Of a DNA stretch of 64,000 nucleotides, positions 1 through 64,000 are shown piece by piece. The translations under genes and the position numbers were made by a program. The stretch lies in IMG/VR virus record IMGVR_UViG_3300036760_000522, positions 62,001 through 126,000 of that record; one strand, given 5' to 3'. The notes below the pieces were generated by a model that was not told the DNA's origin, made no database searches, and saw only the letters and a program-made list of their open reading frames with translations. Each line of letters opens with the position of its first letter. Positions within the stretch are counted from its first letter, which is position 1.

Positions 1-2
1 TA

Positions 3-293
3 CTGGCTCTGCAATTGTCGGAGGTTCTACACCGCATTGGGAAACGGCCTTTAATACGACAACAACGTAGCAAGGCGTTGACACCTAAAGGCAATCCACG
101 CAAATTGGCCTACTGTGTGAATTGGGAGGGTTCAGAGTTTACCAATGCCAGTCGAAAAGGTCGGTGGTCTTTCGAAGGACAGGAACTGTCTAGGATCAAG
201 GGGATCACAAAAGTTCCATACGAAGGACCAGTATACAATTTGGAGGTCGAAGGGGATCACACGTATGTTGTGCAGGGTGTAGTGGTGCACAAT
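3..293 (+). mobile_element. Intein, C-terminal part (probable LAGLIDADG-type remnant)
   Basis: Block F/G VYNLEVEGDHTYVVQGVVVHN followed by Cys+1 (TGT at 294-296). Confidence 0.9.
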
Positions 294-737
294 TGTTACG
301 GCACCTCAATAGTTGGTGGGTACGAAGGACCGTTCGATGTCGTCATGGCCCCCGACGACGCTGAACGAAAGCATTCACAACGTGACACGGGACGTACGAT
401 CGAACATGGGTACGAGGTTTGGACGGGTCCTAGTCCACTCCTCAGTCAACGTGACTTTGTCGTCAAGATCACAGGGGACCGCTACAGCGTAGGTGCTGTC
501 CGAATGCCGACGAATCGCGGCATGGTGCTCCAACAACACTTCATGTTGGGGCATTTGGACGAGAAAGACATCAGGTATCGTGTTCCGATCGATCTCTGCA
601 ATCACGTGGTGTCTAGGTATGTAGACCGGTTGGTTCCTCCTCTCAACTCACCTGCACAAATAACGGACAAGTCAAACATACCTAGTGAGCGTCAGATTCG
701 TGGCCGCACTATTACGTGGGAAAATATCGTCTGGTGA
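3..737 (+). CDS. Putative head-completion/neck protein, 5'-partial, interrupted by an intein
   Basis: Frame is open to the window edge. After the intein end the extein begins CYGTSIVGGYEGP, resembling CxxC-x-GT-x-x-GGY zinc-knuckle neck proteins. Lies upstream of the tail genes. Confidence 0.55.
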   Translation: MALQLSEVLHRIGKRPLIRQQRSKALTPKGNPRKLAYCVNWEGSEFTNASRKGRWSFEGQELSRIKGITKVPYEGPVYNLEVEGDHTYVVQGVVVHNCYGTSIVGGYEGPFDVVMAPDDAERKHSQRDTGRTIEHGYEVWTGPSPLLSQRDFVVKITGDRYSVGAVRMPTNRGMVLQQHFMLGHLDEKDIRYRVPIDLCNHVVSRYVDRLVPPLNSPAQITDKSNIPSERQIRGRTITWENIVW

Positions 738-738
738 C

Positions 739-1218
739 ATGATCTCTCCTCCACAATTTCGAATCAACGTGAAGTCGTTGCTACCCAAGCGACGGAAGGT
801 CGAACCACGACGTGTGTTGCGAGAAGCCCAGAAGGAGATCCTCCGACAGCTTCGACGGGAGATCCAGGACACTGCATTCTCGACTCGAGCCAAGCGGGCC
901 TTGAGTCAGGGAATGACGACTCGGATCGGAAACCGAAGTCTCAAGGTTATTGCGAAGCATCCTGCCTTCTTCCCGCTTCTACGTGGACAGAAGAGCGAAC
1001 AGATGACTTGGCTTACGAAAGCGAAACGGCCTATCCCGATCATCCTAGATGATGGTACTCTGATTTTCCGGAATGCGACTCCTCGAAGCATGCAAAACGG
1101 TAGTTGGATCCATCCTGGGCGTTCTCCGACGACCGTCATCGAACGGGCACGAAAGAAGACCCGAGAGATCATTCAACGACGCGTCGTGGAGTCTTTGCGG
1201 AAGGGTCTCGGAGTTTGA
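739..1218 (+). CDS. Basic virion morphogenesis/neck-type protein
   Basis: ATG at 739 just after the upstream stop. Arg/Lys-rich with a WIHPG motif near the C-terminus. Neck-module position. Confidence 0.45.
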   Translation: MISPPQFRINVKSLLPKRRKVEPRRVLREAQKEILRQLRREIQDTAFSTRAKRALSQGMTTRIGNRSLKVIAKHPAFFPLLRGQKSEQMTWLTKAKRPIPIILDDGTLIFRNATPRSMQNGSWIHPGRSPTTVIERARKKTREIIQRRVVESLRKGLGV

Positions 1219-1219
1219 C

Positions 1220-1780
1220 ATGTCGGACGGAGGAATCACTGTTTCGAAGACAACGACGGGGGCCTTTCTAATACAAGATATCCGTGTTTATGTCGAACAC
1301 GGCAAGGCGACTTTTATACCGGCTGACAAGGTTGTGTCGTCACGGGACCTGCACCGGGCTCTCTCAGACAAACAGCTCTTTCACTTGACGAGCAGCATGT
1401 TGCAACAACAGGCACAAGATCCTCGAGTAGCTGATCTGACTCGTACAAATGAGGATCTGCGACGTCAACTCGCCGAGCAGCAAGGCCAATGGCAACGGTC
1501 TGTAGAATCGTTGGAGAAGAAATTGGACAACGTCTTGGTAGCGGTGTCTCAACAACCGAAGGTCATTACCGTTCAGGCACCTGCGGCTGAGACAGCAGTA
1601 AAGATCGATTGGGAATTGAAGGAAGGAGCTAACGATATCGTGGACGAGACTGGAACATACGTTCCGAATATCCGGGCCAAAGCGGACAGTGTGAATGTGA
1701 CTGTGACCCCCAAGACCGAAGAAGTCTCTATTGAAGAGACTGCCAAACGCTTGCGACACACTCGCCGCAAACCCTTATGA
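1220..1780 (+). CDS. Hypothetical coiled-coil protein
   Basis: ATG at 1220 follows the upstream stop. Q/E/L-rich heptads. Contains repeat copy C. Confidence 0.6.
   Translation: MSDGGITVSKTTTGAFLIQDIRVYVEHGKATFIPADKVVSSRDLHRALSDKQLFHLTSSMLQQQAQDPRVADLTRTNEDLRRQLAEQQGQWQRSVESLEKKLDNVLVAVSQQPKVITVQAPAAETAVKIDWELKEGANDIVDETGTYVPNIRAKADSVNVTVTPKTEEVSIEETAKRLRHTRRKPL
1592..1622 (+). repeat. Dispersed CRISPR-repeat-like unit, copy C
   Basis: ACAGCAGTAAAGATCGATTGGGAATTGAAGG. Last 21 nt are identical to the reverse complement of 62922-62942; 23/31 ungapped identity to 58596-58626. Confidence 0.7.
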
Positions 1781-1793
1781 ATAGTCGTGTGGT

Positions 1794-2429
1794 ATGGACC
1801 CCGTTTGGCAAGCTGTTTGGCACGATCCGACTTCTTATGACGCCCTGATTCACGGGCCGCCTTACTTGCCAACGCAAAAGCTGAGCAGCGAAGACCGATC
1901 TGAGGTTCGAGCTTTTGCTCGAAAGACTGCGGACGATCTGCGTTACGTTACTTCAGGCACCACACTATTCGGTCTTCTGGCTTGGTTGCACGCAATGAGC
2001 TTCGTACATCAAGCACACCACTGGAACACTCGAGGACAACAGTCGTATCAGGACCATCTCTTGTTCGAACGGATCTACAAGGATTCACAAGCGGGGATCG
2101 ACAGTCTGGCCGAGCGTGCGGTTACGTTGGAAGGTCCTTTGCCTTTGATTTCGCACGTGAAGCGCATCCACGAGATCATCAATGTGAATGAACTCACAGG
2201 TCAGTCCGCGACAGAAATGTTGAAAGCTAGCCTAAACGGCGAGTCCGGCTGCCTGGGTTTATTGGAGCAGTTGATGTCCGTTATGACGTTGTCCCACGGA
2301 ACGTCCAATCTCTTGGAGGGGATTGCAGATCAACACGAGGTCTTCATTTATCTGTTGAAGCAACGTCTCGCTCCCATGCCTGTTTACTCGCCGAAGACTG
2401 CGAGCGCAAAATACACATACCAACGATGA
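1794..2429 (+). CDS. Dps/ferritin-like protein
   Basis: HHWNTRG...DHLLFERIY...IDSLAER matches the Dps ferroxidase-site pattern. Confidence 0.8.
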   Translation: MDPVWQAVWHDPTSYDALIHGPPYLPTQKLSSEDRSEVRAFARKTADDLRYVTSGTTLFGLLAWLHAMSFVHQAHHWNTRGQQSYQDHLLFERIYKDSQAGIDSLAERAVTLEGPLPLISHVKRIHEIINVNELTGQSATEMLKASLNGESGCLGLLEQLMSVMTLSHGTSNLLEGIADQHEVFIYLLKQRLAPMPVYSPKTASAKYTYQR

Positions 2430-2441
2430 GATCAAAATCAA

Positions 2442-3455
2442 ATGAAAGAAGACGAAAATCCCAAATACAAGCGAGGTGTCGGACTAGACATCGGGACCAT
2501 GAACATTGTAGTCGCTCGCCAATCCCTAGCGGGTAAGGTGGTGACGACTCGGATTAGAGATGCTTTCCTCGATCTCGAGAGCGACGCGAAACGGTCTCTC
2601 AAGCTATCCAAAGTCAACTACATCGAGAAAGACGACACACTGTACGTGATCGGCGACTCAGCTTTGACAATGGCCAATTTGTTCAAGCGTGAGGCCCGGC
2701 GCCCATTGAGTCAGGGGATCATCGCTCCAGGAGAACTTGACGCACAAGAAGTTCTGGAGATCTTGATTCATGAAGTCTTGGGTCTAGCAACTGAGCCTGA
2801 CGAGCCTTGTTACTACAGCGTTCCGGCCGACCCTGTGGATCGTCCTGGTGTCGACACTGTGTTTCACACTGAGGTGTTTCGCAAAATTCTCAAAAGAGGC
2901 GGACACGACCCACATCCTACCAATGAGGCACTCGCAATCATCTACAGCCAATGTAGCGAAAACAACTTTTCTGGTTTAGCTGTGAGTCTCGGCAGCGGAA
3001 TGGTAAATGTTGCCCTTGCGTACCAAGCCAACATGGGTTTATCATTTGCACTCTCTCGCGGTGGAGACTACATCGATTCACAATCAGGAAAGTCTGTTGG
3101 CAAGACCGCAAGTCAGATGTGTACGATCAAGGAGAAGGGCCTTGATCTAGCGGCTCCAAAAACTCGCGAGGAAGAAGCGATCACGTTTTATGTCCGGGCT
3201 CTCATCAACTATTCATTGCAGAACATTTCGATCCAGTTTCGCAAGACCGCGAGTGATATCACACTACCTGAGCCAATCCCGTTCATTGTGTCTGGCGGCA
3301 CGAGTCGCGCGACTGGATTCATGGGCCTGTTCGAGGAAGAGTTTGAGTCTGTGCGAAAAAAGTTTCCGATCCAAATCAGTGAGATTCGACAAGCTCGTGA
3401 CCCCATGACAGCTGTGGCGGAAGGCCTTCTCGCGTTGGCAACCGAAGAAGAGTGA
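2442..3455 (+). CDS. Actin-like ATPase (MreB/ParM/FtsA fold)
   Basis: Phosphate-1 GLDIGT, connect-1 NEALA, phosphate-2-like SLGSGM, GGDYID, adenosine IVSGGTS, connect-2 DPMTAVAEG. Confidence 0.85.
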   Translation: MKEDENPKYKRGVGLDIGTMNIVVARQSLAGKVVTTRIRDAFLDLESDAKRSLKLSKVNYIEKDDTLYVIGDSALTMANLFKREARRPLSQGIIAPGELDAQEVLEILIHEVLGLATEPDEPCYYSVPADPVDRPGVDTVFHTEVFRKILKRGGHDPHPTNEALAIIYSQCSENNFSGLAVSLGSGMVNVALAYQANMGLSFALSRGGDYIDSQSGKSVGKTASQMCTIKEKGLDLAAPKTREEEAITFYVRALINYSLQNISIQFRKTASDITLPEPIPFIVSGGTSRATGFMGLFEEEFESVRKKFPIQISEIRQARDPMTAVAEGLLALATEEE

Positions 3456-3474
3456 GGACGTCATCTACTACTAC

Positions 3475-4641
3475 TTGGTCCAGGCGCTTAAACGCCGATT
3501 GATTCTAGAGCTTCAAGACAGTTTCTCGAAGCATCCAGTCTACCAAAAGATCGTTCCATACATCCAGAATCGGTTCTCGTTTACGGAACGCCCTCAGTTT
3601 GGGATTGTAGTCAAAGGGTCGAGCGCCAACAAAGTTGCCCTGTCTGCCGACAACTACGTCGGCACTGTCCAGAGTCACGTGATGTTGGCGTACGTTGGTC
3701 AACCAGCCTATCCTGTTGAATGGGTGCGTGAAGATCTCGCCTGTCTTAACAGCAATGGCGGGAGGATGCCGACGCTTCCAGGGGTTTACTACCTCGAAAT
3801 ATTGGAAGCTCCGACGGCTTCGAACACTCCGGGGTATTTCGTGATCGATCCTCTCTACACAGTAATTGATGAATCTCTTCTGAGATTTCAATCAGGAGTC
3901 GAAAACGATGCACAGCTCGCACAAAAGCCCGTTCAGGGAACGGTCAGGATTTGGGAGAACCGAGACTATCTTTTGCGAGAAGGTACGGACTACACCGTCA
4001 ACTACGACACGGGTGCAGTGTCTCTAGATGTGTCGTTTGGTCCGGGATCAATCCTGACCGCGGACTACCGCAGTGGCGGTACATCAATTGGCCCTGTTGA
4101 GTTCCTTTGGAACTCGAGCAACACAACCATTTTGCCGGGGGTGGTGCTGGCATTCGGTAAACGATCCGAGAAAGGTCAAAAGGTCGCCGTGGTCGTCTAC
4201 CAAGACCGTGTCGATACTGCTGAGGCCTTTGGCGGCAAATTCGAAGTCACATTCGACTTTGACGTGATCGCCCGCGATACAATTCAAATGGAAGAGATCG
4301 CAGATCTCACCATCATGTACCTTTGGGGTCAGAAGAAATCGCGCCTTGGCCTTGAGGGTATCGAGATCATCGATATCTCCATGGGCGGAGAAGCTGAAGA
4401 ACTTGCGGATGAAACAGGCGAGGAGTTCTTCTATCAAGCGAGCCTCTCATTACAGCTACGTGCGGATTGGGAGCTCCACGTGCCCTTGCCTTACGTGATC
4501 AGCAAAGTGACAGCTACGACACCTGAAGGGGACACAGATCCCAGTGCGCCATCCGGGTTACAGCCTGTGGCGAGCCAAATCTTCTTTACGACCCATCCTG
4601 TCTTGGCTGGTCGTAACGACGCGTACGAGCGGATTAGCTAG
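3475..4641 (+). CDS. Putative tail terminator/tail completion protein
   Basis: Position before the sheath gene. Beta-rich insert (EGTDYTVNYDTGAV). C-terminal FDFDVIARD...EEIADL pattern. Confidence 0.5.
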   Translation: MVQALKRRLILELQDSFSKHPVYQKIVPYIQNRFSFTERPQFGIVVKGSSANKVALSADNYVGTVQSHVMLAYVGQPAYPVEWVREDLACLNSNGGRMPTLPGVYYLEILEAPTASNTPGYFVIDPLYTVIDESLLRFQSGVENDAQLAQKPVQGTVRIWENRDYLLREGTDYTVNYDTGAVSLDVSFGPGSILTADYRSGGTSIGPVEFLWNSSNTTILPGVVLAFGKRSEKGQKVAVVVYQDRVDTAEAFGGKFEVTFDFDVIARDTIQMEEIADLTIMYLWGQKKSRLGLEGIEIIDISMGGEAEELADETGEEFFYQASLSLQLRADWELHVPLPYVISKVTATTPEGDTDPSAPSGLQPVASQIFFTTHPVLAGRNDAYERIS

Positions 4642-4721
4642 GAAAAGCTTCGCTTTCCTTCAGCTTTATTGGTAGAGATCAAAATCGTCAGATGTTGAGA
4701 GATGTTGAGAGATTAGCTAGG
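4632..4721 (+). repeat. 11-nt direct repeat GATTAGCTAGG flanking a 68-nt segment that contains a tandem GATGTTGAGA x2
   Basis: Copies at 4632-4642 and 4711-4721; tandem 10-mer at 4691-4710. Confidence 0.85.
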
Positions 4722-5146
4722 TGCCTCGCTACACGTTTCAGTGTTCTTGTGGCTTCAGGCACTCACGAGCACTCCCGATAGGGGACTACCCAACTACCAG
4801 TTGTCCGAAGTGCCAACAGGCTGCCACAAGGGTATTGGACACGTTCGGTTTCCGGTTCAAAGCCTCTAAAACCGCAGCCCCTGCCAATACTGGCGTCGCC
4901 AAGGACGACTTCCCAACGGCCGATACCGCTGTTGGGAGGGATGCCGACGCCCGTTGGGCCGAGCATGAAGCCCGGGAGAAGGTCAAGAATAGGGTCCGAG
5001 AAGTTGGTGGTCATCGAGCAATTGTACGGGAAACCCACGCTGGCTACATCGAGTACAAAGCTGCTGGCGAACCCCTGCTCAAGACTCGCAGGAAGATCAA
5101 CAATGAACTGAAGGAGGTCCTGCGACGCCCTCCTCCGGCGCGATGA
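4721..5146 (+). CDS. FmdB-family zinc-ribbon protein
   Basis: MPRYTFQCSCG...CPKC...TRV N-terminus. Confidence 0.75.
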   Translation: MPRYTFQCSCGFRHSRALPIGDYPTTSCPKCQQAATRVLDTFGFRFKASKTAAPANTGVAKDDFPTADTAVGRDADARWAEHEAREKVKNRVREVGGHRAIVRETHAGYIEYKAAGEPLLKTRRKINNELKEVLRRPPPAR

Positions 5147-5859
5147 CTCCGCACGATCAGCTTCGGCCTTGTATTGTGTACTCCGCCAGGTGTGACGTAA
5201 ACGGTAAGTTGTATTTTGGGATCCGAAAACACATAAACACAGCTAAACGCGGTTCGCATTACATTTTCCATGCGGCTTTACGTAAATACGGAGCTTCCAA
5301 TTTTGTGTGGACCGTTTGTGAAATCACAAATTGGCGTGGAGCTTGTGCGTCAGAGATCCGACTCATTGAAGAACACGACACGTGTAACCAGAACAAAGGT
5401 TACAACACTGCAAAAGGTGGCAACGGCACGTTAGGATTCAGCCTCCCAACGGAAACGCGGCGTAAGATTAGTTCGTCACTGAAAGCGTGGCACGCTTCGG
5501 GAGATCCGAAAGCACAAGCGCTTAGAGCAAAGGTGAGTCATGTGCGCCGCACTATGGAGACTAGCCTAGCCACACGGTTGAAGCGTGCTGAAGTCAGTCG
5601 AGGTCGGGGACTGTCTAAAGAGTCTCGATCCAAACTACGCGCTTCAAAGCGTAAGTATTCGGACGCCATAGTAGCTGAAGCGACCAACTACGCTAAACAG
5701 CACGGTTATCGAGCAGCAGAAAGGGCTTTCAACATCCCGCGACCCACAATTCGCCGCTGGTCCAGAACCCCGGAGGAGCAAGACGAAGCCCGACGCCTAA
5801 TGCGAGAAAACCATCGTAAACGACAGTACGGCTACGCTTTTCCTCTTGTAGGCCCCTGA
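5143..5859 (+). CDS. Free-standing GIY-YIG homing endonuclease with NUMOD3-like repeats and a C-terminal HTH, possibly degenerate
   Basis: IVY...GKLYFG, FHAALRKYG, EIRLI, GYN..KGG, ETRRKISSS. Confidence 0.75.
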   Translation: MTPHDQLRPCIVYSARCDVNGKLYFGIRKHINTAKRGSHYIFHAALRKYGASNFVWTVCEITNWRGACASEIRLIEEHDTCNQNKGYNTAKGGNGTLGFSLPTETRRKISSSLKAWHASGDPKAQALRAKVSHVRRTMETSLATRLKRAEVSRGRGLSKESRSKLRASKRKYSDAIVAEATNYAKQHGYRAAERAFNIPRPTIRRWSRTPEEQDEARRLMRENHRKRQYGYAFPLVGP

Positions 5860-5965
5860 TGGTTAAAAACACTGCCCCGAACCCAATACCACTGTCCCAA
5901 TTTCAATATCCGATCCCAAAACCACATTCGATCCCAAAAACCGCTAGTTCGAAGTGAGGTCATCA

Positions 5966-8900
5966 ATGAGTATTGGTCCATTTTCAACATACGTACCCCC
6001 AGGCGTCTACACCCGCACATTGACTGAAGCCAACGCGGCCAATCTGGTTGCTGGCCTTAGGATCCCGGCCGAAATCGGAGTCGGGCAAGAGGAACTCGAG
6101 CAGTTGGATCTCGAGTTGGTTCGTGGGTCATCATCGAACCTCGACCAACAAATCATCAACGAAGACGTATCTACGCGCTTTGTTGTCGACGAGACCAATC
6201 CGAACAACCCGGTGCTTGGTTCGCCCAACGGGCTCGTAGCTAAGTTCAAAGTACGAAACTACCCGATTGTTGATGGTCAAGGATTCGGCAAAACTACGAA
6301 CAGCGTTCGTAGTGTCACAGTCACGATCAACGGGACCCCGGTTGCTGTTGGTGCAGTCCAAGGCACGCCTGGCTACGTCACCTTGCAGGTTCCTCCACAA
6401 ACAGGGGACAACATCCGGTGCACGTACTACTTCCACCGATCGGATACGAGTTTTCAAGACGACGTTTCAGAGCAAGTGACTGCGGAGCTTGCCGAGCTCA
6501 CGTCACCAGGGTACGCGTCTTTCATCATCGTTACCGGTACAACCGACACGTTCGTCATCGAAGTCGACGGTGTCTCCTTGACTTTGCTCTTTGCAGCCGG
6601 GACCTACACCGCGACTGGTTTGAAGAGCGTCATCGATTCGTACCTGGTTTCCGGACTCGCGACGGCAGTTTATGTCGACGGACAAGGGCGTAGCCATCTC
6701 AAGTTTTCAGCAGCGCGTAGCGTCAAGATCGGCAGCGGGAATGCCAACGGTGCTCTTGGGTTCGCGACTAACACACAGACGAATCGAAATGCTATTTTCC
6801 GTGTTTTTCAGCGGCCAATCGTGGACGGTACAGACGGTGGAATCACGACTACGGATCCCACCAAAGTTGTCGTGACTGTGAACAACGTTCAAGTTGTCGC
6901 AACCGCAGTCGATGGGTCAAATGGGCTTGTCACACTACCGTATGCGCCTGCCAATGGTTCGACAGTCAGGATCCAGTATTTCGCCAACACGTGGCAAGAC
7001 ACGTTCGACTATTTGCCGAATACCTTGGTGACGAGTGTCATTCGATCTGGTTTTGCACCCGGTCGCAACGACTACATCGAAAACCAAGACTTCGTCATCT
7101 CGAATCCGAGCCCTGATGTTTCGATCATGCATTGGGGTGCGAGTTTCGATGTCGCTAGTACTTTGCGATCAGCGGGCGCCACGCTCCTCAATGAAGTACA
7201 GATCCTTCCAACACTTGTTGACGATAGAATCTACCTCGCCGAGGCCGAGCATTTTGTCGATACGACGGTTGTTCCTGCGGTCGCATCGTCAACAGTATTT
7301 CTCTTGCCGGATGTGCCGACTACTGGCAACGGACGAGACACACCACTCAGCTCAGCAACCTTCGGAGCTGTGACGAACGGTCGAATCGGACTCAATACCA
7401 ATCGACCGGATTTGGTGATCGTCTACACGGGCCGCGATTTGCAGGACGCTCTTGGGCGTGGAGCTGTGGCGGTTGTCGAGGTCGATGGTACGACGCGCAA
7501 CATCACACTCAAAGATCCTGTACCGCCCGACCACATCGCGTTTTGCACGTTTTGGTACAATCGATTGCGTGACGATACATACATCCTGACCAACAAAGTG
7601 GCAGGTCCGATTGGTACGGGACAATTCGAAGTCCTCTCGACCTTGACAGGATTGAACGTTCTTCAAGTTCGATTTGGTATCAAGACAGGGTTGCCAGAGA
7701 CAGTGCAATGGCCACGTGGTGTCGAGCAAATCTCAGACGCGTTCCACACTGGAGCCGGTGCCCCTGTTGCTGAAACAGTAACTGTACTTTTCGGTACGAG
7801 TCTTGCGAAAAATGCGGTCTTCACGAATGAAGGCGCAGCTCCCTATTCGTTCTTCACGACGTACTCCAACAACTGGCGAACGACGATCAACGGTACATCA
7901 CTGGTCACCAACCTTGGCACGTCAGCCAGAGGTTTCTTGGTTTCTAGTCGTGTTCCAGTGAGCGGGCTGAACCAAATCAGTATCCCTGTTTCCCCGAACA
8001 ACGTCCTTGAACTCACCATCGACGGCACGGACGTCACGGTGGCGGTGACAGCTGGGCTACGCACACCTGCTCAAATCGTGACAGACATCAACGCAGCAAT
8101 CGACGCAGCAGCGGCCTTCATCGGCACAGCTCCCAACGTCCTTGCTTCGTTTGTCCAGATCGGCGGCTCTGGTGGTGACGCAGTCTTCATCGTTCAGTCG
8201 TACTCAGCGCCTGCGGCACTGCCTGGAGGCTTCGATCACGCGTCTGTGATTTCAGTTCGTCAGGGAACGGTCGAGGCAGTACTTGGCTACGACACGTTCC
8301 AGACCGCGTCCGGGACGCCTACTGCGACGAACAAACCTGCAACCTTGTTGGGAACGGTTGCAGGTCCTTTCACGATCACGGCCGATGTCGACGACGAACT
8401 CATCATCCGAGTCGACGGAATCGACTACACGATCACGTTGCCGGCGGGAGCGGCTGTGACAGCCGCAGCTGTTGTCGCGTCAATCGCGGCTCTCCCAGGG
8501 CTTACCTCAGTTCCAAGCGTCGGGACTTTGGCGAACCTCAACAAGATCCGTTTGACGAGTACGTTGACAGATCCAAGCTCAGGTATTCAGATCCTGAGCG
8601 GGACAGCCAACGCGATCCTCGGCTTCACTGAGGGCGACATTGCAAGCCAAACGCTCGTCACAGCTATCGAAGTCATCGATCGCTTGAACTCGACAGTAGG
8701 GTTCCTCACTGACGGCTTCGCCTACGTGGGCGAGATCGACGGCCAAGAATACGTCACGATCGAGTCGTTGACGACGGGTGCGACAACTTCATCCGTCGCT
8801 TTCGCTGACGGGACCGCGAGTGCCTTCAACGTCTCGACTGGAACTCAAATCGTTCCTGGTACGAGCGGTGACAATGGGGAGAGCTCGTACGGTAACTTTA

Positions 8901-10231
8901 CGGTTTCGAGCAACAACGCGGCAGGTTCCGGAGGTACTGGCGTTCCTGGTCAGACCTACACGGACGAAGTGACAGGACTACGACTCACAGTCTTGCCAGC
9001 TACATCTGGTAGCTACACACCTGGCGGCTCCTTCACGTTGGAAGTCAGCCCGACGTGGAAGGTCAATCCTGCTGTTCCGTACCTCTCCATTCCCGGTATC
9101 GAGACCGTTGTGACGGATACTGTAGGGGTCGGAGTCAACGACACAGCTACGGTCCAGACCTTCAATCCAAGCGGTCTCGAGCCCGCGATTGGGGACTTTT
9201 ACTATGTCTCCTATCGCTTCATGAAGCAGGACTTTTCGACGAGACTCTTTCAGCAATTCAAGACGATCGAGGCCAACTTCGGGCGGTTGTCACCAGAGAA
9301 TCGCGTCACACTTGGGGCCTTCCTCATGATCTTGAATGGAGCTGTTCTGGTAGCCATCAAGCAAGTCTTGAAGGTCCCCAACACGGCTCAAGCTTCAGAC
9401 CTCAGCTTCATCGAGGCTATTGGAGAACTTGCGACGCCTCTTCCTGGGAACGTCAAGCCTGACATTCTGGTGCCCTTGTCGGCCAGTACGTCGGTCTACA
9501 GCGCTTTGATGCAGCACTGTGAGGTCCAGAGCAACATCCGAAATCAAAACGAACGGATGGGCTTCATAGGGGTCGCATCGGGTACGTCACCGATCTCGGC
9601 CCAAACGATCGCCAAGAGCCTGCTTTCGAGTCGGATCCTGCTTTTCTACCCAGACTCAGCAGTCATCACTCTCTCCAACGAACTCGGTGAGAGCTTCGAG
9701 ACTCTGGTCGACGGTACCAACTTCGCAGCGGCAGTAGCAGGTGCAGGGGTCAGTCCCAGTGTCGACGTAGCAACTCCGTACACCCGTCGACGAATCCAAG
9801 GCTTTACCAGGATCCCAAGAATTCTTGATCCTGTGGAAGCCAACCAAACGGCTGTGGCAGGCGTCACCATCCTGGAAGATCTAGATCCCTTGGTCAGAAT
9901 CCGCCAGGGCCTCACAACCGACATGAGCACGATTCTGAGCCGGTTGCCGACCGTGACTCAGATTGCGGACCACACACATCAACAGTCTCGTGGGACACTC
10001 GACGCATTCATTGGGACGAAGTTCTTGGCGGCTCGAACCAACGAAGTCGAAGTTGCCATGACTGCGTTGTTCAAGCAGTTGGTTCAGGCGGAAATCGTCG
10101 GAGCCTTCACAGGTATCACGGCAAATGTTGACGCTGACGATCCTACAATTCTCAGGTTCGAGTGCTTCTACGCACCGGTGTTCCCACTTTTGTACATCGT
10201 CATGACCTTCAACCTCCGAGCGAGGATCTAA
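5966..10231 (+). CDS. Contractile tail sheath protein (1421 aa)
   Basis: N-terminal YVPPGVY, C-terminal sheath domain ending YAPVFPLLYIVMTFNL. RBS GAGGT precedes ATG 5966. Confidence 0.9.
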   Translation: MSIGPFSTYVPPGVYTRTLTEANAANLVAGLRIPAEIGVGQEELEQLDLELVRGSSSNLDQQIINEDVSTRFVVDETNPNNPVLGSPNGLVAKFKVRNYPIVDGQGFGKTTNSVRSVTVTINGTPVAVGAVQGTPGYVTLQVPPQTGDNIRCTYYFHRSDTSFQDDVSEQVTAELAELTSPGYASFIIVTGTTDTFVIEVDGVSLTLLFAAGTYTATGLKSVIDSYLVSGLATAVYVDGQGRSHLKFSAARSVKIGSGNANGALGFATNTQTNRNAIFRVFQRPIVDGTDGGITTTDPTKVVVTVNNVQVVATAVDGSNGLVTLPYAPANGSTVRIQYFANTWQDTFDYLPNTLVTSVIRSGFAPGRNDYIENQDFVISNPSPDVSIMHWGASFDVASTLRSAGATLLNEVQILPTLVDDRIYLAEAEHFVDTTVVPAVASSTVFLLPDVPTTGNGRDTPLSSATFGAVTNGRIGLNTNRPDLVIVYTGRDLQDALGRGAVAVVEVDGTTRNITLKDPVPPDHIAFCTFWYNRLRDDTYILTNKVAGPIGTGQFEVLSTLTGLNVLQVRFGIKTGLPETVQWPRGVEQISDAFHTGAGAPVAETVTVLFGTSLAKNAVFTNEGAAPYSFFTTYSNNWRTTINGTSLVTNLGTSARGFLVSSRVPVSGLNQISIPVSPNNVLELTIDGTDVTVAVTAGLRTPAQIVTDINAAIDAAAAFIGTAPNVLASFVQIGGSGGDAVFIVQSYSAPAALPGGFDHASVISVRQGTVEAVLGYDTFQTASGTPTATNKPATLLGTVAGPFTITADVDDELIIRVDGIDYTITLPAGAAVTAAAVVASIAALPGLTSVPSVGTLANLNKIRLTSTLTDPSSGIQILSGTANAILGFTEGDIASQTLVTAIEVIDRLNSTVGFLTDGFAYVGEIDGQEYVTIESLTTGATTSSVAFADGTASAFNVSTGTQIVPGTSGDNGESSYGNFTVSSNNAAGSGGTGVPGQTYTDEVTGLRLTVLPATSGSYTPGGSFTLEVSPTWKVNPAVPYLSIPGIETVVTDTVGVGVNDTATVQTFNPSGLEPAIGDFYYVSYRFMKQDFSTRLFQQFKTIEANFGRLSPENRVTLGAFLMILNGAVLVAIKQVLKVPNTAQASDLSFIEAIGELATPLPGNVKPDILVPLSASTSVYSALMQHCEVQSNIRNQNERMGFIGVASGTSPISAQTIAKSLLSSRILLFYPDSAVITLSNELGESFETLVDGTNFAAAVAGAGVSPSVDVATPYTRRRIQGFTRIPRILDPVEANQTAVAGVTILEDLDPLVRIRQGLTTDMSTILSRLPTVTQIADHTHQQSRGTLDAFIGTKFLAARTNEVEVAMTALFKQLVQAEIVGAFTGITANVDADDPTILRFECFYAPVFPLLYIVMTFNLRARI

Positions 10232-10266
10232 CCTCGCGAATCTTTTCCTGAAAGGCACAAAAGTAC

Positions 10267-10635
10267 ATGACGTCTATTCAAACCGCTCTGGGAGAGTTCG
10301 TACGAGTCGCCAAGACCTTTCCAACAAATAAAGCGCTCAGGGACTACCTCAGCGAGCATCCAAATGCAGATGCTAACGCACACAAAGTTGTTCGCAGCCC
10401 CGGCCGACTTGACAGAATCAAAGACCCACATGACCGGGCAGAGGCTTGGCTGGAGAAGCAAAGGGAACAGAGAAAAGAGGAGTCCAAGGCTAAGCGCAAG
10501 GAGAAGAAACTTAAGAAGGACGAGGATGCCAAGGCAAACCCCGAGCCGTCCAAGAAGGAGGCCTCGACACTCAAATCAGCCTTAGACGCCTTTCAACACG
10601 TTGTTACTAAGCAAGCGTTGAGGCCCCTCCCGTGA
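10267..10635 (+). CDS. Small charged protein, putative internal head protein
   Basis: FPTNKALRDYLSEHPNADANAHKV module shared with 11806-12663; K/E-rich tail. Confidence 0.6.
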   Translation: MTSIQTALGEFVRVAKTFPTNKALRDYLSEHPNADANAHKVVRSPGRLDRIKDPHDRAEAWLEKQREQRKEESKAKRKEKKLKKDEDAKANPEPSKKEASTLKSALDAFQHVVTKQALRPLP

Positions 10636-11087
10636 ACAACATAGAGACCTCGACAGCACGGATTGTCCGGCGCTTTCTCGTTTTAGCTAGCCGCACGGAC
10701 TCCGGTGACCACAGTCCTGATCCCTACACGTATCGGGCTTTCTTGTCGGAGTTCGAGAAAGGTGAAGAGACAGGCTTAGAGCAGGGCGAAAGCATGATGC
10801 ACCAGGGCAAGGCTCGTGATGTAGACGTCGACATCGACAGTTGCGGCACCATCGTCAGCCAAACAGTTTGGGACCTCATGGAGATGGCCAAGCGCATGAA
10901 CGCGATTACGTCGCGAGGTCAGGTCATGGGTGTCAACGAAAGACGTCTGTCCGCCAAGATGAGTGGGATCCTCTCCACGTTGTTTTACTTCACAGGTCGA
11001 CAGAAGGGTCTCACGAAAGCCTTGAAGGAGACTGCCTATTCACCGACCCTGCCGAGTGCCCCGGAAGCACCTCGTGCTCGCGTTTGA
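10632..11087 (+). CDS. Hypothetical protein with N-terminal STARIVRRF motif
   Basis: GTGA overlap with the upstream gene; motif shared with neighbours. Confidence 0.6.
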   Translation: MNNIETSTARIVRRFLVLASRTDSGDHSPDPYTYRAFLSEFEKGEETGLEQGESMMHQGKARDVDVDIDSCGTIVSQTVWDLMEMAKRMNAITSRGQVMGVNERRLSAKMSGILSTLFYFTGRQKGLTKALKETAYSPTLPSAPEAPRARV

Positions 11088-11107
11088 CCGAAAAGGGACC
11101 TTTCCAA

Positions 11108-11809
11108 ATGAGTCAAGAGTCTGTCCAACGAATTGTAGACCGTGTGGTGGCTGCACGCATTGTGACAGCGCTCAAAGATCCAAATATTGTGTCCTTGAAC
11201 AGGGCACTGAAGACTATTCGAGCTGAGTCAGTCAAGTACTTGAACGACAAGATCAACAATCTGATCTGGAATGCAGGAAGCGTCTACGACTACATCGGTC
11301 GAGGATCACAATTTCGCGTTTTCGGCAGGACGTCGCCCGAGGCTAGCCCAGACTCGGCCACCCTTGAAGTCACCATCGTGTACATCAATCGTGATGCTCC
11401 AGATGACGCCCCCGTTCTCTACGAAGGGTCTGTAAGCGTTTACGGCAAAAATCAACGACAACTTGACGGGTCTCGAGTCGAAAAGGTATCGCTCGAAGAC
11501 TTGAAGAAGAATGCTGGAAAGATCTTGTTCGGCGATGTGATCAAGACGGTCAAAGACCACCTTGAAGGTTCTCTGGAGCGCGAGCTTGATCAAATCCGAG
11601 ACTACGCGTCAGAAGCTGAAACCGCGGCAATGCACGCAGACGAGCACTTGTCCGCGCTCAGGAAGCTGCTCGACAAGACCAAGAGTTTGGATACTGATGC
11701 CGGCGCGATCGCTAGACACGCTTCGGAAGCCTCAGGTTTCTTTAGGGACGCTGAAAGTGAAATGCGATACGTTGCTGATCTGATTCAGAAGATCCAAGCC
11801 ACTCGGTGA
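11108..11809 (+). CDS. Hypothetical protein with N-terminal SVQRIVDR motif
   Basis: ATG at 11108; helical C-terminus. Confidence 0.6.
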   Translation: MSQESVQRIVDRVVAARIVTALKDPNIVSLNRALKTIRAESVKYLNDKINNLIWNAGSVYDYIGRGSQFRVFGRTSPEASPDSATLEVTIVYINRDAPDDAPVLYEGSVSVYGKNQRQLDGSRVEKVSLEDLKKNAGKILFGDVIKTVKDHLEGSLERELDQIRDYASEAETAAMHADEHLSALRKLLDKTKSLDTDAGAIARHASEASGFFRDAESEMRYVADLIQKIQATR

Positions 11810-12663
11810 AGTACTTGGACGCTGATCTACTCCCGTCAGTTTATCAGTTCGAACGTGTGCTTCACCGTGAGAGTGTTCGACGTGTCGCTCGTCGATACGC
11901 AACGGAGTTTCCTTCTGAGTCCGCCAGGAAGCAGTACCTGAAGGAACATCCGAAAGCGGATCCCCACAAGCACACCGTCGCTCCTGAGAGTCGAGAGAAG
12001 CCAACATCAGAGGAAGGCGACAAGCCTGAGGAAGGCAAGAAACAAGAGAAGCCGAAAGGAAAGCCGAAGACCTTCCTCAAAGGCTTGGCCGAGAAAACCA
12101 AATCGTACTTGAGTGAGGCTTCGGAGGCGGTACAGAAATTTGTCTCGGATGGAGAGCACCGGTCCAAACTGCTGAGTGAAGCAGGAAAGTCTGTTCTCAA
12201 ATCGCCCAAAACTTACGCGAAGAGACTCGTAGAAACAGCCAAACACGAGGTGCACGAATTCAAGGAGGCTGGGGAGGCGCTTGCACATTTGGCGAAAGGC
12301 AAGAAACTTGATCCTGCACAAAAGAAGGTCTTGAAAACCGTTGCCATTCACATGGGGATCGCGGTTGCCGCAGCGGCTTTAACGTCAACAGGTGTTTTTG
12401 CAGGTGCTGCTGTATTCAGCAAAGGCCTGGCACAAAAGATCGCTCTCAAAGCCGCATTGAGGGCACTTGAGAACGTGCATCTACTACAAGAAATACACCA
12501 CATCGGCCACGGTGCCATGCATCTCCTGGCATCTGAGGAGGAAGAGGCCAGCCCTGAAGAAGCTTTCGCGGCTTTGGTGATGCAAAGCGTGTCCAAAGAA
12601 CTGGACGATCTGAGCGGCGACGACTTGTCCAAATACCTAGACGAGCTAGCTGACGACGCCTAG
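11806..12663 (+). CDS. Hypothetical protein with SVRRVARRY motif, FPS..YL.EHP.AD module and a hydrophobic segment
   Basis: Alternative GTG start at 11857 lies 12 nt after TTTAT. Hydrophobic AIHMGIAVAAAALTSTGVFAGAAVF stretch. Confidence 0.6.
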   Translation: MKYLDADLLPSVYQFERVLHRESVRRVARRYATEFPSESARKQYLKEHPKADPHKHTVAPESREKPTSEEGDKPEEGKKQEKPKGKPKTFLKGLAEKTKSYLSEASEAVQKFVSDGEHRSKLLSEAGKSVLKSPKTYAKRLVETAKHEVHEFKEAGEALAHLAKGKKLDPAQKKVLKTVAIHMGIAVAAAALTSTGVFAGAAVFSKGLAQKIALKAALRALENVHLLQEIHHIGHGAMHLLASEEEEASPEEAFAALVMQSVSKELDDLSGDDLSKYLDELADDA

Positions 12664-12936
12664 AACATCGTCCTCTTTCAAGATGATCAGGTCTTGTCCG
12701 TCGAGCTTCACTTCCGTGCCGGCGTATTTCGAGAAGAGTACAAGATCGCCTTGTTTTACTTCGAGCGGACGTACTCGTCCGTCTTCTAGGACCTTGCCAC
12801 TCCCTACTGCAAGGACGTCCCCCTCAGACGACTTCTGTTTGGCACTGTCTGGAATGATGATCCCTCCTTCAGACATGGTCTTCTCTTCGATGCGACGAAC
12901 AACTAGGCGGTCGTAAAGTGGCTTGATCGTAGTCAT
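12646..12936 (-). CDS. groES: Co-chaperonin GroES
   Basis: IKPLYDRLVV...GGIIIPDSAK...AVGSG...VKQGDLVLFSKYAGTEVK; full-length Cpn10. Confidence 0.97.
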   Translation of the reverse strand: MTTIKPLYDRLVVRRIEEKTMSEGGIIIPDSAKQKSSEGDVLAVGSGKVLEDGRVRPLEVKQGDLVLFSKYAGTEVKLDGQDLIILKEDDVLGVVS

Positions 12937-13019
12937 ACTCGTCCTCTAATTAACAAGCTGGCACACGTCAAGGGACCGTCTACCTTTACGCCGGTGTCGT
13001 GGTTGTGTAGAGAGCTTGG

Positions 13020-13502
13020 ATGTACGGCGACGCAGTAGAGGAGCTCCAAATCCGGCTGGTCGGCAAGACTGTCGCTAGTGTGGTGAAGTCCAGACGAGCA
13101 GAAACTGTGTGCCTCATCACGACCACCGATGGGGCTCGCTTTCATCTCCATGCGACCGAACTCGGCTCGTGGGTCGAAGACGATGTCGACACCACGGACG
13201 TGTTCACTGATTTGAATTTGTTTTGTACGTGGGTTGGGGAAAACGTGTCATTATCCGACGCGGTTGTCGTGACACGCGAAGCCACAAAGCTGTCTCTCAC
13301 AGTTAGAGGCAAGACGTTTGTGATTGACGCGGCCCTAGTTGCTGACCCTTGGGAGAGATCGGTGCTCTTGCACGAACAAGCGCCATTGTTCCTTGGGCAA
13401 GTTGTCGCTCTTGGGGACTGCTGGCGCATGTGGTTCCGCAAAAAATCAAACCTCGTGGGCGTAGAGGCCACAATCCCTGAGGAACTGAAATTTGATGATT
13501 GA
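13020..13502 (+). CDS. Hypothetical protein
   Basis: 160-aa ORF filling the gap, divergent from groES. Confidence 0.55.
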   Translation: MYGDAVEELQIRLVGKTVASVVKSRRAETVCLITTTDGARFHLHATELGSWVEDDVDTTDVFTDLNLFCTWVGENVSLSDAVVVTREATKLSLTVRGKTFVIDAALVADPWERSVLLHEQAPLFLGQVVALGDCWRMWFRKKSNLVGVEATIPEELKFDD

Positions 13503-13554
13503 CGGGGTCCGTGCTAGTCATCGCTGATTCATTTTTCGACACAGTAGTGCTAGG

Positions 13555-13821
13555 ATGGCTACCTCAGCACAACGGATCGTCACACGGTACAAAGCGGCCA
13601 GATCGTCACCTGCTGGCGTCGGTACAGACCTTTTGACTGTAGCCGTGCGGCAAGTCGACGACGCGTACCGCGCTACCCTCAAGTACGTGATCCGGGATCA
13701 GAATCCAGAAGCGTATTTCGACTCGATCAGCTACCTTCTGGAAGGCCAGATCAAAAAGTACCGACATTGGGTCGACGAATTGAGACGTCTCGAATTTCCT
13801 CTCTCGCAAAGGGGTCGTTGA
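13555..13821 (+). CDS. Small protein with N-terminal SAQRIVTRY motif
   Basis: Motif shared with neighbours. Confidence 0.6.
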   Translation: MATSAQRIVTRYKAARSSPAGVGTDLLTVAVRQVDDAYRATLKYVIRDQNPEAYFDSISYLLEGQIKKYRHWVDELRRLEFPLSQRGR

Positions 13822-14999
13822 AATTGGAAGCCTCAGCTGCTCGCGTTGCAAGCATGTACCGTCGAGGACGTCGCGATCTCAACTACGAGACTGCCAAAGA
13901 GGTCTTGGGCTTCCCTCCGGGTTCGAGTCCGACTGACGACGAAATTCGCCACGTACAGCGCGTAAAAATCGTCGAGCTTGGACACGATAGAGGAGGGGAT
14001 ATTGACGCTATCAAAGAAGTTAATGCTGCGGCAGAGATTCTTCTTGGCAAGTTAAAGCCAGACAGAGGTCCTGACGACATTGCGGAGCCGTACGTGCCTC
14101 GAGGTGGGCCACCACCTCCTGAAGAAAAACCGATCATCATCACCTTCCAGGAAGCTCTCGCCAAAATCAGTCTCCCGTCGTCAGTCACTTGGAAGTTCGT
14201 GACTGACAAGGCTCGCGGTCGGGGTTGGGCATCAGATGAGTCGGAATCAAGACACGTGGGCTACGTAGCCGTGGGGGAGACGCCAAATTTTTGGGTCTTT
14301 GTCGCGGTCGAGGAGCGTTCGTACCAAGCTTTCTTCGTCGGAGGTGGACCCAAGACACACGTCTTCCGGATGAAGGTCTACGAGCAACCAAATAAGGGAA
14401 CGCCAACGCCAGCTTTCTTGTACGGCGGCGTCATGAAGGCTTGGAAGTTTTTCGAGAAGCTCGACAAGCGCTTCAATTCCAAGATCCATCCTCTAGCTGA
14501 GGACTGGACCTTTCTAGATTTCGCGAAACGTTTTCCGCTGAGCCGAGCAACGACGATCAAAAACTGGCTCGTCGACACCGGTGTCGTCGAAGAAGCGACG
14601 CTTGCCAAACCACGCAAGATCAAGGTTGAGATCAAATACGTCAGATTACCTTCACACATGATGCCACCTGACGCGCCTCGCTCAGCAGAGGACCATTTCG
14701 TTTTGATCGTCAACGGCAAAGAGGATAATCTCTCTCCGAAAGATGATGAGGCTCTCTCCAAACTACGGATCGGCGGAAAGCGCTTTGCGGAACGGGTCTT
14801 CGGCGAATACCACTACGGTGGCGAGATTCGAGACTTGACACGCAATCGTGACGGGAAGACCATCATGAGCTGGATGGCAGAACATTTGATCCACCTACCA
14901 GAGTTCTTCAAGAACAGCCTTCTGACTGCTTCGGGCGGTAAGACCGCGACCGAGCGTGTCGCTGAACGTTTCAGGGGATCTTATGTCCACAGCCACTGA
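13818..14999 (+). CDS. Protein with a degenerate J-domain and motif copies at both ends
   Basis: AKEVLG...PTDDEIR...GHDRGGD...VNAAAEIL resembles a DnaJ J-domain (HPD replaced by GHD). TTG start overlaps the upstream stop. Confidence 0.6.
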   Translation: MKLEASAARVASMYRRGRRDLNYETAKEVLGFPPGSSPTDDEIRHVQRVKIVELGHDRGGDIDAIKEVNAAAEILLGKLKPDRGPDDIAEPYVPRGGPPPPEEKPIIITFQEALAKISLPSSVTWKFVTDKARGRGWASDESESRHVGYVAVGETPNFWVFVAVEERSYQAFFVGGGPKTHVFRMKVYEQPNKGTPTPAFLYGGVMKAWKFFEKLDKRFNSKIHPLAEDWTFLDFAKRFPLSRATTIKNWLVDTGVVEEATLAKPRKIKVEIKYVRLPSHMMPPDAPRSAEDHFVLIVNGKEDNLSPKDDEALSKLRIGGKRFAERVFGEYHYGGEIRDLTRNRDGKTIMSWMAEHLIHLPEFFKNSLLTASGGKTATERVAERFRGSYVHSH

Positions 15000-17900
15000 T
15001 GTGATGAGAGTCTTTCATTCTTCGGAAGACGAAGATGAAGTGGTTGGCGAATTCCAAGTCGCTGAGTACATCATTTTCCTGCTCGCCCTCGACACGTACA
15101 TGAGGTACGCTGAGGAATCTTCAGGAGTTGATGACATCGAAGACGCGATTATTCGACGAGGCTTGCAAATTCTGCGTCGGGCCGAAGCCGATCTCGAGAA
15201 CTATGGAAGCTTTCTAGAAGAGCATTTGTCGACTCCCGTCCAGAAACAAATGCTCAAGAGGGCTTTGTCGTTCAAGTCGTTCACCCCTAACGGCATGGCG
15301 CGTCGAGCATTGCAATTTCGGACCTTGCTATCCAGAGGCGGGGCACAAACAGTTCGAGCCGTTTTCGAATCCAACAAATACATCCGGCAGATGCGTGAAG
15401 CGATCGCAGCTTCGATGATGGAGGACGCGGACAAGGCTCTAGACATTTTTGCTGCAATGCCTCTCCGTAATTCACGGTTTCGTGTTTGGGTCGATGAGAG
15501 CGCAAAGCAAGCGGGCTCTGGTGAAAGCGCACCACAACCTGTTGAGGCAGCTTCGAACGAATCGTCGAGCGAAATCCGACAAGAGCTTCTGGTACAACAA
15601 GTCCAAAGCACAGTTGCCGTGGGAGCTGAAGCTGCTCGAGACGCCAAGGACTCACGATCAGCGCTCCTCGAGCAAACCGAGAATGAGGCGAGAGAAGCCG
15701 CCAAGCGGAGCATTGAGGTCAACCAACAGCGTGACGAGCCACTGACAAGATCCGAAGTCGTCGGTGTTGCAGCAGCGGCTGCTATGGCCGCAACAACTGA
15801 TCCGTCGAATCCTCAAAACATACCTGAGTCATTGAGGGCTCTTGACGACGAGCAACGAGCTGCTGCTCTGACCAACGGTCGCGTAGTTGTTGCAGCAGGA
15901 GCCGGCGCGGGAAAAAGTTTTACCTTGGTTCAGCGCGTCACCTACCTTGTGAAGGAACAGCGCGTAGGTCCTAGTCGGATTCTCGTAACGACCTTCAACA
16001 ACAAAGCCGCTGAAGAGTTGAAGGAGAAGATCGGGAAATCCCTTGGTGGACAGGTACTGCAACAAATGTCAGTCGGCACCATGCACTCGCTCTTCAGTCG
16101 GTTCATCTCAGAGCACGGGACACCTGAAGAACGCCAAGCAATGCAGGCTCCCAGGTTCATGCGTGACGGCCTCTCCATCGCAGGGGCCGTCCAAAGGATG
16201 TGGAGCGACTGCTACGGCACAAAGCGACCAACGCCACGCATGAGGACGATGTTGGCCTACAAGTCTCAGTGGTCAGGCAACGGCATCACGCCAGCGGAAG
16301 CTTTGGCCACGGTGCCGCCGAGAAAAGAAGCACAAGACGCCGCGACTTGGTACACCATGTACGAGGGGCTCAAAGGGACACTGCCCGACTGGAGGCCTCC
16401 TTGTCAGTCGAATTCCTATACAAGGTTCATGTCACAGAACCGAGGCGATGGAAGTCGACTCGGAGACTTCTCCGACATGCTCCTCATCTTCCGTGACATT
16501 TTGAAGCGATCGCCTGTCGTACAGTCTGCCGTACAAAAGATGTTTGACCACGTGATCGTGGATGAAGCACAGGACCGAAATACCATCATGGCTGAGATCA
16601 TTGAAATGATCTCAGGACACATCAACGAAGATTCACAAGATAAATCTCTGTGGATTGTTGGAGATGACAAGCAGTGTGTACACGTAGACACATTGGTAGA
16701 CGTTCCTGGGAATCGCAGAGTCAGAGCAGGTGGCTTGAGAGTTGGGGCACAGGTATTGTCTTACCGTAACAGCAAGGTCACACCCCAAATTGTCGAATCT
16801 GTAACGAAGTCAGACTGGGCTTACGGATTCAAGGTGGTTACGGCTTCAGGTAGGTCTCTGACGATGTCCCCCAATCACAGGATTTGGGCAAGCGAGATCA
16901 ATCCTGAGATCGAAGACCGTATTGTGTACTTGATGCACAGGCCCAATTTAGGCTTCCGTGTGGGGGTCACAACTAACGGGAGGACCAAGAAAGGCAGACG
17001 GAGCATTCGCAGTCGAATGGCGATGGAGAATGCCGACAAGTTGTGGATCCTGAAGTTGTGCGGGGACTACGAAGAAGCCCTCCTTGAGGAGAGTTCTTAT
17101 TCGTTGACCTACGGGATCCCGACTGTTGTATTCAACGGCGTGTGGCGAGACCTGAACCAGGACCGCTTAGATGAAGTTTTCCGGAGATTTGGCAAGAATG
17201 GTATGAAATTGTTGGAAGCATCCAACTTGGATTTCGACCACCCGCATGTGACGGCCTACGCCTCGGGTAACGGTCGCGTAGCACGACGTGTCATTCAGAT
17301 GTTGGCACACCACTCTAAGGGCACTTTGGTATCCTTAGAGTGGACGGGAGATGACTTGGATTCTCCTCTCAAAGCCGCGCAGGTGATTTTTCAAAGCACA
17401 GGTCCTCGACGGAGATTGCGCAAACACTGTAACAGCTATCGGGATGCCATTTCCTTTGCAACAACTTTGAAAGGTCTGACAGGAGCTATCATCAACCGTC
17501 GTCTGTCTCGGCATGAGTTGGAGGAGCCCTACCAATTGATCCCTGCTGCCGGGCTATTTCCTGGCATGCGACTAGTGGTTCTAGAAGGGGAGGATGCTGT
17601 GGATTCTGAAGAGATCACTTCTATCGACAGAGTGGAGGGCTCTTTCGTTGACCTGAGTGTCGATGATGCCTCAAACTTTTTCGGTAATGGGATCCTCAGC
17701 CACAACAGCATCAATGCATTCCAAGGTGCACGTGCTGAGTTGTTCACCTCATTGTGGGATCAACCTGGGTGGAAGACTAGAGCCATCACAACCAACTACC
17801 GATGTGAGCCTGAAATCGTTGACGCAGCGAACGCTTTGATCGCAAACAATGAAGATCAGATTCCGATGGAGGCTAGGGCCGATCCCCGCAAAGTTCGCGG

Positions 17901-19173
17901 CGTCGGTAGCATCAAAGTCTTCAATCCACCTGATGAAGCGTCGGCGGCTCTTGATACTGTCGAGGCCATCAAGCAAAATTTGGCTCTCGGAGCCAATGTC
18001 ACAGATCACGCTATTTTGTGTCGAACCAACAAAGAGCTTCACGCGTTTGAAACTGCGTGCATCATTCGTGGCGTTCCCTACGCACGCAAAGGGGCGTCGA
18101 GCTTTTTCGGATCCCCAGAAACCAAAGCAGTCCTTGGTTATGTACAACTCGTGACCGGAACAGATCCCATCAAGATGCAGGGAGCTTTGGCCGATGCCAT
18201 CAACAAACCCAATCGCTTCTTCATTGATCCAAAGAAGGGCGCAGAGGCTGTTGAGAGGGCTATCGTCGACTACGCACGGACAAAGCAACAAGACCCTAAG
18301 ACTATTGATCCTGTCGAAGCGTTGTCTGATCGCGGTTTCGTTAACGGACTTGCTCGTCGCCTTCTCGACTTGAAGGGTGGACGTGGTCGGGATTTTGATC
18401 ACAAGCTCCGTGAGCTGGGAGACGCTCTGAAGGAGATGCGTGCTTTGGCACAGACAGGGGGCTACACGACTCGAGACTTGTTCGATCAAATCTTGGGACT
18501 TGAAGGGACTGCAATCGTTGGCGGGAAGTTCATTGAGCAGACTTTCCGTGAAACACTGCAAGCTGATTTGAAGGATCGTGTCGGCGACGAAACGGATGAC
18601 GATGAAGAAGAGGAAGACGAAACTGATCCGACTCGCGGACTCGGCAACGTCTCATTCCTCTACAAGCTCTCTGAAATTGACCCCACTGACGAAGACGATG
18701 CCCTGACACCTCCCACAACTCCCGCTGGTTTCAAATCCAAGATGGAACGTTACGCGGCTAGAATGCGGGATCTTCGTACCGACGTCACTGCGTGGTACAA
18801 GAAACAGTCAGCTCTTCCACCCGAACAAAGAACGCCTCCACCAGGAACTTACGTAGGGACAGTGCATAGTGTAAAAGGCGCTCAATGGCCCAACACTTAT
18901 GTGTCAATGCCGGCTGGTAAGTTTCCTTTCAACATCCCAAAACGTCCAGGTGAACCGCCGCCTGATCCAGATGAAGTCAAAGACCAAGTCGAGGGAGAGC
19001 GTCGCCTTGCTTACGTCGCCTTGACTCGCGCTGCTAAGAATTTGACCATCATTTGCCCGGGCGAAGTGGGAGGAAAGCCCGCTGGCGTCAGCGTGTTCGT
19101 CGCTGAGGCAAAACTCAAAGTCGGAGAGAATGTCGTGGCGATCGGAACTGAATCACCAACGGCGGAGGGTTGA
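14983..19173 (+). CDS. UvrD/PcrA-like SF1 helicase with N-terminal extension and intein
   Basis: AGAGAGKS, TTFNNKAA, GTMHS, VDEAQD, VGDDKQ|SINAFQGA, TNYRC, LCRTN, TVHSVKG, ERRLAYVALTRA. Confidence 0.93.
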   Translation: MSTATDVMRVFHSSEDEDEVVGEFQVAEYIIFLLALDTYMRYAEESSGVDDIEDAIIRRGLQILRRAEADLENYGSFLEEHLSTPVQKQMLKRALSFKSFTPNGMARRALQFRTLLSRGGAQTVRAVFESNKYIRQMREAIAASMMEDADKALDIFAAMPLRNSRFRVWVDESAKQAGSGESAPQPVEAASNESSSEIRQELLVQQVQSTVAVGAEAARDAKDSRSALLEQTENEAREAAKRSIEVNQQRDEPLTRSEVVGVAAAAAMAATTDPSNPQNIPESLRALDDEQRAAALTNGRVVVAAGAGAGKSFTLVQRVTYLVKEQRVGPSRILVTTFNNKAAEELKEKIGKSLGGQVLQQMSVGTMHSLFSRFISEHGTPEERQAMQAPRFMRDGLSIAGAVQRMWSDCYGTKRPTPRMRTMLAYKSQWSGNGITPAEALATVPPRKEAQDAATWYTMYEGLKGTLPDWRPPCQSNSYTRFMSQNRGDGSRLGDFSDMLLIFRDILKRSPVVQSAVQKMFDHVIVDEAQDRNTIMAEIIEMISGHINEDSQDKSLWIVGDDKQCVHVDTLVDVPGNRRVRAGGLRVGAQVLSYRNSKVTPQIVESVTKSDWAYGFKVVTASGRSLTMSPNHRIWASEINPEIEDRIVYLMHRPNLGFRVGVTTNGRTKKGRRSIRSRMAMENADKLWILKLCGDYEEALLEESSYSLTYGIPTVVFNGVWRDLNQDRLDEVFRRFGKNGMKLLEASNLDFDHPHVTAYASGNGRVARRVIQMLAHHSKGTLVSLEWTGDDLDSPLKAAQVIFQSTGPRRRLRKHCNSYRDAISFATTLKGLTGAIINRRLSRHELEEPYQLIPAAGLFPGMRLVVLEGEDAVDSEEITSIDRVEGSFVDLSVDDASNFFGNGILSHNSINAFQGARAELFTSLWDQPGWKTRAITTNYRCEPEIVDAANALIANNEDQIPMEARADPRKVRGVGSIKVFNPPDEASAALDTVEAIKQNLALGANVTDHAILCRTNKELHAFETACIIRGVPYARKGASSFFGSPETKAVLGYVQLVTGTDPIKMQGALADAINKPNRFFIDPKKGAEAVERAIVDYARTKQQDPKTIDPVEALSDRGFVNGLARRLLDLKGGRGRDFDHKLRELGDALKEMRALAQTGGYTTRDLFDQILGLEGTAIVGGKFIEQTFRETLQADLKDRVGDETDDDEEEEDETDPTRGLGNVSFLYKLSEIDPTDEDDALTPPTTPAGFKSKMERYAARMRDLRTDVTAWYKKQSALPPEQRTPPPGTYVGTVHSVKGAQWPNTYVSMPAGKFPFNIPKRPGEPPPDPDEVKDQVEGERRLAYVALTRAAKNLTIICPGEVGGKPAGVSVFVAEAKLKVGENVVAIGTESPTAEG
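16675..17706 (+). mobile_element. Intein (344 aa) in helicase motif III
   Basis: Starts CVHVDTLV, has block B TMSPNHRIW, ends NFFGNGILSHN before Ser+1. Removal restores GDDKQSINAFQGA. Confidence 0.92.
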
Positions 19174-19177
19174 CCTA

Positions 19178-19840
19178 ATGGCCGCAACTTTCACCTCAAT
19201 CACACTCACAGAGGTGGACACCTTTCTGAAGCGAGGTTTCCGGATTTTGAGACCGAAGCCGGGACAAGACCGCGGTGAGCACTATTACGATCTCGGCTTG
19301 AGCCCATTTGTCATGATCCGGGTCTGGACCAGCGTTCCTGCAAGATCTGAGATAGGGGCTCCTCAAGGAGCTGACGCGATCCGCGTACAACTCTTGAACG
19401 CCAAGACGAAGCGACCACTCCAGTCAGGTAAAGCCCCCATCGTCAAGCGAACACAGAACTGGCGCAACAGTCTACAAGATCAAATCGAGAAACTGATCGA
19501 GGCCTACGAGGGGGACGAAGTACAGCGAGCCTCCTGGGACCGTGAACCAACGCCTGAAGAACAGAAGCGAGGTCCTGGACCAACGACGAAGCAAGTCAAC
19601 TACCTCATTTTTCTCCTGAACAAAGCGTCTCACCACAGCGTGTGGGAGGAAATCACAGAAGACTACGGGCTGACCAAGCCGATTTCGAAGAAGCAAATCG
19701 AGGACAAGTTGACAGGCGGCAGGGACGGTACTGCGAGCAAAGTGATCGATAAGCTCTTGGCTGCCGGTGTTGGAGGTAGTCGGTATGCCTCAGATGACGA
19801 CTGGGACGAAGAACGTGTCATCCCAGATGTTTGGAACTGA
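19178..19840 (+). CDS. Hypothetical protein
   Basis: RBS GGAGG before ATG 19178. RVWTS...DAIRV...KRTQNWR domain plus a TxKQxxYL...ASxxID small domain. Confidence 0.6.
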   Translation: MAATFTSITLTEVDTFLKRGFRILRPKPGQDRGEHYYDLGLSPFVMIRVWTSVPARSEIGAPQGADAIRVQLLNAKTKRPLQSGKAPIVKRTQNWRNSLQDQIEKLIEAYEGDEVQRASWDREPTPEEQKRGPGPTTKQVNYLIFLLNKASHHSVWEEITEDYGLTKPISKKQIEDKLTGGRDGTASKVIDKLLAAGVGGSRYASDDDWDEERVIPDVWN

Positions 19841-20657
19841 CAAGGATCCTGAAGAGCTTCAGTTTCGTGTCACTGTTGATCCAAAATTAGGCCCCAAGGT
19901 ACTTAGCGACACGGTCGCTTTCGGGGAAAACTTCATTGGACAATACTGCTACCGTGATGTGTTTGACGAGCTGTTTCTTGATCTAGCTTTTGGCAAGCCT
20001 CTTCCGCTGTCTCTCGTGATGAGGACTGTCGACGTTGAGGCAGCGGTCGCAATTGCGTTGTTCTTGCATCGGGACCTAGCAATCCATCCGCGAATGCCCG
20101 GACTGCTCGCAGCAGTTCGTCTGAACAGGTTGGGCGCTGCTGGACGTGCCCACATTGATTGTGATCTTTCTAGGTTCTTCCAGCACCTTGAGTCTTACCT
20201 GTCTGGAAATCCTCCGATTGAGAGGATTTTGGGGATCGTGGACGGTTGGATTTGGGACTATGTGCACAACGAGCGGTTGCCTCAACTCACGCCTGACAAG
20301 GGCATCCTCCTCATCGATAAGATTGGAACCAATGGATTTGTTGTTGCCACATTCGGGGACTACGCATCAATCAGATCCAGTTGGGAAAATCTCGTCTGGG
20401 AGCAGTTGTTCCGAGACGGATACCTTCGAGGGATTGTGACTGGCCATGTGAGCGACGACGGCAAGCGGTCTGTCTCAATCGCCCGTAAGAGCCAGTGGGC
20501 ACAGCTTGACCTAGTCAAGGCGCAAGCTGCGTTCGAATCCGCTGAGCGAGCCGCAGGGGGGCAAGGGACGTGGAATCACACAACACCTCTAAGGCTCAGC
20601 TGCGCTGGTACGCTGATCCCACCAGATGCCCTCGTCGAAGTACTGATCCGCGTCTAG
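19767..20657 (+). CDS. Hypothetical protein (start uncertain)
   Basis: Long ORF continuing the operon. Confidence 0.55.
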   Translation: MLEVVGMPQMTTGTKNVSSQMFGTDKDPEELQFRVTVDPKLGPKVLSDTVAFGENFIGQYCYRDVFDELFLDLAFGKPLPLSLVMRTVDVEAAVAIALFLHRDLAIHPRMPGLLAAVRLNRLGAAGRAHIDCDLSRFFQHLESYLSGNPPIERILGIVDGWIWDYVHNERLPQLTPDKGILLIDKIGTNGFVVATFGDYASIRSSWENLVWEQLFRDGYLRGIVTGHVSDDGKRSVSIARKSQWAQLDLVKAQAAFESAERAAGGQGTWNHTTPLRLSCAGTLIPPDALVEVLIRV

Positions 20658-20681
20658 TTTTATCACCCGGCCCACATTTGG

Positions 20682-21488
20682 ATGGGCAGCATTCTCGTTT
20701 CCGCCGGAACTGACGGACACACCCGTTATGTTGTGTGCCCGGACGGCACGCGACTTAATTTGGGGGCAGTATCGGTGTACGAGCTGGTGAAAGCCTCGCT
20801 TGCAAGGGGGTCTGTAAACCGAGTGGTGGCCGAGTACGAGCGGAACCACGAGGTCATGTTCCCGGTCAACGAGGAGCGGTTCTGGGCTGCCTTGATCCCC
20901 CACCCACGCTACCAACGGCGTTCGACGACGCAAAAGCCTTTATCAGCGTTGTCGTATCAGGAGCCTCCCACTATGCCGACTCTTGTTCAAGACACACAAG
21001 TTCTCGCCAAACACGTCGATCTCTTGAGTGACGCCGCATCCAAGAAGGCGTCGAACATCCAAGAAGGTGTCAACATGTTGGTCAAGCTTGTAAACCGCAT
21101 TGCCGGCCAAAACACCGAGTACTACAACGTCGGAAAATCCGACGTCAAGGAAGTCACGGACACACCTCTTAAGGTGCCGACCGTGAATGATGCTCCGCCC
21201 AAGGTCAAAGGTCTCGACAAACTCGCTTTCGATACCTACCAAGCAAACGAGATTCTAGCGCAAGACATCATCGTCAAGGCGGAACAAACCACGGACCGCA
21301 TCGCGAGACTCGAACAAGCAGGGCGAAAGTTCAACGCAAGTCGCGCACGTACGGATGTTCTCGAAGTCACGAGCAAGGTCAGAGGGATCTTGGCAGCTGA
21401 CCTCACAGCGAACTGGGTCCAAAACGATCTACAGAAGCTGTCGAGCCACATGAATCAGCTACACGGGCTCTTCGTGAAAAACAGCTGA
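20682..21488 (+). CDS. Hypothetical helical protein, possible internal start at 20973
   Basis: Internal TTTAT, AGGAG and ATG (MPTLVQ); KKAS and KLA motifs. Confidence 0.55.
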   Translation: MGSILVSAGTDGHTRYVVCPDGTRLNLGAVSVYELVKASLARGSVNRVVAEYERNHEVMFPVNEERFWAALIPHPRYQRRSTTQKPLSALSYQEPPTMPTLVQDTQVLAKHVDLLSDAASKKASNIQEGVNMLVKLVNRIAGQNTEYYNVGKSDVKEVTDTPLKVPTVNDAPPKVKGLDKLAFDTYQANEILAQDIIVKAEQTTDRIARLEQAGRKFNASRARTDVLEVTSKVRGILAADLTANWVQNDLQKLSSHMNQLHGLFVKNS

Positions 21489-21540
21489 CGCGCCAAGGAC
21501 CTCCAGAAGTTTCTAGGCGTCTAAATAATCAAGGAGAATC

Positions 21541-22266
21541 ATGGCCCAGCCTACAGACGTTTCCAACTACATCTACCGCAGCGGGACGGCACCGAATACT
21601 CGTGCCGCCATCAGTCAGAAAAACAAGGTTTTCTCCTACGCTGTCGGAACCAAAGAGTTCCGCCAGATTGGCGTCGTCTCCGAGTTTGGACACGACGAGT
21701 CAAGGACCATTGATCCTGCTCGCGGTGTAGGCTACGGAGATCAGATCGCAGAACTCATTCCTGGAGTCACCGAGCCGATGACTCTGACGTTGAACCGAAC
21801 TCTGCTCTACGTCATGAACTTGTTCCAAGCGGTAGGTTACAAGGGCGGCGTTTCAGGACTCGTACGAAGTCTCAAGCATCATCGTTGGCCGTTCGACATC
21901 AAACAGGAGCTTGTTTTCTCGGAGATCGCAGGAAAGACTGACATAGACAACGTCACGATCCAACAAGCTCCGAAGGCCAGCGTACAAGCTGAGGGACAAG
22001 AATTTCTGACGCCGACAGGAATTCGAGCCCTGTTCACCTTCTTCGAAGGCTGCTGGTTCAACTCCTACTCGGCTTCCTACACCTCGGATGCCGCCATGGT
22101 GACTGAGAACTCAAGCGTCACTGTGACGGACATCATCGACGGACGAAGCGAATACGGAGAATTCATCGACACCGGGCTCGCACCGATCGACAGCAATGGT
22201 GTGGCTGGTACAGGTTTCTCGCTTCGCTTCGCAGGGAACAGCGCACAAGTAGGAGCCCTCACCTAA
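21541..22266 (+). CDS. Tail tube protein
   Basis: QIGVVSEF...ESRTIDPARGVG...ELIPG...TLTLNRTLLY. Strong RBS AAGGAG. Precedes chaperones and tape measure. Confidence 0.8.
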   Translation: MAQPTDVSNYIYRSGTAPNTRAAISQKNKVFSYAVGTKEFRQIGVVSEFGHDESRTIDPARGVGYGDQIAELIPGVTEPMTLTLNRTLLYVMNLFQAVGYKGGVSGLVRSLKHHRWPFDIKQELVFSEIAGKTDIDNVTIQQAPKASVQAEGQEFLTPTGIRALFTFFEGCWFNSYSASYTSDAAMVTENSSVTVTDIIDGRSEYGEFIDTGLAPIDSNGVAGTGFSLRFAGNSAQVGALT

Positions 22267-22319
22267 ATAATTCGCTAGCTCGTCCGCAAAATACCGATCC
22301 CGATCAAAAATGAAAACAC

Positions 22320-23360
22320 ATGGCTACAACACTGAAGGCACAACGCCTGACGGACGCGCTCAAACGTGCTCGTCAGGTAGGCCGCATTGAAGAAGCGATC
22401 ACCGTCGAAGGTTGTCCCGTCATATTGCAGAACTTGACGCCCGAGCAACACATCGACATCGATCAAGAGATCCGAGATCTCGACGGCATGGAGTACATGC
22501 AAGCGATGGCAATGGCCAACGTTTGTCGGGCCATCGTCTCTGTCGACGGCGTTGACTTGCGTGGCGTTGAATACGTTGAGGACACTGCACCAACAGGTTC
22601 GTTCGTTTTGAACGCAGCAGTTTCTGACGCTTCAACGGTCCAGAAGGCGCTTCAAGCGCTATCGGAGATAGGGGTCAACGAGGTATCTCTGATTCCTCCT
22701 GATGCTGAAGACGGAACCAGAAATGTTGTGTTCCCTCGTCACGAGTGGGTACGAGACTTGATCCGTAACTGGAGTCGTGAGGCGATCAATGTCACCAACC
22801 TCAAGGTTCTCGAACTACTGGTTGAATCCGATCGGAGAGCCCGTGACGGGATCAAGTTCCAAAGCGAGAACGAAACAGTAGAGGACAGGTTTCGAAAAGC
22901 TTTAGCTGAGGCGAAGGTTCTCGAGGAAACTCTGCCAAAGGAACTCGTCGAAAAGGTTTTGGGGGACGTTGGATATGCGGCTAAAACACAAGCGGCAGAG
23001 TTCGCAAAAGCCGATGAGCGTTTGCGATCAGTTGCACAGCCGCCACCTACGGAGGCAACGGAAGAAGACGCTAAGACTCGTGCTACTGAAGCCGTAAAGT
23101 CGCGAACACCGTTGAACCGAGAACCTATCGCAGTAGCCCCGATTGTAGCTCCAACTCGACGTGGAGCAGAGATAGCAGAGCTTGAAGCCTCTGTTACACC
23201 TCCTGGACTCACAGAACAACAGATGGCACCGAGAACATCGCAACAAGAAGTTCCGGAACTCATACGAAAGCAGCCAACCGTTGATGGATTGCAGGTTTCG
23301 CAAATATTGGATCGCCCACCAACCGCTGGACTCAATCCTAGATACCGACGCCCGACTTGA
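22320..23360 (+). CDS. Putative tail assembly chaperone
   Basis: Synteny between tube and tape measure; VILQNLT and RAIVSVDGVDL motifs. Confidence 0.6.
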   Translation: MATTLKAQRLTDALKRARQVGRIEEAITVEGCPVILQNLTPEQHIDIDQEIRDLDGMEYMQAMAMANVCRAIVSVDGVDLRGVEYVEDTAPTGSFVLNAAVSDASTVQKALQALSEIGVNEVSLIPPDAEDGTRNVVFPRHEWVRDLIRNWSREAINVTNLKVLELLVESDRRARDGIKFQSENETVEDRFRKALAEAKVLEETLPKELVEKVLGDVGYAAKTQAAEFAKADERLRSVAQPPPTEATEEDAKTRATEAVKSRTPLNREPIAVAPIVAPTRRGAEIAELEASVTPPGLTEQQMAPRTSQQEVPELIRKQPTVDGLQVSQILDRPPTAGLNPRYRRPT

Positions 23361-23362
23361 TC

Positions 23363-24541
23363 ATGTCCGACGTCTCGTACCAAGCTGAGCAGGAAAAACT
23401 CGCTCAGGAACGGGACGGTCAAAGACTGATCGACATTCCAAGTAGTGCGCCAGAGGTCAACCCAGAGCTTTACAAGGACATAGAGCCCATACTGTTTCGT
23501 GGGTTTCTTCACACGACGACCACTATCAACGGGGTCAGGTTCGTGTTCAAGTCCGTGAACCACCACGAACTTGCTAGGCTGCGTTTCGAGGAGCCGCAAG
23601 GGTTTTCGACAGAACAGTCTCAGCGTTTCAACGCACTGTTTTTGGCCTACGGCGTTCTCATGATCGACGGTCAAAGCGTTCTTCGTGTGCGTGAACACTG
23701 GATGTCACAAGTTGCGGATCTGTTCTACGATCTTGGGGAAGCAATTCAAAAACGGGTTGTCATTGAACTAGGAGATCTCAACCGACGAGCGAATCGAGCC
23801 ACAACACTGACAGAAGCCTACGCGATGGAAAATGCATCGCGGCTTCGTTGGGCACAGCTCCGAGGCCTGGACTTGGCAAGCTCATCAGTAACCGGCATTG
23901 AGGGAACCGACAAGCTGGGGCTCAATTGGGCACAGCTCACTTGGCGGGCCATCAACTATTATGAAGACCAGCGTGACAATGCAGAACGAGAATGGGAGAA
24001 CGCGAAGTTCGTTGCCAGCGCCATGGCTGGGAAGGGCATGCAAAAAGTCCACAACGACGATCGTCGTCGCAAGGAACAAGAACGGAATGCGAAACAAGAA
24101 AGGAAGGACCGGCTCTTTCGCTATGCCCTCTTAGGCGAGTCTCTTGACGTGACCGTTGAAAAAGGAACTCCAATTCGAGTCGCACGCAGCGTCGAGGAAC
24201 TGGCTACCCAGCTCGAACGTGATTTGAAAGGCGAGAAGGATTGGCACGATCGTGTCGTTGACGAGCACGATCGAAAAGTACGTGAAGCCCAAGAACGGCG
24301 TAGTCAACAGCTTCAAGCGTTCCAGCAAAGTTACGAAGAACAGTACGGATCGAAATCAGTTATCGGCTCGTCTGATATGCAAGGGCTCACGCCTGAAGAG
24401 GTCAAGTACCAAATCACGAGACGGAAACAAATCACAGCTCAACGCTTAGCGTCGCTCCAAGTACACCCAGAATTTGCTGATCAGAAACAAGCTGAGTTTG
24501 CCAACAAATGGCGAAACGTAATCACGAGAGTTGACCGATAA
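23363..24541 (+). CDS. Putative second tail assembly chaperone
   Basis: Directly precedes tape measure; related LAYGVLMIDG motif; charged C-terminus. Confidence 0.55.
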   Translation: MSDVSYQAEQEKLAQERDGQRLIDIPSSAPEVNPELYKDIEPILFRGFLHTTTTINGVRFVFKSVNHHELARLRFEEPQGFSTEQSQRFNALFLAYGVLMIDGQSVLRVREHWMSQVADLFYDLGEAIQKRVVIELGDLNRRANRATTLTEAYAMENASRLRWAQLRGLDLASSSVTGIEGTDKLGLNWAQLTWRAINYYEDQRDNAEREWENAKFVASAMAGKGMQKVHNDDRRRKEQERNAKQERKDRLFRYALLGESLDVTVEKGTPIRVARSVEELATQLERDLKGEKDWHDRVVDEHDRKVREAQERRSQQLQAFQQSYEEQYGSKSVIGSSDMQGLTPEEVKYQITRRKQITAQRLASLQVHPEFADQKQAEFANKWRNVITRVDR

Positions 24542-27500
24542 TGGCGGGCGAGACTGAAGTCCTAGACCTTACTGTCAACACCAAGAAGGCCTTGGCCGAG
24601 ATGGAGCGGTGGCAGCGAGAGACTGTCGACGCACTCCAGAAGATCATGAAGGTCACGTCGGAGCTTGGCTTCGACACACAGAAGGTTGCCAAGAAAGCCA
24701 TTGACGCTCAAACCGATTGGGCCGACAGTGCTCGCGACCTCTTCAAAGTCTACCGCCAAGAGGGGAAAGAAATCGACGACATCAAAAGACAGGTGACAGA
24801 ACTTGCCAGCAAGTTTGATGACGCAAGCGAGACAGAGCAGAAGGCCATCGCGAAACAGGTCAAAGAATATCAGAAACTTGGCAAGGTCAAAGTAGAAGCA
24901 CTCAAGGAGCGTGGAGAGCTAGGCAAGGGTCTTCGAGACACCTCTGCGGCAGCTGCTGACGCCTTCAAGGAGTCCCTACGGAGTGTCTTCGGTCGAGACC
25001 TCAAAGGGCTCGTAGAGAGCGGTAGCAAGGCAGCAGCGAAGAGCTTCAAGATCCTGCCCGCTGCGTGGAAGGTCTTCAAAGGAGGGGCCAAGGGAGGTGC
25101 AGCTGGCGGAGCTAAGGGTGCAGCTGCGTCAGCTGGCGGAGCTGGCAATGCTCTCAAAGGCGTCGGTGACCTCGTTAAAGCGATCAAACCAATGATTAGC
25201 ATGGCGACAGCAGTCGGCGCTATCGCAGGTTCTGTGGTCATGCTCATCAAGTTGTTTCTGGATCTCGATTCGGCTGCAAAGGAGTTCAACAAGAGCTTGT
25301 TACAGTCTGCTGGTACAAGCGGGTTCCTTGCTCAACGTGGAGGGGATGTTGACGCAGCATACCAGGATGTGGAAACCACACTGCGAGGCGTTCGAGACGC
25401 GGCGAACAGCTCCGAAAACATGCAGTGGGGGATCACGCCCGCCGATCACCAAAACCTCATGAACAATCTGAATCAGGAGGGAATCACACTAAACAGTATT
25501 GGCAAACAAGGTGGCGACTCCGCAGAGGGTGTCCAGAAGCTTGCCACAAGTTTGGTCCACACTGGCGTTGCGTACTCGAGAGCGTTTGGAGTTCCATTAC
25601 AAGAAATCGGTCAGCTTCAAGCCGAGATGGCTCACGAGATGGGGATCTCTCTGAACAATACGAGTCATGAGTTCGAGAGAATCGCACAAACGGCTGATGA
25701 GGCTGGGATCGGAGCTGTCAAGTTCTTCGGCATGATTCGAGGTGTTTCACAGGACTTGTCGTTGTGGGGTTTGCGCATGGAGGACGCGACGACCATTCTC
25801 GGAAAACTGATGAAGAACATGACGCCGAGAGAAGCACAGAAGTTCTTCCAAACTCTTACGCAGGGCTTCAAGGGAATGGGTCGCATGGATCTCGTCCGAA
25901 AGGCGTTCATGGGGGACCTGAAAAAGACGCGCGTGACCATGGAGTCAGAGATCCAACGAATGTCTCGCAATACCGCAGAGGAACTTGGCGCGGGCCTCGG
26001 ATACAATGAAGATCAGATCCGCGACCTGCAACAAAAGATCACAGCTGGTGGCGCCAGCGCGATTACTGATCTTTTGCCGAAGGTGTCTGAGGAGGTGCGA
26101 TCTTCGGTTTCAAGTGCTGTCTCACATCTCGAGACACAACAAAGAAGGCTCTCGAGAGGTACCGTGATGGGGTTGGCTGAAGCTATGGCTGATGCTGGAC
26201 CTGCGGCAGCCGCTGAAATTCGACGACAAACCATGTTATCTCGGACTGGTTTCAAGTCACTCAAGGAAGCTGAAGGAGCTAAAGGCGGTGACGCTGTTGC
26301 TTTCATTGCAGAAGCATTGGGAGAGAGCGTCGAGGCTGTTCGTGAATTAGGAATGTTTGAAGAACACGTTCAGACACAACAACAAAAGTTGATATCTGAA
26401 CTGGCAGATCCCAAGACGATGGAGGCTACTCAGAAGAAGTTGTCCAAAGCCGGGATCAAAGGATCCAAAGAAGCGATCGAAAACGCCAGCTGGTCGGCAA
26501 TCTGGGAAACCATGTCAAAGGATCAGCAAAAGCTGATCAAAGGTGAAAAAGAAACGATAGATTACGCCAAGAGAACAGCTGATTTTCAGACCAGTTTTAT
26601 CCAGAAATTCGAAGCCTTGATGGGCTTCGTCATGAACCAGATCTACAACATCATGATCGATGTTTGGGACGCCATCACGTCCTTAACAAATTGGGGTGGG
26701 GGTATTGAGAAGACTCTCAAGAGAGCCGTGATGGCGTCCAAGAGTCAAGAGACAGCTAAGATTTACGAAGAAACTAAAGGCGATCCAGGTAAATTCAAGG
26801 ACGCGCTTCGCGATCAAACGGACTACGCTGCGAATCTTGGCAACGCTTTGAAAGGTGAAAACTCCGCCGAGATAGAAGACATGATCACCAAGTCACTTTC
26901 GCTGTTGTCCACAAAGGAGGCTGCTAGCGCAGCTGGAATCACGAATGTCGGAGGTAAAACAAACATCGATGAAATCATCGACAATCTGCAAGGCGAAGAA
27001 CGTTCCAAGTTTTTCGAGAAAGCAGGTACGTGGTTCGTAGACGCAGCCAAAATGGTCGAGCTGCAAAGCAAATTTGAGAGCGTTGCAAAAACTGCTGGTG
27101 ACACGGCTAAAGGAGCAACAGAGGGTGCAACAAGGACAGGTGTCACGACTGTTGAACGTGCTGGGGCTCCTGCTGCAACAAGGACAGGTGTCACGACTGT
27201 TGAACGTGCAGCACCAGTTGCTCCCGCGGTCAGCGAGGCAACTGGTGAAGCTTTAGGACTGTCTAGTGAACAAACGTCTTCGTTGCAGTCGATCGACAAC
27301 CAGTTGGATCGACTGAAAATGGACACAGGCTTCCTGAGCGGACCTTACGCTAACACACTCGAGAACTCGATGCTGGCGGCGCTTAGAACCGCCTTGTTTG
27401 AGTACTACCTCTACAAGGACATGAACCAAGCGGACGTACTTGGTACCATGGTTAGCGGAGGTTTCACTGGGCGATCGTTTTCACAAGCTGTTGGAGCTCA

Positions 27501-27789
27501 GGCCCAAACGGGACAAATCAACTTGAACGATTTGCCTGTGGCTGGGGCTAACGCAACGGGAGGTGTCGTCTCGAACGTTAGCGGTGGACTAGCTTTGGTG
27601 AGGGCCGCAGCCGGTGAGGGCCTCGCTTCGGTTGGACGGGGTGAAACAATTGCGCCAAGAGGAGGTGGCAGTACGGGTGGGATTTCGATACAAGTTAACG
27701 GCGTAGGCGGCCAAGACCTGGCTAGAATCATCGAGACCAAGGTCATCGACGGGATCCACGAATACAAGCGTCGTGAGAGGTTCACGTAA
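24541..27789 (+). CDS. Tape measure protein
   Basis: 1082-aa Ala/Gly-rich helical protein in canonical position; C-terminal ATGG and ISIQVNG motifs. Confidence 0.8.
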   Translation: MAGETEVLDLTVNTKKALAEMERWQRETVDALQKIMKVTSELGFDTQKVAKKAIDAQTDWADSARDLFKVYRQEGKEIDDIKRQVTELASKFDDASETEQKAIAKQVKEYQKLGKVKVEALKERGELGKGLRDTSAAAADAFKESLRSVFGRDLKGLVESGSKAAAKSFKILPAAWKVFKGGAKGGAAGGAKGAAASAGGAGNALKGVGDLVKAIKPMISMATAVGAIAGSVVMLIKLFLDLDSAAKEFNKSLLQSAGTSGFLAQRGGDVDAAYQDVETTLRGVRDAANSSENMQWGITPADHQNLMNNLNQEGITLNSIGKQGGDSAEGVQKLATSLVHTGVAYSRAFGVPLQEIGQLQAEMAHEMGISLNNTSHEFERIAQTADEAGIGAVKFFGMIRGVSQDLSLWGLRMEDATTILGKLMKNMTPREAQKFFQTLTQGFKGMGRMDLVRKAFMGDLKKTRVTMESEIQRMSRNTAEELGAGLGYNEDQIRDLQQKITAGGASAITDLLPKVSEEVRSSVSSAVSHLETQQRRLSRGTVMGLAEAMADAGPAAAAEIRRQTMLSRTGFKSLKEAEGAKGGDAVAFIAEALGESVEAVRELGMFEEHVQTQQQKLISELADPKTMEATQKKLSKAGIKGSKEAIENASWSAIWETMSKDQQKLIKGEKETIDYAKRTADFQTSFIQKFEALMGFVMNQIYNIMIDVWDAITSLTNWGGGIEKTLKRAVMASKSQETAKIYEETKGDPGKFKDALRDQTDYAANLGNALKGENSAEIEDMITKSLSLLSTKEAASAAGITNVGGKTNIDEIIDNLQGEERSKFFEKAGTWFVDAAKMVELQSKFESVAKTAGDTAKGATEGATRTGVTTVERAGAPAATRTGVTTVERAAPVAPAVSEATGEALGLSSEQTSSLQSIDNQLDRLKMDTGFLSGPYANTLENSMLAALRTALFEYYLYKDMNQADVLGTMVSGGFTGRSFSQAVGAQAQTGQINLNDLPVAGANATGGVVSNVSGGLALVRAAAGEGLASVGRGETIAPRGGGSTGGISIQVNGVGGQDLARIIETKVIDGIHEYKRRERFT
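27126..27209 (+). repeat. Exact 36-nt direct repeat with 48-nt period in the tape measure gene
   Basis: TGCAACAAGGACAGGTGTCACGACTGTTGAACGTGC at 27126-27161 and 27174-27209. Confidence 0.95.
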
Positions 27790-28400
27790 TGGCGAGGATC
27801 CCTTCTGCCAATCCGGACTTCGCTAAAATCGAAGTCCCGTCAGATGGCAGCGGAGTTTATCCGCATCCTGCGATCAATCGTAGAGGCGCTATCCCCATGG
27901 CGTTCCAGATCGTCTCACCTTTCAACGCATCCAAAATGCTGTTGCCTCACGCTTTGGTCATGCACGTCAACCCGGCTAGCTTGACGGAGAACCACCAGCA
28001 AACAGTCGAGAGGATCCAGACACGCGGAGGATGGGTCGAACAACATTGGGAACCAAAACTGCTCGAGATTAGTGCCGACGGCACTACAGGTGCTTTCGTC
28101 AACATCTACACGGGTCTTTCGAGTGTCCTCAGACAACAGACCATTGCCTGGGACCGGTACCGAGATCTGCACGACCTCTATTTGAACAACGGATCAGTTT
28201 ACGATCCGTACGGCAACATCGTTCTCCAGGGCTTTGTGATGCTCATGTACGATCGCGGTACGTACCTTGGTTCATTTCGATCTTTCGAAGTCGATGAGAC
28301 CGACGACGCGCCGTTCGCTTTCAAGCTCACTTGGACGTTCAAGGTCGAGCGAACGATCTTGGCAGTAGTGTCTTCTGCTAGATACCAAAAGGTAGCGTGA
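27789..28400 (+). CDS. Baseplate tube-initiator-like protein
   Basis: MHVNPASL...IQTRGGWVEQHW...ISADG tube-like fold; follows tape measure. Confidence 0.6.
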   Translation: MARIPSANPDFAKIEVPSDGSGVYPHPAINRRGAIPMAFQIVSPFNASKMLLPHALVMHVNPASLTENHQQTVERIQTRGGWVEQHWEPKLLEISADGTTGAFVNIYTGLSSVLRQQTIAWDRYRDLHDLYLNNGSVYDPYGNIVLQGFVMLMYDRGTYLGSFRSFEVDETDDAPFAFKLTWTFKVERTILAVVSSARYQKVA

Positions 28401-28403
28401 CAC

Positions 28404-30224
28404 TTGGCGACTAGACGCAGAGTTGCACGAAGCAACAGCTATTCACAGAAGGCTGCTCAAATTGAGCAGGATGCCGCGTACTACCCGTCCTCTGTCTATG
28501 GTGGCTTAGGAAACAACGGACCACTCAGTCCACATCTGACATTCCCGAGCGCGCTGGACTTGCAAGTCGACGCACTCTCTGAGGAGTTTGTCCCGCTTTC
28601 AACTGTTGCACAGAGATCCAGAAACCCAAAGATTTTCGTGATCGGGATCATTCCGCCAAGCGTCAAAATATCGGGGCGTCTTCTCGACCGATCTGCAACG
28701 GTGAACCCTTTGGTTCCGGCGAGTGCTGACACTGTACAAATTCCAACGGATCCTTCTCGTGAAGGCGCTCCGAATGCCACCATCAGCGTCACGGGTAATC
28801 TTTTGGCAGTTGAGGGATTGGCCTCCACGACTGACGAGTTTCGGCAGGCCGTCATCGCCATGGCTCAGCGGCACGGATGGGATCCAAATATCCTCGTCAC
28901 TATCATGGCGTTCGAGACTGGAAAGACTTTCAGAGCTGATGCTGGGATTGATGCGTGGAACCCTAGTCGCACTGCGACAGGTCTCATTCAGTTCACAGAA
29001 GAAACTGCGAGAACACTGGGAATCCCTCCTGGTCCGCCTCCGGATCCCAAACTTCGCAATAGACGATCTTCGTCGGGAAGCCTTCCACGGTCAGAGTACC
29101 GAACCTGGACATTGATGGGGATGACAGCGGAGGAACAACTCCCCTACGTAGAACAGTACTTTGTTTCAGGGTTCGGGAATCGAGACCCCAGCAAGCTTCG
29201 GTTGATCGACTACTATGCCGTCGTTTTTGGTCAACCAAAGATCGGTGCCTCTAAGGACGCGGTTCTCTACCGTGCAACGGACATCTTCGGATTGCCCGTC
29301 AAAGCATACAAAGACAACATTGGTCTTGACAGGGTAGCTGGGGATCGAAGTACCCCTCCCATGCGAAAGGGTTACATTAACGTCAACGACTTGCAACGCA
29401 ACCTTGACGGAATACAACGCAGCGCTCACGGAGAAACCATCGCAGTCGGCTCTGTACCTAGGATGATTTTTGTAGGAACTGCCGAAACCATCGCTGCCGA
29501 CTCCAACAATGGCAATTGGAAGGAAACAGGAGCCCAAAGTTCAGCACAAGCTCAAAGCGAAATGGGCAAGCTTGCAGACACTCCTTTGAGTGGACAAGAC
29601 CTGTTGAATGCTTTCACAACGCAACAGACAGCTCAAATCCTCAGCACACAACTTGAGCGGGATGCTATGGCTAACATACCTCCGCTTCGCATGCTCATCA
29701 ATCCAAAGCAGTTCACAGTCAAGCCCGAGAAGATTGTCGCTGATGGTAGCCAGTCACGAGAAGGCGTCATCGTCGAACATTGGGGAAACCAGCAAGACAA
29801 GATTTCAGCCTCAGGTAAAGTGGCGGGGTTCTACGCGATCGACGCCAAGAACGCAGTAGGTCCAGGCGTGACGCGCATGGCCCGCAACTTCAGTCAAGCG
29901 TGGCAGAACTTCCAAAGCATGGTGTTGCTGTATGCGAACAACGGAGGACTCCGCACGCCGGATTTCGCCGCAGCAACGTCACGGAGAAATCTCTCTTTGA
30001 TGGGGTCAATCTACATCTACTACGACTCGACCCTGTACATCGGCAGCTTTGATTCCTTGTCTGTGACAGAGTCCGACACAGCACCATTTACGGTCGAGTA
30101 CTCCTGGGAGTTCACAGCTCGTGCGACTTTCCTGCTCGACACCCCTGACTTGCAACGCAACTACGGCTCAAGCGCGTCTTTGACAGCTCAACCGACAGTT
30201 TCTCGTGCTTTCATAGGCTATTAG
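28404..30224 (+). CDS. Baseplate protein: lytic transglycosylase-like domain fused to a tube-initiator-like domain
   Basis: IMAFETG...ATGLIQF...EQLPYVEQYF; the C-terminal LINPKQF...EHWG domain parallels 27789-28400. Confidence 0.75.
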   Translation: MATRRRVARSNSYSQKAAQIEQDAAYYPSSVYGGLGNNGPLSPHLTFPSALDLQVDALSEEFVPLSTVAQRSRNPKIFVIGIIPPSVKISGRLLDRSATVNPLVPASADTVQIPTDPSREGAPNATISVTGNLLAVEGLASTTDEFRQAVIAMAQRHGWDPNILVTIMAFETGKTFRADAGIDAWNPSRTATGLIQFTEETARTLGIPPGPPPDPKLRNRRSSSGSLPRSEYRTWTLMGMTAEEQLPYVEQYFVSGFGNRDPSKLRLIDYYAVVFGQPKIGASKDAVLYRATDIFGLPVKAYKDNIGLDRVAGDRSTPPMRKGYINVNDLQRNLDGIQRSAHGETIAVGSVPRMIFVGTAETIAADSNNGNWKETGAQSSAQAQSEMGKLADTPLSGQDLLNAFTTQQTAQILSTQLERDAMANIPPLRMLINPKQFTVKPEKIVADGSQSREGVIVEHWGNQQDKISASGKVAGFYAIDAKNAVGPGVTRMARNFSQAWQNFQSMVLLYANNGGLRTPDFAAATSRRNLSLMGSIYIYYDSTLYIGSFDSLSVTESDTAPFTVEYSWEFTARATFLLDTPDLQRNYGSSASLTAQPTVSRAFIGY

Positions 30225-30225
30225 T

Positions 30226-33200
30226 GTGGCACGAGGACCCTTTCAAGGCACGTATCAGGCGGGCGTTCGTCCGACTGTAGTCACGGCACCTGACGCACTC
30301 GTCTACGTCAACGGAGAAGTCGACATTCTTGGGTGTCCTCAGTGCCGGCGTCGTTTCGACTGGAATAAATACATCACGAGTATCCAGGTCGATTTAAATA
30401 TCGACAGTCCGCCCGGCTCAGCGTCCATCAACTTGTCCGTTCCTCGACACTCGGTAGACGATTTCTACTTCGAGGGACAGCCTCTCATCACCAGCATGAT
30501 GGAGATCGAGATCTACGCGAAAGGCTACTACCTTCTCGAGGGCGTCCCTCAATACTATCCGATTTTTTGGGGACTTGTGACCGAAGTCACTGAGGCTTAC
30601 TCCGGTGGAGAACACACCTTTTCAATCAATTGCTCTGACATCTTGAAATGGTGGGAACTGTGCAAGATGAATGTGAATCCAGCGTTCACAGCGGCTGCCG
30701 GTCAGCAAGGACGCTCGAATTTCGGCAATGTGTTTCATGGCATGAACCCTTATGATGTGATTTGGTCTTTGGCCCACGCATCGTTCGGTGACATTGTGAT
30801 TGGAACTGGCTCGTTGAACACAATTCAGAATGAGAGGAACCCTGCTCTTGCCTCGACATTCAAAAATGCGATGGGCGATCTCATGCAGTACTGGAATCGT
30901 AGGTTCAGCAAGATCCGATCGAACTTGCTGCTCTACGGAACGACAGGCACAGCGGTCAGAGGTGATCAGCTCCAGGCGGCGTATGAAAATCTAAAACCAG
31001 GGGTGAACAAACCTTTCGCATCACAACTCGTGCGTCAAGCCAACGGCGGCAACACACAGCAGATGGACTTCGACCCAACTGATCCTAACGTTGTTGCATT
31101 TCGCGTCCAAGGTACACAAGCTGGTCAGACTAGTCTTTGGCAAACGGAGTTTCAAACTAAGCTCGAGATCGCGAACTCGTCGAAGCAAGCCATTGGCTTT
31201 GAATTCTACATGGACGTGACAGGGGACATCGTTTTCAAACCGCCTTTCTTCAATCTCGATGTACTCTCGAACAAGCCTGTAAGTTGGATCCAAGACATCG
31301 ACATCATCGACTTCAATATTGCGGACTCTGAGGCAGAGGTTGTGACTCAACTTCAGGTGCAAGGAAACTATACAGGCAACATCGATTGGGGGATTGGAGA
31401 AGAGGCGACTCCATACACGAGTGTCACTGACTACCATCTCCTGCGACGATATGGCTGGAGGGTACAGAACTACAACTCTGAGTTTCTAGCGGATCCGCGA
31501 GCCATGTTTTATGTTGGGCTCGATGTCTTGGATCAACACAACGCGAAACGATTCAAGGCCACCTGCAACATACCGCTTCGTCCTGAGTTGCGACTCGGAT
31601 TCCCAATCTACCTCGCGCCCAAAGATCAGTTTTGGTATGTGACTGGGATCAGTCATAACATTTCGTTCGGAGGTCGAGCACAAACGACTCTCAATCTGAC
31701 GTCACGCCGCGGAAAATTCATGGCACCGAAAGGGATCGGCACCATTGAATTGACAGGAACGACAGCGAACCCCCAAACGCTGACACCTCGACAACTGGCT
31801 GAGAAAGGTCACTTCAAGGTCAACGTCGGGGAAGCCGCTCAGATCCCGCCCACCAACGCTCCAAGTCAAGCCGGGGACTCGGACCCCTACGAGCCTCTTG
31901 TGCTTCGCCACCCAAAGACAGGTCGCATCGTCGGTTACCCAAACGTCGTCATGGCTTACACAGGGCCATTTACTGCGACCGCCGACCAACTGGCTACGTT
32001 GAAAGGTGAGAAGAAGCCAACGAGCCAGAAGACGGACGGACGAACAGCGCAATCCAGAATCAAGGAAGCTCAAGACGCCGCACTCGAACAAATCGCTCAG
32101 ATCAGCGAGGCTTCATTCACGGTGCAAGAGCAAGATCGTGTGCGCGAAAAACACATGACGAATCGTTACAGCTACGGGCTGAACAGCGCAGGTGTCTACA
32201 CTTATTTGCACGACAAATCCCAAGTCATCCGAGAAATGATTGTCCTCCCTGCGAACCGAGTCTCGTTCAACAATTCCCAGATCCAGTTCACAGGTAAGAG
32301 TGGCATGATCCGTCCCGTGTCTGATGATCGTGGCTACGAAGTCATCGGCCACCATCGCTACGGACGGAACGTCCTTTTGCGTGACGGTGCTCTCGTTCTT
32401 AACGATGGGAATCCGAATGAGCGGACCAACCCAGGACTTCAATTGGCACTCTCTGGTGGACTTCTCGAGACGCTACAAGCTCAGTCACAGGGTTTGACCA
32501 CGGTGTCGACGCCCTACGTCAATGCAGCTGATGCGATCACCAAGCTTCAACCAGAGGATCTACAGACCGCCGCGACCATCGTGCCTGAACTCAACGAGCC
32601 GAGAATCATCGAAGGCGAAACAACATTCGTGAAAACAGCTCCTCTGAATTCACCTGAACGTATTGGAGCGACAACACCAGCCAACGTCGAAGCGACCCAA
32701 CTCTCTCGGGCTCTGACTTTAGCAGAAATGACAGTTCGAGAAGGCCTTGCCGCAGGTGGAACGATAGACCCAAATTGTCTGTGTGTTTCAGGGAGAGCTG
32801 ACTTGGCTTTCATCAGCGTTGGGTATCAAGTCAAAACTTTGCGACCAACAACTTCTGACGTTAATCTAAGTGAGCAAGCCCGAGCTATCATCGAACAAGC
32901 CCAATCTGCTGAGATACCCGCGGAAGCAATCGCACAAGCTATTGAGCAGTACCGGAGCACGGATCCAGACCTGTCACAGGCTATTGCAGCTCAAGGGCTT
33001 TCAGGAATAATCGACGACACCTCAGACGACTTGAATCCCAAACGTGGTGTACGTTCACACCAAGACACGATCGGTGTTGTCGAAGCCTTTTTAGCTAACC
33101 TCTACACCGCGCTTGATGTCCCTCATCAGGAGCGTGAAAAAGAACTTCGCGGGGAACACATTCAACTACCGGCACGCAAACCGGAAACCATACGATTTGG

Positions 33201-33618
33201 AGAAACAGCACCAGAGCTGAGTCCTTTTGCACCGCCGTACTCAACGCCGAATCGCGCACTCGGTGGAGATCCAGAGGCTTTGGCGATTCAAGCCAGAACC
33301 TCAATCAACCAAATTCCCAAGGCATGGAGCAAGTTCAGTACTGATTTGAAAGCCAATACGGCTCGACGAACGTTAGAGGTCCAGATCTCCCAGGAGCGGG
33401 CCCGAGTGCAACGCTTGGAACAAGAAAAGCAGGATCTCGAGAGGAAGCTTCAAAGCAAGGGAACTACAAGTGGAGATATTCCGAAGAACGTGAGAGACCT
33501 TCAGACAGAAATCGATGCCTTGCAAAAAGACATCGATGACAAGCAAACGGAACTCCGACAACTCAATCTGTCGTCACCTCCACCGCCACAAGACGGCCCG
33601 GAGGAAGTCACACCCTAA
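30226..33618 (+). CDS. Baseplate hub-like protein
   Basis: ITSIQVDL...SASINL, FEFYMDVTGDIVFKPP, LRPELRLGFP, YVTGISHNI. Confidence 0.7.
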   Translation: MARGPFQGTYQAGVRPTVVTAPDALVYVNGEVDILGCPQCRRRFDWNKYITSIQVDLNIDSPPGSASINLSVPRHSVDDFYFEGQPLITSMMEIEIYAKGYYLLEGVPQYYPIFWGLVTEVTEAYSGGEHTFSINCSDILKWWELCKMNVNPAFTAAAGQQGRSNFGNVFHGMNPYDVIWSLAHASFGDIVIGTGSLNTIQNERNPALASTFKNAMGDLMQYWNRRFSKIRSNLLLYGTTGTAVRGDQLQAAYENLKPGVNKPFASQLVRQANGGNTQQMDFDPTDPNVVAFRVQGTQAGQTSLWQTEFQTKLEIANSSKQAIGFEFYMDVTGDIVFKPPFFNLDVLSNKPVSWIQDIDIIDFNIADSEAEVVTQLQVQGNYTGNIDWGIGEEATPYTSVTDYHLLRRYGWRVQNYNSEFLADPRAMFYVGLDVLDQHNAKRFKATCNIPLRPELRLGFPIYLAPKDQFWYVTGISHNISFGGRAQTTLNLTSRRGKFMAPKGIGTIELTGTTANPQTLTPRQLAEKGHFKVNVGEAAQIPPTNAPSQAGDSDPYEPLVLRHPKTGRIVGYPNVVMAYTGPFTATADQLATLKGEKKPTSQKTDGRTAQSRIKEAQDAALEQIAQISEASFTVQEQDRVREKHMTNRYSYGLNSAGVYTYLHDKSQVIREMIVLPANRVSFNNSQIQFTGKSGMIRPVSDDRGYEVIGHHRYGRNVLLRDGALVLNDGNPNERTNPGLQLALSGGLLETLQAQSQGLTTVSTPYVNAADAITKLQPEDLQTAATIVPELNEPRIIEGETTFVKTAPLNSPERIGATTPANVEATQLSRALTLAEMTVREGLAAGGTIDPNCLCVSGRADLAFISVGYQVKTLRPTTSDVNLSEQARAIIEQAQSAEIPAEAIAQAIEQYRSTDPDLSQAIAAQGLSGIIDDTSDDLNPKRGVRSHQDTIGVVEAFLANLYTALDVPHQEREKELRGEHIQLPARKPETIRFGETAPELSPFAPPYSTPNRALGGDPEALAIQARTSINQIPKAWSKFSTDLKANTARRTLEVQISQERARVQRLEQEKQDLERKLQSKGTTSGDIPKNVRDLQTEIDALQKDIDDKQTELRQLNLSSPPPPQDGPEEVTP

Positions 33619-35793
33619 ATGCGCACACTGCCAAAAAACCCTAGCGGCACGATCCCAGGCAAGGACTTCGTTGATACAGGAGACCTCTCTGGCATCAAGG
33701 TCGGCATCGTCACACGCGTCGATGAAGTCAATCTCAAGGCAGATCTGCGGATTATCACAGGTGGTGGTGACAGGTTCGAGGTTGACCTCACGCAAGGGTT
33801 AGCAGGGCCGAGAAGCTTTTTGGGAGGGATCCCGGAAGTCAACTCGGTTGCACTTGTCGGTTACCGTCGAATCCACAAAAATCTCTACGACGCAGTCATC
33901 ATCGGCTATCTCCCAACTGGGGTTCGTAGCGGCGCAAGATTTGACCCGTTCTATGCTCTTGATCCGTCAGAAGTCACTCCTGACGAACAAGAAGCCGTCA
34001 ACCAAATTGCGGCCCCTGTTCTACGATACAAACGACCGCCCATTCTACGACCGGGTGATGTCGGAGGGATGGCGGCTGGCGGAGCTGAATTTGCCATCAA
34101 CCAAAACTACACTGCGGTCAACCGATCTGGGGACACGTTTCAACTTCGAGATGTTGATCGCACCATCGTTCAACAAGCCGTCCACCGAATCGAAAGTGAG
34201 TCAGGCGTCAAAAGGTTGTCAGGTCCGATCCGTCGAGGTGGTCTCTACCTGTCTCCGGACATCTTGAAAGCTGGCGGCACGACTCTTCGTGACGATGCCG
34301 ATTATTTTGGCAAGAATGCTGTTCAAGCCACAGGTCCCGGGATCGGGATTGGCACCGACGTGAAGTTCGCCAATACAGAGGGGACCATTCTTTCGGTATT
34401 CAACGACGCAACGAACTTCGCTCCAACAACCTACTCAAATGGTCGTCGTGTGCATTACCCGCCGACGGCTCCGGGCGTCGGCGTCGATGATCCAGACAGT
34501 ATCGCGGATGCGTTCGTTGAGGACCGGCTAGAGCTCCGACATACGAGCGATCTCACACTCGACGTACTTGAAGAGATTGACGGGTACGCGACCGATACAC
34601 GATCTCCGTACATCGAACGTGTTCTCGGGACGATCGTCGGAAACGATCTTGGATCAACGCGAGGCTTGCGAGGTTACGCACGAATCCTGAAGCCAAGATT
34701 GTTTCCAGACTTCGTTTCACGACTGCCGGGGAAGTTCACCCTCGAGGAGGTCGATCGCCAACCGACAACTCCTGACCTAGAAGTCAACACGAGTGCTGGC
34801 GCCATGTTGTTCCGCATCCGTCCCCCACGGAGCGTCGGCGAGAGGTCCTTTGTAGCTGCTGTCTCGAAGCAAGGCAAGCTTTTTGTTGAGATACCTGCAT
34901 CGACTGTCGAGGACTATCCGAGCGGGTCCAAACGAGTCTCGGCCGAGTTCATGTTGGAAGGGGCTCTCAAGGCCTACATTGGAGCCTCAAATCCTGACCG
35001 GATCTCTGTCCACGCGACACTCGAAGGCGGTCTTCACCTGGACATCGGTCGCGATGCCAAGGGCAACGCGGTCACCACGCGCTTCCACAGCGCGACCAAG
35101 ACCGTTTACGAAGGCAACCCCAACGACGACGACGTAGCGACCTCAATCGAGGTCAGAGGGGTCAAGGAGAGCGTCATCTCTGGTGCCGAGCAGAAGACCA
35201 TCGACGGCTCAAAAGCTACTACCGTCAGCGGCAACTATCGGATCAATGCAGATCGCTACAACGTCAACGCGTTCCAAGGCGCCTCGCTAAACTACGGTGA
35301 GCTGAACCAACTGGTCTCTGGCAAGACTCAGCTGCGGTACGCACTTCAGGTCCTAGAGGACATCATCGCGGGCGGCAAGATACTGACTATATTGGCCGGC
35401 GGGCTGACTGAGACTGTTGCTGCGGGGGCTGTGACGACCAACGTCCTGGCAGGAGCTCACTCAACAAACGTCAGTGCTGGGGCTTATTCCGTGATTGTCG
35501 GGGCGGGGGCTGTGAGCATTACTACAGGGGCGGGGGCTGTCACCATGACGACCTCTGCGGGGGCCTTCTCGATTTCCGCGGTTGCTGGTGCCATGAGCCT
35601 CACTGCTGGGTTGGCGCTCAACCTGACGGCAGCAGTCGCCTGTTCCATCGTCGCCCCTCAAATCCTCTTAGGAGGTCCAGCAGCTGTGCTCGGCCTCTGT
35701 CGAGGATTGCCGGCTCTCCCTCCAGGGACACCTACCCTGGATTTAATCACCGGGACTCCTCTATTGGGATCGGCATTAGTGCGGTCAATCTGA
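33619..35793 (+). CDS. Baseplate central spike (gpV/gp5-like)
   Basis: N-terminal OB-like GIVTRVDE...GIPEVNS; C-terminal ~9-residue periodic AGA repeats (beta-helix). Confidence 0.7.
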   Translation: MRTLPKNPSGTIPGKDFVDTGDLSGIKVGIVTRVDEVNLKADLRIITGGGDRFEVDLTQGLAGPRSFLGGIPEVNSVALVGYRRIHKNLYDAVIIGYLPTGVRSGARFDPFYALDPSEVTPDEQEAVNQIAAPVLRYKRPPILRPGDVGGMAAGGAEFAINQNYTAVNRSGDTFQLRDVDRTIVQQAVHRIESESGVKRLSGPIRRGGLYLSPDILKAGGTTLRDDADYFGKNAVQATGPGIGIGTDVKFANTEGTILSVFNDATNFAPTTYSNGRRVHYPPTAPGVGVDDPDSIADAFVEDRLELRHTSDLTLDVLEEIDGYATDTRSPYIERVLGTIVGNDLGSTRGLRGYARILKPRLFPDFVSRLPGKFTLEEVDRQPTTPDLEVNTSAGAMLFRIRPPRSVGERSFVAAVSKQGKLFVEIPASTVEDYPSGSKRVSAEFMLEGALKAYIGASNPDRISVHATLEGGLHLDIGRDAKGNAVTTRFHSATKTVYEGNPNDDDVATSIEVRGVKESVISGAEQKTIDGSKATTVSGNYRINADRYNVNAFQGASLNYGELNQLVSGKTQLRYALQVLEDIIAGGKILTILAGGLTETVAAGAVTTNVLAGAHSTNVSAGAYSVIVGAGAVSITTGAGAVTMTTSAGAFSISAVAGAMSLTAGLALNLTAAVACSIVAPQILLGGPAAVLGLCRGLPALPPGTPTLDLITGTPLLGSALVRSI

Positions 35794-35836
35794 ATTCCGT
35801 ACGTTGACAGTCAACCTGTCGGTGTTTTAGTTTTGA

Positions 35837-36604
35837 ATGCCACGTAGCCGTAACCCAAAAGGTTTGCGTCCATTTTTTAGTTACTACGGGGGTAAATGGC
35901 GAGAGACGCCGAATCTTTATCCTGAGCCTGTCCACGAAACCGTTGTGGAACCTTTTGCTGGTTCTGCTGGGTACGCGACTAGATATGCTTCACACAAAGT
36001 TATTTTGTGTGAAGTCGATCCCGTTCTTGCCGCAGTCTGGCAGTATTTGATTCTGGTGAAGGCCGAGGAGATTTTGTCAATCCCGGACTTGTCACCAGAC
36101 GAGTCCGTTGAGGACCTACAAATCAACCAAGAAGCCAAATGGCTGGTGGGGTTGTGGTTGAACCGGGGTGTCTCTAGTCCGCGCAAGAACCCTTCACAGT
36201 GGATGCGGTCGAAGATCCGTCCAGGATCATTCTGGGGGGCTAGAGTACGACGAACTATTGCATTGCAAGTCGACCTGATACGTCACTGGAAAATCTACCA
36301 TTGTAGCTACGTCGATTGTCCGACACCACGTACAGCTACGTGGTTCATTGACCCGCCATACATAGAAGCTGGGCGGCACTACCGGTATGGGGCTCAGCAA
36401 CTGGACTATGTTGCTCTTGCTGAGTGGTGTAGATCCAGGTCTGGACAAGTCATTGTCTGTGAGAACGAGGGAGCGACGTGGTTACCTTTTTGTGAGTTGG
36501 CAAGCGTGAAGACGTCGCGGACACAACGGTCCAAAGAAGTCTGCTGGTTGAACTGCGAGAAGAAAGTTGATGAGTACGGTTTCGTGTTCAGTTTGGAGAC
36601 GTAG
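35837..36604 (+). CDS. Orphan DNA adenine methyltransferase (D12/Dam-like)
   Basis: FSYYGGK, EPFAGSA, FIDPPY. Confidence 0.88.
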   Translation: MPRSRNPKGLRPFFSYYGGKWRETPNLYPEPVHETVVEPFAGSAGYATRYASHKVILCEVDPVLAAVWQYLILVKAEEILSIPDLSPDESVEDLQINQEAKWLVGLWLNRGVSSPRKNPSQWMRSKIRPGSFWGARVRRTIALQVDLIRHWKIYHCSYVDCPTPRTATWFIDPPYIEAGRHYRYGAQQLDYVALAEWCRSRSGQVIVCENEGATWLPFCELASVKTSRTQRSKEVCWLNCEKKVDEYGFVFSLET

Positions 36605-36935
36605 CGCTATGTCGGATCACACACAAGAAGAGGACCGGCTTCCAGGCTTTGTTAGAGGTAGCGACACGAGTGAAGCCGCGGCCAGAAGCATGAGAGGGGA
36701 TCAGCGGAAGCAACAAGGCCTCATGGTCCTACAATTCTATCGCTTTGACGGTAAGGACTATACGTCGGACGACGTATTGAGTGACACGTCAGAAAACTTG
36801 TCGCTTTTGGGCGCTGCCGCCAAAGACGGAGCTCCAGTTGCTGTGCTGCGCCAGCTTCCAGCTCAGCGTGTACCGGATGAGTCAGTTGACTGGACCACTA
36901 CTGATGTTTTGGCGGACATGGGCTTAGATTGGTAG
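36567..36935 (+). CDS. Hypothetical protein, possibly a chimeric fragment
   Basis: Short ORF with a DTSEAAA motif; likely start near 36609. Confidence 0.35.
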   Translation: MMSTVSCSVWRRSAMSDHTQEEDRLPGFVRGSDTSEAAARSMRGDQRKQQGLMVLQFYRFDGKDYTSDDVLSDTSENLSLLGAAAKDGAPVAVLRQLPAQRVPDESVDWTTTDVLADMGLDW

Positions 36936-36986
36936 TGAAGCACCCTCTTACATCCAATGTCTCTAGACAAGAATCGGTCGCTCTAA

Positions 36987-37559
36987 TTGCCGGTTGTACC
37001 CACAGGTATCGTCGGGGCCTTGATCCCTAATTTGGTCGCCTCTGCGATGATCGGCACGGGTGTTCCCAAATACTCGCGAGGAGTTGCTGAGGGCCTGGTG
37101 AGGTGGATTCCCAAAATCAGGGTCAACACGATTGACACAGGCACGGTCGGGGCTGGAACCAACGTACCTCTACCTCTGATTGTGCCGACTCCGTTGCTTT
37201 ACGCTGCTCTGGTGACAGGCCATATCGCTGAAGGCTTGCGAGGTGTGTTCATGCCCATCTTGGCGAACGGCTTAGCGAACGGTCTCACCGTAGCGTTTTT
37301 CCAAATGCTGATCCGGACCAACCATCCAAGCGTCGGCGTCGGTGGTGGCGTAGCTCGTTTTTCAGCTCCCCCGGCTCGCAGCGACATGGTGGCTGGATTC
37401 AATGCAGTCGGCCTGAACGGTCCAGCTTCAAGTCGAGGAGCACGAGCAATAGCACGCGGACTAGACACTGTTTTTTCCGCTTTGGTGTTACCGTTGGTGA
37501 TCGTCGGCCCTGCGGCTCCCGCACCTTCGGCGGGGTCAGGTTTCGGACAAATCATCTGA
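36987..37559 (+). CDS. Gly/Ala/Pro-rich structural protein, possible spike tip
   Basis: Two internally similar halves; lies downstream of the spike gene. Confidence 0.45.
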   Translation: MPVVPTGIVGALIPNLVASAMIGTGVPKYSRGVAEGLVRWIPKIRVNTIDTGTVGAGTNVPLPLIVPTPLLYAALVTGHIAEGLRGVFMPILANGLANGLTVAFFQMLIRTNHPSVGVGGGVARFSAPPARSDMVAGFNAVGLNGPASSRGARAIARGLDTVFSALVLPLVIVGPAAPAPSAGSGFGQII

Positions 37560-37569
37560 GAGGAAAGAA

Positions 37570-37866
37570 ATGGACTACACACTAGGCACACTCATAAAAT
37601 TCGAACACGACGTCGTGACACTGAATTGTATCAACACGCTTGGACGTGAACTGTTGATACAGGTCAAGGCACCACATTTCTCAGAACTTTTCGACGAAGG
37701 TCCTCCGGTTTCCGGTTTCGTCTGTGAAGTTGTCGAAAATGAAAGCCGACAAGTGAACCTCAAACTCATCTGCCGGAACCAGCACGGTGGTACCAAAGAC
37801 GTTTGGCTCAGTGTGCCTGACATCTTGGATGGATTTTACAGTCCTGAGATTCCCAAAGCCGTCTGA
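37570..37866 (+). CDS. Hypothetical protein
   Basis: Purine-rich RBS and tight packing. Confidence 0.5.
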   Translation: MDYTLGTLIKFEHDVVTLNCINTLGRELLIQVKAPHFSELFDEGPPVSGFVCEVVENESRQVNLKLICRNQHGGTKDVWLSVPDILDGFYSPEIPKAV

Positions 37867-37877
37867 GGATCTCGTCA

Positions 37878-40800
37878 ATGGGTCTTTCGATCACAGGATT
37901 TGTCCTTGAAGGGCCTCGCGTCGGACAGTCTAACTCGCCTTTCACGCTGACGCCCAACAACTACGTCAGCAATCAAGTAGCTTTCGATGCCGCGTATCCT
38001 GCGGACGAATCTGCACCAAGGACAGAGTACCTCGTTCTAGTGCGAGATGACTTCGTAGCACCGGGTACGGGTCCCGGCGCTACGCGATCATTTGCAGACG
38101 CTTCTTTCGGTTGGACAAAAAACGAAGTCGTTCAACGTTTCGACTACCTTGGCCGAGACGGGATTTTCTGGCCACTGCCAGGCTCAACGCTCGAAGTCGT
38201 TGGTGCTGTTTCGCCTAACATCAACGTGACCAGGATCCAGGTCACGATACCTGTCAGCGCCAACTTAGTCCTGTACCCATTGCGGGTTTCGGTCGGAACA
38301 AGCAGCGGCACGACGCTCACGATCTCAATCGTTCTCGACGACTCTTCGTTCGGCACACCGCCGATCGGCACAGTCGAACTCTCTCTGAGTACAGGGAACC
38401 TGAACTGGAATGTGACGGACCTCACGACCTACGACGGACAGTCGGTACGATTTCAGAGACAGACATTTTTCACCTACGATTTGTCAACAGGTTTGATCGG
38501 AACCATTGACGACAACCTGTTACTGAATCCTTTGCCCGCGACGGGACAGTTTCCGTTAGTCAAGATTGGGTTCGGACAACACCTGACCCCAATAGAGCGC
38601 GCCAATGAGGCCGCGTTTTCACCGAATCCTGTCGCTAGTACTGTCGAGTGGGCACGGAACACAGGGCGGTTGAAACTCAATTCTGGGGACATCGCGGCGA
38701 ACACTGGTCGATCGATCTATTACGACGGTGTGCTGCTCGGGTTCGATCTTCGAATCAAAACACAGACGCTCGGAACGGTCGCTTCCCCGGGAAGCGTTTC
38801 ACCAATCCCCCCAGAAGAGAGTGACTTGTTCTTTCGAGTTTCTGGCGTTGTTCAGTTCCCGACAACTTCGTGGGTCGACACTCTAACAACTCCTGGAGAG
38901 CGAGGCGTCGTACAAGTTCGGCGATCCACAGGTCAAGTTCGGTTCTCTGACTCGGACCAAGTCACGTACGGTGCGATGACAGCCCAAGCGCTTGTCGCGG
39001 ATCTTGACATCGACCACGGAATCACGCTTCGCTTATTTCGAACACCGGTCAACCTCGACGACGCGGATTCGACGATCAAGGATGTGTCCGCGTTCTACAC
39101 GACGATTGATGCTACTTGGGCAGACCCTATCATTGCGTCCCCAACAGTTGTGCTTCCGGCTGTGCCTGTCGATACAGAGCCTTTGTTGGTGACAGTCGCA
39201 CAAGGGATAGGATCCTTTACAGGTCCTCTGCCGAGACTTGACGTACCTGCGCCCCCTGACGGGCTTGGTTACATTTTGAATTTCGAGACACGAGAGTTGC
39301 TCTTCGCTGAACACAAGACCAATGTTGTGATCCCCGCACCTGTCCCTTACGGCGCCGTTCAGTTGCCGGACCCTTTGGTCCAATCAGCGAACTTGGTTTT
39401 GGAACTAGAGACTTCACCTGGAAGCGGGATCTACGTACCACTTATCCCAGGCGAAGACGCTCTCTTTGACGCCTTGTCGGGCACAGCTACTCTGACCTCG
39501 ACGGCAGGAACCTTGATCGCACAAGGTGTAGGGGATTTCTCATTTACAACGTTCGCTGACAGCTCAGCGGACTTCGTCACAGCAGGTGTTCTTGTCGACG
39601 ACTATTTGATTGTTCTGTCTGGAGCGTCCAAAGGCATCTATCGAGTTGACTTTGTTACGAGCCCGACGTCACTTTTGACGGACGTACCTGGAGTAGTCGA
39701 AGCAGGTCTCACTTACGAGATCCGTCGAGGCGCTGAGATCTTAGCTGATCGGTTTTTGAGGTCGATCCCCCGTATTGATCCACTGACCAGTGTCGAGCGG
39801 TTACGTGAGCTGGGCGTTTGTACGAACTCCCCCCGGCTTGCCGTCGACCCTGTTTTCATCAACGTCTCGCGTTTCCGCTTCGGCACTACCACTTTTTCAA
39901 CCACAGTCACCGTTCCCAATGACGGGAGTTTCACAGCACCGACAAGCCTTCCGACGGGAACAGTGGAGGTTTCTCTCACAACAGGGAATCTGAACTTCAG
40001 TCAGGTCGATGTTGTGTCAGCGGCTGCCATATTTTGGTCGCGAGAGCTGACGTTCGACACGGATTACCTGTTACAACCTGAGACCGGTTTCATTCAGTTC
40101 ACGGAACGGATGTTATCTGAAGAGGAAGCCTTCATCACTTACCGCGACTCGGACGGAAATCTCATTCAAGAGCGCGGCGTATTCCTGGTTCGCAAGGAAT
40201 TGGTGCAAGCCCATCCAGCACCAACGAGTGTTTTGTCATTCAATCCACTTGGGCGCGAAGTCGCAAGCAATCCAGCTCCAAGAGCTTTTCGTGGTGGACG
40301 CCCTCAAACGAGTGAAGTGGCGTTCGACGTTTCGACATCAACTGTCACCTTTCAAGGATCGACAACTGTTACGGATGCACTACCTTCTGGTCCGACAATT
40401 GATCCGTCGGAAAATGTCTACATCGATTACTACGTCTATGACGCGATCGGCGGAGAGCAGAGTCTTTCGGTTCTTTCGTCGCCAATGCAGTCGTTCGCGA
40501 TAACAGTCACTGAAGGGACGACGTCCTTCGATTTAGCCGGAGATCAAACAGGCAATTTCTACCTGGACGGCTTACTGGTTATCGCTGCGTCCGAAGCCTA
40601 CTTGATCGGAACGACTGTCTACAACGCCGGTCCAAATACCACGACAATCACGCTCTTAGCGCCACAGAGTTTCCGATCTGACTTTCGCAATCCGTCAATT
40701 CAAACAAGCTCTGGGGAGTTGCCGGATCCGTACTTCATCGTTGAGTTGGGAACCTACGATCCTGTGCCCAGAGGATCGAACATCGTCCAATTCGTGAGCG

Positions 40801-43727
40801 ACGTAACAACCAACTACAAACCTGGAACGGTGACGATCTTCATAGGATCAGAACTTGACTACAACATCGTACAAAGTGCTGTTTACGATGAAGTCCTCAA
40901 TCGAACCACGGTCACAGTTTTGAGCGGTGCAAGAGAGGAGTACACATCGCAGGTTGTCGAGCGGAGTGTGCGACCTGTGTTCTCGAGTTCCACATCCCAG
41001 CTTCAGACTTCATTGAGTCCTGAGCTTTCTCAGCCGTACACGGTCTACCGTCGGGTCACAGGACAAGAGGGCACGATCTTGGTGTCTCCTGACGACTACA
41101 CGATCGACGGTGCGGGATCAATTCGCTTGGCTTCTCCTCTTGCTCTTCAAGAAGAAGTCGGGATCTTCTACACGGGCGATACCATCATCGCCGCTGGGCG
41201 TCGTTTTCGCGCTTCTTACACGTTCGCAACGACACCATCTCAACAGAATGGGTTACTCGGGCAAGTTTTGCTAGCAACGTACACAGCCTACTCTCCTGAC
41301 ACGTTCTTCTACCGCGTCGAGACGTACACCAACTTTCGAGGCGAGCTTGCGGAGCAGTATCGTGAAGACGCGACGGCTTCGGTACCGACAGGTGGTCCGG
41401 TCCTTGAAAACATGTCTTCACCTCAGCTATTCGAGCAAGGACGTGAGTCGGTTTTCTTCGAAGAGACTTACCTCACGAACGAGGACACAGTCGCTCGGCC
41501 CACACTCAAGTATTACAACGACGCGATCAACTACCTTGAGGACGTTCTGCAAGATCTGGACGGAAGAGTTGTCGGTGATCACGACGGGCGGTTCCTCTTT
41601 GACGGCCTCATCACGAACCCGCTTCGTTTGGTATTTGCCGATGTCACGAACCAAATCGACGACTTGTTCCGTGTGAGCCCTGCTCCATACTCGGTAGCGG
41701 GGCCACCATTTGTTGCAACACCTCTGGGAACGTTTCAAGAGGTGTACAAAGCCGCGCCGTTGAGTCGCTTCTACCCCACGAAACAGTCTCGGTTCGGCGT
41801 CACGGTTGTTTCAGGTTCGCCAGTGACTGGTGATCCACTACTTGACGTCGGTATCGCCAACCTACGCTCTGTCACACTGATTGAGCGCCGATCTCCGTGG
41901 GCTGTGACGACCTCGTACGCACCACTCGGGACAGCGACTTTGATCGTGGATGACGCCAACGGCGACGATACCTTGATTCGTCCGGCATTCGTGTTAGGCA
42001 TGAAAGTCGCGATCATCAGACAAGACGGGGCTGTCTTGGTTTCAGACGGCGCAGCTTTGACGGTCACAAGTGTTATTGCGACCTCGCTCGGAGTTTCCCC
42101 AGGAGTACCTGTCCCAATTCCCATCGGTTCAACGATTCGACTTTCGACGACCGACACTGTCTACCGAAAGCAATATCGACTCGGAGTTGATTTGAATGTC
42201 GATCTCGAACAAGGGCTCCTGACTTACCAAGAGGTTCTACCTGCATGGGCAGCTCTTGCACCGTCACCTCCTCTCAACGGGGAAGCTTTGGACGTTGTCG
42301 TGTCTGTCAACAACGCGTCGACTTCTCCGGACAGGTTTCCTGCACTGGACGGCAACACAGAAGACGATGACCACAACCGACAATTTCCAATCCTGACTCC
42401 GTGGGCGGACTCAGAAAACGCTCTCAACGGTTTTCTCCCAACCGAACTCAGCGTCATTCAGTCACCAAGCGGGACACTACGGTCCGCAACAACCGATCCA
42501 CTCGTTGGTACCGGAAGCCTTGACGCGACGGGCACAATCATCACCAATCTTGGGGGCCCGTGGGTCGGAACCATACCAAGTGTTCACGATCTCACTGAAA
42601 TTAGGACCGGACCCAACGGACCTTCGACGTTCCGTAGGATCACGGCTGTAGGTGGCTCTACAGTGACCGTAGCCGATGCTTTCGCTTCGGCTCCTGACAC
42701 GGGTTTCACCTTCTCCGTAACCGTCTCAGTGACCCTCGAGACAGGCACGGGCACGGTATCTCCTGTGACCACACTGACCGATGTGCTTGCGACCTTCATC
42801 ACCAACGGCGTCTTGCCAGGGCACACGGTTGTCGTCACATCAGGTGCCAACGTAGGGCTCCGGAGACAGGTCACAGTAGTCACTAGTGAAACGGTTTTGC
42901 AAGTCGCGGCTTTTCCAACTACCGATGTCGGAACCTACCGTGTGGAAAACCCTCTCGAAACCTTTGGCGGGGTCAACTCGCTTGTCACCACGACGCTCAT
43001 TCCTGCACTGTCAGGAGAAACAGCTGTTCTGAGCACCAACCTATCCCCGTTGGCCGAGATCCCTGCAACGGACGCGTTCTTCAACTCTGTGTTCCTGGAC
43101 ATTGTGACCGGAGTCAACGGGGTAAGCAGTACATCGACGTTCACTTCAGCCGGATCGCTGTTTGTCTCGTCTGATGTTCTGACGACTGACTATCTGTTCG
43201 TGAGATCAGGACCGGTAGCAGGTGTCTACCAAATTCAATCCGTCACTTCAGAAACGACTCTCGTGATTACCGGCACCTTTCCGGTCAATACGTCTGGGAT
43301 TGTGTTTCGAATCGTACGAACCGTGAACGTGTCTCGAGGACCGCTTCAAAGTATCCTCGATTCCGTTCTGGCGGCCGAAGCCTTCCTCGCTACTATTTCT
43401 CCGTTTCAATCGCTCGTCACGACACTGGTGGCCGTGGCAGGGGATTCCGGCGCACGTGCGACTCGTCTTTTGACTACAGATCTTGATGCCAGAGAAGCAG
43501 CTATCGTGATCAGACAAGCACAAGTTGCGACTTCTGTAACAGAAATCCAAGAAGAGCTCACTTCAGTGGATAGGCTCTACGATACTCGATTCGTGTGGAT
43601 CGACGCTAGAATCAACCTAGCAACAGGTGTCTTAGCCGAACGCGACATGGCACGAAATCGTCGAGTCCAAAATCAAATCGAAGTCGTAAACTCTTTGCGC
43701 AAGCTTCTATCTGTGGAGTCACTATGA
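37878..43727 (+). CDS. Large baseplate/tail structural protein (1949 aa)
   Basis: T/V/S-rich beta composition; recurring GTVExSxxTGxLxF and Fxx.GV..GD...SG...G.Y modules. Confidence 0.7.
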   Translation: MGLSITGFVLEGPRVGQSNSPFTLTPNNYVSNQVAFDAAYPADESAPRTEYLVLVRDDFVAPGTGPGATRSFADASFGWTKNEVVQRFDYLGRDGIFWPLPGSTLEVVGAVSPNINVTRIQVTIPVSANLVLYPLRVSVGTSSGTTLTISIVLDDSSFGTPPIGTVELSLSTGNLNWNVTDLTTYDGQSVRFQRQTFFTYDLSTGLIGTIDDNLLLNPLPATGQFPLVKIGFGQHLTPIERANEAAFSPNPVASTVEWARNTGRLKLNSGDIAANTGRSIYYDGVLLGFDLRIKTQTLGTVASPGSVSPIPPEESDLFFRVSGVVQFPTTSWVDTLTTPGERGVVQVRRSTGQVRFSDSDQVTYGAMTAQALVADLDIDHGITLRLFRTPVNLDDADSTIKDVSAFYTTIDATWADPIIASPTVVLPAVPVDTEPLLVTVAQGIGSFTGPLPRLDVPAPPDGLGYILNFETRELLFAEHKTNVVIPAPVPYGAVQLPDPLVQSANLVLELETSPGSGIYVPLIPGEDALFDALSGTATLTSTAGTLIAQGVGDFSFTTFADSSADFVTAGVLVDDYLIVLSGASKGIYRVDFVTSPTSLLTDVPGVVEAGLTYEIRRGAEILADRFLRSIPRIDPLTSVERLRELGVCTNSPRLAVDPVFINVSRFRFGTTTFSTTVTVPNDGSFTAPTSLPTGTVEVSLTTGNLNFSQVDVVSAAAIFWSRELTFDTDYLLQPETGFIQFTERMLSEEEAFITYRDSDGNLIQERGVFLVRKELVQAHPAPTSVLSFNPLGREVASNPAPRAFRGGRPQTSEVAFDVSTSTVTFQGSTTVTDALPSGPTIDPSENVYIDYYVYDAIGGEQSLSVLSSPMQSFAITVTEGTTSFDLAGDQTGNFYLDGLLVIAASEAYLIGTTVYNAGPNTTTITLLAPQSFRSDFRNPSIQTSSGELPDPYFIVELGTYDPVPRGSNIVQFVSDVTTNYKPGTVTIFIGSELDYNIVQSAVYDEVLNRTTVTVLSGAREEYTSQVVERSVRPVFSSSTSQLQTSLSPELSQPYTVYRRVTGQEGTILVSPDDYTIDGAGSIRLASPLALQEEVGIFYTGDTIIAAGRRFRASYTFATTPSQQNGLLGQVLLATYTAYSPDTFFYRVETYTNFRGELAEQYREDATASVPTGGPVLENMSSPQLFEQGRESVFFEETYLTNEDTVARPTLKYYNDAINYLEDVLQDLDGRVVGDHDGRFLFDGLITNPLRLVFADVTNQIDDLFRVSPAPYSVAGPPFVATPLGTFQEVYKAAPLSRFYPTKQSRFGVTVVSGSPVTGDPLLDVGIANLRSVTLIERRSPWAVTTSYAPLGTATLIVDDANGDDTLIRPAFVLGMKVAIIRQDGAVLVSDGAALTVTSVIATSLGVSPGVPVPIPIGSTIRLSTTDTVYRKQYRLGVDLNVDLEQGLLTYQEVLPAWAALAPSPPLNGEALDVVVSVNNASTSPDRFPALDGNTEDDDHNRQFPILTPWADSENALNGFLPTELSVIQSPSGTLRSATTDPLVGTGSLDATGTIITNLGGPWVGTIPSVHDLTEIRTGPNGPSTFRRITAVGGSTVTVADAFASAPDTGFTFSVTVSVTLETGTGTVSPVTTLTDVLATFITNGVLPGHTVVVTSGANVGLRRQVTVVTSETVLQVAAFPTTDVGTYRVENPLETFGGVNSLVTTTLIPALSGETAVLSTNLSPLAEIPATDAFFNSVFLDIVTGVNGVSSTSTFTSAGSLFVSSDVLTTDYLFVRSGPVAGVYQIQSVTSETTLVITGTFPVNTSGIVFRIVRTVNVSRGPLQSILDSVLAAEAFLATISPFQSLVTTLVAVAGDSGARATRLLTTDLDAREAAIVIRQAQVATSVTEIQEELTSVDRLYDTRFVWIDARINLATGVLAERDMARNRRVQNQIEVVNSLRKLLSVESL

Positions 43728-43746
43728 CCAAACACAGCCCGGATGC

Positions 43747-43974
43747 GTGGGTGAAGCTTGGAGGGGTGAACATCTTCTTTCTGGTGCAACAGGTGATCGG
43801 TTGACTGTACCAGAAAGTAAAGACCCTCCCAAGGCCAAGACTGCTTGGGAATACAAGGAACGGCTACGTGTCCAAGCCGAAATGGCGAAAGTCATCCGGG
43901 CAGCAATTGGTGCTACCAAGGCAGAACTCGAGTCAACTAGGCGTAAACTACGAAAGATGACGTACGGCGCTTAA
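43747..43974 (+). CDS. Small coiled-coil protein
   Basis: Stop abuts the next ATG. Confidence 0.45.
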   Translation: MGEAWRGEHLLSGATGDRLTVPESKDPPKAKTAWEYKERLRVQAEMAKVIRAAIGATKAELESTRRKLRKMTYGA

Positions 43975-46188
43975 ATGGCCGATTGGCAACCACTCGAATT
44001 CAAGCTGCCAGCCAAGGATCTCCTTGAGCCGACACGCGAAGCGCTTGAGATTTTACTGCTCTACCTCGAGGTCCTCAAGGCCATCCTCGACACTGTCAAA
44101 GTCTTACTGGTTGATTTCGGAAATCCTGTAAAAGCGCTTGTCGAAGCACTGATCCGTCTCATCGAAGAGTTGTTCCTGTCCCTGAAGACAGCCGGGGTCT
44201 TTGCCTACTTCGATATCCCTGATCCTACAACTGATCCGAATTTCAACCGCTTCCACGGCGGGTTTGAGGCCTTTGTCGAACGCTTCAAAGCGAGTCTCTA
44301 CGATTCCAAAGACTTCAATCGTCCACAACCAAGAGCGGGCTCGTCAAGCGGTTTCGTTCTCCTGGTCGTCGATGCATCTTCGCCTTTCGCACTAATTGCC
44401 AGGATCAAGCAACTTCTGCGCTTCTTTGGGCGGGAGTTCACTTGTCCAAGATATGAAGCCCCCGGCAACCTAAGGGCGATACCTGTCGGCACATCAGGTG
44501 ATCCGATCTTGGCGGTAGCTAAGATCTTCACCGATGGACCCATTGAAGCAATTGAGCTTCAATGGTCGTTGCCGACAAATATCGAAACCCCAGACCCTGG
44601 GTTCACTGACGTTGTTACCAAAGTAGCGAGAGAATTCGTTCCACCCAAATGGTTGGTCGAACGTTCAACCTCCAACCCAGCTTCACAGTCGAAACTAGAC
44701 ATCACTGATCTCGGGGCACCAAACAAAGTCGGGTTAGTAGAGTTCAAACGACAGCTTTTCATCGCTGTCGAGTCCGAGGCATTCAATACGCCAGTCACAC
44801 GCGTCGAGCCTCTTCGCGACGAGTATGGGGACCAGGTCATCAAGTTTGAGACTTATCAGATACTGGATGTTTTCTCCTTTCCGTCGCTCCTAGGTCAACT
44901 GGGAAGATTTCGTTGGATCGACTCAAACGTTAAAGAAAACACCACTTACTACTACCGTGTGCGAGCCTTGTCAGGAGACTTGAAGGTCATCGGTGATCAG
45001 ATGGCCTTTCCGCTAAGTGTCGGGCAGCTGACTTTCTCGTTTGAAACTGACGGGCCTATCATGGCTTGGCCGTCTTCCTCTGGGGACTCGGTCGTGATGG
45101 GCAAGCCCTCCGGAATCATTTCCGCAACCGTCCCACGGCACATTGATCCCGCAACGTTCGATGTCGTAGGCAACCTACAAAACCTGTTCTTGTCGGCGTT
45201 CACGCTTGATTTTCATCTCGAGCTGTCAGAGCTGGCTACGTTCGATACAAACGGCAATCCTACGGGAGATACAACCGCTGAGGAAGTTGGACGCGGATCC
45301 TTAGTCGACCAAGCTAGCTCCTTGGCTTACCGGTCTGAATCCGTCAATCAAGCCTTGCGAGCTACTCCGACCGTCAACGAAGCTTTTCAGCCAAGTGGGA
45401 TCACTAACCTCTATCCGGAACTGCCTTGGCAAAATTCGTCTTTGCGTCGGCTAGCAAAGCGACTCGCCAATGTATGTGCAAGCGCGCTTTTGGAATCAGG
45501 TTTCGACGCCCTCACTGGGTTTCGAAGCATCATGCAAGGGTCGTTACCTAGAGGCCCAGTTACGACCTATCCGTTTGATACCAATCTTGAGTCTATCACC
45601 AAACAGTTCACGGCCGTGAGTGAGCTTGAAGTGACAGTCGGCAATACGGTTACACCAGAAGGCACAGTTACGCTCAACAGTGCTGAGAACTTTACCAAGG
45701 GGTACGTCGACACAACGCTTCGACACAACGTTATTGCCGCAGTTGAATACGTGAAGGTCTTCACGCTGGGCGGTTCCCCTGTCGACTGGATCTCGGTCGT
45801 GCCACTCCGGGATATCGTACCGTGGAGCGGGCAATTGATCTACGATTTGCTAGCCAAGGTACAAGCGCTCCTCGACGCATTCAAAGGAGTGTTCGACGAG
45901 ATCAACGCCTTCATCGCGCTCCTAGAGAGGAAGATCCAAGCACTCGAACGGTTCCTTGAGTTTCTGATCAACATCTTGAACCTCATCGAGAGTTTGCAGA
46001 TCGGGGCCTACATGTTGTTCGTCGTAGACGTGTCTGATACGACTTCGTGGGTCAACGCAATCGATTCTGCTGGAGGCACCCCGCCACCAAAAAACCCTGG
46101 AGGGTATTCAGCCGGGATCTCATTCGCCTATTCTGGAACAGACGTTGTGGCGTTCAAAACCGCGTTCTCTCTGATTTTTGGTGCGTAG
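43975..46188 (+). CDS. Structural protein with an FN3-like domain between helical termini
   Basis: APGNL...IELQWSLP...TTYYYRVRA. Confidence 0.6.
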   Translation: MADWQPLEFKLPAKDLLEPTREALEILLLYLEVLKAILDTVKVLLVDFGNPVKALVEALIRLIEELFLSLKTAGVFAYFDIPDPTTDPNFNRFHGGFEAFVERFKASLYDSKDFNRPQPRAGSSSGFVLLVVDASSPFALIARIKQLLRFFGREFTCPRYEAPGNLRAIPVGTSGDPILAVAKIFTDGPIEAIELQWSLPTNIETPDPGFTDVVTKVAREFVPPKWLVERSTSNPASQSKLDITDLGAPNKVGLVEFKRQLFIAVESEAFNTPVTRVEPLRDEYGDQVIKFETYQILDVFSFPSLLGQLGRFRWIDSNVKENTTYYYRVRALSGDLKVIGDQMAFPLSVGQLTFSFETDGPIMAWPSSSGDSVVMGKPSGIISATVPRHIDPATFDVVGNLQNLFLSAFTLDFHLELSELATFDTNGNPTGDTTAEEVGRGSLVDQASSLAYRSESVNQALRATPTVNEAFQPSGITNLYPELPWQNSSLRRLAKRLANVCASALLESGFDALTGFRSIMQGSLPRGPVTTYPFDTNLESITKQFTAVSELEVTVGNTVTPEGTVTLNSAENFTKGYVDTTLRHNVIAAVEYVKVFTLGGSPVDWISVVPLRDIVPWSGQLIYDLLAKVQALLDAFKGVFDEINAFIALLERKIQALERFLEFLINILNLIESLQIGAYMLFVVDVSDTTSWVNAIDSAGGTPPPKNPGGYSAGISFAYSGTDVVAFKTAFSLIFGA

Positions 46189-46215
46189 TATTTGACATTT
46201 TAGGTGCGATCTGCG

Positions 46216-46410
46216 ATGGCCCATCTTCGTGAACTCCCGAAGCCTGAGTGTCGCAAGTGCAAGCGTGGCGCCCGCTACGCCTTGTACAACTACGTCAACG
46301 CTTGCCAAGGCGAGTACTGTTCGAGTTGTGCAAAAAAGGCTCTCAAAGAACACCAAGAATTTGAGAGGGTAGCGGCGGAGCTTCGGAGGAAGGGTACACA
46401 TGACTTTTAG
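46216..46410 (+). CDS. Small zinc-finger protein
   Basis: CRKC and CSSC pairs. Confidence 0.5.
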   Translation: MAHLRELPKPECRKCKRGARYALYNYVNACQGEYCSSCAKKALKEHQEFERVAAELRRKGTHDF

Positions 46411-47551
46411 TGCCGTCATTTCCAAGTCATCGATCTTAGTTTTCACAGTTCTGCTGGCCTGTACTACGAAGGTCGCAACTAAGACCCCCGCAACGCCAAA
46501 GAATCTGTCTGTCAAAGACGTGGCGGCACAATCTCAGAGTGCCGTTGTCTTGATCATCGCACGCAAACCTAACGGATCATCTTCAGTTGGTAGTGGTTTT
46601 CATATAGGGGGCGGATTTGTCGCGACAAACTATCACGTGATTTCCGGGTGTGATGTAGTTGCCCTTGTCAAAGGCGAGGATGAACCTGTAGGCGCTGAAA
46701 GTGTAGTTGCTTACAATCAGGTCGCTGACCTCGCACTCTTGGGAGTCGAAGCCGCACGTGAATGGCCAGCGCTCAAACTAGGAGAGACAAACGATCTCCA
46801 TCCTGGAGATCGTTTGGTTGTTCTAGGCAACCCGCAGGGGTTGGTCGCGTCTGTGTCCGACGGCATTCTGAGCGCACAACGTGACACCAACGGTGTGTCC
46901 CTATTACAACTGACGGCACCCATTTCTCACGGCTCTTCTGGAGGACCTGTTTTAGACCTACGTGGCGAAGTCGTGGGAGTAACCACCTTCTATTTGACCG
47001 GTGGTCAGTCTTTGAATTTCGCAGTTTCCGTGGATGAATTACGGGGACTCACCTACGACCCTGTATCCATCGAAGACTTCGGGACTCGCACTTCTGAGCC
47101 AGCCGAAACCACAACAGTCGCAAGTCAAGAAGTTGTGAAGTCCTCAACACCTACTTGGTTAGAAACCTACCTTCCAGCAGTGCTGCTCAACGCAGCAAGT
47201 CAGAACAAGTCAGAAGCCAAACGGCTCTGCACGTACTTCGTTGGTGCTGAGGACAAGACTAACGTCTTCAAGAAGTCAACAGGAAGATCCGGGTGCTACT
47301 ACTACGTGGACGACCGAAAACATCACATAGTTTTCGCGTACAAGAAGGACATCATCACAGAAGTCGCACACATTTGGCAATGCCTCGATCCCGAACAAGT
47401 AGCTACAAACCTGACGTCTGAGCTGAACCAAAGACCTGAGGTTGGCACCAATTCCGACCACAATAACGTGTGGCAATGGACTTACAATGACGGGTACTTG
47501 TGGGTGTCAACTGACGAAAATGGTTGTGGGGTTCATTGGGAAATTAGATAG
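46400..47551 (+). CDS. Trypsin-like (HtrA-type, no PDZ) serine protease lipoprotein
   Basis: Lipobox-like LLAC; GSGF, TNYHV, DLALL, ISHGSSGGP catalytic motifs. Confidence 0.88.
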   Translation: MTFSAVISKSSILVFTVLLACTTKVATKTPATPKNLSVKDVAAQSQSAVVLIIARKPNGSSSVGSGFHIGGGFVATNYHVISGCDVVALVKGEDEPVGAESVVAYNQVADLALLGVEAAREWPALKLGETNDLHPGDRLVVLGNPQGLVASVSDGILSAQRDTNGVSLLQLTAPISHGSSGGPVLDLRGEVVGVTTFYLTGGQSLNFAVSVDELRGLTYDPVSIEDFGTRTSEPAETTTVASQEVVKSSTPTWLETYLPAVLLNAASQNKSEAKRLCTYFVGAEDKTNVFKKSTGRSGCYYYVDDRKHHIVFAYKKDIITEVAHIWQCLDPEQVATNLTSELNQRPEVGTNSDHNNVWQWTYNDGYLWVSTDENGCGVHWEIR

Positions 47552-47583
47552 CACTGCCCCGTGATCTCGGAGAAAAGGAACAC

Positions 47584-47802
47584 ATGACTTCTAGAGGCGT
47601 GATCAGAATCAAACAGCACGGTGTCGTCACCGAAACTGAAACCCGATACGCCCCAGCCAACTCGGTATGGCTTCTGGATCGGGACGAACCTGAACCTGTC
47701 GTGAAGAAGTTGGTTGGTGACGAGTTCGTTTCAGTGCGTGAATTGTGGCCTTGGCTGTTTGAGGATGAGAATGTTCCGATCGAACTACTAAAAATCGGCT
47801 GA
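47584..47802 (+). CDS. Hypothetical protein
   Basis: RBS-like AAGGAA before ATG. Confidence 0.45.
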   Translation: MTSRGVIRIKQHGVVTETETRYAPANSVWLLDRDEPEPVVKKLVGDEFVSVRELWPWLFEDENVPIELLKIG

Positions 47803-48597
47803 GTGATCTTCGCCAACAATCGGCTGATTGGTTTTTTTGCCGAGCCGGTCGCGATCCTGGACGCCGTCCCAATACGATCGGTAGTCCTCGTAGTAGTATG
47901 TGGACAGCTTCCACTTCATCGTGTCGAGGATCCGATTGATGGGATCATTGGGCCGATAGTCGTCACGGAAAATGAATCGGATCTGAAACAACGTGTGTGC
48001 GGGTCTGATGACGTCGAGGATGATCCGCAGGCTCGACTGAAGATCAAAGATCTCTGGAGGGAACCCGCCCGTCAACTCGATGTTGATCTGGAACCCGAAC
48101 TGATCTGAGATGTCGAGGCCTGACGCTCCGGCTCGAACCAGTAGGAAGTTCTCGAGGATCGTGAAGTCTTCTTGGATGAAAAGAGCTGTCGCGTCCGCCA
48201 TCGACTTGGGAATGGAGCCTTGAAAATAGATCCGGATCAGATTCAGCAGAAAGGTGCGGAAAGCTTGGTCGTCGAACTCGATTGGGGGCAGTTGGTTGTT
48301 GAGGAAAACGAGGTACCCGATCATGCTGTAGAGGAACTCGCTTCGCGTTCTCGTGTAGTCACGATCTGTATCAACGTCTTCTAGTGCAAGCTCGATTCGC
48401 GCGATCTCGACAGCAACAGCCTTGAGCTCTATCGTGTAATTCGGTCCGGCCACAGCAGAAATGTAATTGCTGGGCAATAAATCTAGTAGGGCCGAGAAGA
48501 CAGCTTGTGCCCGTTGGAGTAGACGTAAATTGTACTCTTTTCCGCGCCTAACCACTGAATAATTAACACGGTTTTTGTCAATAGTAAAGCGAGCCAC
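47788..48597 (-). CDS. Baseplate wedge protein (P2 gpI-like)
   Basis: LDLLPSNY...ILDVIRPAHT; downstream of the J-like gene. Confidence 0.7.
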   Translation of the reverse strand: MARFTIDKNRVNYSVVRRGKEYNLRLLQRAQAVFSALLDLLPSNYISAVAGPNYTIELKAVAVEIARIELALEDVDTDRDYTRTRSEFLYSMIGYLVFLNNQLPPIEFDDQAFRTFLLNLIRIYFQGSIPKSMADATALFIQEDFTILENFLLVRAGASGLDISDQFGFQINIELTGGFPPEIFDLQSSLRIILDVIRPAHTLFQIRFIFRDDYRPNDPINRILDTMKWKLSTYYYEDYRSYWDGVQDRDRLGKKTNQPIVGEDHSADF

Positions 48598-49136
48598 TAG
48601 AAAAGCGCCTCCTCTCTGGCTCGTCTCAATCTGAATGCTATGCCGGCCATCGACAGACCAAGCTCTGAAGCGATTTGTTTTTTGGTTTTTCCGTTCGCAC
48701 GCAGCACCAAAATCGCAGAGGTAGCTACAGACCTTTTTGAAGCAGGAACGCCTAGCGTCCTCATCCTCTGGGACACTTTGCGTCCAAACTCTTCCCCTAA
48801 ACGGTATCCGCTTGAACTCTTACCGCCGTCCGCCAGGTTGGTCAACCGGTCCCCTCGTATCCGGGCATCACGAATCAACTGGATCTCCAACGCGTCTAAC
48901 TCCTCGTGCGTGGAAGCTGTTCCTAAAATCTTGACTGTGGGTTTCAACTGCAACTGACGTAGAGACGCTAACCAACACTTACAATGAGATTTGGATACAC
49001 GAAGGTTATGGGCTGAAAGATGGTACCCGATTCGGTTCTTTAGCAGTTGTACAGTCTGACCGACGTACCTAAGTTCATCTGTACGCGGATCACACAGACC
49101 GTAGACCGTTCCGCATAATGCTTTTTCGCGTGCCAA
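48597..49136 (-). CDS. Free-standing GIY-YIG homing endonuclease
   Basis: VYGLCDPR...RYVGQT...R...H, LEIQLI, LTNLADGG, C-terminal HTH. Confidence 0.85.
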   Translation of the reverse strand: MAREKALCGTVYGLCDPRTDELRYVGQTVQLLKNRIGYHLSAHNLRVSKSHCKCWLASLRQLQLKPTVKILGTASTHEELDALEIQLIRDARIRGDRLTNLADGGKSSSGYRLGEEFGRKVSQRMRTLGVPASKRSVATSAILVLRANGKTKKQIASELGLSMAGIAFRLRRAREEALF

Positions 49137-49140
49137 AACT

Positions 49141-52100
49141 TCAGCTCCTCAATGTCAATGTCAAATTGCCGAGTTCTAGAAACTCCACCTGTTGAGCTTC
49201 GATGTCGTGTGGCCCGATGTCGTTCCGAACGATGTAGCTGGCCCTATACTGGTGATCAGTGGGGTTGTCGGGAGGGATCCCGCTGGCTGAGAGGCTCAAA
49301 AAGACACGGTTAGCTGTTCTCCGCAGACGTTCCTTGGCGATATCGGTTGCTGTGATGAAGCCTTCGACTATCAAGGTGGCGTCATCGCTGTAGCCGGCGA
49401 TTACAGCGCCGTCCGCTCCAACGATGTACGCTTGTCGATGGACTAGTCCGACGTTCGCCAGGGTGGCACTGAGCCCCATGGCGACATCGTCCTGAAAGAC
49501 CCCGCGGTGCTCAGTCTGGAGCCCTCCTCCATCGGTCGTAGGGTACTCCAAGGCACTCGACAACACGTAGACGCGGTTTCCGCCGATATCGAGGGAGGGA
49601 ACCCGCTGATTGGTATTCGTGATAGCTTCCCGAACTCGTCGGGACCCGTCTGCGTACCCCATTCTGGCGAGGGGTATGACCTGGAAGTCGACTCCAGGAG
49701 TTGAGTCGACGGCGTTGATGATGTCGCTCTGAGCCGTTCCTTGTCCAATGAGATGTTGGTTCAGCTCGAGACTGACGGCGTCGCGAGTCGCAGGGTCGAC
49801 TTTCGCGCGCGCTGCGCCGTTCTTGAGCTGCACGGTCGTTTCAATGTCGACCTCGTTCTGGATTGCTTGTTTCGCGAGAACGTCGGCAGTGACGTGCCGT
49901 TGCGTGTCCAACGATCGTTGCATCTGTTGCAACAAATCGTTGATCACGTAAGTCACTGTGAAGTTCTCGTCATGGTCGTAATCGACGGACACGGTTTGAC
50001 CACTCACAATGGTGCTCGGGTTGGTCCGCACAATCTTAGATGGTGTCGTTGCTGTTCCCGACAAGATGTCGAAGTCGGGGGTTGGTGAGGATGGCCCCAA
50101 GTACTCAATGGTTCGAGCCTCGTTGAAAACTCGAATCGTCGCTGTGTTGATACCGATGCTGAGAAGAGGCTCTTCAAAAAAGCCGATCAGGACATGCTGT
50201 TCGTCATTGACGGTAATAATGGCTCCGCTCGGAACGCCCAAGATTTGGTTGATGACGAGGTAGTCGTTCGCGATGGTCGACTCTCCGTCGAGTAGTGGAT
50301 CATCTGTTTTGAAGAGCGTAAACCCCGTCGTGATGTTGAGTGCTCCTGAAGCTTCTCCTACAACGGAGACAACCCGACGAACCGGTTGCAACGTGAACCT
50401 GAACTGATTCACAGATCGGAACCGATAGTCCGCGGTGACAATGTCGTCGAGTGCTGTAGCAGGCTGCGGGATCAGGTTGTTGACTTGAAACGTTTGGTAG
50501 TCGATCAACGTGACACCCGTGAGGTCGTAGTCGGCACCAACGGTCGCATTTCGGACACCAAGGCTTTGAATTGGGTTGTTGAGAATTTCGATGATCGGCG
50601 TCGTCGGCGTAACTCGACTGTCGAGGACCCTGAAAATGAGGTTCACAGCATCAATGATTTGACAGCGAACATCTCTTGCGATCTCGAACGTGAACGAGAA
50701 GTTCTCGGTGACGGTGCGTTCACGTAAGCCTTGAATCCAAACATCGACCTTTCCACCGATGTGTTTCATTCGGATTTCATCGAAGTCCCGCATCATCAGG
50801 GGGTCGCCGGACTTCACGATCTTGGTTTTGATGACGCCGATCTGTTTCGCTGCCGTGGCCGCGTACCCACCTTCTGTGCCTGTATCGACAGACACGAATC
50901 CGAGCATGGCACGAGCTGCAAGATCTGCGTTACTCTCCACGTCAGTGCCGAAGACGGTGCGTTCATTTTGAACGACACTGAGGCCGCCGGACACGGAGGA
51001 ACCGATATTGACAATGCCTGACGGTCCAGCGGGTCGATTGCCGTTCGAACCCGGACTCTCCGCAACAACATCAACGGTTATTTCATACCTCCGAGTTGTG
51101 AAGTTGTAAAAGGCGTCGGCTTGAGCGGCAGGAAGAACGAAAGTACCGCCGGACAGAAACCGAACAGCTGGAAGGCCATTCTCTGTGTCCACATTGGTCG
51201 AAACGATCGTACCCGACGGTATGGTGATATCCGTTGCTGGACGTGTCGTCGTGAAGAACACAACTTGCCCGACAGAGGGACGTCCTGGTAGTCTCGTTCG
51301 CTGGAAGTTAGCGGCCAACTTGTCGAACTGTGTGTCGATGAGTGTTTGGACTGCCGTGTCCGAGCGGAGACCTAACGCTGCTCGGAGCGCTGTCTTGTAT
51401 GCGCTGCCCGAAACCGGATCTGACGCACCGTCGCCGTCAGCGTCATCGATAGCGAGCAGTGTGAGAAAACTGCTTGATCGATGAACGAAGTCAACAATGA
51501 ACCAGACACGTTCGATCTCGCTCGAAAATGGATCGATGGCGACATCGCGTGTTGTAGATCCAGGAACAAGGGAGATCTCTCGATTGACGCGTTGTATGGC
51601 CGCAACGTAGTCGAGTACGACTTGGATTTGCGTCTTACCTGGTAGATCCCGAATCGCAGTATCGACGGTAAGCGGCGTTCCCAAAACCTCTTGGCTGTAT
51701 GGTGATTCGAACTCGGAGCCTTGAAGGGGATCAAAATAGATCCCTGTGACTACGTAGTAGAGCGGGGAAGTTACATCGACATCAAGGAACTGATCCGCGT
51801 TGAGCCCTGTACCTCGAACGTGCTGAAAGGTAATGAACTCGGTCAGTGCCCGAGCTTCGAATTGCCCGGTGAACTTCAAATCCCCGCCGTATGAAATAAC
51901 ACCAATCGTTGAATCGATGACTTGTCCGATCTCTGCCCCAAACTCGTCTTCCTGCGTGATACGAATCCGCAAGTTGTTCTCGAGAGAAGCGAAAACTGCA
52001 TTGTAAGATGCAGTAGGGAGCTCTTGGACATCTTCTTCGAATTCCGTTGACTCCACCGTAACCGGCTGGTCGTTGATCTTGAAGTACCCTGTCGTACCTG

Positions 52101-52596
52101 CGGGGACTGCGGAAGCGTAGAAATTGAATCCACGAAACTCAAAGTTCTGTGGGTTGTCGATGGGCCCTGTCAACGTCGACAAATCGGGCTTCTCGGCCAA
52201 GATGTTGACAGCGTCTCTTGACCGACGAACACGTACACCTGTTGGGATCAGGAGATCCAAATTCCCTGCCTGAGACACACGAGTGATCCTGGCAACCGAA
52301 GCCGCCGAAACTCCACCTACGATGTCGATGGACCTCAACGCAATCGTGTTCTGTCCAAGTGCCAGTGGTAGGCCGTCCGGCAAAGATGACGGGTTCGGAA
52401 CTTCAAAGTTCAGACCGTTCAAAAAGACGAGAGTCGAATCCGAAATGAACGCACCCCCATTGACTGAGACCTGAACGTCGACAGTGTTGATGTCGATCGT
52501 ACCGGTTAAGCTGAGGGCCTCGAGATTGGTCGAGAGGATCAACTCTTGGGTGTACCCTGTACCGTCTCTGAGCGCGATCTGCGGAGCTGTGGCCAT
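49141..52596 (-). CDS. Baseplate J-like wedge protein
   Basis: PGSTTRD, DKLAANF, ITIPSGT, GSNGN, GTDVESNADLAAR, GGKVDVW. Confidence 0.85.
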   Translation of the reverse strand: MATAPQIALRDGTGYTQELILSTNLEALSLTGTIDINTVDVQVSVNGGAFISDSTLVFLNGLNFEVPNPSSLPDGLPLALGQNTIALRSIDIVGGVSAASVARITRVSQAGNLDLLIPTGVRVRRSRDAVNILAEKPDLSTLTGPIDNPQNFEFRGFNFYASAVPAGTTGYFKINDQPVTVESTEFEEDVQELPTASYNAVFASLENNLRIRITQEDEFGAEIGQVIDSTIGVISYGGDLKFTGQFEARALTEFITFQHVRGTGLNADQFLDVDVTSPLYYVVTGIYFDPLQGSEFESPYSQEVLGTPLTVDTAIRDLPGKTQIQVVLDYVAAIQRVNREISLVPGSTTRDVAIDPFSSEIERVWFIVDFVHRSSSFLTLLAIDDADGDGASDPVSGSAYKTALRAALGLRSDTAVQTLIDTQFDKLAANFQRTRLPGRPSVGQVVFFTTTRPATDITIPSGTIVSTNVDTENGLPAVRFLSGGTFVLPAAQADAFYNFTTRRYEITVDVVAESPGSNGNRPAGPSGIVNIGSSVSGGLSVVQNERTVFGTDVESNADLAARAMLGFVSVDTGTEGGYAATAAKQIGVIKTKIVKSGDPLMMRDFDEIRMKHIGGKVDVWIQGLRERTVTENFSFTFEIARDVRCQIIDAVNLIFRVLDSRVTPTTPIIEILNNPIQSLGVRNATVGADYDLTGVTLIDYQTFQVNNLIPQPATALDDIVTADYRFRSVNQFRFTLQPVRRVVSVVGEASGALNITTGFTLFKTDDPLLDGESTIANDYLVINQILGVPSGAIITVNDEQHVLIGFFEEPLLSIGINTATIRVFNEARTIEYLGPSSPTPDFDILSGTATTPSKIVRTNPSTIVSGQTVSVDYDHDENFTVTYVINDLLQQMQRSLDTQRHVTADVLAKQAIQNEVDIETTVQLKNGAARAKVDPATRDAVSLELNQHLIGQGTAQSDIINAVDSTPGVDFQVIPLARMGYADGSRRVREAITNTNQRVPSLDIGGNRVYVLSSALEYPTTDGGGLQTEHRGVFQDDVAMGLSATLANVGLVHRQAYIVGADGAVIAGYSDDATLIVEGFITATDIAKERLRRTANRVFLSLSASGIPPDNPTDHQYRASYIVRNDIGPHDIEAQQVEFLELGNLTLTLRS

Positions 52597-52599
52597 AGG

Positions 52600-53739
52600 T
52601 TAGCTAACGAGTTGGTAGTTGGGGAGAGACGCTTGAACGAGTTCTCGCTGTTGTGTGGATCCAAGTAGATCAACTGGTAGAGGAGCACGTATTCCCCGAG
52701 AAAGCTGTATGGACTTCTGCGAACGATTTTGAACGACAGAGTTGATCATGATGACGGTCGGATCTTCGTCACTCTGTTCGAGCGTTACAGAGAGGAGACG
52801 GAATGGGTATTCCTCGTCCGTCACGATTTGTCCGACGTTCTCTTCTTGTTGGCGCTTGATACTCTGCCATCGACGAAACGATTCGTGTATGTCAGAGACG
52901 ATGAGGTTTTGAATGAGCCCTGTTTGCTTTCGTCCCACGCTTTCCGTGATCCGCGTACCGTACCACGTGTGGAAAACGTTGGATCCTTGAACGGTCCAAA
53001 GAGCCTTGGTGAATTCTTGTAATAGTAGGTCTTCGTTGACGAGCGTAACGATCTCTCCGGATGAGTCGTAGCGCCAATCATTCTCGACTCCGAGCCCGCC
53101 ACAACGTCGACACTCTTGTCTGATCGTGATGTAGTCCATCTCGACGTAGTCGCGATAGCCTTGCAAAGGTTCGTCAAAGATCACAAGTCGTGTGGGCCGG
53201 TCACTCAAGGTATTGGGATCGTTGACCAACGTCCAAGCAGGTATGATGGTTTTCCCGCGCCAAAACCGATTCGTGTAAAGTCCGACGGTCGCAGCTAAAG
53301 TACTACCCGTCGTCTTCACGAAGATTGTGGAGGACTCCCCGTCTCGTGCAGTCAAGAGTCTAAGCCGTTGATGTGGCGCGATCACAAAGTAGGCGTCACG
53401 GATTTGTGTGTTCAACACATCTATGACCTGTTGTGACGAGACGCGGTTGCCTGAAGGTGCCGTCAATGCCTGCTCGAGACCTCCGTTGATCTTGACGACG
53501 AGTGTGTCGTTGGCGCCGCCTTGGATTTGAAATGGTCCAGAGATCGAACCAGAAGCAGTTGCCGCTGTAAATAGCCCGGTCGGATTTGCTTCAGCTTCCC
53601 CATTGACTCGAACGCGAACGGACCTTGAACTGGCAATTGGTCGTAGGGGTCTAACCGTTTGACGGTCCGACGACAGAAACAAGGGCTCCTCGACGACGCC
53701 GTGAGGACAAACTTGTTCAATGGCCCGATCGTAACTCAT
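52600..53739 (-). CDS. Baseplate wedge protein with a gp25-like C-terminal domain
   Basis: LLQEFTKALWT..GSNVFHTWYGT and QSDEDPT motifs. Confidence 0.65.
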   Translation of the reverse strand: MSYDRAIEQVCPHGVVEEPLFLSSDRQTVRPLRPIASSRSVRVRVNGEAEANPTGLFTAATASGSISGPFQIQGGANDTLVVKINGGLEQALTAPSGNRVSSQQVIDVLNTQIRDAYFVIAPHQRLRLLTARDGESSTIFVKTTGSTLAATVGLYTNRFWRGKTIIPAWTLVNDPNTLSDRPTRLVIFDEPLQGYRDYVEMDYITIRQECRRCGGLGVENDWRYDSSGEIVTLVNEDLLLQEFTKALWTVQGSNVFHTWYGTRITESVGRKQTGLIQNLIVSDIHESFRRWQSIKRQQEENVGQIVTDEEYPFRLLSVTLEQSDEDPTVIMINSVVQNRSQKSIQLSRGIRAPLPVDLLGSTQQRELVQASLPNYQLVS

Positions 53740-54464
53740 GCGGAGCTCGGAGGAACAAAGCCTGTGTTTTGACGCTGTGCCGATTCGTTGGTACGCCCGG
53801 AGCCTGAGTCATAGGAACTGAAGGGAGCGTACACGGTCTGACCCAACGGATCAGCCCCGTGGTCGTCGAAGATGGCCCTGTAATTGGGATCGGCAATAAA
53901 CTGTTGGATCTGTTGCGCTACGTTCTCGAGGGAGTTGGCAGACGAGACAGCCTCCCGAATCGTCAGTAAGTTGGACTTTTCGAGATTCAGTTGGTCCGCA
54001 TAGTCGGTTGCGCGTCGAATCTTGCGTTCAAGGACATCGAATCGGTAGTCCAGCGTAGGTTCGAGCCAGGATCTGGCTTGGCGCACTAAAGCCCCCGTAG
54101 GAGCGTCAGAGAGGCCTTTTGCCCCGACGACTTCCCCGTTGCTCATGTACTGCGGGGAAACTGTCTCCGTGCCTCTGACAAGGAATACAGGGTCTTCGAA
54201 GAGGCGAAGCCGAAGATCGATGTTCGGGTTGCCTCCGAGAACCACGTACGTCTGAAACAGCTTCCCAAGGTAAGAGTCAGTCGGATCCGCAGAGTAACCT
54301 TGCGAGATCCCGTTCTTGTATTGGAATGTGATCCGACCGACTCTTCTCAGCTCAGCGTCTAGGTGCTGAATCCGCCCGTCGATGAGTGTCAGCTGACTTC
54401 GAGCAAAACTGAGAAACCTATCGAACTGGCTCTTGTTGAAAGTGCCAAGCCATGTAAACGACAT
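53736..54464 (-). CDS. Putative structural protein
   Basis: First gene of the minus-strand baseplate block; preceded by TTTTAT. Confidence 0.5.
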   Translation of the reverse strand: MSFTWLGTFNKSQFDRFLSFARSQLTLIDGRIQHLDAELRRVGRITFQYKNGISQGYSADPTDSYLGKLFQTYVVLGGNPNIDLRLRLFEDPVFLVRGTETVSPQYMSNGEVVGAKGLSDAPTGALVRQARSWLEPTLDYRFDVLERKIRRATDYADQLNLEKSNLLTIREAVSSANSLENVAQQIQQFIADPNYRAIFDDHGADPLGQTVYAPFSSYDSGSGRTNESAQRQNTGFVPPSSA

Positions 54465-54502
54465 CCTGATTCAGACACCTCATAAAAGGACGTGTCAGCT
54501 AA

Positions 54503-55090
54503 TCAGGCGGCTTCGAGATACGGACGCCATTCAAGCGGAGCGTTCCCGATGTCGACTCGAGGCCCGTGAAGAGGCAGAACTCTGGGTCGGTGAGGAACAA
54601 CAAGAAGCACCATTCCCGACTCCTCTAACGACAAGTCGGCCTTCTTCTCATTACACGAGCGGCAGGCAGTCACGATATTCTCCCAGACCGTTTTTCCGCC
54701 TCTCGCACGAGGCACGACGTGGTCATAGTTCAGCTCCGACATCGGGAGCTTCTTGTCGCAGTAAGAACACTTGAACCCGTCGCGTTGAAAGACGTTGATT
54801 TTCGAAAATTTGATCCCCGACTTCATCGCTTGAACCTTGCGGCGCAAGACGGCAACCGCAGGAACCTTGATCACGAGGCTCTCAGCGTCGGTCCCAATCA
54901 CGTGACTGAGAGCACGTTTCAACTCCGGAAAAGTGCGAAGCGTCTGTCGATCAATGTGCGCAAGGACTTCGTCGTACTGTGCGAGGACAGTGACAGTTCC
55001 CTTGAACATCTTGGTGACGGCGTCTTTCCAGTCAACGATCTCGTGTGGCCGATAATGCTGGTTCAGTACTAGTGTTTGTGCGTAGGACAT
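54503..55090 (-). CDS. HNH endonuclease
   Basis: RDGFKCSYC...DHVVPRARGG...WENIVTACRSCNEKK. Confidence 0.92.
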   Translation of the reverse strand: MSYAQTLVLNQHYRPHEIVDWKDAVTKMFKGTVTVLAQYDEVLAHIDRQTLRTFPELKRALSHVIGTDAESLVIKVPAVAVLRRKVQAMKSGIKFSKINVFQRDGFKCSYCDKKLPMSELNYDHVVPRARGGKTVWENIVTACRSCNEKKADLSLEESGMVLLVVPHRPRVLPLHGPRVDIGNAPLEWRPYLEAA

Positions 55091-55092
55091 GA

Positions 55093-55121
55093 CGATCCTC
55101 CTTTCGGTTTTTGGAGGATCG
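55093..55121 (-). promoter_or_regulatory. 9-bp hairpin occluding the Shine-Dalgarno of the HNH gene
   Basis: Minus strand: CGATCCTCC-AAAAACCGAAA-GGAGGATCG-TC-ATG. Confidence 0.65.
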
Positions 55122-56360
55122 CTACTTCAGGACCTCCTCGAAGTCAGCTACCTGTTCCTCCGACAGTTTGTTCAAACAGTAAAAAGACCCCATCTCGCAG
55201 AAGTTTTCTTCCGGGTTCTTGGATGCGTACTGGGTGACAAACCCTGATGATTTGTCGCCGACGATGTCATCAGTTGTGACACCGAGGTAGTTCTTTGCGT
55301 AGGTTTCAATGGGGACCTTGAGTATGAATTTCGGTGCTTCATCCTTCAAAACAAGGTGTACGGTGCGAGACCTGAGGTCGACCATTCTGACCACGAGTGC
55401 CTCTCCCTTGTACACGATCTCGTCACCTTTTGACGGTACAGGCAAACGCTCTCGCTTAGCGTCTTCGACGCTTTCCGAAGCTCGGCGACATTTTCTGTAA
55501 AGCTCATCGATCTTCCTGTCCTTTCCAGACAAGAACTTCCGTTGTAAACGGTGAAAGAGCTCGTGAAGCACTACCTGTAGGGTGTCAACAGAAACTCGAA
55601 TCCCAGCTCGAACAAAGATCTCGTCGCTCGAGTGCAGATAGAACGCAAGCACGTTGCTTTTTCCAACTTTGCGACTGACCTGGACGTTCCCATAGCAAAC
55701 CTTGCCGAAGCCTTTACTCGTGATGAGGGTCGCGGCTTTCTGAACTGTTTCCGCCGCTGCCGACATAATGGCTTCGTTGAATCCACCTGTGTTGACGAGA
55801 GAGAAGGGCCCTGCTTTGATCTTGTGTGATTCGTCTAGAGGCTTACCTTTGGACAACGCCTCAAGGATCACTGCGTGCTGTCCACGGATCTCGGACAGCT
55901 GTCTCAAATAGTTAGTGGCTGCGGCGTCGTATTGGTCTAGAGGATTGCCGCGCAACCGTATGTTTTTTGACTTTTGTTTGGAGGCCCAGTACCGACTCAC
56001 CTGTTCGACTTTGCGACGAAGAGCCGTGGGCAAACTGAACTGCTGGAGAATAGCTAGCGTCAGGTCCCAAATGTCGCGAAACCAAACGTAGTAACGGTAA
56101 GCCGAAAGCCCGAGCATCTCGCGGAAAACACGCTCCATCGAGAAAACTTCATTCCAAAGAGGCTTCTGCTCCTCTGAGTTCGCGTCTCGCGCCCGGATCG
56201 CTTTAATCTCGGAAGTCAGTTGCTGGAGTTTCTGGGCATCCCGCTCCAACTTGGCGAAGTCGTTTAGATGCTGACCTATCGTGTTGGACAGTTGCGTGGG
56301 GTCAGCGATTGCGTCCCCACGCTTGTACCGCACAATGATGGCGTCGATGATGTCTGTCAC
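55122..56360 (-). CDS. Zincin-like metallopeptidase domain protein
   Basis: HELFH plus distal VTQYASKNPEENFCE. Confidence 0.7.
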   Translation of the reverse strand: MTDIIDAIIVRYKRGDAIADPTQLSNTIGQHLNDFAKLERDAQKLQQLTSEIKAIRARDANSEEQKPLWNEVFSMERVFREMLGLSAYRYYVWFRDIWDLTLAILQQFSLPTALRRKVEQVSRYWASKQKSKNIRLRGNPLDQYDAAATNYLRQLSEIRGQHAVILEALSKGKPLDESHKIKAGPFSLVNTGGFNEAIMSAAAETVQKAATLITSKGFGKVCYGNVQVSRKVGKSNVLAFYLHSSDEIFVRAGIRVSVDTLQVVLHELFHRLQRKFLSGKDRKIDELYRKCRRASESVEDAKRERLPVPSKGDEIVYKGEALVVRMVDLRSRTVHLVLKDEAPKFILKVPIETYAKNYLGVTTDDIVGDKSSGFVTQYASKNPEENFCEMGSFYCLNKLSEEQVADFEEVLK

Positions 56361-56425
56361 GACGGATCCAGTTCAATAAAAGGAAAGGACTTGTTACCTG
56401 ATCCCCTCGTAAGAGGGACCCTACT

Positions 56426-56797
56426 ATGACGACTGTTGTATTAATCGTTGATGACGAGCACTTCGCGCTCCACGCTCTAGTGAAAAGTCTGGCTTGTGAT
56501 CACTACAAAGTCATGACGGCAAAGAGTGGTGAGGCAGCACTCAAACTGATCCGAAGCCACTTGGGCGAATCCATCAAACTCCTACTACTCGATTGGTCAC
56601 TGCGGGACATGAGCGGTCTGACTCTAGCAGAGGAAGCCAAGAAATTGATCCCCGACGTGAAAATCCTCTACGTCTCGGGCTACGCCGCAAGTGACAAGTC
56701 GCTAGAAAGTTGTTGGATCACCAAACCGTTCGACCAAAAGGAGCTACGTGCCCGCGTTTTGCGGGAGCTGAAAATTGGGGTGAGCGACGGGAATTGA
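56426..56797 (+). CDS. Stand-alone CheY-like response regulator
   Basis: LIVDDE, LLLLDW, VSGY, TKPF. Confidence 0.9.
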   Translation: MTTVVLIVDDEHFALHALVKSLACDHYKVMTAKSGEAALKLIRSHLGESIKLLLLDWSLRDMSGLTLAEEAKKLIPDVKILYVSGYAASDKSLESCWITKPFDQKELRARVLRELKIGVSDGN

Positions 56798-56847
56798 ACC
56801 CGCCTGAAACTTGGTCCACATCCAAGCGCCCTCACCAGAAGGCTCAC
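56776..56847 (-). pseudogene. tRNA-His(GTG), 5' acceptor strand lost
   Basis: D, anticodon and T arms, C73 and CCA present; the 5' end is fused to a truncated HNH ORF. Confidence 0.75.
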
Positions 56848-57118
56848 ACTTGCCACCCAAAAGGCTTATAGCAAACTCCTTGAAAAGGTAACGTCTAACC
56901 TTTTGTCTACATGACATGCAGAGTTTGTATAGGTTAGGCCTTGCACAGACCGCGCACAGTTTGGTTGAGGCTGTCTGACGTTGCGGGTATTCTACCTTGT
57001 GCCCCCGCCGAAATGGGGAGCACGTGAGACATTTTTTCCGACTACCGAGATTTCTCAACTTGCCGTCCACACGCACCATAAACGGGAACTTATTACCGCA
57101 ATCCAAACAGGTGAGCAC
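56844..57118 (-). pseudogene. Truncated zinc-finger/HNH endonuclease
   Basis: Several CxxC pairs, then AISLLGGKC, where the HNH core would start, runs straight into tRNA-His. Confidence 0.6.
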
Positions 57119-57144
57119 ACATGTGCACGACACCGAGAATCATT

Positions 57145-57221
57145 TGGCATCCCAGGATGGATTCGAACCACCAGCCGTCGAGTTAGAAGCTCGCCGCACG
57201 GTCCAATCGTGCTGCTGGGAC
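57145..57221 (-). tRNA. tRNA-Arg(TCT)
   Basis: Cloverleaf, loop CTTCTAA, CCA encoded. Confidence 0.9.
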
Positions 57222-57254
57222 AAATTCATTTATGGTCCTTCAAGGGCAAGGCTT

Positions 57255-57566
57255 ATGTATTCCTACGACCGACGCAAGACTGCGGCTGTGGACAAGGTTC
57301 CTATCTTCAACAAGTTTTCCTTGCAACTCACGACCGGTCAGGTCGAAAAGATGATACAGAAGCACTACGAGATCGAGGAAGGATCCCTAGAGTTCAGACC
57401 TGCCACAACGCATCGTGACACCGTTCATGTGGACTTCTTCTACAAACTGGCCGGCAAAGATGTCCAAAGAAGTAACGGCGTAGGATCAGGTACTGTGGTC
57501 CTACGGGCAGAGCATCAAGGGAAGCAGATCCAGATCACAGCATTTGTGAACATCGACGACAACTGA
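57255..57566 (+). CDS. Small protein beginning MYSYDRRKTAA, inserted antisense in the tRNA array
   Basis: ATG at 57255; TTTAT upstream. Confidence 0.6.
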   Translation: MYSYDRRKTAAVDKVPIFNKFSLQLTTGQVEKMIQKHYEIEEGSLEFRPATTHRDTVHVDFFYKLAGKDVQRSNGVGSGTVVLRAEHQGKQIQITAFVNIDDN

Positions 57567-57572
57567 ACGTTG

Positions 57573-57643
57573 TAGCGAGCGAGGGACTCGAACCCTCTCC
57601 GGCGCCGTATGAAAGCACTGGTCCTCCCTGGACCGAGCTCGCC
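57573..57643 (-). tRNA. tRNA-Met or Ile2 (CAT)
   Basis: Cloverleaf, loop TTCATAC, no encoded CCA. Confidence 0.8.
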
Positions 57644-57654
57644 AATTTGGTGTT

Positions 57655-57728
57655 TGGCTGGGGCGCCAGGGATCGAACCTGGATCAACTGGTCCAAAGCC
57701 AGCCGTCCTACCTTTAGACGACACCCCA
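57655..57728 (-). tRNA. tRNA-Gln(TTG)
   Basis: Cloverleaf, loop CTTTGGA, CCA. Confidence 0.92.
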
Positions 57729-57733
57729 AAAAT

Positions 57734-57815
57734 TGGCGGAGGTCGAATCGAACGCCACACCCGAAAGTGCCATCAGTTTAGCAAACTGCGGATCACCCAG
57801 TGATCGTCAACCTCC
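57734..57815 (-). pseudogene. tRNA-Ser(GCT) with about 4 nt missing from the T-stem 3' strand
   Basis: Loop TTGCTAA, long variable arm; TGGCG-TTCGATT-C lacks its pairing partner. Confidence 0.7.
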
Positions 57816-57822
57816 ATTAATT

Positions 57823-57905
57823 TGGCGGAGAGGACAGGAATCGAACCCGCTACGGAATTACCGCGACCGTTTTCAAGACGGTTTGCCACCATTAGCCACC
57901 TCTCC
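57823..57905 (-). tRNA. tRNA-Ser(TGA)
   Basis: Loop CTTGAAA, long variable arm, GCCA end. Confidence 0.88.
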
Positions 57906-58227
57906 AAAAGACCTTGAGCTGTTCGCTCATTGAGACACGAGACCGTTGTTCTTGTCTCGTCTGATGATTCCACGAGTCTTTCGACCCGGTTGCCTTGTGA
58001 GGCTTACAAAACAGACAACCGCCTCGAGCGTTTTTTCGTTTCTTGCGTTTGTGGTGCACAGGATCTCCTTGCCGCCGTCAGCGGCTTGTTAGTGATCCTG
58101 CGATGCTTCATCATTTCGACTTTTGGTTGTTGTAGGAAGGGCAGCCTGGTCTCTTGCATTTCAATTTCTCCACCTGTCTTCAGACGGGTGGAGACTTCAG
58201 GGTACCACAGTTTACAAGGACCGGGTC

Positions 58228-58548
58228 CTAGTTTCGCTTGAGAGCTTCTCTGAGAAACTCTTTTGTTGCGTTGATTAGCTCAACGTCACTGACTAGCGCA
58301 TCGACAAATTCAGGAGCCCGCAAGTGCAGCACACGGGTCGTGATAGCCGGTAGCCCGCGCTCCTTCACGTATTCGTACATAGCAAGCACCAACATCATGG
58401 CGACGCCACGAGGAGCAGATTTTTCTTGACCGGCACTAGCCAACAACAGAGGATAAAGGTACTGACGAAAATGCGATTGATCGTTGATCTTCAGTAGTCG
58501 CTCAAGCATCTCTTCACGGCTCGGTAGCGTGATGTCAGTTTCGATCAT
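58228..58548 (-). CDS. Hypothetical protein
   Basis: Likely start MIETD at 58548; the longer ORF call overlaps tRNA-Ala. Confidence 0.55.
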   Translation of the reverse strand: MIETDITLPSREEMLERLLKINDQSHFRQYLYPLLLASAGQEKSAPRGVAMMLVLAMYEYVKERGLPAITTRVLHLRAPEFVDALVSDVELINATKEFLREALKRN

Positions 58549-58595
58549 TACGCAAACAACACCAAACTTCAGATTTTTGTTGATCACCCGGACAA

Positions 58596-58626
58596 GTAAC
58601 AGTAGAAAACGGTCGGGAATTGAAGG
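58596..58626 (+). repeat. Dispersed CRISPR-repeat-like unit, copy B
   Basis: GTAACAGTAGAAAACGGTCGGGAATTGAAGG, preceded by an AT-rich flank and abutting a tRNA 5' fragment. Confidence 0.65.
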
Positions 58627-58638
58627 TGCTACAGGGAC
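58627..58638 (-). pseudogene. 5' stub of a tRNA (GTCCCTG-TA-GCA)
   Basis: Starts 3 nt after the CCA of tRNA-Ala and resembles the 5' end of tRNA-Arg in this window. Confidence 0.5.
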
Positions 58639-58641
58639 ATT

Positions 58642-58717
58642 TGGTGGAACCGAAGGGAATTGAACCCTCAACCTCTTGTGTGCAGGACAAGCGCTCTCCC
58701 AATTGAGCTACGGCCCC
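58642..58717 (-). tRNA. tRNA-Ala(TGC)
   Basis: G3:U70, loop CCTGCAC (C33), CCA. Confidence 0.9.
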
Positions 58718-58727
58718 AAGATTTGTT

Positions 58728-58805
58728 TGGTGCTCCCACGGGGCGACGATCCCCGTTTTCCGCCTTGAAAGGGCAGTGTCCTAACCAAACGTAGACGATG
58801 AGAGC
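58728..58805 (-). tRNA. tRNA-Glu(TTC)
   Basis: Loop CTTTCAA; atypical T-loop ATCGTCG; CCA. Confidence 0.85.
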
Positions 58806-59057
58806 AGTGGTGTGTTTGGCGTCCAATGGCCTCTAGGAGGCGTAGAGATCCCAATTTTTCTGCACCGCTTTTTGACAGCTGAAGAAGAAACTCCGAACTC
58901 CTTGGTTGGACACGCAGCATGTGGCCGAACAAGCCAGGAGTAATGTCGCGAGCATCACATTCTATGACAAGGCACTACTCGACACGGAGCACAAGGATAT
59001 CTACTTGCAAGCTCTCGGGGACTTCTATCACCCCGAGACGCCCGCCCTGTGAGACAG

Positions 59058-59130
59058 TAGTGCTCCAGAGACTCGAACTCTGCACGATCCGCTTATCAGA
59101 CGAACCAGGTCAACCCGACCGTCGAGCACC
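59058..59130 (-). tRNA. tRNA-Ile(GAT), atypical D arm
   Basis: Loop CTGATAA; T arm CAGAG-TTCGAGT-CTCTG. Confidence 0.75.
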
Positions 59131-59175
59131 AAAACTCAATTCATGCTAAAATCACGAAATGGTCACACTTACAAG

Positions 59176-59248
59176 CAGGGGTGAACGGAATCGAACCGTC
59201 TCGACAAGGGTTTTGGAGGCCCTCCGGCTTACCCACAGCCACACCCCT
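59176..59248 (-). tRNA. tRNA-Trp(CCA)
   Basis: Loop CTCCAAA; acceptor AGGGGTG/CACCCCT. Confidence 0.85.
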
Positions 59249-59419
59249 AGACCGTCAATTTACATCTTTGTTGCTCTTCTCGTTGCAGCCAACGCAGCCA
59301 TTTTTTGGTACGGGTGGCGCCAGTATCAAAAGCAAGAGGAAGGTGTCGTCATCCAATGCACTGTGCGAGCGGCACAATTCCACTATCGTTTGTCCGACGT
59401 CTGTACGGGCCCGTACAGC

Positions 59420-59857
59420 TCAGATAGAACCTGTGCCGAGAAGTTGGATCTTTGTCAGCAGCAGTAACAAGTACTTGATCGCCAGCCCATTGCACAAAAT
59501 GTGCATGAGGTTGTCAGTGATGATGAGCAACCAAGTGCTCAACCAAGGTGGGAGATTGGCGGGATAACCTGTACCCGAGCAATCCTTCCAAGAAGGATTG
59601 CTACCTGGAGGCGCCAAAAAGTTCTTGAACCAACAAACGTGCCGGGCGAGTCGCCAACGATCAATCACGAAATGTGTACCGGCAATCGTGAGGAGCACTT
59701 CGACGCTCTGACTCAACACTAAAAACGGCAACGTGTACAGCGCGACATGCGCGAGTGCGGCTCGGGTCTTAGTGACTTTTTCCGTTGCCATCCACTGGCT
59801 TTGGAGGACGTAGTCACCGATCACGTGCAGCACAAGTTGGTCGGCAGTTACAAGCAT
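59420..59857 (-). CDS. DUF3307-like membrane protein
   Basis: HVIGDYVLQSQWMA...H...HFVIDRW...DNLMH. Confidence 0.8.
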   Translation of the reverse strand: MLVTADQLVLHVIGDYVLQSQWMATEKVTKTRAALAHVALYTLPFLVLSQSVEVLLTIAGTHFVIDRWRLARHVCWFKNFLAPPGSNPSWKDCSGTGYPANLPPWLSTWLLIITDNLMHILCNGLAIKYLLLLLTKIQLLGTGSI

Positions 59858-59941
59858 GATTAGACAACACCGAAAGGAGAGGCCTCCCCTCAAGGCCCTT
59901 TACTCAGAAAATCATCAACACCATAGGTACCTCCTTTCGAT

Positions 59942-60015
59942 TGGCGCTGCGTACGGGAATCGAACCCGTTTCGCCTCTTAGACAGAGAGGTCGCGATCCA
60001 ATCGCGTCACGCAGC
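59942..60015 (-). tRNA. tRNA-Asp(GTC)
   Basis: Loop CTGTCTA (U37), GCCA end. Confidence 0.88.
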
Positions 60016-60049
60016 ATTTGAAACACGGTGTTACACCTGACGATATCGC

Positions 60050-60646
60050 ATGATCGGACTCACCAGGCGACAAGAAATGGTCCTGAACGTCGTTCGGGAT
60101 CGTATCAGGAAATTCGGTTACCCGCCTTCCCTGCGAGAACTTTGTGTCGCTTTAGATTTACACTCCACGCACGGCATCAGTCAACACCTGGACGCACTCG
60201 AACGCAAAGGCCACATCCAGCGTACACGTCAAGGCGCGAGTCGCGGGATCAAGCTCATTGAAAGCACCACAGTGTCAGAAACTCAAACGGTCAAAGTTTA
60301 TTCGCGAACTTTCGAAGAAGGGAACGTTGTCGACACCATCCAAGTCGGTTCCTCAATGATCAACAAGCCTGTCGTCGGGTTCCTGATGCGCGGAGACGCA
60401 CTCGAAAGATCAGGGATTCTAGATGGAGACTATTTGCTCGTTCAACGCGGTGCCTTCATTACTTCTGGGAGCTTGGTTTGCTTGCACGTTGGCGATGAGG
60501 TCTGCGCCAGGTACTACCACAAGGAGAGCGACTACGTGCGATTCGATGCCGCTCACCCAGAAAAGTCCTCCATACTTGTCCGGAACGCAGACTTCAAGGC
60601 GTCGATGCTTGAGGGCCTCGTCCATAGTGTTTATCGGAAGTGCTAG
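60050..60646 (+). CDS. lexA: LexA-like repressor lacking autoproteolysis residues
   Basis: LTRRQ...GYPPSLREL...HLDALERKG winged HTH; S24-like domain with GDAL instead of GDSM. Confidence 0.85.
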   Translation: MIGLTRRQEMVLNVVRDRIRKFGYPPSLRELCVALDLHSTHGISQHLDALERKGHIQRTRQGASRGIKLIESTTVSETQTVKVYSRTFEEGNVVDTIQVGSSMINKPVVGFLMRGDALERSGILDGDYLLVQRGAFITSGSLVCLHVGDEVCARYYHKESDYVRFDAAHPEKSSILVRNADFKASMLEGLVHSVYRKC

Positions 60647-60648
60647 GT

Positions 60649-60939
60649 ATGGAAGCTAAACGAGTCGTAGCCCGGTTCCGTTCCTTGAAGGAAGCAGCGA
60701 AGCCGTCGACCGAAGCTGTCTCGGAGATTCAAGCAGCGATCGAAGCTCTCAAGAGGATCGCTAAAGGTAGCGGCAACCCGAAGCGTCTCTTGTTTTCAGC
60801 AGTTTGGAGTCTTGGAGCCGCTGCGGAGAAGATGGGGCAAGAAACGAGGGTATCCTCAGCGCTCTATCACGCTGCTGGCATCGTTAACCAGACTTGGTCG
60901 GTCCAAGACACCCGCGACTACTTCTCGAAAGGCGCCTAA
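60649..60939 (+). CDS. Small protein with N-terminal AKRVVARF motif
   Basis: ATG at 60649; TTTAT 14 nt upstream. Confidence 0.6.
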   Translation: MEAKRVVARFRSLKEAAKPSTEAVSEIQAAIEALKRIAKGSGNPKRLLFSAVWSLGAAAEKMGQETRVSSALYHAAGIVNQTWSVQDTRDYFSKGA

Positions 60940-60978
60940 GCTACCCGGTCCACGCTAAACCCGGGTTGGTGGGAGAAA

Positions 60979-61341
60979 TTGAGACACGACAACATTTTCG
61001 AACTCCTGGAAGCTGTGCGCCAACACAAGCTCGAAACCAGAGAGTGCTTCCTGCCCATCAACTCCGTCAAGGACCGTGACGTCGGCTTCACCACTGCTGA
61101 CGGGGACGGGCCTGCCGTGACTTGGACGATGCCGACCAAGTTGGCGAAAGAGAGTGCCATCGAACGCGGAACACCAGAGGCGCGGAGAATCAAAGATCTT
61201 CTCGGCAACCACATGGGGAGAATTCAACTCCTCACGGAGCTGAGAGCCGGAACCTTGGACTATGGGATCCCAAACACTCAGCCTGTGATTGTTGTCGAGG
61301 AGTCGGAAGAGGAAGCTTTCCTGATGGGGATCGTCGACTAG
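60979..61341 (+). CDS. Hypothetical protein
   Basis: GGGAG RBS and TTG start; hairpin at 61351-61366 downstream. Confidence 0.5.
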   Translation: MRHDNIFELLEAVRQHKLETRECFLPINSVKDRDVGFTTADGDGPAVTWTMPTKLAKESAIERGTPEARRIKDLLGNHMGRIQLLTELRAGTLDYGIPNTQPVIVVEESEEEAFLMGIVD

Positions 61342-61394
61342 GGTCAATTAGCCCTAACGGTAGGGCAACCTGGTAGCCTCTCAACGTCTGACGG

Positions 61395-62651
61395 TTAAAA
61401 AACTGTCGATGCCCAAATAGCAAAGGGAACGTCTGCGAGCAAGAAGCGATGTGGATTGAAGAAGCGATCGCTCTCGCCGAAGTCCTCGTTCACGAACACG
61501 TCGTAGTCCGCGTTTTCGTAAGCGGCTTCCGTGAACTCAAGCTCAGCACCGAACCCGCCATGCGCACCAAGCGCCAAGACTTTGCCCTCGAAGGCCGCTA
61601 GGTTGTCCGTGTACGTCGTATCGCCTGCCAGGCCGCACGTAATGTCCCTGATTGTGGTCAGGCTGGCGTAGGAGTCGACGATGCCACCAATCTTGAGGTA
61701 ACGAGGTTCTGAGGCGAAGTCGACACCGGTTGAGTCTCCTGCGAGGAAGTGGAAGCTTGGCGTCGGCCAGTTGGGATTGTCGAGATGTTGTGTGCTGACC
61801 ACGTAGAAGACCTGGTCATTCGTCGCGTTCACGATCCCAAGCTCAGCAAGCTTGGCCGCCAAGAACTCAAGCCCTGGGATCCCCGGCACTGGCGAGATCC
61901 CTGTTGGGTCAGCTTGCTTCAGTTGAAACAGCAACGCGAAGATTTGCGGAGTTGGGTCGAAGTAGATCCCGAGAGAGGTGACGAACTGTAGGAGCCCACA
62001 GTTGGGTGCCGAGAACGCCTGCTGTGTTGCGTCGGCGACCATCGAACCCTCCCAAAGGAACAAGCCCGCATAGTGGTCAGGGAACGCGTTGACGGTCGCT
62101 TGTGCGAACATGGCGCCACCGACGTAGCCTCCAATCACGACCTTCTGGCTGGGGTTGTAGGCGGCAAGGACAAGGCCCCTCACGAACTCAGCGTCGTCGA
62201 TCCTGGTCTGAACGGTCCAACTGCCCATCGCGAGACATCCGGTTGACTCACACGTCCCTGGGGCTTGCTTCGACAGCCTGTCGTCGATCACCCAGACATC
62301 GAACCCTAGCGTTGCGAGGGAGCCCAGAAAGGACTTCCGGTAGTTGGTCGTCTCTGTGAGCTCGTACCATCGGACGTCGTATCCAAATGGTCCGTGAAGA
62401 ATGACCGGCTTGTGTGAGTACGAAGACTTGACGCGAGTCACCCCAAACACGTTCAGAGGATCTGTCCCCTGCTGGACGGTGTGCTTGGTTCGTGTGAGAC
62501 CCGTCGCAGGGTTGTCGATCACCGTGGCAGTGACAGAGTAGTCGCTGAGTGCTTGTGTGACCACCTCGACATCTTGTGAGGCTTGTTGATCAGGTGCGCC
62601 TGAGCACGCAAAAAGTAGGGCAACGGCGAGTGTGATTTGGATGGTTTTCAT
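61395..62651 (-). CDS. Alpha/beta-hydrolase-fold lipoprotein, probably inactive
   Basis: Lipobox-like LFAC, VILHG, GFDVWVIDDR; elbow GYVGG lacks Ser. Confidence 0.7.
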   Translation of the reverse strand: MKTIQITLAVALLFACSGAPDQQASQDVEVVTQALSDYSVTATVIDNPATGLTRTKHTVQQGTDPLNVFGVTRVKSSYSHKPVILHGPFGYDVRWYELTETTNYRKSFLGSLATLGFDVWVIDDRLSKQAPGTCESTGCLAMGSWTVQTRIDDAEFVRGLVLAAYNPSQKVVIGGYVGGAMFAQATVNAFPDHYAGLFLWEGSMVADATQQAFSAPNCGLLQFVTSLGIYFDPTPQIFALLFQLKQADPTGISPVPGIPGLEFLAAKLAELGIVNATNDQVFYVVSTQHLDNPNWPTPSFHFLAGDSTGVDFASEPRYLKIGGIVDSYASLTTIRDITCGLAGDTTYTDNLAAFEGKVLALGAHGGFGAELEFTEAAYENADYDVFVNEDFGESDRFFNPHRFLLADVPFAIWASTVF

Positions 62652-62697
62652 GATGTGGGGAAACCTACGATCCAAAATACGATCAAGTCAATATTTA

Positions 62698-62773
62698 TGG
62701 AGCGGGTGACCGGAATCGAACCGGCCGACATTTGCTTGGAAGGCAACGACCTCGCCATTGAGGTGACACCCGC
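62698..62773 (-). tRNA. tRNA-Gly(TCC)
   Basis: Loop CTTCCAA, U73, CCA. Confidence 0.9.
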
Positions 62774-62781
62774 GAGAATAG

Positions 62782-62853
62782 CTGTAGGGGAGGGATTCGA
62801 ACCCCCGATCTGTCGGTTAACAGCCGACCGCTTTACCGCTTAGCCACCCTACA
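62782..62853 (-). tRNA. tRNA-Asn(GTT)
   Basis: Loop CTGTTAA, G73. Confidence 0.9.
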
Positions 62854-62854
62854 A

Positions 62855-62921
62855 TGGCGTCCCATGACGGATTCGAACCGTCGCTACCTGCGTGAGAAGC
62901 AAACGTCCTGAGCCACTAGAC
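62855..62921 (-). pseudogene. tRNA-Glu(CTC), positions 1-9 missing
   Basis: Begins at D-stem GTC immediately after repeat copy A; loop TTCTCAC; CCA present. Confidence 0.75.
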
Positions 62922-62951
62922 CCTTCAATTCCCAATCGATCTGATCCCTAC
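62922..62951 (-). repeat. Dispersed CRISPR-repeat-like unit, copy A
   Basis: GTAGGGATCAGATCGATTGGGAATTGAAGG, with an AT-rich upstream flank similar to copy B. Confidence 0.7.
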
Positions 62952-63093
62952 TTACGCGGATCACAAAACAAAGAAACAAGTTTGTGGGCAGATCGGTACC
63001 TTGGTGGGCACCGATCTGCCACACGAGTGAAAAACACGAATTGTCAAAAAGCAAGGTCCTCGAAAGGACTTTTGAAGAGACCTGAAGTCTCAG

Positions 63094-63165
63094 TTCCAGG
63101 AGCTGGAATCGAACCAGCGTTCCGTCGTTCAGAGCGACGTGGCCTACCAATTAGCCGATCCTGGA
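63094..63165 (-). tRNA. tRNA-Gln(CTG)
   Basis: Loop CTCTGAA; full cloverleaf. Confidence 0.9.
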
Positions 63166-63181
63166 ATACGAACTTCTTCTG

Positions 63182-63254
63182 TGGGCTGCCCGAGAATCGA
63201 ACTCGGAACTTTCAGGTTAAGAACCTGCTACTCTACCTGTTGAGTTAGCAACCC
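63182..63254 (-). tRNA. tRNA-Lys(CTT)
   Basis: Loop TTCTTAA. Confidence 0.9.
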
Positions 63255-63260
63255 ATCAAG

Positions 63261-63333
63261 TGGAGGTGACAGGGATCGAACCTGCAATCTACGTGTTAAA
63301 AGCACGTTGCATTACCAATTTAGCTACACCTCC
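63261..63333 (-). tRNA. tRNA-Lys(TTT)
   Basis: Loop CTTTTAA. Confidence 0.88.
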
Positions 63334-63398
63334 ATTCGTTGTGTGCCCGCCTTCACGGGCTTGTGTTTCACTGTTTTCATGATCGTGTCTTTCTTTTG

Positions 63399-63481
63399 TG
63401 GGTCCGTGAAGAGTTGAACTTCTTAGCCAATGGCCCCACGTTTACAGCGTGAGTCGCGTTCCGACGACGAACCCCGGACCC
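63399..63481 (-). tRNA. tRNA-Tyr(GTA), atypical D region
   Basis: Loop CTGTAAA, variable arm, acceptor GGGTCCG/CGGACCC. Confidence 0.75.
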
Positions 63482-63490
63482 AGAAATGTC

Positions 63491-63520
63491 AAAAGCCGCC
63501 TCGGATTTCCCGGGCGGCTT
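63491..63520 (-). terminator. Intrinsic terminator-like hairpin directly upstream of the tRNA array
   Basis: AAGCCGCC-CGGGAAATCCGA-GGCGGCTTTT on the minus strand. Confidence 0.75.
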
Positions 63521-63548
63521 CAAAGAACAAAGTTTGGTGAGTTCTTTC

Positions 63549-63791
63549 TCAGCCGCCTCGACAATACGTCTCCGAATTCATATACCGCTTCGCTGCTTCT
63601 CGTAGGCGTTGACTTGGCTGCGGGGGATTTTCGATGAGTCCCATTACTGTCGTAAACGCCTCAGCAGACAACGTGATGACAGTGTCGCTATCCAAACCAC
63701 GCGGGACATCTGACGCTCGGAGATCCGTGAGCGGTTTCCTGGGACCGTCAAGGTAGGTCACCGCTGGTGTGGGCCACAATTCACGAGGCAT
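63549..63791 (-). CDS. DUF1778 (TacA/AtaR-type antitoxin) C-terminal-like protein
   Basis: ITLSAEAF...LIENPPQPSQRLREAAKRY; no recognisable N-terminal RHH. Confidence 0.65.
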   Translation of the reverse strand: MPRELWPTPAVTYLDGPRKPLTDLRASDVPRGLDSDTVITLSAEAFTTVMGLIENPPQPSQRLREAAKRYMNSETYCRGG

Positions 63792-64000
63792 GACGGATCG
63801 AACCTGACAGGAACTAACTAGCCCGTCAAGTGAAATCGTTCATCGGCACAGCTCCCCGAAATGATAGACTCTTATGTGATCGATCCCGGCACGCTCCTCA
63901 AGGAGTAAGGGTCTGTTTATGGAGTCCACGCTTGTCGGTCCGTAGACGACAAGCGTGTTGGCGTTTTCCGGCCAGTGCGCCAAGACTTCCCGTTTTGACA

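What the first reader, a model, noticed from the sequence alone, without database searches (positions are those of the whole stretch)
1592..1622. Repeat-like unit embedded in-frame in a coding linker
Copy C is read as TAVKIDWELK inside an otherwise Ala/Pro/Thr-type linker of ORF 1220-1780. A 21-nt exact match to a non-coding site 61 kb away is unlikely by chance. It suggests the unit can land in genes and is kept when the frame survives.
Basis: partly seen in the sequence, partly recalled or inferred. Interest (0 to 1): 0.6.

Follow-up and report, generated by a model that had tools for sequence, protein, structure and literature searches.

The report
Phage regulatory box inserted in-frame
A short control sequence that an uncultured 300-kb sediment phage uses about 18 times, mostly just in front of genes, has also been copied into the flexible linker of one protein gene, where it adds seven amino acids; this is a tidy but modest case of regulatory DNA spreading within a genome.

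Summary
Window 1602-1622 (+) is an exact 21-nt reverse-complement match of 62922-62942, and it is read as KIDWELK in ORF 1220-1780.

It is not an isolated pair. The window lies in a 301,550-bp jumbo-phage record. That genome carries about 18 copies of a box with core TGGGAAyTGAAGG, often preceded by ATCGAT and by GGTAGrGATC. Eleven copies lie in the small-gene arm at 257-296 kb. Six to nine sit 0-35 nt upstream of a co-oriented start codon, against 2.4% expected. Several sit at heads of divergent operons.

An 87%-identical orthologue lacks exactly 21 nt (7 aa) here. Four more distant orthologues and 146 family representatives lack the peptide too, so the block is a derived insertion.

A run with a different sample and study code carries the insertion allele. 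Another run carries the short allele, plus exact copies of the 21-mer at other loci.

The partner copy abuts a tRNA-Glu(CUC) that lacks its 5' acceptor strand.

Best reading: a lineage-specific promoter or 5'-leader box ending in a Shine-Dalgarno-like GAAGG, copied into a tolerant linker. The copying mechanism and promoter activity are inferred, not shown. Interest is moderate.

The parts
1220..1780 (+). ORF of 186 aa (P0001). It has a conserved N-terminal domain, a coiled-coil middle, a variable linker and a conserved C-terminal part. It belongs to an unannotated family of proteins about 190 aa long.
   Evidence: No Pfam or PHROG hit; the NCBIfam matches are far below their cut-offs. A profile search finds 303 clusters at E<=1e-3.
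1588..1627 (+). Window-specific patch. About 40 nt here replace about 19 nt of the 87%-identical orthologue, a net gain of 21 nt (7 codons). The flanks are about 90% identical at the nucleotide level.
   Evidence: DNA alignment A2. A contig of the relative in X4 leaves out 21 nt in total between 1588 and 1624.
1598..1622 (+). Embedded regulatory box, GTAAAGAT-CGAT-TGGGAATTGAAGG. The core is 1610-1622. The exact 21-mer shared with copy B is 1602-1622. It is read as (V)KIDWELK.
   Evidence: It has the top weight-matrix score in the genome (32.0 bits), tied with copy B.
1618..1642 (+). Shine-Dalgarno-like GAAGGAAGGAG (1618-1628) created by the insertion, followed 11 nt later by an in-frame GTG (1640-1642). 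This is a possible internal start for a 46-aa C-terminal product. Inference only.
   Evidence: Sequence. One search lists a GTG 17 nt after the box that opens 46 codons in the called frame. The orthologue has no such Shine-Dalgarno sequence. Shine-Dalgarno-type 5-mers are enriched upstream of this phage's genes.
1794..2429 (+). Next gene downstream, Dps/ferritin-like, starting 171 nt after the box. It is a candidate target if the embedded box is an active promoter.
   Evidence: Pfam Ferritin E=4.9e-10 and phrog_3636. Distance.
62922..62951 (-). Copy B, the full-length box GTAGGGATCAGATCGATTGGGAATTGAAGG. It carries the 21-mer at 62922-62942.
62855..62921 (-). tRNA-Glu(CUC) remnant directly 3' of copy B. 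The D, anticodon and T arms and the 3' acceptor strand with CCA are present. The 5' acceptor strand is missing, and the box occupies its place.
   Evidence: Rfam tRNA at 34.2 bits matches model positions 9-63 only. ARAGORN can only build an aberrant 67-nt fold by using the D-arm bases as acceptor stem.
62962..63020 (-). 14-bp hairpin (62987-63020) followed by a T-rich tract, just upstream of copy B on the tRNA strand. It looks like a terminator.
   Evidence: Fold of the 70 nt upstream gives -31.6 kcal/mol, lower than all 400 control windows. A second small terminator-like hairpin lies at 63069-63056.
58608..58626 (+). Weaker copy A (AACGGTCGGGAATTGAAGG, 23.6 bits), in the spacer 3' of tRNA-Ala. 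It is oriented against the neighbouring minus-strand genes.
18488..18506 (+). Marginal copy (20.6 bits, core TGGGACTTGAAGG) inside a plus-strand helicase-like ORF. It may be a chance match.
   Evidence: The ORF 14956-19173 hits a PHROG helicase family.

Best explanation
The window comes from an uncultured jumbo phage from sediment, 301.5 kb long with a 127-bp terminal repeat. Its genome carries a lineage-specific family of about 16-18 copies of a 20-30-nt regulatory box. The full form is GGTAGrGATCrGATCGAyTGGGAAyTGAAGG. The box sits immediately 5' of genes and ends in a Shine-Dalgarno-like GAAGG. I read it as a promoter-proximal or 5'-leader element that marks one class of transcription units. 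These are mostly small accessory, early-type genes such as a Tad2-like anti-defence gene, an RRM protein and a GmrSD_N-like protein. The box also precedes a block of tRNA genes. In the lineage of this genome, a near-consensus copy was written into the hypervariable linker of ORF 1220-1780. This was a short illegitimate or templated recombination patch, not a classical transposition. The patch adds a net 21 nt. It is read in one of the box's two open forward frames (the third contains TGA), and it lies in a linker whose length varies freely in the family. So the protein tolerates it as the extra peptide KIDWELK. The copy may now act as an internal promoter for the Dps-like and actin-like genes downstream, or as an internal ribosome-binding site. 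It may equally be a neutral passenger. What is shown: the exact match, the family, its positional bias, the derived state of the insertion, and both alleles in nature. What is inferred: promoter or leader function, the copying mechanism, and any activity of the embedded copy.
For: Exact 21-nt match. The genome holds 6 copies at 3 or fewer mismatches against 0 for the control, and 18 copies stand apart by a score gap of 20.6 versus 12.1 bits. Eleven of the 18 lie in 257-296 kb, which is 13% of the genome. Six of 18 have a called, co-oriented gene start within about 40 nt downstream, against 2.4% of random positions. My binomial arithmetic on those numbers gives about 3e-6. Three more have a plausible ORF start 7-78 nt downstream, one of them a confirmed RRM gene. 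Copies at 275627, 282686 and 286625 fill divergent-gene junctions, which are operon heads. Conservation stops right after GAAGG in every copy. GAAGG-type 5-mers are enriched about 4-fold upstream of this phage's starts, with 4-12 nt spacing. Copy B follows a strong hairpin and T-tract and precedes tRNA genes. On derived state: P0002 lacks 7 aa or 21 nt, four further orthologues are short, and 146 family members lack the peptide while their linker spans 20-37 residues. On alleles: an X3 contig covers 1555-1785 with 0 differences, X4 record 20 carries the short allele, and X4 record 21 carries two exact copies elsewhere. One of those abuts a 93%-identical homologue of G000:810-839, where G000 has no box. 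The box is absent from the more distant relatives G001 and G002 (68% identity in the actin-like protein) and from eight other related loci.
Against: No transcription start data exist, because no RNA run holds this phage. There is no sigma-70-type -35/-10 pattern around the box, and no phage RNA polymerase was found by Pfam, so the recognising factor is unknown. Spacing between the upstream GTAG element and the core varies (5, 8 or 13 nt), which fits a leader or operator box as well as a promoter. Copy A and the copy at G000:278216 point against their neighbours. The embedded copy is 171 nt from the next start, further than most. My gene calls come from a home-made caller that gives a Shine-Dalgarno bonus, so the start-distance and Shine-Dalgarno statistics are partly circular. 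The weight matrix was trained on its own hits. The indel is not clean, and only one close relative is available to date it.
Confidence: 0.6

Rival explanations
1. The box works at the RNA level. It would be a conserved 5'-UTR module, such as a translational operator for a phage RNA-binding protein or a processing site, that includes the ribosome-binding site. The embedded copy would then be an internal translation start or a cleavage site inside the mRNA.
For: The box ends in GAAGG, with start codons 0-8 nt downstream in at least six copies. Spacing to the upstream GTAG element varies. At 282686 a perfect TTGACA-N17-TAGCGT lies upstream, so there the box would fall within the transcript (sequence). 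The phage encodes an RRM protein whose own gene is preceded by the box. Copy B sits exactly at the 5' edge of a tRNA body, where processing occurs.
Against: The box sits at operon heads in divergent junctions and directly after a terminator-like hairpin, which fits transcription initiation. No conserved RNA secondary structure is evident in the box, and only copy B has a strong hairpin just upstream. There is no direct evidence either way.
Confidence: 0.2
2. The unit is a genuine miniature mobile element, analogous to MITEs or Rickettsia palindromic elements. It would spread by a dedicated enzyme and be retained in genes whenever the frame survives.
For: It is a multi-copy family. The two perfect-consensus copies are the two in disruptive contexts, inside a coding sequence and replacing the 5' end of a tRNA. 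There are at least two presence/absence differences between phages about 90% identical. In-frame insertion of repeats into ORFs is documented for Rickettsia palindromic elements (PMC10969869).
Against: The unit is 20-30 nt long, not 100-400 nt. It has no terminal inverted repeats and no palindromic fold. There is no clean target-site duplication, and the indel replaces about 19 nt with about 40 nt. Its strong orientation and distance bias toward gene starts is that of a regulatory site. No transposase or other candidate was linked to it.
Confidence: 0.1
3. The match is incidental or convergent. The linker would have evolved the sequence by point mutation, either under selection for a new internal promoter or for the peptide KIDWELK, without copying from another site.
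For: Both identical copies simply equal the family consensus over 19-21 nt, so identity does not by itself prove a donor-recipient pair. The linker is hypervariable.
Against: The difference from the 87%-identical orthologue is a 21-nt length gain concentrated in one patch, while the flanks are about 90% identical. Building a 21/21 consensus match by substitutions and small indels within that divergence is very unlikely. About 1e-3 chance matches are expected per window. The peptide occurs in no other family member.
Confidence: 0.04

Closest known systems
Reused or 'mobile' promoters in prokaryotes (Nijveen, Matus-Garcia and van Passel 2012, PMC3575422)
   Same: Highly similar short 5' regulatory sequences occur upstream of unrelated genes within one genome. 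This implies that promoters are copied separately from their genes.
   Different: Those cases are intergenic and usually longer. Here one copy lies in-frame inside a coding sequence and another has replaced the 5' end of a tRNA gene. Promoter activity is not demonstrated here.
PeSL (promoter-early stem-loop) cassettes of T4-like phages (PMC2839356, PMC4122927)
   Same: Both are short repeated regulatory motifs in a large phage genome. Both are concentrated among small variable genes and coincide with indels between closely related phages.
   Different: PeSLs are composite terminator-plus-sigma-70-early-promoter units that mediate swapping of whole ORFs by homologous recombination. Here only 1 of 18 copies has a strong upstream stem-loop. 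There is no sigma-70 consensus. The event seen is insertion of the motif itself into a gene.
Rickettsia palindromic elements and other intragenic MITEs (reviewed in PMC10969869)
   Same: A repeat is inserted in-frame into a protein-coding gene, translated as an extra peptide, and tolerated by the protein.
   Different: Those elements are about 100-150 bp and palindromic, and have no gene-start bias. This unit is 20-30 nt, non-palindromic and positioned like a regulatory site.
Phage-specific promoter consensus families such as the T7 class II/III promoters (own knowledge, not tested here)
   Same: A conserved box about 20-30 nt long is repeated through a phage genome. It ends at or near the transcript start with a purine-rich Shine-Dalgarno-like segment.
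   Different: No single-subunit or multisubunit phage RNA polymerase was detected. There is only a sub-threshold sigma-70/ECF-like hit in one ORF.

Membership tests
Dispersed phage promoter / 5'-leader box | Many copies of one conserved short motif in the genome, well above chance | tested here: met
   Six copies at 3 or fewer mismatches against 0 for the control. Eighteen copies stand apart by a score gap. Shuffled genomes give 0-5 hits at the 14-bit threshold against 18 observed.
Dispersed phage promoter / 5'-leader box | Positioned upstream of genes and co-oriented with them, including at operon heads | tested here: met
   Six of 18 copies have a called start within about 40 nt, against 2.4% of random positions. 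Three copies sit at divergent junctions. Two copies are anti-oriented.
Dispersed phage promoter / 5'-leader box | Transcripts start at or just after the motif | not testable with these tools
   No RNA run holds this phage.
Dispersed phage promoter / 5'-leader box | A cognate polymerase or sigma factor is identifiable | tested here: inconclusive
   No match to PF00940, PF00562 or PF00623. Sub-threshold Sigma70_r2/ECF hits occur in one 408-aa ORF. The AlphaFold model was unusable, with pLDDT 33.5.
MITE / RPE-like intragenic mobile element | Terminal inverted repeats or a palindromic fold | tested here: not met
   The 30-nt consensus has no inverted termini (sequences). The only palindromes are GATC and ATCGAT.
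MITE / RPE-like intragenic mobile element | A clean filled versus empty site with target-site duplication | tested here: not met
   About 40 nt replace about 19 nt, and only an ambiguous AAG repeat is seen at the edges.
MITE / RPE-like intragenic mobile element | In-frame insertion into an ORF that is absent from orthologues | tested here: met
PeSL composite cassette | Stem-loop terminator joined to an early sigma-70 promoter | tested here: not met
   Only copy B has a strong upstream hairpin. No sigma-70-type sites were found.
PeSL composite cassette | Coincides with indels between close relatives in regions of small variable genes | tested here: inconclusive
   One indel in a coding sequence and one further presence/absence difference seen only through 30 nt of a contig. 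Eleven of 18 copies lie in the small-gene arm.
tRNA-derived repeat or att core | The unit folds as, or matches, a tRNA 3' half | tested here: not met
   The reverse complement resembles a T-loop (TTCAATTCC) but has no pairing 5' stem. Rfam and ARAGORN call no tRNA over the box.

The most novel reading that the evidence does not exclude
The box is a self-propagating micro-cassette of about 25-30 nt, combining a promoter or leader with a ribosome-binding site. It would be actively copied to new sites in this jumbo-phage lineage by a specific process, for example templated repair of endonuclease breaks. That process would rewire expression, and would occasionally write new peptides into proteins and destroy genes such as the tRNA-Glu(CUC).
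Probability: 0.15. Interest if true: 0.7.

Novelty: new variant of a known kind. Interest (0 to 1): 0.4.

Why it matters
If the box is a promoter or leader element, this locus is a naturally occurring before-and-after pair. Two phages about 90% identical differ by the presence of a consensus regulatory box inside a gene. That shows regulatory motifs in large phage genomes can be copied to new places at the scale of a few tens of bases. The copy can create a potential internal promoter or start and a new peptide in a single event. It gives a concrete, testable example for 'promoter reuse' and for how intragenic promoters and nested genes arise in phages. It also defines a candidate regulon in an otherwise unannotated jumbo phage, including a Tad2-like anti-defence gene, an RRM protein and tRNA genes. 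The phage is uncultured and its host unknown, so the practical reach is limited for now.

Tried and rejected
- **Close relatives in IMG/VR:** a search by the ORF's own peptides found none. The orthologues came from the word search, the neighbouring actin-like gene and one metagenome scan.
- **The 19-mer across IMG/VR:** one hit, in an unrelated 11-kb contig with no other similarity. I treated it as chance.
- **The box in relatives:** absent from the distant relatives G001 and G002, with counts equal to the control. Also absent from L007, L021-L023 and L028-L031.
- **Recovering X4 contig 21** (two more exact copies): I searched for orthologues of G000 genes 455-832 and 835-1275. No protein of that strain was found, so the contig could not be read.
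- **tRNA cluster in G001:** a DNA search found no match, so the ancestral state of tRNA-Glu(CUC) is unknown.
- **PeSL-like architecture:** upstream folding is unremarkable for 17 of 18 copies.
- **Phage RNA polymerase or sigma factor:** Pfam searches were negative or sub-threshold, with no PDB sequence match. The single-sequence AlphaFold model had pLDDT 33.5 and was not searched further.
- **tRNA-derived origin of the box:** rejected, because there is no fold and no model match.
- **A fuzzy regex search** timed out and was replaced by blastn-short.
- **Shuffle control:** imperfect, because it reuses successor lists, so I rely on arithmetic and the genome-wide family instead.

Full report
**1. 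The observation**

ORF 1220-1780 (+) encodes 186 aa. Window 1592-1621 is read as TAVKIDWELK inside the stretch QAPAAE...EGAND. The repeat scan reports 1602-1622 and 62922-62942 as a 21-nt, 100% complementary inverted pair (I5). About 1e-3 such exact matches are expected by chance in a 64-kb window (my arithmetic). My own shuffles were imperfect.

**2. Where the window lies**

The window is bases 62001-126000 of a 301,550-bp IMG/VR virus record with direct terminal repeats. I found the repeat to be 127 bp, exact.

- GC content is 53%.
- The window carries a baseplate-hub-like and a helicase-like ORF.
- It also carries an intein fragment, a Dps/ferritin-like gene and a Volactin-family actin-like ATPase.
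- A minus-strand cluster of at least 14 tRNA genes lies at 56.7-63.4 kb.
- Runs that hold the sequence are sediment metagenomes.

This is an uncultured jumbo phage.

**3. The 21-mer belongs to a family**

In the whole genome the 21-mer has 6 matches at 3 or fewer mismatches, against 0 for the reversed control. The 12-mer core has 7 exact matches and 15 at one mismatch or fewer. About 1.3 of those 15 are expected by chance. An iterated weight matrix gives 18 hits between 20.6 and 32.0 bits, and the next best hit scores 12.1. The matrix is self-trained, but the gap is wide.

The aligned copies show three layers:

- an invariant core, TGGGAAyTGAAGG;
- a usually present ATCGAy just upstream;
- in six copies, a further GGTAGrGATCrG, giving a unit of about 31 nt.

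Similarity ends right after GAAGG in every copy. The two copies in this finding are the two best in the genome (32.0 bits each). Their 21-nt identity is identity to the family consensus.

The embedded copy also keeps a recognisable upstream element. It reads GTAAAGAT where the family reads GTAGrGAT, with a shorter spacer. The inserted unit is therefore about 25 nt (1598-1622), not just 21.

**4. Where the copies sit**

Eleven of the 18 copies lie in 257-296 kb, a region of small genes in both orientations.

Six have the start of a called, co-oriented gene within about 40 nt downstream. Only 2.4% of random positions do, which gives a binomial P of about 3e-6 by my arithmetic. Start codons follow the box by 0, 7, 7, 8, 28 and 35 nt. 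Three further copies precede plausible ORFs that my crude caller missed. One of these is a clear RRM protein (Pfam 6.6e-19).

Three copies fill divergent intergenic junctions and so sit at operon heads.

Genes behind the box include:

- a Tad2-like anti-Thoeris protein;
- an RRM protein;
- a GmrSD_N-like protein;
- a zinc-ribbon protein;
- an AAA ATPase;
- several small hypothetical proteins.

GAAGG-type words are enriched about 4-fold upstream of this phage's starts, at 4-12 nt. That statistic is partly circular, because my caller rewards Shine-Dalgarno sequences.

Two copies point against their neighbours: window 58608-58626 and G000:278216.

**5. The partner copy**

On the minus strand the order runs as follows:

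1. tRNA-Gln(CUG);
2. a small terminator-like hairpin;
3. a 14-bp hairpin with a T-rich tail, whose fold energy of -31.6 kcal/mol is below all 400 control windows;
4. the full-length box (62951-62922);
5. a tRNA-Glu(CUC) body, with no spacer;
6. tRNA-Asn and one more tRNA.

Rfam aligns only model positions 9-63 of the Glu gene (34.2 bits). The 3' acceptor strand and CCA are present, but nothing upstream can pair with them. ARAGORN can only produce a 67-nt fold with the anticodon at position 26, by borrowing D-arm bases as an acceptor stem. So the box occupies the place of the first 8 or so nucleotides of a tRNA gene. This is a second case in which a consensus copy sits in a disruptive position.

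**6.

The word search found one orthologue, P0002 (179 aa), on a 12.5-kb JGI contig (L007) with the same gene order. The MAFFT alignment gives 87% identity with a single 7-residue gap opposite (V)KIDWELK.

At the DNA level the flanks are about 90% identical. One patch differs: about 40 nt in the window against about 19 nt in L007, a net gain of 21 nt.

Four more orthologues (35-37% and 24% identity) all have the short state or an unrelated linker.

A profile search finds 303 clusters of this unannotated family of proteins about 190 aa long. In an alignment of 146 members, only the window's protein contains IDW, DWEL or WELK. The linker between two conserved anchors varies from 20 to 37 residues. 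It is 34 in the window's protein and 27 in its closest relative.

The block is therefore a derived, lineage-specific insertion into a length-tolerant linker.

**7. Read and contig support**

Logan contigs were laid on window 1-6000, within the 6,000-letter limit.

- **X1**, the probable source, spans the whole stretch with no differences.
- **X3**, with a different sample and study code, has a 231-nt contig covering 1555-1785 with no differences. The insertion allele is therefore not a private assembly artefact. Both flanks of the insertion belong to the same gene, which also rules out a chimeric join.
- **X4** holds a relative at about 91% identity. Its 6,461-nt contig lacks 21 nt in total between 1588 and 1624, which is the short allele. 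Its product is P0073, a 179-aa protein in the same 90% cluster as P0002.
- **X4** also has an 8,618-nt contig with two exact copies of the 21- and 23-mer, 5.8 kb apart and in opposite orientation.

One of those two copies is followed by 30 nt that are 93% identical to G000:810-839. In G000 the preceding 21 nt are unrelated coding sequence. So the family predates the split of these two phages, and at least two copies differ in presence between them. I could not fetch that contig.

**8. Phylogenetic range**

The box is absent from two IMG/VR jumbo contigs whose actin-like protein is 68% identical. Their counts equal the control. It is absent from all other related loci fetched. The single IMG/VR hit to the 19-mer is in an unrelated contig and is consistent with chance. 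The box is specific to this narrow lineage.

**9. What it most likely is**

Four features describe a gene-proximal regulatory element rather than a selfish repeat:

- its position and orientation relative to starts;
- its presence at operon heads and after a terminator;
- the abrupt end of conservation at an SD-like GAAGG;
- the accessory, early-type nature of the genes behind it.

Whether it acts as a promoter on DNA or as a leader or operator on RNA cannot be decided here.

- No RNA run holds the phage.
- There is no sigma-70-type pattern.
- Pfam detects no phage RNA polymerase.
- One ORF gives only sub-threshold sigma-70/ECF hits, and its model was unusable.

I put promoter or promoter-proximal box at about 0.6 and a purely RNA-level element at about 0.2.

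**9a. The embedded copy**

The forward frames of the 21-mer read AGA TCG ATT GGG AAT TGA (stop), DRLGIE and IDWELK. Two of the three frames are therefore open, and the net length change is a multiple of three. This matches 'kept when the frame survives'.

The insertion also creates GAAGGAAGGAG 11 nt before an in-frame GTG at 1640. It lies 171 nt before the Dps-like gene. An internal promoter or an internal start is possible, but neither was tested.

**10. How it got there**

The patch is not a clean insertion. It has no inverted termini and no clear target duplication, so classical transposition is unlikely. A short ectopic, templated or illegitimate recombination event that copied a consensus box is the most economical reading. 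This is inference.

The closest described phenomena are:

- promoter reuse in prokaryotes (PMC3575422);
- PeSL cassettes of T4-like phages (PMC2839356, PMC4122927), although only one copy here has the stem-loop;
- in-frame Rickettsia palindromic elements (PMC10969869), which are much larger and palindromic.

I therefore rate it a new variant of a known kind, of moderate interest.

Noticed in passing
window 62855-62921 (-): A tRNA-Glu(CUC) gene lacks its 5' acceptor strand. The regulatory box directly abuts the D-arm. It is probably a pseudo-tRNA created when the box arrived.
   Followed up: partly
window 2442-3455 (+): A Volactin-family actin-like ATPase (PF25216, E=8.5e-70) encoded by a jumbo phage. 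It is conserved at 68% identity in two other IMG/VR jumbo contigs of 142 kb and 309 kb.
   Followed up: partly
window 3-737 (+): The C-terminal part of an ORF contains an intein splicing block (...VVVHNC; weak PF14890 hit). The related contig L007 has DUF559-like and intein-like genes at the same place.
   Followed up: no
window 1794-2429 (+): A Dps/ferritin-like gene (PF00210, phrog_3636) lies directly downstream of the ORF with the insertion.
   Followed up: no
window 56700-63400 (-): A tRNA cluster, all on the minus strand. ARAGORN genes and Rfam adds 3-4 more (for example 62701-62773, 56782-56849 and 57738-57815).
   Followed up: partly
G000:C1:295626-296120 (+) = L003:1529-2023: A Tad2-like (Thoeris anti-defence 2) gene, PF11195 E=6e-14, with the box 7 nt upstream of its ATG.
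   Followed up: partly
G000:C1:269358-269711 (+) = L005:2199-2552: An RRM-type RNA-binding protein (PF00076, E=6.6e-19) preceded by a box copy. That copy's upstream 25 nt are nearly identical to those of the copy at G000:286625.
   Followed up: partly
G000:C1:263587-264813 (-) = L024:919-2145: A 408-aa ORF with sub-threshold sigma-70 region 2 / ECF-type hits (E=0.009 and 7e-4) and a box copy at its 5' end. The single-sequence structure model was unusable.
   Followed up: partly
X4 contig 'record 21' (8,618 nt; not retrievable) versus G000:C1:789-839: A related strain has an exact box copy abutting the homologue of G000:810-839, which is the end of gene 455-832. G000 has unrelated coding sequence at that spot. 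If that copy lies in coding sequence, it would be read in the same IDWELK frame.
   Followed up: partly
window 27126-27161 and 27174-27209 (+): An exact 36-nt direct repeat, 48 nt apart, inside the 1082-aa ORF 24541-27789.
   Followed up: no
window 1220-1780 (+): The host ORF belongs to a large, completely unannotated family of proteins about 190 aa long (303 clusters at 50% identity). It has a conserved N-terminal DGGITVSK...DLHRAL domain and a C-terminal RLRQLRK motif.
   Followed up: partly

What the first reader, a model, noticed from the sequence alone, without database searches (positions are those of the whole stretch)
2442..3455. Actin-fold ATPase inside the neck/tail operon
All actin-fold motifs are recognisable, but phosphate-2 reads SLGSG rather than DxGxG. 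It lies among virion genes with no adjacent ParR-like partner. Phage cytoskeletons are best known as tubulin (PhuZ). A late-module actin could position capsids, assist assembly or interfere with host MreB/FtsA.
Basis: partly seen in the sequence, partly recalled or inferred. Interest (0 to 1): 0.6.

Follow-up and report, generated by a model that had tools for sequence, protein, structure and literature searches.

The report
Jumbo-phage actin beside the tail-sheath gene
A 301 kb uncultured jumbo phage from sediment, and every sampled relative, carries a well-conserved actin-like gene of the "volactin" family fixed next to its tail genes, which suggests an undescribed phage-built actin cytoskeleton whose job is still untested.

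Summary

It is invariant in all 95 family rows aligned (70 main phage clade, 13 archaeal, 11 Planctomycetota, 1 second phage lineage), while MreB keeps Asp.

The window lies in a 301.5 kb virus record with terminal repeats. The actin belongs to a monophyletic huge-phage clade (99/99 support) on contigs up to 529 kb. It is about 63% conserved within the clade, like the tail sheath.

The tail/neck context holds. The next gene resembles neck and tail-terminator proteins, and the 1425 aa gene after it is a tail sheath. In 46 of 46 loci picked by sheath homology, the actin lies 2.7-4.3 kb upstream.

No centromere-like repeats, no recognisable adaptor and no tubulin were found. No paper I found describes this gene.

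Polymerisation and function are inferred. My best guess is a late-expressed phage cytoskeleton that organises virion assembly. I call it a new variant of a known kind; interest 0.6.

The parts
2442..3455 (+). Volactin-family actin (P0001, 337 aa), the finding itself
1794..2429 (+). Ferritin/Dps-like protein (211 aa), immediately upstream (12 nt gap)
   Evidence: Pfam Ferritin 4.9e-10. PHROG 3636 'DNA binding protein' 4.5e-16. Co-linear in 70/80 actin-picked loci and 44/46 sheath-picked loci, but only about 37% identical.
3475..4641 (+). Neck / tail-terminator-like protein (388 aa), immediately downstream (19 nt gap)
   Evidence: Atlas features: SP10_terminator 0.90 and Gp37/Phage_tail_terminator 0.80. 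AF2 pLDDT 67. Foldseek top hits are phage 812 neck (5e-6), E217 and Pa193 neck chains and tail-tube proteins, but with low TM-scores. Present in 76/80 and 46/46 loci at about 59% identity.
4721..5146 (+). Zn-ribbon protein (141 aa), conserved member of the block
   Evidence: Pfam Zn_ribbon_8 6.9e-07, below its cut-off. Present in 75/80 and 46/46 loci.
5143..5859 (+). Homing endonuclease. This is a mobile insertion, not part of the conserved block.
   Evidence: PHROG 314 homing endonuclease 5.4e-20. Present in only 5/80 related loci and absent in L002.
5954..10231 (+). Tail sheath protein (1425 aa, with large inserted domains)
   Evidence: Atlas features of residues 1060-1425: Phage_sheath_1/1C 0.95, with 9 of the 10 best hits in one family or clan. 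Phage_sheath_1C in 3/15 orthologues, E 0.0035. The only PF17482 match in the genome is at window 10046-10219, E 0.0017. The N-terminus carries PPGVY. About 62% identical across the clade.
3..737 (+). 3' end of a conserved upstream gene (878 aa here, genome 60101-62737) that carries an intein. Function unknown.
   Evidence: Hint / Intein_splicing / LAGLIDADG hits. About 450 aa without the intein in 61 of 64 relatives. Co-linear in 65/80 loci at about 59% identity. No PDB or named PHROG match.
1073..1780 (+). 235 aa ORF between the intein gene and the ferritin-like gene; poorly conserved
   Evidence: No Pfam or PHROG hit. Detectable in 25/80 loci at about 29% identity.

Best explanation
P0001 is a phage-encoded actin of the volactin family, a core gene of a widespread clade of huge tailed phages (about 230-530 kb). 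I think it binds and hydrolyses ATP and polymerises into dynamic filaments, as archaeal volactin and its nearest solved relatives MamK and BeeR do. It is packed head-to-tail with the neck/terminator-like gene and the tail-sheath gene, so it is most likely transcribed with them late in infection. There it would form a phage-made cytoskeleton that organises virion morphogenesis, by positioning or moving capsids, tails or assembly sites in the infected cell. That would be the actin counterpart of the PhuZ tubulin spindle.

Shown here: family membership, fold, conserved nucleotide site, clade-wide conservation and fixed synteny with tail genes.

Inferred: ATPase activity, polymerisation, late co-expression and the assembly-organising role.
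For: Family and fold:
- Pfam Volactin, full length, 236 bits.
- 34% identity, E 1e-68, to an archaeal family member.
- The family is monophyletic against MreB at 100/100 support.
- The profile search of PDB sequences finds only MamK (4e-10), BeeR, FtsA and MreB at E of 0.03 or better.

Active-site conservation:
- D16, G18, T19, E162, S182-x-G184-x-G186, G208-D209, D212 and G285-G286 are invariant over 95 rows.
- The Ser-type phosphate-2 is shared with all 13 archaeal family members sampled. The family's name-giving protein forms dynamic filaments in vivo (PMC10869688), so the Ser does not argue against polymerisation.

Core-gene status:
- At least 1360 relatives and 145 viral-contig loci.
- Median identity 61-63%, equal to the sheath at 62%.
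- The phage clade is monophyletic at 99/99.

Linkage to tail genes:
- The block is co-linear in 70-76 of 80 loci.
- 46 of 46 sheath-selected loci have the actin 2.7-4.3 kb upstream.
- The order persists in LR745208, where the sheath is only 40% identical.
- Gaps are 12 and 19 nt, with no promoter-like or terminator-like site on the + strand between the genes.

No rival cytoskeleton: no tubulin gene in the genome.

Precedent: PhuZ and phage 'bouquets' show that jumbo phages organise virion assembly spatially (PMC9067925, PMC7950403).
Against: - Polymerisation was not demonstrated. The two-copy prediction scored 0.00, which the tool rates as 'no answer'.
- No expression data exist. Only DNA runs from sediment and soil hold the sequence.
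- Gene order shows co-inheritance and probably co-transcription, not a functional link to tails.
- A second huge-phage lineage (LR756511) carries a volactin-family gene outside any recognisable tail block. The family can therefore serve phages without that linkage.
- The host is unknown.
Confidence: 0.4

Rival explanations
1. DNA or replication-compartment positioning. The filament moves or centres phage DNA (or a replication body), as ParM, prophage AlpC or PhuZ do. Its place next to tail genes reflects only timing or history. The adjacent ferritin/Dps-like 'DNA binding' protein or the Zn-ribbon protein would be the adaptor.
For: - Known mobile-element actins (ParM, AlpC) act on DNA through an adaptor (PMC4446434, PMC5539076).
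- The upstream gene hits PHROG 3636 'DNA binding protein' and Pfam Ferritin, i.e. Dps-like, and is syntenic in 70/80 loci.
- A Zn-ribbon protein is syntenic in 75/80 loci.
- A UvrD-type helicase follows the sheath in 38/80 loci.
- LR756511 has its volactin-family gene near a primase rather than tail genes.
Against: - No iterated centromere-like repeats lie within the 11 kb around the gene, and the intergenic gaps are 12-94 nt.
- No ParR/AlpA-like protein is recognisable.
- The tightest and most conserved linkage is to the terminator-like and sheath genes, at 46/46.
- The ferritin-like gene evolves much faster (37% identity) than the actin (61%).
Confidence: 0.22
2. Host take-over. The phage actin changes host cell shape, size or division, or copolymerises with and poisons host MreB/FtsA, to enlarge or stabilise the cell for very large virions.
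For: - Archaeal volactin acts in cell-shape transitions (PMC10869688).
- The family is also chromosomal in 44 of 101 sampled Planctomycetota genomes, so it has cellular roles.
Against: - Only about 20% identical to MreB, and no Pfam MreB_Mbl or FtsA hit at E 0.01 or better. Copolymerisation with host actins is therefore unlikely.
- No membrane-targeting helix is evident. The model shows a short disordered N-terminus and an acidic C-terminus.
- Shape effectors are usually early genes, but this one is locked into a structural block.
Confidence: 0.15
3. Non-polymerising ASKHA ATPase. It acts as a chaperone-like or assembly ATPase for tail/neck proteins, or as a virion component, without forming cytomotive filaments.
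For: - The nearest viral folds in BFVD are Hsp70 homologues. From my own knowledge, unchecked here, closterovirus Hsp70h takes part in virion tail assembly.
- The self-association prediction gave no support (not evidence either way).
- The canonical phosphate-2 Asp is missing.
Against: - There is no substrate-binding domain; the protein is only 337 aa.
- No Pfam HSP70 hit.
- Sequence-profile relatives are exclusively filament formers: MamK, BeeR, FtsA, MreB.
- The same Ser-type motif is invariant in all 13 archaeal family members sampled, and the family's name-giving protein polymerises in vivo (PMC10869688).
Confidence: 0.12

Closest known systems
Volactin (VolA, HVO_2015) of Haloferax volcanii; Pfam PF25216
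   Same: Same Pfam family, matched at full length (236 bits). 34-36% identity to archaeal members. Shares the S-x-G-x-G-M-x-N phosphate-2 signature and 21 invariant residues. Similar size (about 335-340 aa), with no extra domains.
   Different: - It is encoded by a tailed huge phage, not a cell.
- It forms its own monophyletic branch at 99/99 support and scores about 240 bits against about 400 for archaeal members.
- It is embedded in a tail/neck gene block.
- Volactin's role (the rod-to-disk transition, PMC10869688) has no obvious meaning for a phage.
- I did not see the HVO_2015 sequence itself. I know only that the H. volcanii control genome matches above the cut-off.
MamK (magnetosome actin) and BeeR (Verrucomicrobiota three-stranded tubular actin)
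   Different: Only 17-20% identical. NCBIfam MamK gives 15.9 bits against a cut-off of 400. There is no magnetosome context and no BeeR-type disordered N-terminal domain. The filament architecture is unknown.
ParM/ParR/parC and prophage AlpC/AlpA/alpS
   Same: These are actin-fold ATPases carried by mobile elements. AlpC is the precedent for a phage-encoded actin (PMC4446434).
   Different: No centromere-like repeats and no recognisable adaptor. ParM is a weaker structural match (TM 0.50-0.54). The StbA/ParM Pfam family does not hit. The genomic context is structural, not partition or replication.
PhuZ tubulin spindle of nucleus-forming jumbo phages
   Same: A jumbo-phage-encoded cytomotive-type protein that is conserved across a phage clade. 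It is the functional analogue I propose: spatial organisation of virion production (PMC7950403, PMC9067925).
   Different: A different superfamily (tubulin/FtsZ versus actin). This genome has no tubulin match. Nothing is known of any nucleus-like compartment here.
Bacillus phage G Gp506 and other phage actin-fold proteins in BFVD
   Same: Actin/ASKHA-fold proteins of 330-370 aa encoded by large phages.
   Different: Only TM 0.54-0.60 and 10-15% identity, so they are not the same family. They are uncharacterised. The phage G paper I read does not mention an actin.

Membership tests
Volactin family (Pfam PF25216) | Full-length match above the curated gathering score | tested here: met
   236.2 bits against a cut-off of 35, covering profile positions 3-321 of 321. 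A genome-level search gave the same result.
Volactin family (Pfam PF25216) | Groups with archaeal volactins to the exclusion of MreB in a tree | tested here: met
   The family branch has 100/100 support against three MreB sequences. The phage clade has 99/99. The root lies on a very long branch, so the order of the phage, archaeal and planctomycete branches is unsure.
Volactin family (Pfam PF25216) | Family-specific phosphate-2 motif S-x-G-x-G-M-x-N (my own derivation from the alignment, not a published definition) | tested here: met
   Ser182, G184, G186 and N189 are invariant in all 95 family rows. MreB has D/G/G/E at these positions.
Volactin family (Pfam PF25216) | Dynamic filaments in vivo; role in cell-shape transition | not testable with these tools
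   Known for HVO_2015 only (PMC10869688).
Polymerising actin superfamily (actin/MreB/MamK/ParM/FtsA) | Five ASKHA/actin sequence motifs and the four-subdomain fold | tested here: met
Polymerising actin superfamily (actin/MreB/MamK/ParM/FtsA) | Nucleotide-dependent self-assembly into filaments | tested here: inconclusive
   Complex prediction with 2 copies plus ATP/Mg scored 0.00. The verdict was 'no answer', which counts neither for nor against. An in vitro assay is needed.
ParMRC / AlpACS-type segregation cassette | Centromere-like iterated repeats next to the actin gene | tested here: not met
   Only chance-level two-copy repeats in window 1-11000. Intergenic gaps are 12-94 nt.
ParMRC / AlpACS-type segregation cassette | Adjacent small DNA-binding adaptor (ParR/AlpA) | tested here: inconclusive
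   There is no ParR-like hit. The neighbours are a ferritin/Dps-like protein (PHROG 'DNA binding protein') and a Zn-ribbon protein, whose roles are unknown.
MreB / Mbl | Match to Pfam MreB_Mbl (PF06723) above the cut-off | tested here: not met
   No hit at E 0.01 or better. About 20% identity to three MreBs.
MamK | NCBIfam NF040964 above the cut-off | tested here: not met
   15.9 bits against a cut-off of 400.
Hsp70 / non-polymerising ASKHA enzymes | Family-level sequence match, or the best structural match | tested here: not met

The most novel reading that the evidence does not exclude
The huge-phage volactin-type actin is a dedicated virion-assembly cytoskeleton. Its filaments physically template, transport or align tails, necks or capsids during late infection, and its partners are the co-inherited terminator-like and sheath proteins. 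This would be the first actin-based morphogenesis machine of a virus of prokaryotes. It would be conserved across hundreds of uncultured 230-530 kb phages.
Probability: 0.22. Interest if true: 0.85.

Novelty: new variant of a known kind. Interest (0 to 1): 0.6.

Why it matters
Phage-built cytoskeletons are so far known essentially from tubulins (PhuZ, TubZ) and from one prophage actin that acts on DNA (AlpC).

This gene is different. An actin of a family just described in archaea turns out to be a core gene of a large, globally distributed clade of huge phages, as conserved as their tail sheath and locked beside it. If it polymerises, it extends cell-biology-like organisation of infection to a second cytoskeletal superfamily and to phages outside the nucleus-forming Chimalliviridae.

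It also gives a tractable protein (337 aa, confident model) for in vitro work, even though no member of the clade is cultured.

Two side results matter as well. The Ser-for-Asp phosphate-2 is a family-wide trait, which is worth mechanistic study. The volactin family also spans Planctomycetota chromosomes, which changes the picture of a family that Pfam names after a haloarchaeal protein.

Tried and rejected
- **Single-sequence searches.** A single-sequence search of PDB sequences gave only a chance hit, so a profile was needed. PHROGs has no family for the actin. blastn against GenBank phages found nothing. tblastn found only two metagenomic huge phages.
- **Self-association.** Complex prediction on two copies (residues 9-337) with ATP and Mg scored 0.00, verdict 'no answer'. 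The controls were not run. This is not evidence either way.
- **Relatives of a virus record.** I went through handles instead.
- **ParM outgroup.** StbA/ParM (PF06406) matched nowhere, not even in the control genomes, so no ParM outgroup could be fetched. The requested phylogeny against ParM, MamK and FtsA was therefore replaced by structure and profile comparison, plus a volactin-family tree rooted on MreB.
- **Host domain and phylum.** These remain unresolved. No SLT, M23 or Amidase_2 was found, Sigma70_r2 matched only below threshold, and DnaB_C is present. Shine-Dalgarno-like words are only mildly enriched and my start codons are guesses. Bins holding relatives are labelled Betaproteobacteria, Lysinibacter and 'uncultured bacterium'. 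The 485 kb relative's gene profile leans towards Spirochaetes at 10%. All of these are weak.
- **Expression.** Only DNA runs from sediment and soil hold the stretch.
- **Neighbour identification.** Profiles of the 388 aa protein, the ~450 aa upstream protein and the sheath found nothing in PDB sequences. The 388 aa model is only of medium quality (pLDDT 67), and its neck and tube matches have low TM-scores. 'Tail terminator' is therefore a probable call, not a firm one.
- **Not done.** No alternative genetic code was needed.
- **Terminal repeat.** My own exact-match check for the terminal repeat was badly designed and says nothing. The repeat is taken from the record's classification.

Full report
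**1. The observation.**
Window 2442-3455 (+) is an intact ORF of 337 codons. Its ATG lies 12 nt after the stop of the preceding gene and its stop lies 19 nt before the next start. The protein (P0001) matches Pfam Volactin (PF25216) from end to end: 236 bits against a cut-off of 35, E 8.5e-70. No other Pfam family matches at E 0.01 or better. NCBIfam gives only a sub-threshold MamK hit (15.9 bits, cut-off 400), and PHROGs gives nothing.

When P0001 is aligned with three MreB proteins, all five actin motifs line up. Ser182 is invariant in all 95 family rows aligned: 70 in the main phage clade (67 viral contigs, 2 contigs binned in MAGs and LR745208), 13 archaeal, 11 planctomycete and 1 from LR756511. 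The three MreB sequences have Asp there. Twenty-one residues are invariant across the family. They include D16, G18, T19, E162, G184, G186, G208, D209, D212, G285 and G286, which form the nucleotide site.

**2. What genome this is.**
The window is bases 62001-126000 of a 301,550 bp IMG/VR virus record that is classed as having direct terminal repeats. The genome is about 92% coding under the standard code. The window alone holds 14 tRNA genes.

Near-identical DNA occurs only in sediment metagenomes, and a small share of its words in one soil metagenome. No RNA run holds it.

Among GenBank phages, only two complete metagenomic huge phages encode a relative:
- LR745208 is 485 kb and its protein is 51% identical. 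The supplement of PMC7162821 identifies it by its length as GWB1_PHAGE_COMPLETE_CIR-CU-CL_55_23, from Rifle groundwater. Its genes' taxonomic profile is 75% unknown, with Spirochaetes at 10% as the top phylum.
- LR756511 is 595 kb and its protein is 29% identical. It comes from vernal-pool mud.

**3. How widespread and how conserved.**
The word search found at least 1360 relatives. The best 120 are 61-69% identical, all carry PF25216, and many lie on contigs of 200-465 kb. IMG/VR holds 145 confirmed loci on contigs up to 529 kb.

Within the clade the actin's median identity is 61-63%. That equals the tail sheath (62%) and the terminator-like protein (59%), and it is far above the ferritin-like gene (37%) and the Zn-ribbon gene (41%).

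**4. The family beyond phages.**
PF25216 clears its cut-off in 15 of 61 sampled genomes of the archaeal class that holds a MAG labelled Halobacteriales. Those members score about 400 bits, and some genomes have tandem paralogues. It also clears the cut-off in 44 of 101 sampled Planctomycetota genomes, at about 270-300 bits, on large chromosomal contigs and often in two or three copies. Some of these genomes also have MreB.

I built an IQ-TREE tree (LG+C20, 54 rows) rooted on three MreBs:
- The family is monophyletic at 100/100.
- The main phage clade is monophyletic at 99/99.
- The phage clade is sister to the archaeal group at 96/99.
- Planctomycete sequences form a basal grade.

The root sits on a branch of about 5 changes per site, and by plain identity the phage proteins are slightly nearer the planctomycete ones (40.5%) than the archaeal ones (36%). 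I therefore claim only a separate phage branch, not a donor. LR756511 falls outside the main phage clade on a long branch, and its place is unsure.

**5. Structure.**
AlphaFold2 with a 36-sequence alignment gave pLDDT 94.1 and pTM 0.91.
- Foldseek's top hits are MreB/Mbl, MamK (TM 0.71/0.73), BeeR, FtsA, EutJ, actin and ParM.
- The list is flat, so the fold alone does not prove polymerisation.
- The family profile, however, finds only filament formers among solved proteins at E of 0.03 or better: MamK 4e-10, BeeR 1.4e-4, FtsA 1.5e-4 and MreB 5e-3.
- Among predicted viral structures there is no close analogue. The nearest are Hsp70 homologues and Bacillus phage G Gp506 (TM 0.54-0.58, 13% identity).

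**6. Surroundings.**
- *388 aa protein (3475-4641).* Its feature-space neighbours include SP10_terminator (0.90). A medium-quality model (pLDDT 67) finds phage 812 neck, E217 and Pa193 neck chains and tail-tube proteins first, but with low TM-scores.
- *1425 aa protein (5954-10231).* I call it a tail sheath on four grounds. Its C-terminal third scores 0.95 with Phage_sheath_1/1C clusters. Three of 15 orthologues hit Phage_sheath_1C. The only PF17482 match in the whole genome lies at its C-terminus. It begins with a PPGVY-type N-terminus.
- *Further downstream.* There is a UvrD-type helicase with an intein, a baseplate hub, a hub/lysozyme-like gene and, on the other strand, baseplate J.
- *Upstream of the window.* There are lectin-fold and DUF4376 proteins typical of fibres, a patatin-like phospholipase, and a conserved gene of about 450 aa that here carries an intein (878 aa).

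Synteny is tight. The block runs upstream gene, ferritin-like, actin, 388 aa, Zn-ribbon, sheath. It is co-linear on one strand in 65-76 of 80 actin-selected loci. In the reverse test, all 46 sheath-selected loci with room upstream carry the actin 2.7-4.3 kb before the sheath. LR745208 keeps the order although its sheath is only 40% identical. The homing endonuclease at 5143-5859 is a sporadic insertion, present in 5 of 80 loci.

LR756511's volactin-family gene (227.7 bits) lies in another setting, with PKD-domain proteins, a glycosyltransferase-like gene and a nearby primase.

**7. What is absent.**
- There are no centromere-like iterated repeats in the 11 kb around the gene.
- There is no recognisable ParR/AlpA.
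- There is no tubulin in the genome.
- There are no sigma-70-type promoter or terminator matches on the + strand between the ferritin-like, actin and 388 aa genes.

**8. Mechanism.**
The following points are shown here:
- a volactin-family actin with an intact, strongly conserved nucleotide site;
- core-gene status in a huge-phage clade;
- fixed linkage to neck and tail genes.

The following points are inferred:
- It polymerises with ATP. This is by homology to volactin, which forms dynamic, tip-anchored filaments (PMC10869688), and to MamK and BeeR (PMC11929497).
- It is made late with the tail genes.
- It organises virion assembly in space, as PhuZ does for nucleus-forming phages (PMC7950403, PMC9067925).

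I give this full chain 0.4. The first link alone (a filament-forming volactin-type actin) I would put near 0.75. The rivals are DNA or compartment positioning (0.22), manipulation of host shape or division (0.15), and a non-polymerising assembly ATPase (0.12). The self-association prediction returned 'no answer' and is not used.

**9. Novelty.**
I searched for volactin, for huge, jumbo or mega phages together with actin, actin-like or MreB, and for MamK with bacteriophage. I also read the huge-phage survey, a jumbo-phage cell-biology review and the phage G paper. None of these describes this gene.

Phage-borne actins are known (AlpC: PMC4446434), and giant eukaryotic viruses have viractins (PMC8850707). 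The protein family is catalogued by Pfam. I therefore rate it a new variant of a known kind. It is a distinct phage lineage of the volactin family in a structural-gene setting, without the adaptor and centromere parts of known mobile-element actins.

**10. Limits.**
- The host is unknown, and even its domain is not settled.
- There are no expression data.
- The tree's root is weak.
- No ParM, MamK or FtsA sequences could be fetched for a joint tree.
- The HVO_2015 sequence itself was not seen.
- The large representative search and read laying were not used.

Noticed in passing
Loci L094, L098, L100 and L113-L120; genomes G005 and G067-G159: Pfam 'Volactin', named after a haloarchaeal protein, clears its cut-off in 44 of 101 sampled Planctomycetota genomes. 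The copies lie on large chromosomal contigs, often in 2-3 paralogues, and some of these genomes also have MreB. This is a bacterial branch of the family that the papers I read do not mention.
   Followed up: partly
L126 8998-10017 (LR756511.1, 595 kb huge phage): A second, very divergent phage volactin-family gene (29% identical, 227.7 bits). It lies outside any recognisable tail block, next to PKD-domain proteins and near a primase. In the tree it falls outside the main phage clade, which may mean a separate acquisition.
   Followed up: partly
window 3-737 (gene = genome 60101-62737, L085 15102-17735): A conserved gene of unknown function, about 450 aa in 61 of 64 relatives, with an invariant CxC...CxxC cluster. 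Here it is 878 aa because of an intein with Hint, LAGLIDADG and AP2-like parts. It has no PDB or named PHROG match.
   Followed up: partly
window 14956-19173: A UvrD/REP-type helicase of 1405 aa that is interrupted by an intein-like segment at about residues 605-917. It follows the sheath in 38 of 80 related loci.
   Followed up: no
window 5143-5859: A homing endonuclease (PHROG 314) inserted between the Zn-ribbon gene and the sheath gene. It is present in only 5 of 80 related loci. A GIY-YIG protein (48597-49136, -) and an HNH protein (54503-55090, -) lie elsewhere in the window, so the genome is rich in selfish elements.
   Followed up: partly
window 3475-4641 and 5954-10231: A DUF2460-like segment recurs in the terminator-like protein (9 of 15 orthologues) and in the N-terminal part of the sheath (15 of 15). 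Two adjacent tail proteins therefore share a domain.
   Followed up: no
window 1794-2429: A ferritin/Dps-like gene sits directly in front of an actin whose nearest solved relative is MamK, the magnetosome actin. This is probably a coincidence, but the pair is syntenic in 70 of 80 loci.
   Followed up: no
window 57145-63333 (- strand): A cluster of 14 tRNA genes for Arg, Met, Gln x2, Ser, Ala, Glu x2, Ile, Trp, Asp, Asn and Lys x2.
   Followed up: no
L085 6049-6930 (genome 51048-51932): A patatin-like phospholipase (Pfam 2.2e-27) lies among lectin-fold and DUF4376 fibre-like genes, just upstream of the window.
   Followed up: no
whole genome G000: No SLT, Peptidase_M23 or Amidase_2 peptidoglycan hydrolase domain was found in 301 kb, and only sub-threshold Sigma70_r2 matches. 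The host domain is therefore not settled by these markers.
   Followed up: partly

What the first reader, a model, noticed from the sequence alone, without database searches (positions are those of the whole stretch)
10267..60939. Shared short peptide tag on unrelated proteins: candidate capsid cargo-targeting or processing signal
Seen: a [ST]xxR[IV][VA]xR[FY]-like motif near the termini of otherwise unrelated ORFs: STARIVRRF (10632), SVQRIVDRV (11108), SVRRVARRY (11806), SAQRIVTRY (13555), SAARVASMY and C-terminal ATERVAERF (13818), EAKRVVARF (60649). Weaker variants are IIDAIIVRY (56360) and TATDVMRVF (14983). [KR]xA motifs (KTA, RVA, RYA, KEA, KQA) often follow or border domains, including in 1794, 10267 and 57255; YSYDRR (57255) resembles YTYQR (end of 1794). 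Known: T4 internal proteins use an N-terminal capsid targeting sequence removed by the prohead protease. Inference: a modular tag that loads varied cargo (J-domain protein, metallopeptidase, Dps, possibly helicase) into the head for injection.
Basis: partly seen in the sequence, partly recalled or inferred. Interest (0 to 1): 0.8.

Follow-up and report, generated by a model that had tools for sequence, protein, structure and literature searches.

The report
Shared terminal peptide tags, huge phage
Unrelated proteins of this 300-kb uncultured phage really do start with the same short peptide, which is half of an undescribed tag found in over a thousand huge-phage protein families and which sits next to the phages' own ClpX unfoldase gene, so it looks more like a chaperone/protease docking tag than the proposed capsid-loading signal.

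Summary
R[IV][VA]xR[FY] occurs 5 times in the window's proteins against 0.13 expected, and 4 of these are at N-termini against 0.02 expected. The codons differ between copies, so the conservation is at protein level. Orthologues in other metagenomic phages keep the motif.

It is the first half of a two-part module: an amphipathic helix (..RVAARF..) followed by a box (AMEFPTEEALKKYLKEHPKADKSKHTV). A profile of the module finds 1205 protein clusters. All are metagenomic, many lie on 200-530 kb phage contigs, and none was found in cellular genomes or cultured phages. Fused domains include ferritin, Zeta toxin, ADP-ribosyltransferase, HD, topoisomerase IB and zincin peptidase.

The [KR]xA claim is chance, and the helicase variant is not conserved.

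Function is inferred only. Tagged genes crowd around a phage-encoded ClpX that keeps its zinc-finger N-domain: 16 of 83 same-strand genes within 1 kb carry the tag, against 5 of 540 genes beyond 3 kb. The core set is a zincin peptidase, a J-domain protein and the 11806 family. The helix resembles E. coli SspB's ClpX-docking tail, ALRVVK.

My best reading is a ClpX docking or degradation tag (about 0.4). Capsid targeting stays possible (about 0.2), because 73% of modules have an [AGS]-x-E junction.

The parts
10267..10635 (+). 122-aa protein with the full two-part module. Variant helix RVAKTF at nt 10303-10320, box PTNKALRDYLSEHPNADANAHKV at nt 10321-10389, then a Lys/Glu-rich tail.
   Evidence: hmmsearch with the module profile, E 5.5e-13. 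blastp to 11806 and to L002:15150. Source gene call of 122 aa.
10632..11087 (+). 151-aa protein with a helix-only N-terminal tag, STARIVRRF, at nt 10650-10676.
   Evidence: No Pfam or PHROG hit. Source gene call of 151 aa.
11108..11809 (+). 233-aa protein with a helix-only N-terminal tag, SVQRIVDRV, at nt 11120-11146.
   Evidence: Source gene call of 233 aa.
11806..12663 (+). 285-aa protein with the full module in its long form (YQFERVLHRESVRRVARRY). Helix core at nt 11881-11898, box EFPSESARKQYLKEHPKADPHKHTV at nt 11905-11979. It belongs to the family that lies directly after ClpX in related huge phages.
   Evidence: Module profile E 3.2e-18. Orthologues 45-58% identical sit right after ClpX in L012, L022/L058, L061, L069, L075 and L078. 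AF2 model of residues 1-75.
13555..13821 (+). 88-aa protein with a helix-only N-terminal tag, SAQRIVTRY, at nt 13564-13590.
   Evidence: Top score (19.8 bits) with the matrix built from other genomes.
13818..14999 (+). 393-aa J-domain-like protein whose HPD motif has degenerated to GHD. N-terminal tag SAARVASMY at nt 13833-13859 (TTG start). A second copy, ATERVAERF, at the C-terminus, nt 14946-14972.
   Evidence: The tag is kept in 9 of 13 orthologues and lies upstream of the called start in L004. In the AF2 model the tag is detached and low-confidence (pLDDT below 50 for residues 1-19), followed by a J domain and an alpha/beta C-domain. The C-terminal copy parallels L003:3636 and the end of L036:7810.
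55122..56360 (-). 412-aa HExxH zincin-like metallopeptidase with a degenerate N-terminal tag, IIDAIIVRY, at nt 56325-56351.
   Evidence: Weak Peptidase_Mx1 hit. Orthologues flank ClpX, and all start with clear tags such as MNDRIVARFL and LALRVANRFL.
60649..60939 (+). 96-aa protein with a helix-only N-terminal tag, EAKRVVARF, at nt 60652-60678.
1794..2429 (+). 211-aa ferritin/Dps-like protein ending in the second terminal motif, KYTYQR, at nt 2409-2426.
   Evidence: Pfam Ferritin 4.9e-10. Motif 2 enrichment. Its orthologue P0141 (40% identity) carries the full module at its C-terminus.
57255..57566 (+). 103-aa ORF between two tRNA genes, starting with the second terminal motif, MYSYDRRKTAA, at nt 57255-57287.
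   Evidence: The same N-terminus is seen in L140:3144 (same genome), L023, L026 and L065.

Best explanation
The shared peptide is a short docking tag that can sit at different positions in a protein. It is an amphipathic helix with core R-[VI]-[AV]-x-R-[FY], usually within the first 5-30 residues.

In its full form the helix is followed 22-24 residues later by a small beta-alpha-beta box (EFP[ST]xEAxxxYLxxHPxADxxxHxV) whose invariant residues are Tyr, His, Asp and His. Huge phages attach the helix, or helix plus box, to many unrelated proteins. The core set is a zincin metallopeptidase, a J-domain co-chaperone and the 11806 family. Other carriers are ferritin/Dps-like proteins and toxin-like enzymes.

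I think the most likely reader of the tag is the N-terminal zinc-finger domain of ClpX, either the phage's own or the host's. The tag would then tether these proteins to the unfoldase, as partners or adaptors, or mark them for timed ClpXP degradation. The second terminal motif (YSYDR) would be another such signal.

Shown here: the motif, its conservation, its modular distribution and its clustering around ClpX genes. Inferred only: that ClpX binds it, and what follows from binding.
For: Enrichment and protein-level conservation in the window. Orthologues of the J-protein and of the zincin peptidase keep the tag at about 30-45% identity.

A module profile finds 1205 clusters at E<=1e-3. In 110 of the top 150 the box lies within 60 residues of the N-terminus, with the helix at a fixed spacing; 45 of 150 have 2-4 copies, and some copies are C-terminal.

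In 30 non-redundant huge-phage ClpX loci, 16 of 83 same-strand genes within 1 kb of ClpX carry the N-terminal motif, against 5 of 540 genes more than 3 kb away (odds ratio 12, Fisher p 4e-9). A full module lies 0-3.7 kb downstream of ClpX in 16 of 36 such loci, against 0 of 44 control ClpX loci.

The phage ClpX keeps the C4 zinc finger and an LGF loop. E. coli SspB ends in RGGRPALRVVK; compare ALRVAARF, TLRVAARY and LALRVANRF in tagged proteins. E. coli Dps starts MSTAKLVKSK; compare STARIVRRF. The SspB tail binds the ClpX zinc-binding domain whatever its position in a polypeptide (PMC12373786), which fits the N-terminal, internal and C-terminal copies here.

AF2 places the tag of the J-protein as a detached, low-confidence helix.
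Against: No binding or degradation was tested. The adjacency to ClpX comes from related genomes that share synteny, so the loci are not independent.

No ClpX gene lies in the 72 kb of this genome that I could read (contig 53.8-126 kb), and I could not establish whether one lies elsewhere.

The residue before the Arg is not consistently Leu as it is in SspB. By my recollection, not checked here, the SspB tail binds as an extended strand, whereas this tag is predicted helical.

The strongly conserved box, with its metal-ligand-like invariant residues, is not explained by this model. In 73% of modules the helix-box junction matches a prohead protease site.
Confidence: 0.4

Rival explanations
1. 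Capsid-targeting propeptide. The N-terminal helix would bind the scaffold or core of the prohead and load varied cargo. The prohead protease would then cut at the [AGS]-x-E junction, and the cargo would be ejected into the host with the DNA.
For: Strong N-terminal bias. The junction is [AGS]-x-E in 143 of 196 modules, which matches the AXE site of the SPN3US prohead protease; that phage has short 20-24 residue propeptides (PMC10052503). Fused domains look like ejected effectors: a DRAT-like ADP-ribosyltransferase plus peptidase in L002:15150, and Zeta toxin, GNAT, HEPN and RelA/SpoT-like domains. One tagged protein matches a 'minor head protein' PHROG. The small Lys/Glu-rich proteins resemble internal head proteins. 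The tag was found only in phage contigs.
Against: Copies occur at C-termini and inside proteins. Asp replaces Glu at the junction in 18% of modules, and gene 10267 has Thr there. Helix-only proteins have no conserved cleavage site. Tagged genes lie beside ClpX, helicase and replication genes, not recognisable head genes. Many carriers are barely longer than the module (65-95 aa), which leaves no cargo. A J-domain co-chaperone and a peptidase that flanks ClpX are odd cargo.
Confidence: 0.2
2. The helix is simply the first structural element of a small folded domain (helix plus box) with a function of its own, for example metal or haem binding, nucleic-acid binding or oligomerisation. It would bind some partner other than ClpX or the capsid. 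The helix-only copies would be decayed or variant domains.
For: Invariant Y-x3-H-P-x-A-D-x3-H in 84 aligned modules. AF2 predicts a compact beta-alpha-beta box with pLDDT about 80-89. There are weak sub-threshold hits to the haemophore family MHB in 11 of 86 proteins. Many carriers consist of the module alone. The module repeats 2-4 times within single proteins. Ferritin fusions exist.
Against: The helix occurs without any detectable box on at least five window proteins and on the J-protein and peptidase families. The box also occurs behind other helix types. So the two halves are separable. No structural or sequence relative with a known function was found.
Confidence: 0.3
3. Residue of common descent. 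On this view the clustered genes at 10.2-15 kb are diverged tandem duplicates that happen to keep a similar start, with no shared signal function.
For: Seven carriers lie in one 5-kb run. Genes 10267 and 11806 are related over about 100 residues.
Against: Beyond the tag, the carriers show no similarity to each other. The same tag heads unrelated families (J-domain, zincin, ADP-ribosyltransferase, ferritin, Zeta toxin) across hundreds of genomes, and orthologues at 30-45% identity keep it.
Confidence: 0.05

Closest known systems
ClpX recognition and tethering peptides: the SspB C-terminal ClpX-binding tail (ALRVVK) and N-terminal ClpX signals such as that of Dps (STAKLVK)
   Same: Short, basic-hydrophobic peptides at protein ends or, for the SspB tail, at any position, carried by unrelated proteins. 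There is local sequence resemblance. A ClpX with its zinc-finger domain is encoded next to the tagged genes.
   Different: The phage tag is longer and predicted helical, and it often comes with a conserved 25-residue box. Binding to ClpX is untested. The Leu before the Arg is not conserved.
T4 capsid targeting sequence on internal proteins and Alt; N-terminal propeptides of giant phages (phiKZ, SPN3US) cut after AXE
   Same: An N-terminal peptide shared by unrelated proteins, some of them host-modifying enzymes. There is an [AGS]-x-E junction after the helix in 73% of full modules.
   Different: Copies also lie at C-termini and inside proteins. There is no sequence similarity to the T4 sequence. 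The genes are not near head genes. Neither virion presence nor cleavage has been shown.
Polyvalent proteins of phages and conjugative elements (Iyer et al. 2017, cited in PMC7824862)
   Same: The same repertoire of fused effector-like domains (ADP-ribosyltransferase, zincin peptidase, GNAT, HEPN) on phage proteins.
   Different: Here most carriers are small, single-domain proteins that share a defined terminal tag, not giant multi-domain chains. The tag itself is not among the Pfam or PHROG families matched.
Encapsulin cargo-loading peptides
   Same: A short peptide that marks varied cargo, including ferritin-like proteins, for an HK97-fold shell.
   Different: Those peptides are typically C-terminal, Gly/Ser/Leu-rich and unrelated in sequence (from my own knowledge). 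No shell gene is linked here.

Membership tests
T4-type capsid targeting sequence / giant-phage head propeptide | Located at the extreme N-terminus only | tested here: not met
   Mostly N-terminal: 110 of the top 150 hits. But there are clear C-terminal and internal copies: the C-terminus of window gene 13818, P0141, L036:7810, and proteins with 2-4 copies.
T4-type capsid targeting sequence / giant-phage head propeptide | Followed by a prohead protease site with Glu at P1 (LxE, or S/A/G-x-E) | tested here: inconclusive
   [AGS]-x-E is present in 143 of 196 full modules and [AGS]-x-D in 35. It is absent in window gene 10267 (AKT|F), and helix-only proteins have no fixed site.
T4-type capsid targeting sequence / giant-phage head propeptide | Carrier proteins are present in virions with the tag removed | not testable with these tools
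   No cultured relative exists in the phage collection.
T4-type capsid targeting sequence / giant-phage head propeptide | A prohead protease and head scaffold are encoded by the same genome and linked in function | not tested
   No head genes were recognised in the 72 kb read. The rest of the 301-kb contig was not read.
ClpX docking or degradation signals (SspB-tail-like or N-terminal ClpX motifs) | Short basic-hydrophobic peptide resembling ALRVVK or STAKLVK | tested here: inconclusive
   There is resemblance (ALRVAARF, TLRVAARY, STARIVRRF), but it spans only 4-5 residues and the Leu position varies.
ClpX docking or degradation signals (SspB-tail-like or N-terminal ClpX motifs) | A ClpX with its zinc-binding N-domain is available and linked to the tagged genes | tested here: met
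   This is met in relatives: zf-C4_ClpX plus AAA_2, conserved Cys residues, and tagged genes enriched within 1 kb. No phage ClpX lies in the window itself; a host ClpX is presumed.
ClpX docking or degradation signals (SspB-tail-like or N-terminal ClpX motifs) | Physical binding to the ClpX N-domain, or ClpXP-dependent turnover | not testable with these tools
   This needs peptide binding and degradation assays. No multimer folding tool was available.
Any curated protein family (Pfam-A, PHROGs) covering the module | Significant match of the tag region to a curated model | tested here: not met
   There are no hits for the window carriers. There are only sub-threshold MHB and HrpK1 hits and the unannotated phrog_5432. 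The PDB profile search gives only a 14-residue match to Legionella LegA15.
J-domain (DnaJ) family, for gene 13818 | HPD tripeptide between helices II and III | tested here: not met
   The window copy reads GHDRGGD; P0003 and P0004 also have GHD. Most orthologues have HPDRGGD, and four carry PF00226. The fold is J-like in the AF2 model.

The most novel reading that the evidence does not exclude
Huge phages may run their own peptide-addressed protein-handling system. At least two terminal codes (the RVAxRF helix with or without the HPxAD box, and YSYDR) would route dozens of unrelated proteins to a phage-encoded ClpX. That ClpX would work with a tethered zincin peptidase and a J-domain co-chaperone. 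The system would either give toxic takeover enzymes a built-in lifetime or feed unfolded cargo into the capsid. On this reading the ClpX explanation and the capsid explanation are two halves of one pathway.
Probability: 0.15. Interest if true: 0.9.

Novelty: new variant of a known kind. Interest (0 to 1): 0.7.

Why it matters
Terminal address peptides such as degrons, adaptor tails and capsid-targeting sequences are known, but no curated family I searched covers this one. It is very common: 1205 clusters at 50% identity, on many contigs of 200-530 kb. It labels the poorly understood accessory proteins of huge phages.

If ClpX reads it, huge phages carry a self-contained proteostasis module (ClpX, zincin peptidase, J-protein and tagged clients). 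If the capsid reads it, the tag gives a ready list of ejected effectors.

Either way the tag is a practical handle. One profile search sorts hundreds of orphan proteins into a single functional class. The tag could also serve as a portable peptide for controlled degradation or packaging in laboratory strains.

Tried and rejected
DNA or RNA element rather than a peptide: rejected. Synonymous codons differ between copies.

Paralogy of the carriers: rejected. All-against-all blastp finds nothing beyond the tag, except between 10267 and 11806.

Tat-like signal (RRF-L in 10632): only one copy fits, so I dropped it.

[KR]xA as a processing site: chance.

Helicase variant: not conserved in the orthologue.

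Known relatives. Megablast and tblastn against 50,697 cultured phage records found nothing. A scan of 185,579 species genomes with module patterns gave no confirmed hit.

Structure. AF2 of the module gives a helix plus a small beta-alpha-beta box, but Foldseek against the PDB finds nothing. The PDB sequence profile gives only a 14-residue match to LegA15.

Does this phage encode ClpX? Not within contig 53.8-126 kb. A ClpX homologue search listed no protein from the 301,550-bp contig among its best 120, which settles nothing.

Literature searches for a described tag of this kind found nothing relevant.


Full report
**What the window is.** The 64-kb window is positions 62,001-126,000 of IMGVR_UViG_3300036760_000522, a 301,550-bp uncultured phage contig. 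It carries:
- 14 tRNA genes;
- a baseplate-J protein;
- an intein-bearing UvrD helicase;
- a LexA-like repressor;
- a ferritin/Dps-like protein;
- an actin homologue of the Volactin family.

It has no close relative among cultured phages.

All are in + strand ORFs at the stated places, and a seventh copy lies at 60652. Five of these lie a few residues after a plausible start codon. The source's own gene calls agree for 10267, 10632, 11108 and 11806.

Shuffling 62 window proteins gives 0.13 expected core matches against 5 observed. At N-termini it gives 0.02 expected against 4 observed. A scoring matrix built only from proteins of other genomes ranks the window's copies first. The copies use different synonymous codons, so selection acts on the peptide and not on the DNA. 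Apart from the tag, the carriers are unrelated to each other, and most have no Pfam or PHROG match.

**Conservation in relatives.** The J-domain-like protein (13818) has 13 homologues at about 30-45% identity. Nine of them start with M-x(2-4)-A-x-R-V-A-x-R-[FY]. One of the others has the motif just upstream of its called start.

The window's copy is therefore a decayed true member. The helicase variant is not conserved.

The C-terminal copy on 13818 parallels two other cases. One is a separate small gene in L003 that starts MRTAAQRVVRQF. The other is a J-protein in L036 that also ends with the helix.

**The tag is half of a larger, widespread module.** In 11806, in 10267 and in a 760-aa protein of L002 that combines an ADP-ribosyltransferase with a peptidase, the helix is followed by a second conserved block.

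A profile of this region finds 1205 representative proteins at E<=0.001 among 1.84 billion. The consensus is ..FEDALLARRVAARFLVAMEFPTEEALKKYLKEHPKADKSKHTVKKP. Among the top 150 hits:
- the box lies within 60 residues of the N-terminus in 110;
- the helix sits 22 or 24 residues upstream of the box's histidine in most copies where it was detected;
- 45 proteins carry 2-4 copies.

Tyr, His, Pro, Ala, Asp and His are invariant in 84 aligned modules. AF2 predicts a long helix followed by a small beta-alpha-beta unit, with mean pLDDT 71 overall and 78-89 across the box. Nothing similar was found in the PDB by fold or by sequence, apart from a 14-residue match in Legionella LegA15.

All carriers are metagenomic, and many lie on contigs of 200-530 kb. 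Neither cultured phages nor 185,579 species genomes gave a hit.

Domains fused to the module include ferritin, Zeta toxin, HD phosphohydrolase, topoisomerase IB, ADP-ribosyltransferase, GNAT, HEPN and RelA/SpoT-like. An orthologue of the window's ferritin carries the module at its C-terminus.

**A second terminal motif.** Y[STN]Y[EQD]R occurs 10 times against 0.35 expected, and in 9 of the 10 cases at or near the N- or C-terminus. A further copy lies in the same genome just upstream of the window, MGHYTYDRRTAAT. Another lies in a small gene directly before ClpX in L065. By contrast, [KR]xA is at chance level.

**What reads the tag?** Gene neighbourhoods gave the strongest lead. In one large group of huge phages the order is CN-hydrolase, then ClpX, then tagged proteins. 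The window's 11806 family is the gene right after ClpX, and the 56360 peptidase family flanks ClpX.

I then selected loci by ClpX alone:
- 16 of 36 huge-phage ClpX loci have a full module 0-3.7 kb downstream on the same strand, against 0 of 44 other ClpX loci.
- 16 of 83 same-strand genes within 1 kb of ClpX carry the N-terminal helix, against 5 of 540 genes beyond 3 kb (p 4e-9).

These loci share ancestry, so the test overstates independence. The phage ClpX keeps its C4 zinc finger and an LGF loop.

E. coli SspB docks on that zinc-finger domain through its tail...PALRVVK (sequence checked). That tail works at any position in a polypeptide (PMC12373786). E. coli Dps begins MSTAKLVK; I recall it as a ClpXP substrate recognised through its N-terminus, but I did not check this here. 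Tagged proteins read ALRVAARF, TLRVAARY and STARIVRRF. In the AF2 model of the J-protein the tag is a detached, low-confidence helix ahead of the J domain, as expected for a docking peptide.

**Weighing the readings.** I favour a ClpX docking or degradation tag at about 0.4. The reasons are:
- the link to ClpX;
- the proteostasis flavour of the core carriers (peptidase, J-protein);
- the freedom of position;
- the existence of a second terminal motif.

The capsid-targeting reading keeps about 0.2. The junction between helix and box is [AGS]-x-E in 73% of modules, which is the site used by the SPN3US prohead protease (PMC10052503). The fused enzymes also resemble ejected effectors.

Against the capsid reading:
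- 18% of junctions have Asp, and gene 10267 has Thr;
- helix-only proteins lack a fixed cleavage site;
- many carriers are hardly longer than the module;
- the neighbouring genes are not head genes.

A third reading, at about 0.3, is that helix plus box is a small functional domain, perhaps metal-binding, aimed at an unknown partner. The invariant Tyr, His, Asp and His residues are not explained by either of the first two models.

No ClpX gene lies in the 72 kb of this genome that I could read, and whether the rest of the genome has one is unresolved.

**Verdict.** The module appears to be undescribed, and it is worth a bench test.

Noticed in passing
window 2442-3455 (+); also L013, L035 and 7 other loci: An actin homologue of the Volactin family (Pfam PF25216, E 8.5e-70) is conserved in this clade of huge phages. 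It lies next to the ferritin-like gene here and recurs within 10 kb of module genes in 9 loci.
   Followed up: partly
window 13818-14999: The J-domain of this protein has GHD in place of the HPD tripeptide, as do P0003 and P0004, while other orthologues keep HPD. This subgroup may no longer stimulate Hsp70.
   Followed up: partly
window 14983-19173 and 15-737; L140:6740-8944: Inteins interrupt the UvrD-type helicase (Intein_splicing match spanning residues 596-908) and the large protein that runs into the window's start. Inteins are also common in ClpX and other genes of related huge phages.
   Followed up: no
window 13540-13557 and 60634-60651: The two genes 13555 and 60649 share the sequence AGTGCTAGG(T)ATGG across their start codons. 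This could be a common translation-initiation context or chance.
   Followed up: no
PDB 7XQL / 7EW8 / 7KJ6 (Legionella LegA15), residues 432-445: The box profile matches TKEYLKQHPNADPK near the C-terminus of the Legionella effector LegA15 (E 0.012). This could be chance or a shared mini-motif.
   Followed up: partly
L012, L022, L036, L043, L047, L057 and L058-L092: There is a conserved gene order in many huge phages: CN-hydrolase, a small gene, ClpX, tagged proteins, then DUF1848. The ClpX-flanking zincin peptidase might act as a tethered protease partner.
   Followed up: partly
window 57145-63333: Fourteen tRNA genes, all on the minus strand, are interleaved with small plus-strand ORFs. One of these ORFs (57255) carries the YSYDR terminal motif. 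A LexA-like repressor (60050-60646) overlaps the start region of the tagged gene 60649.
   Followed up: no
L036:7810-9135 and L036:9137-10558: Helix and box are split across two adjacent ORFs. The J-protein ends with ..ITRNVVARVL, and the next gene starts with the box only. This may be a frameshift, a sequencing error or a true split.
   Followed up: no
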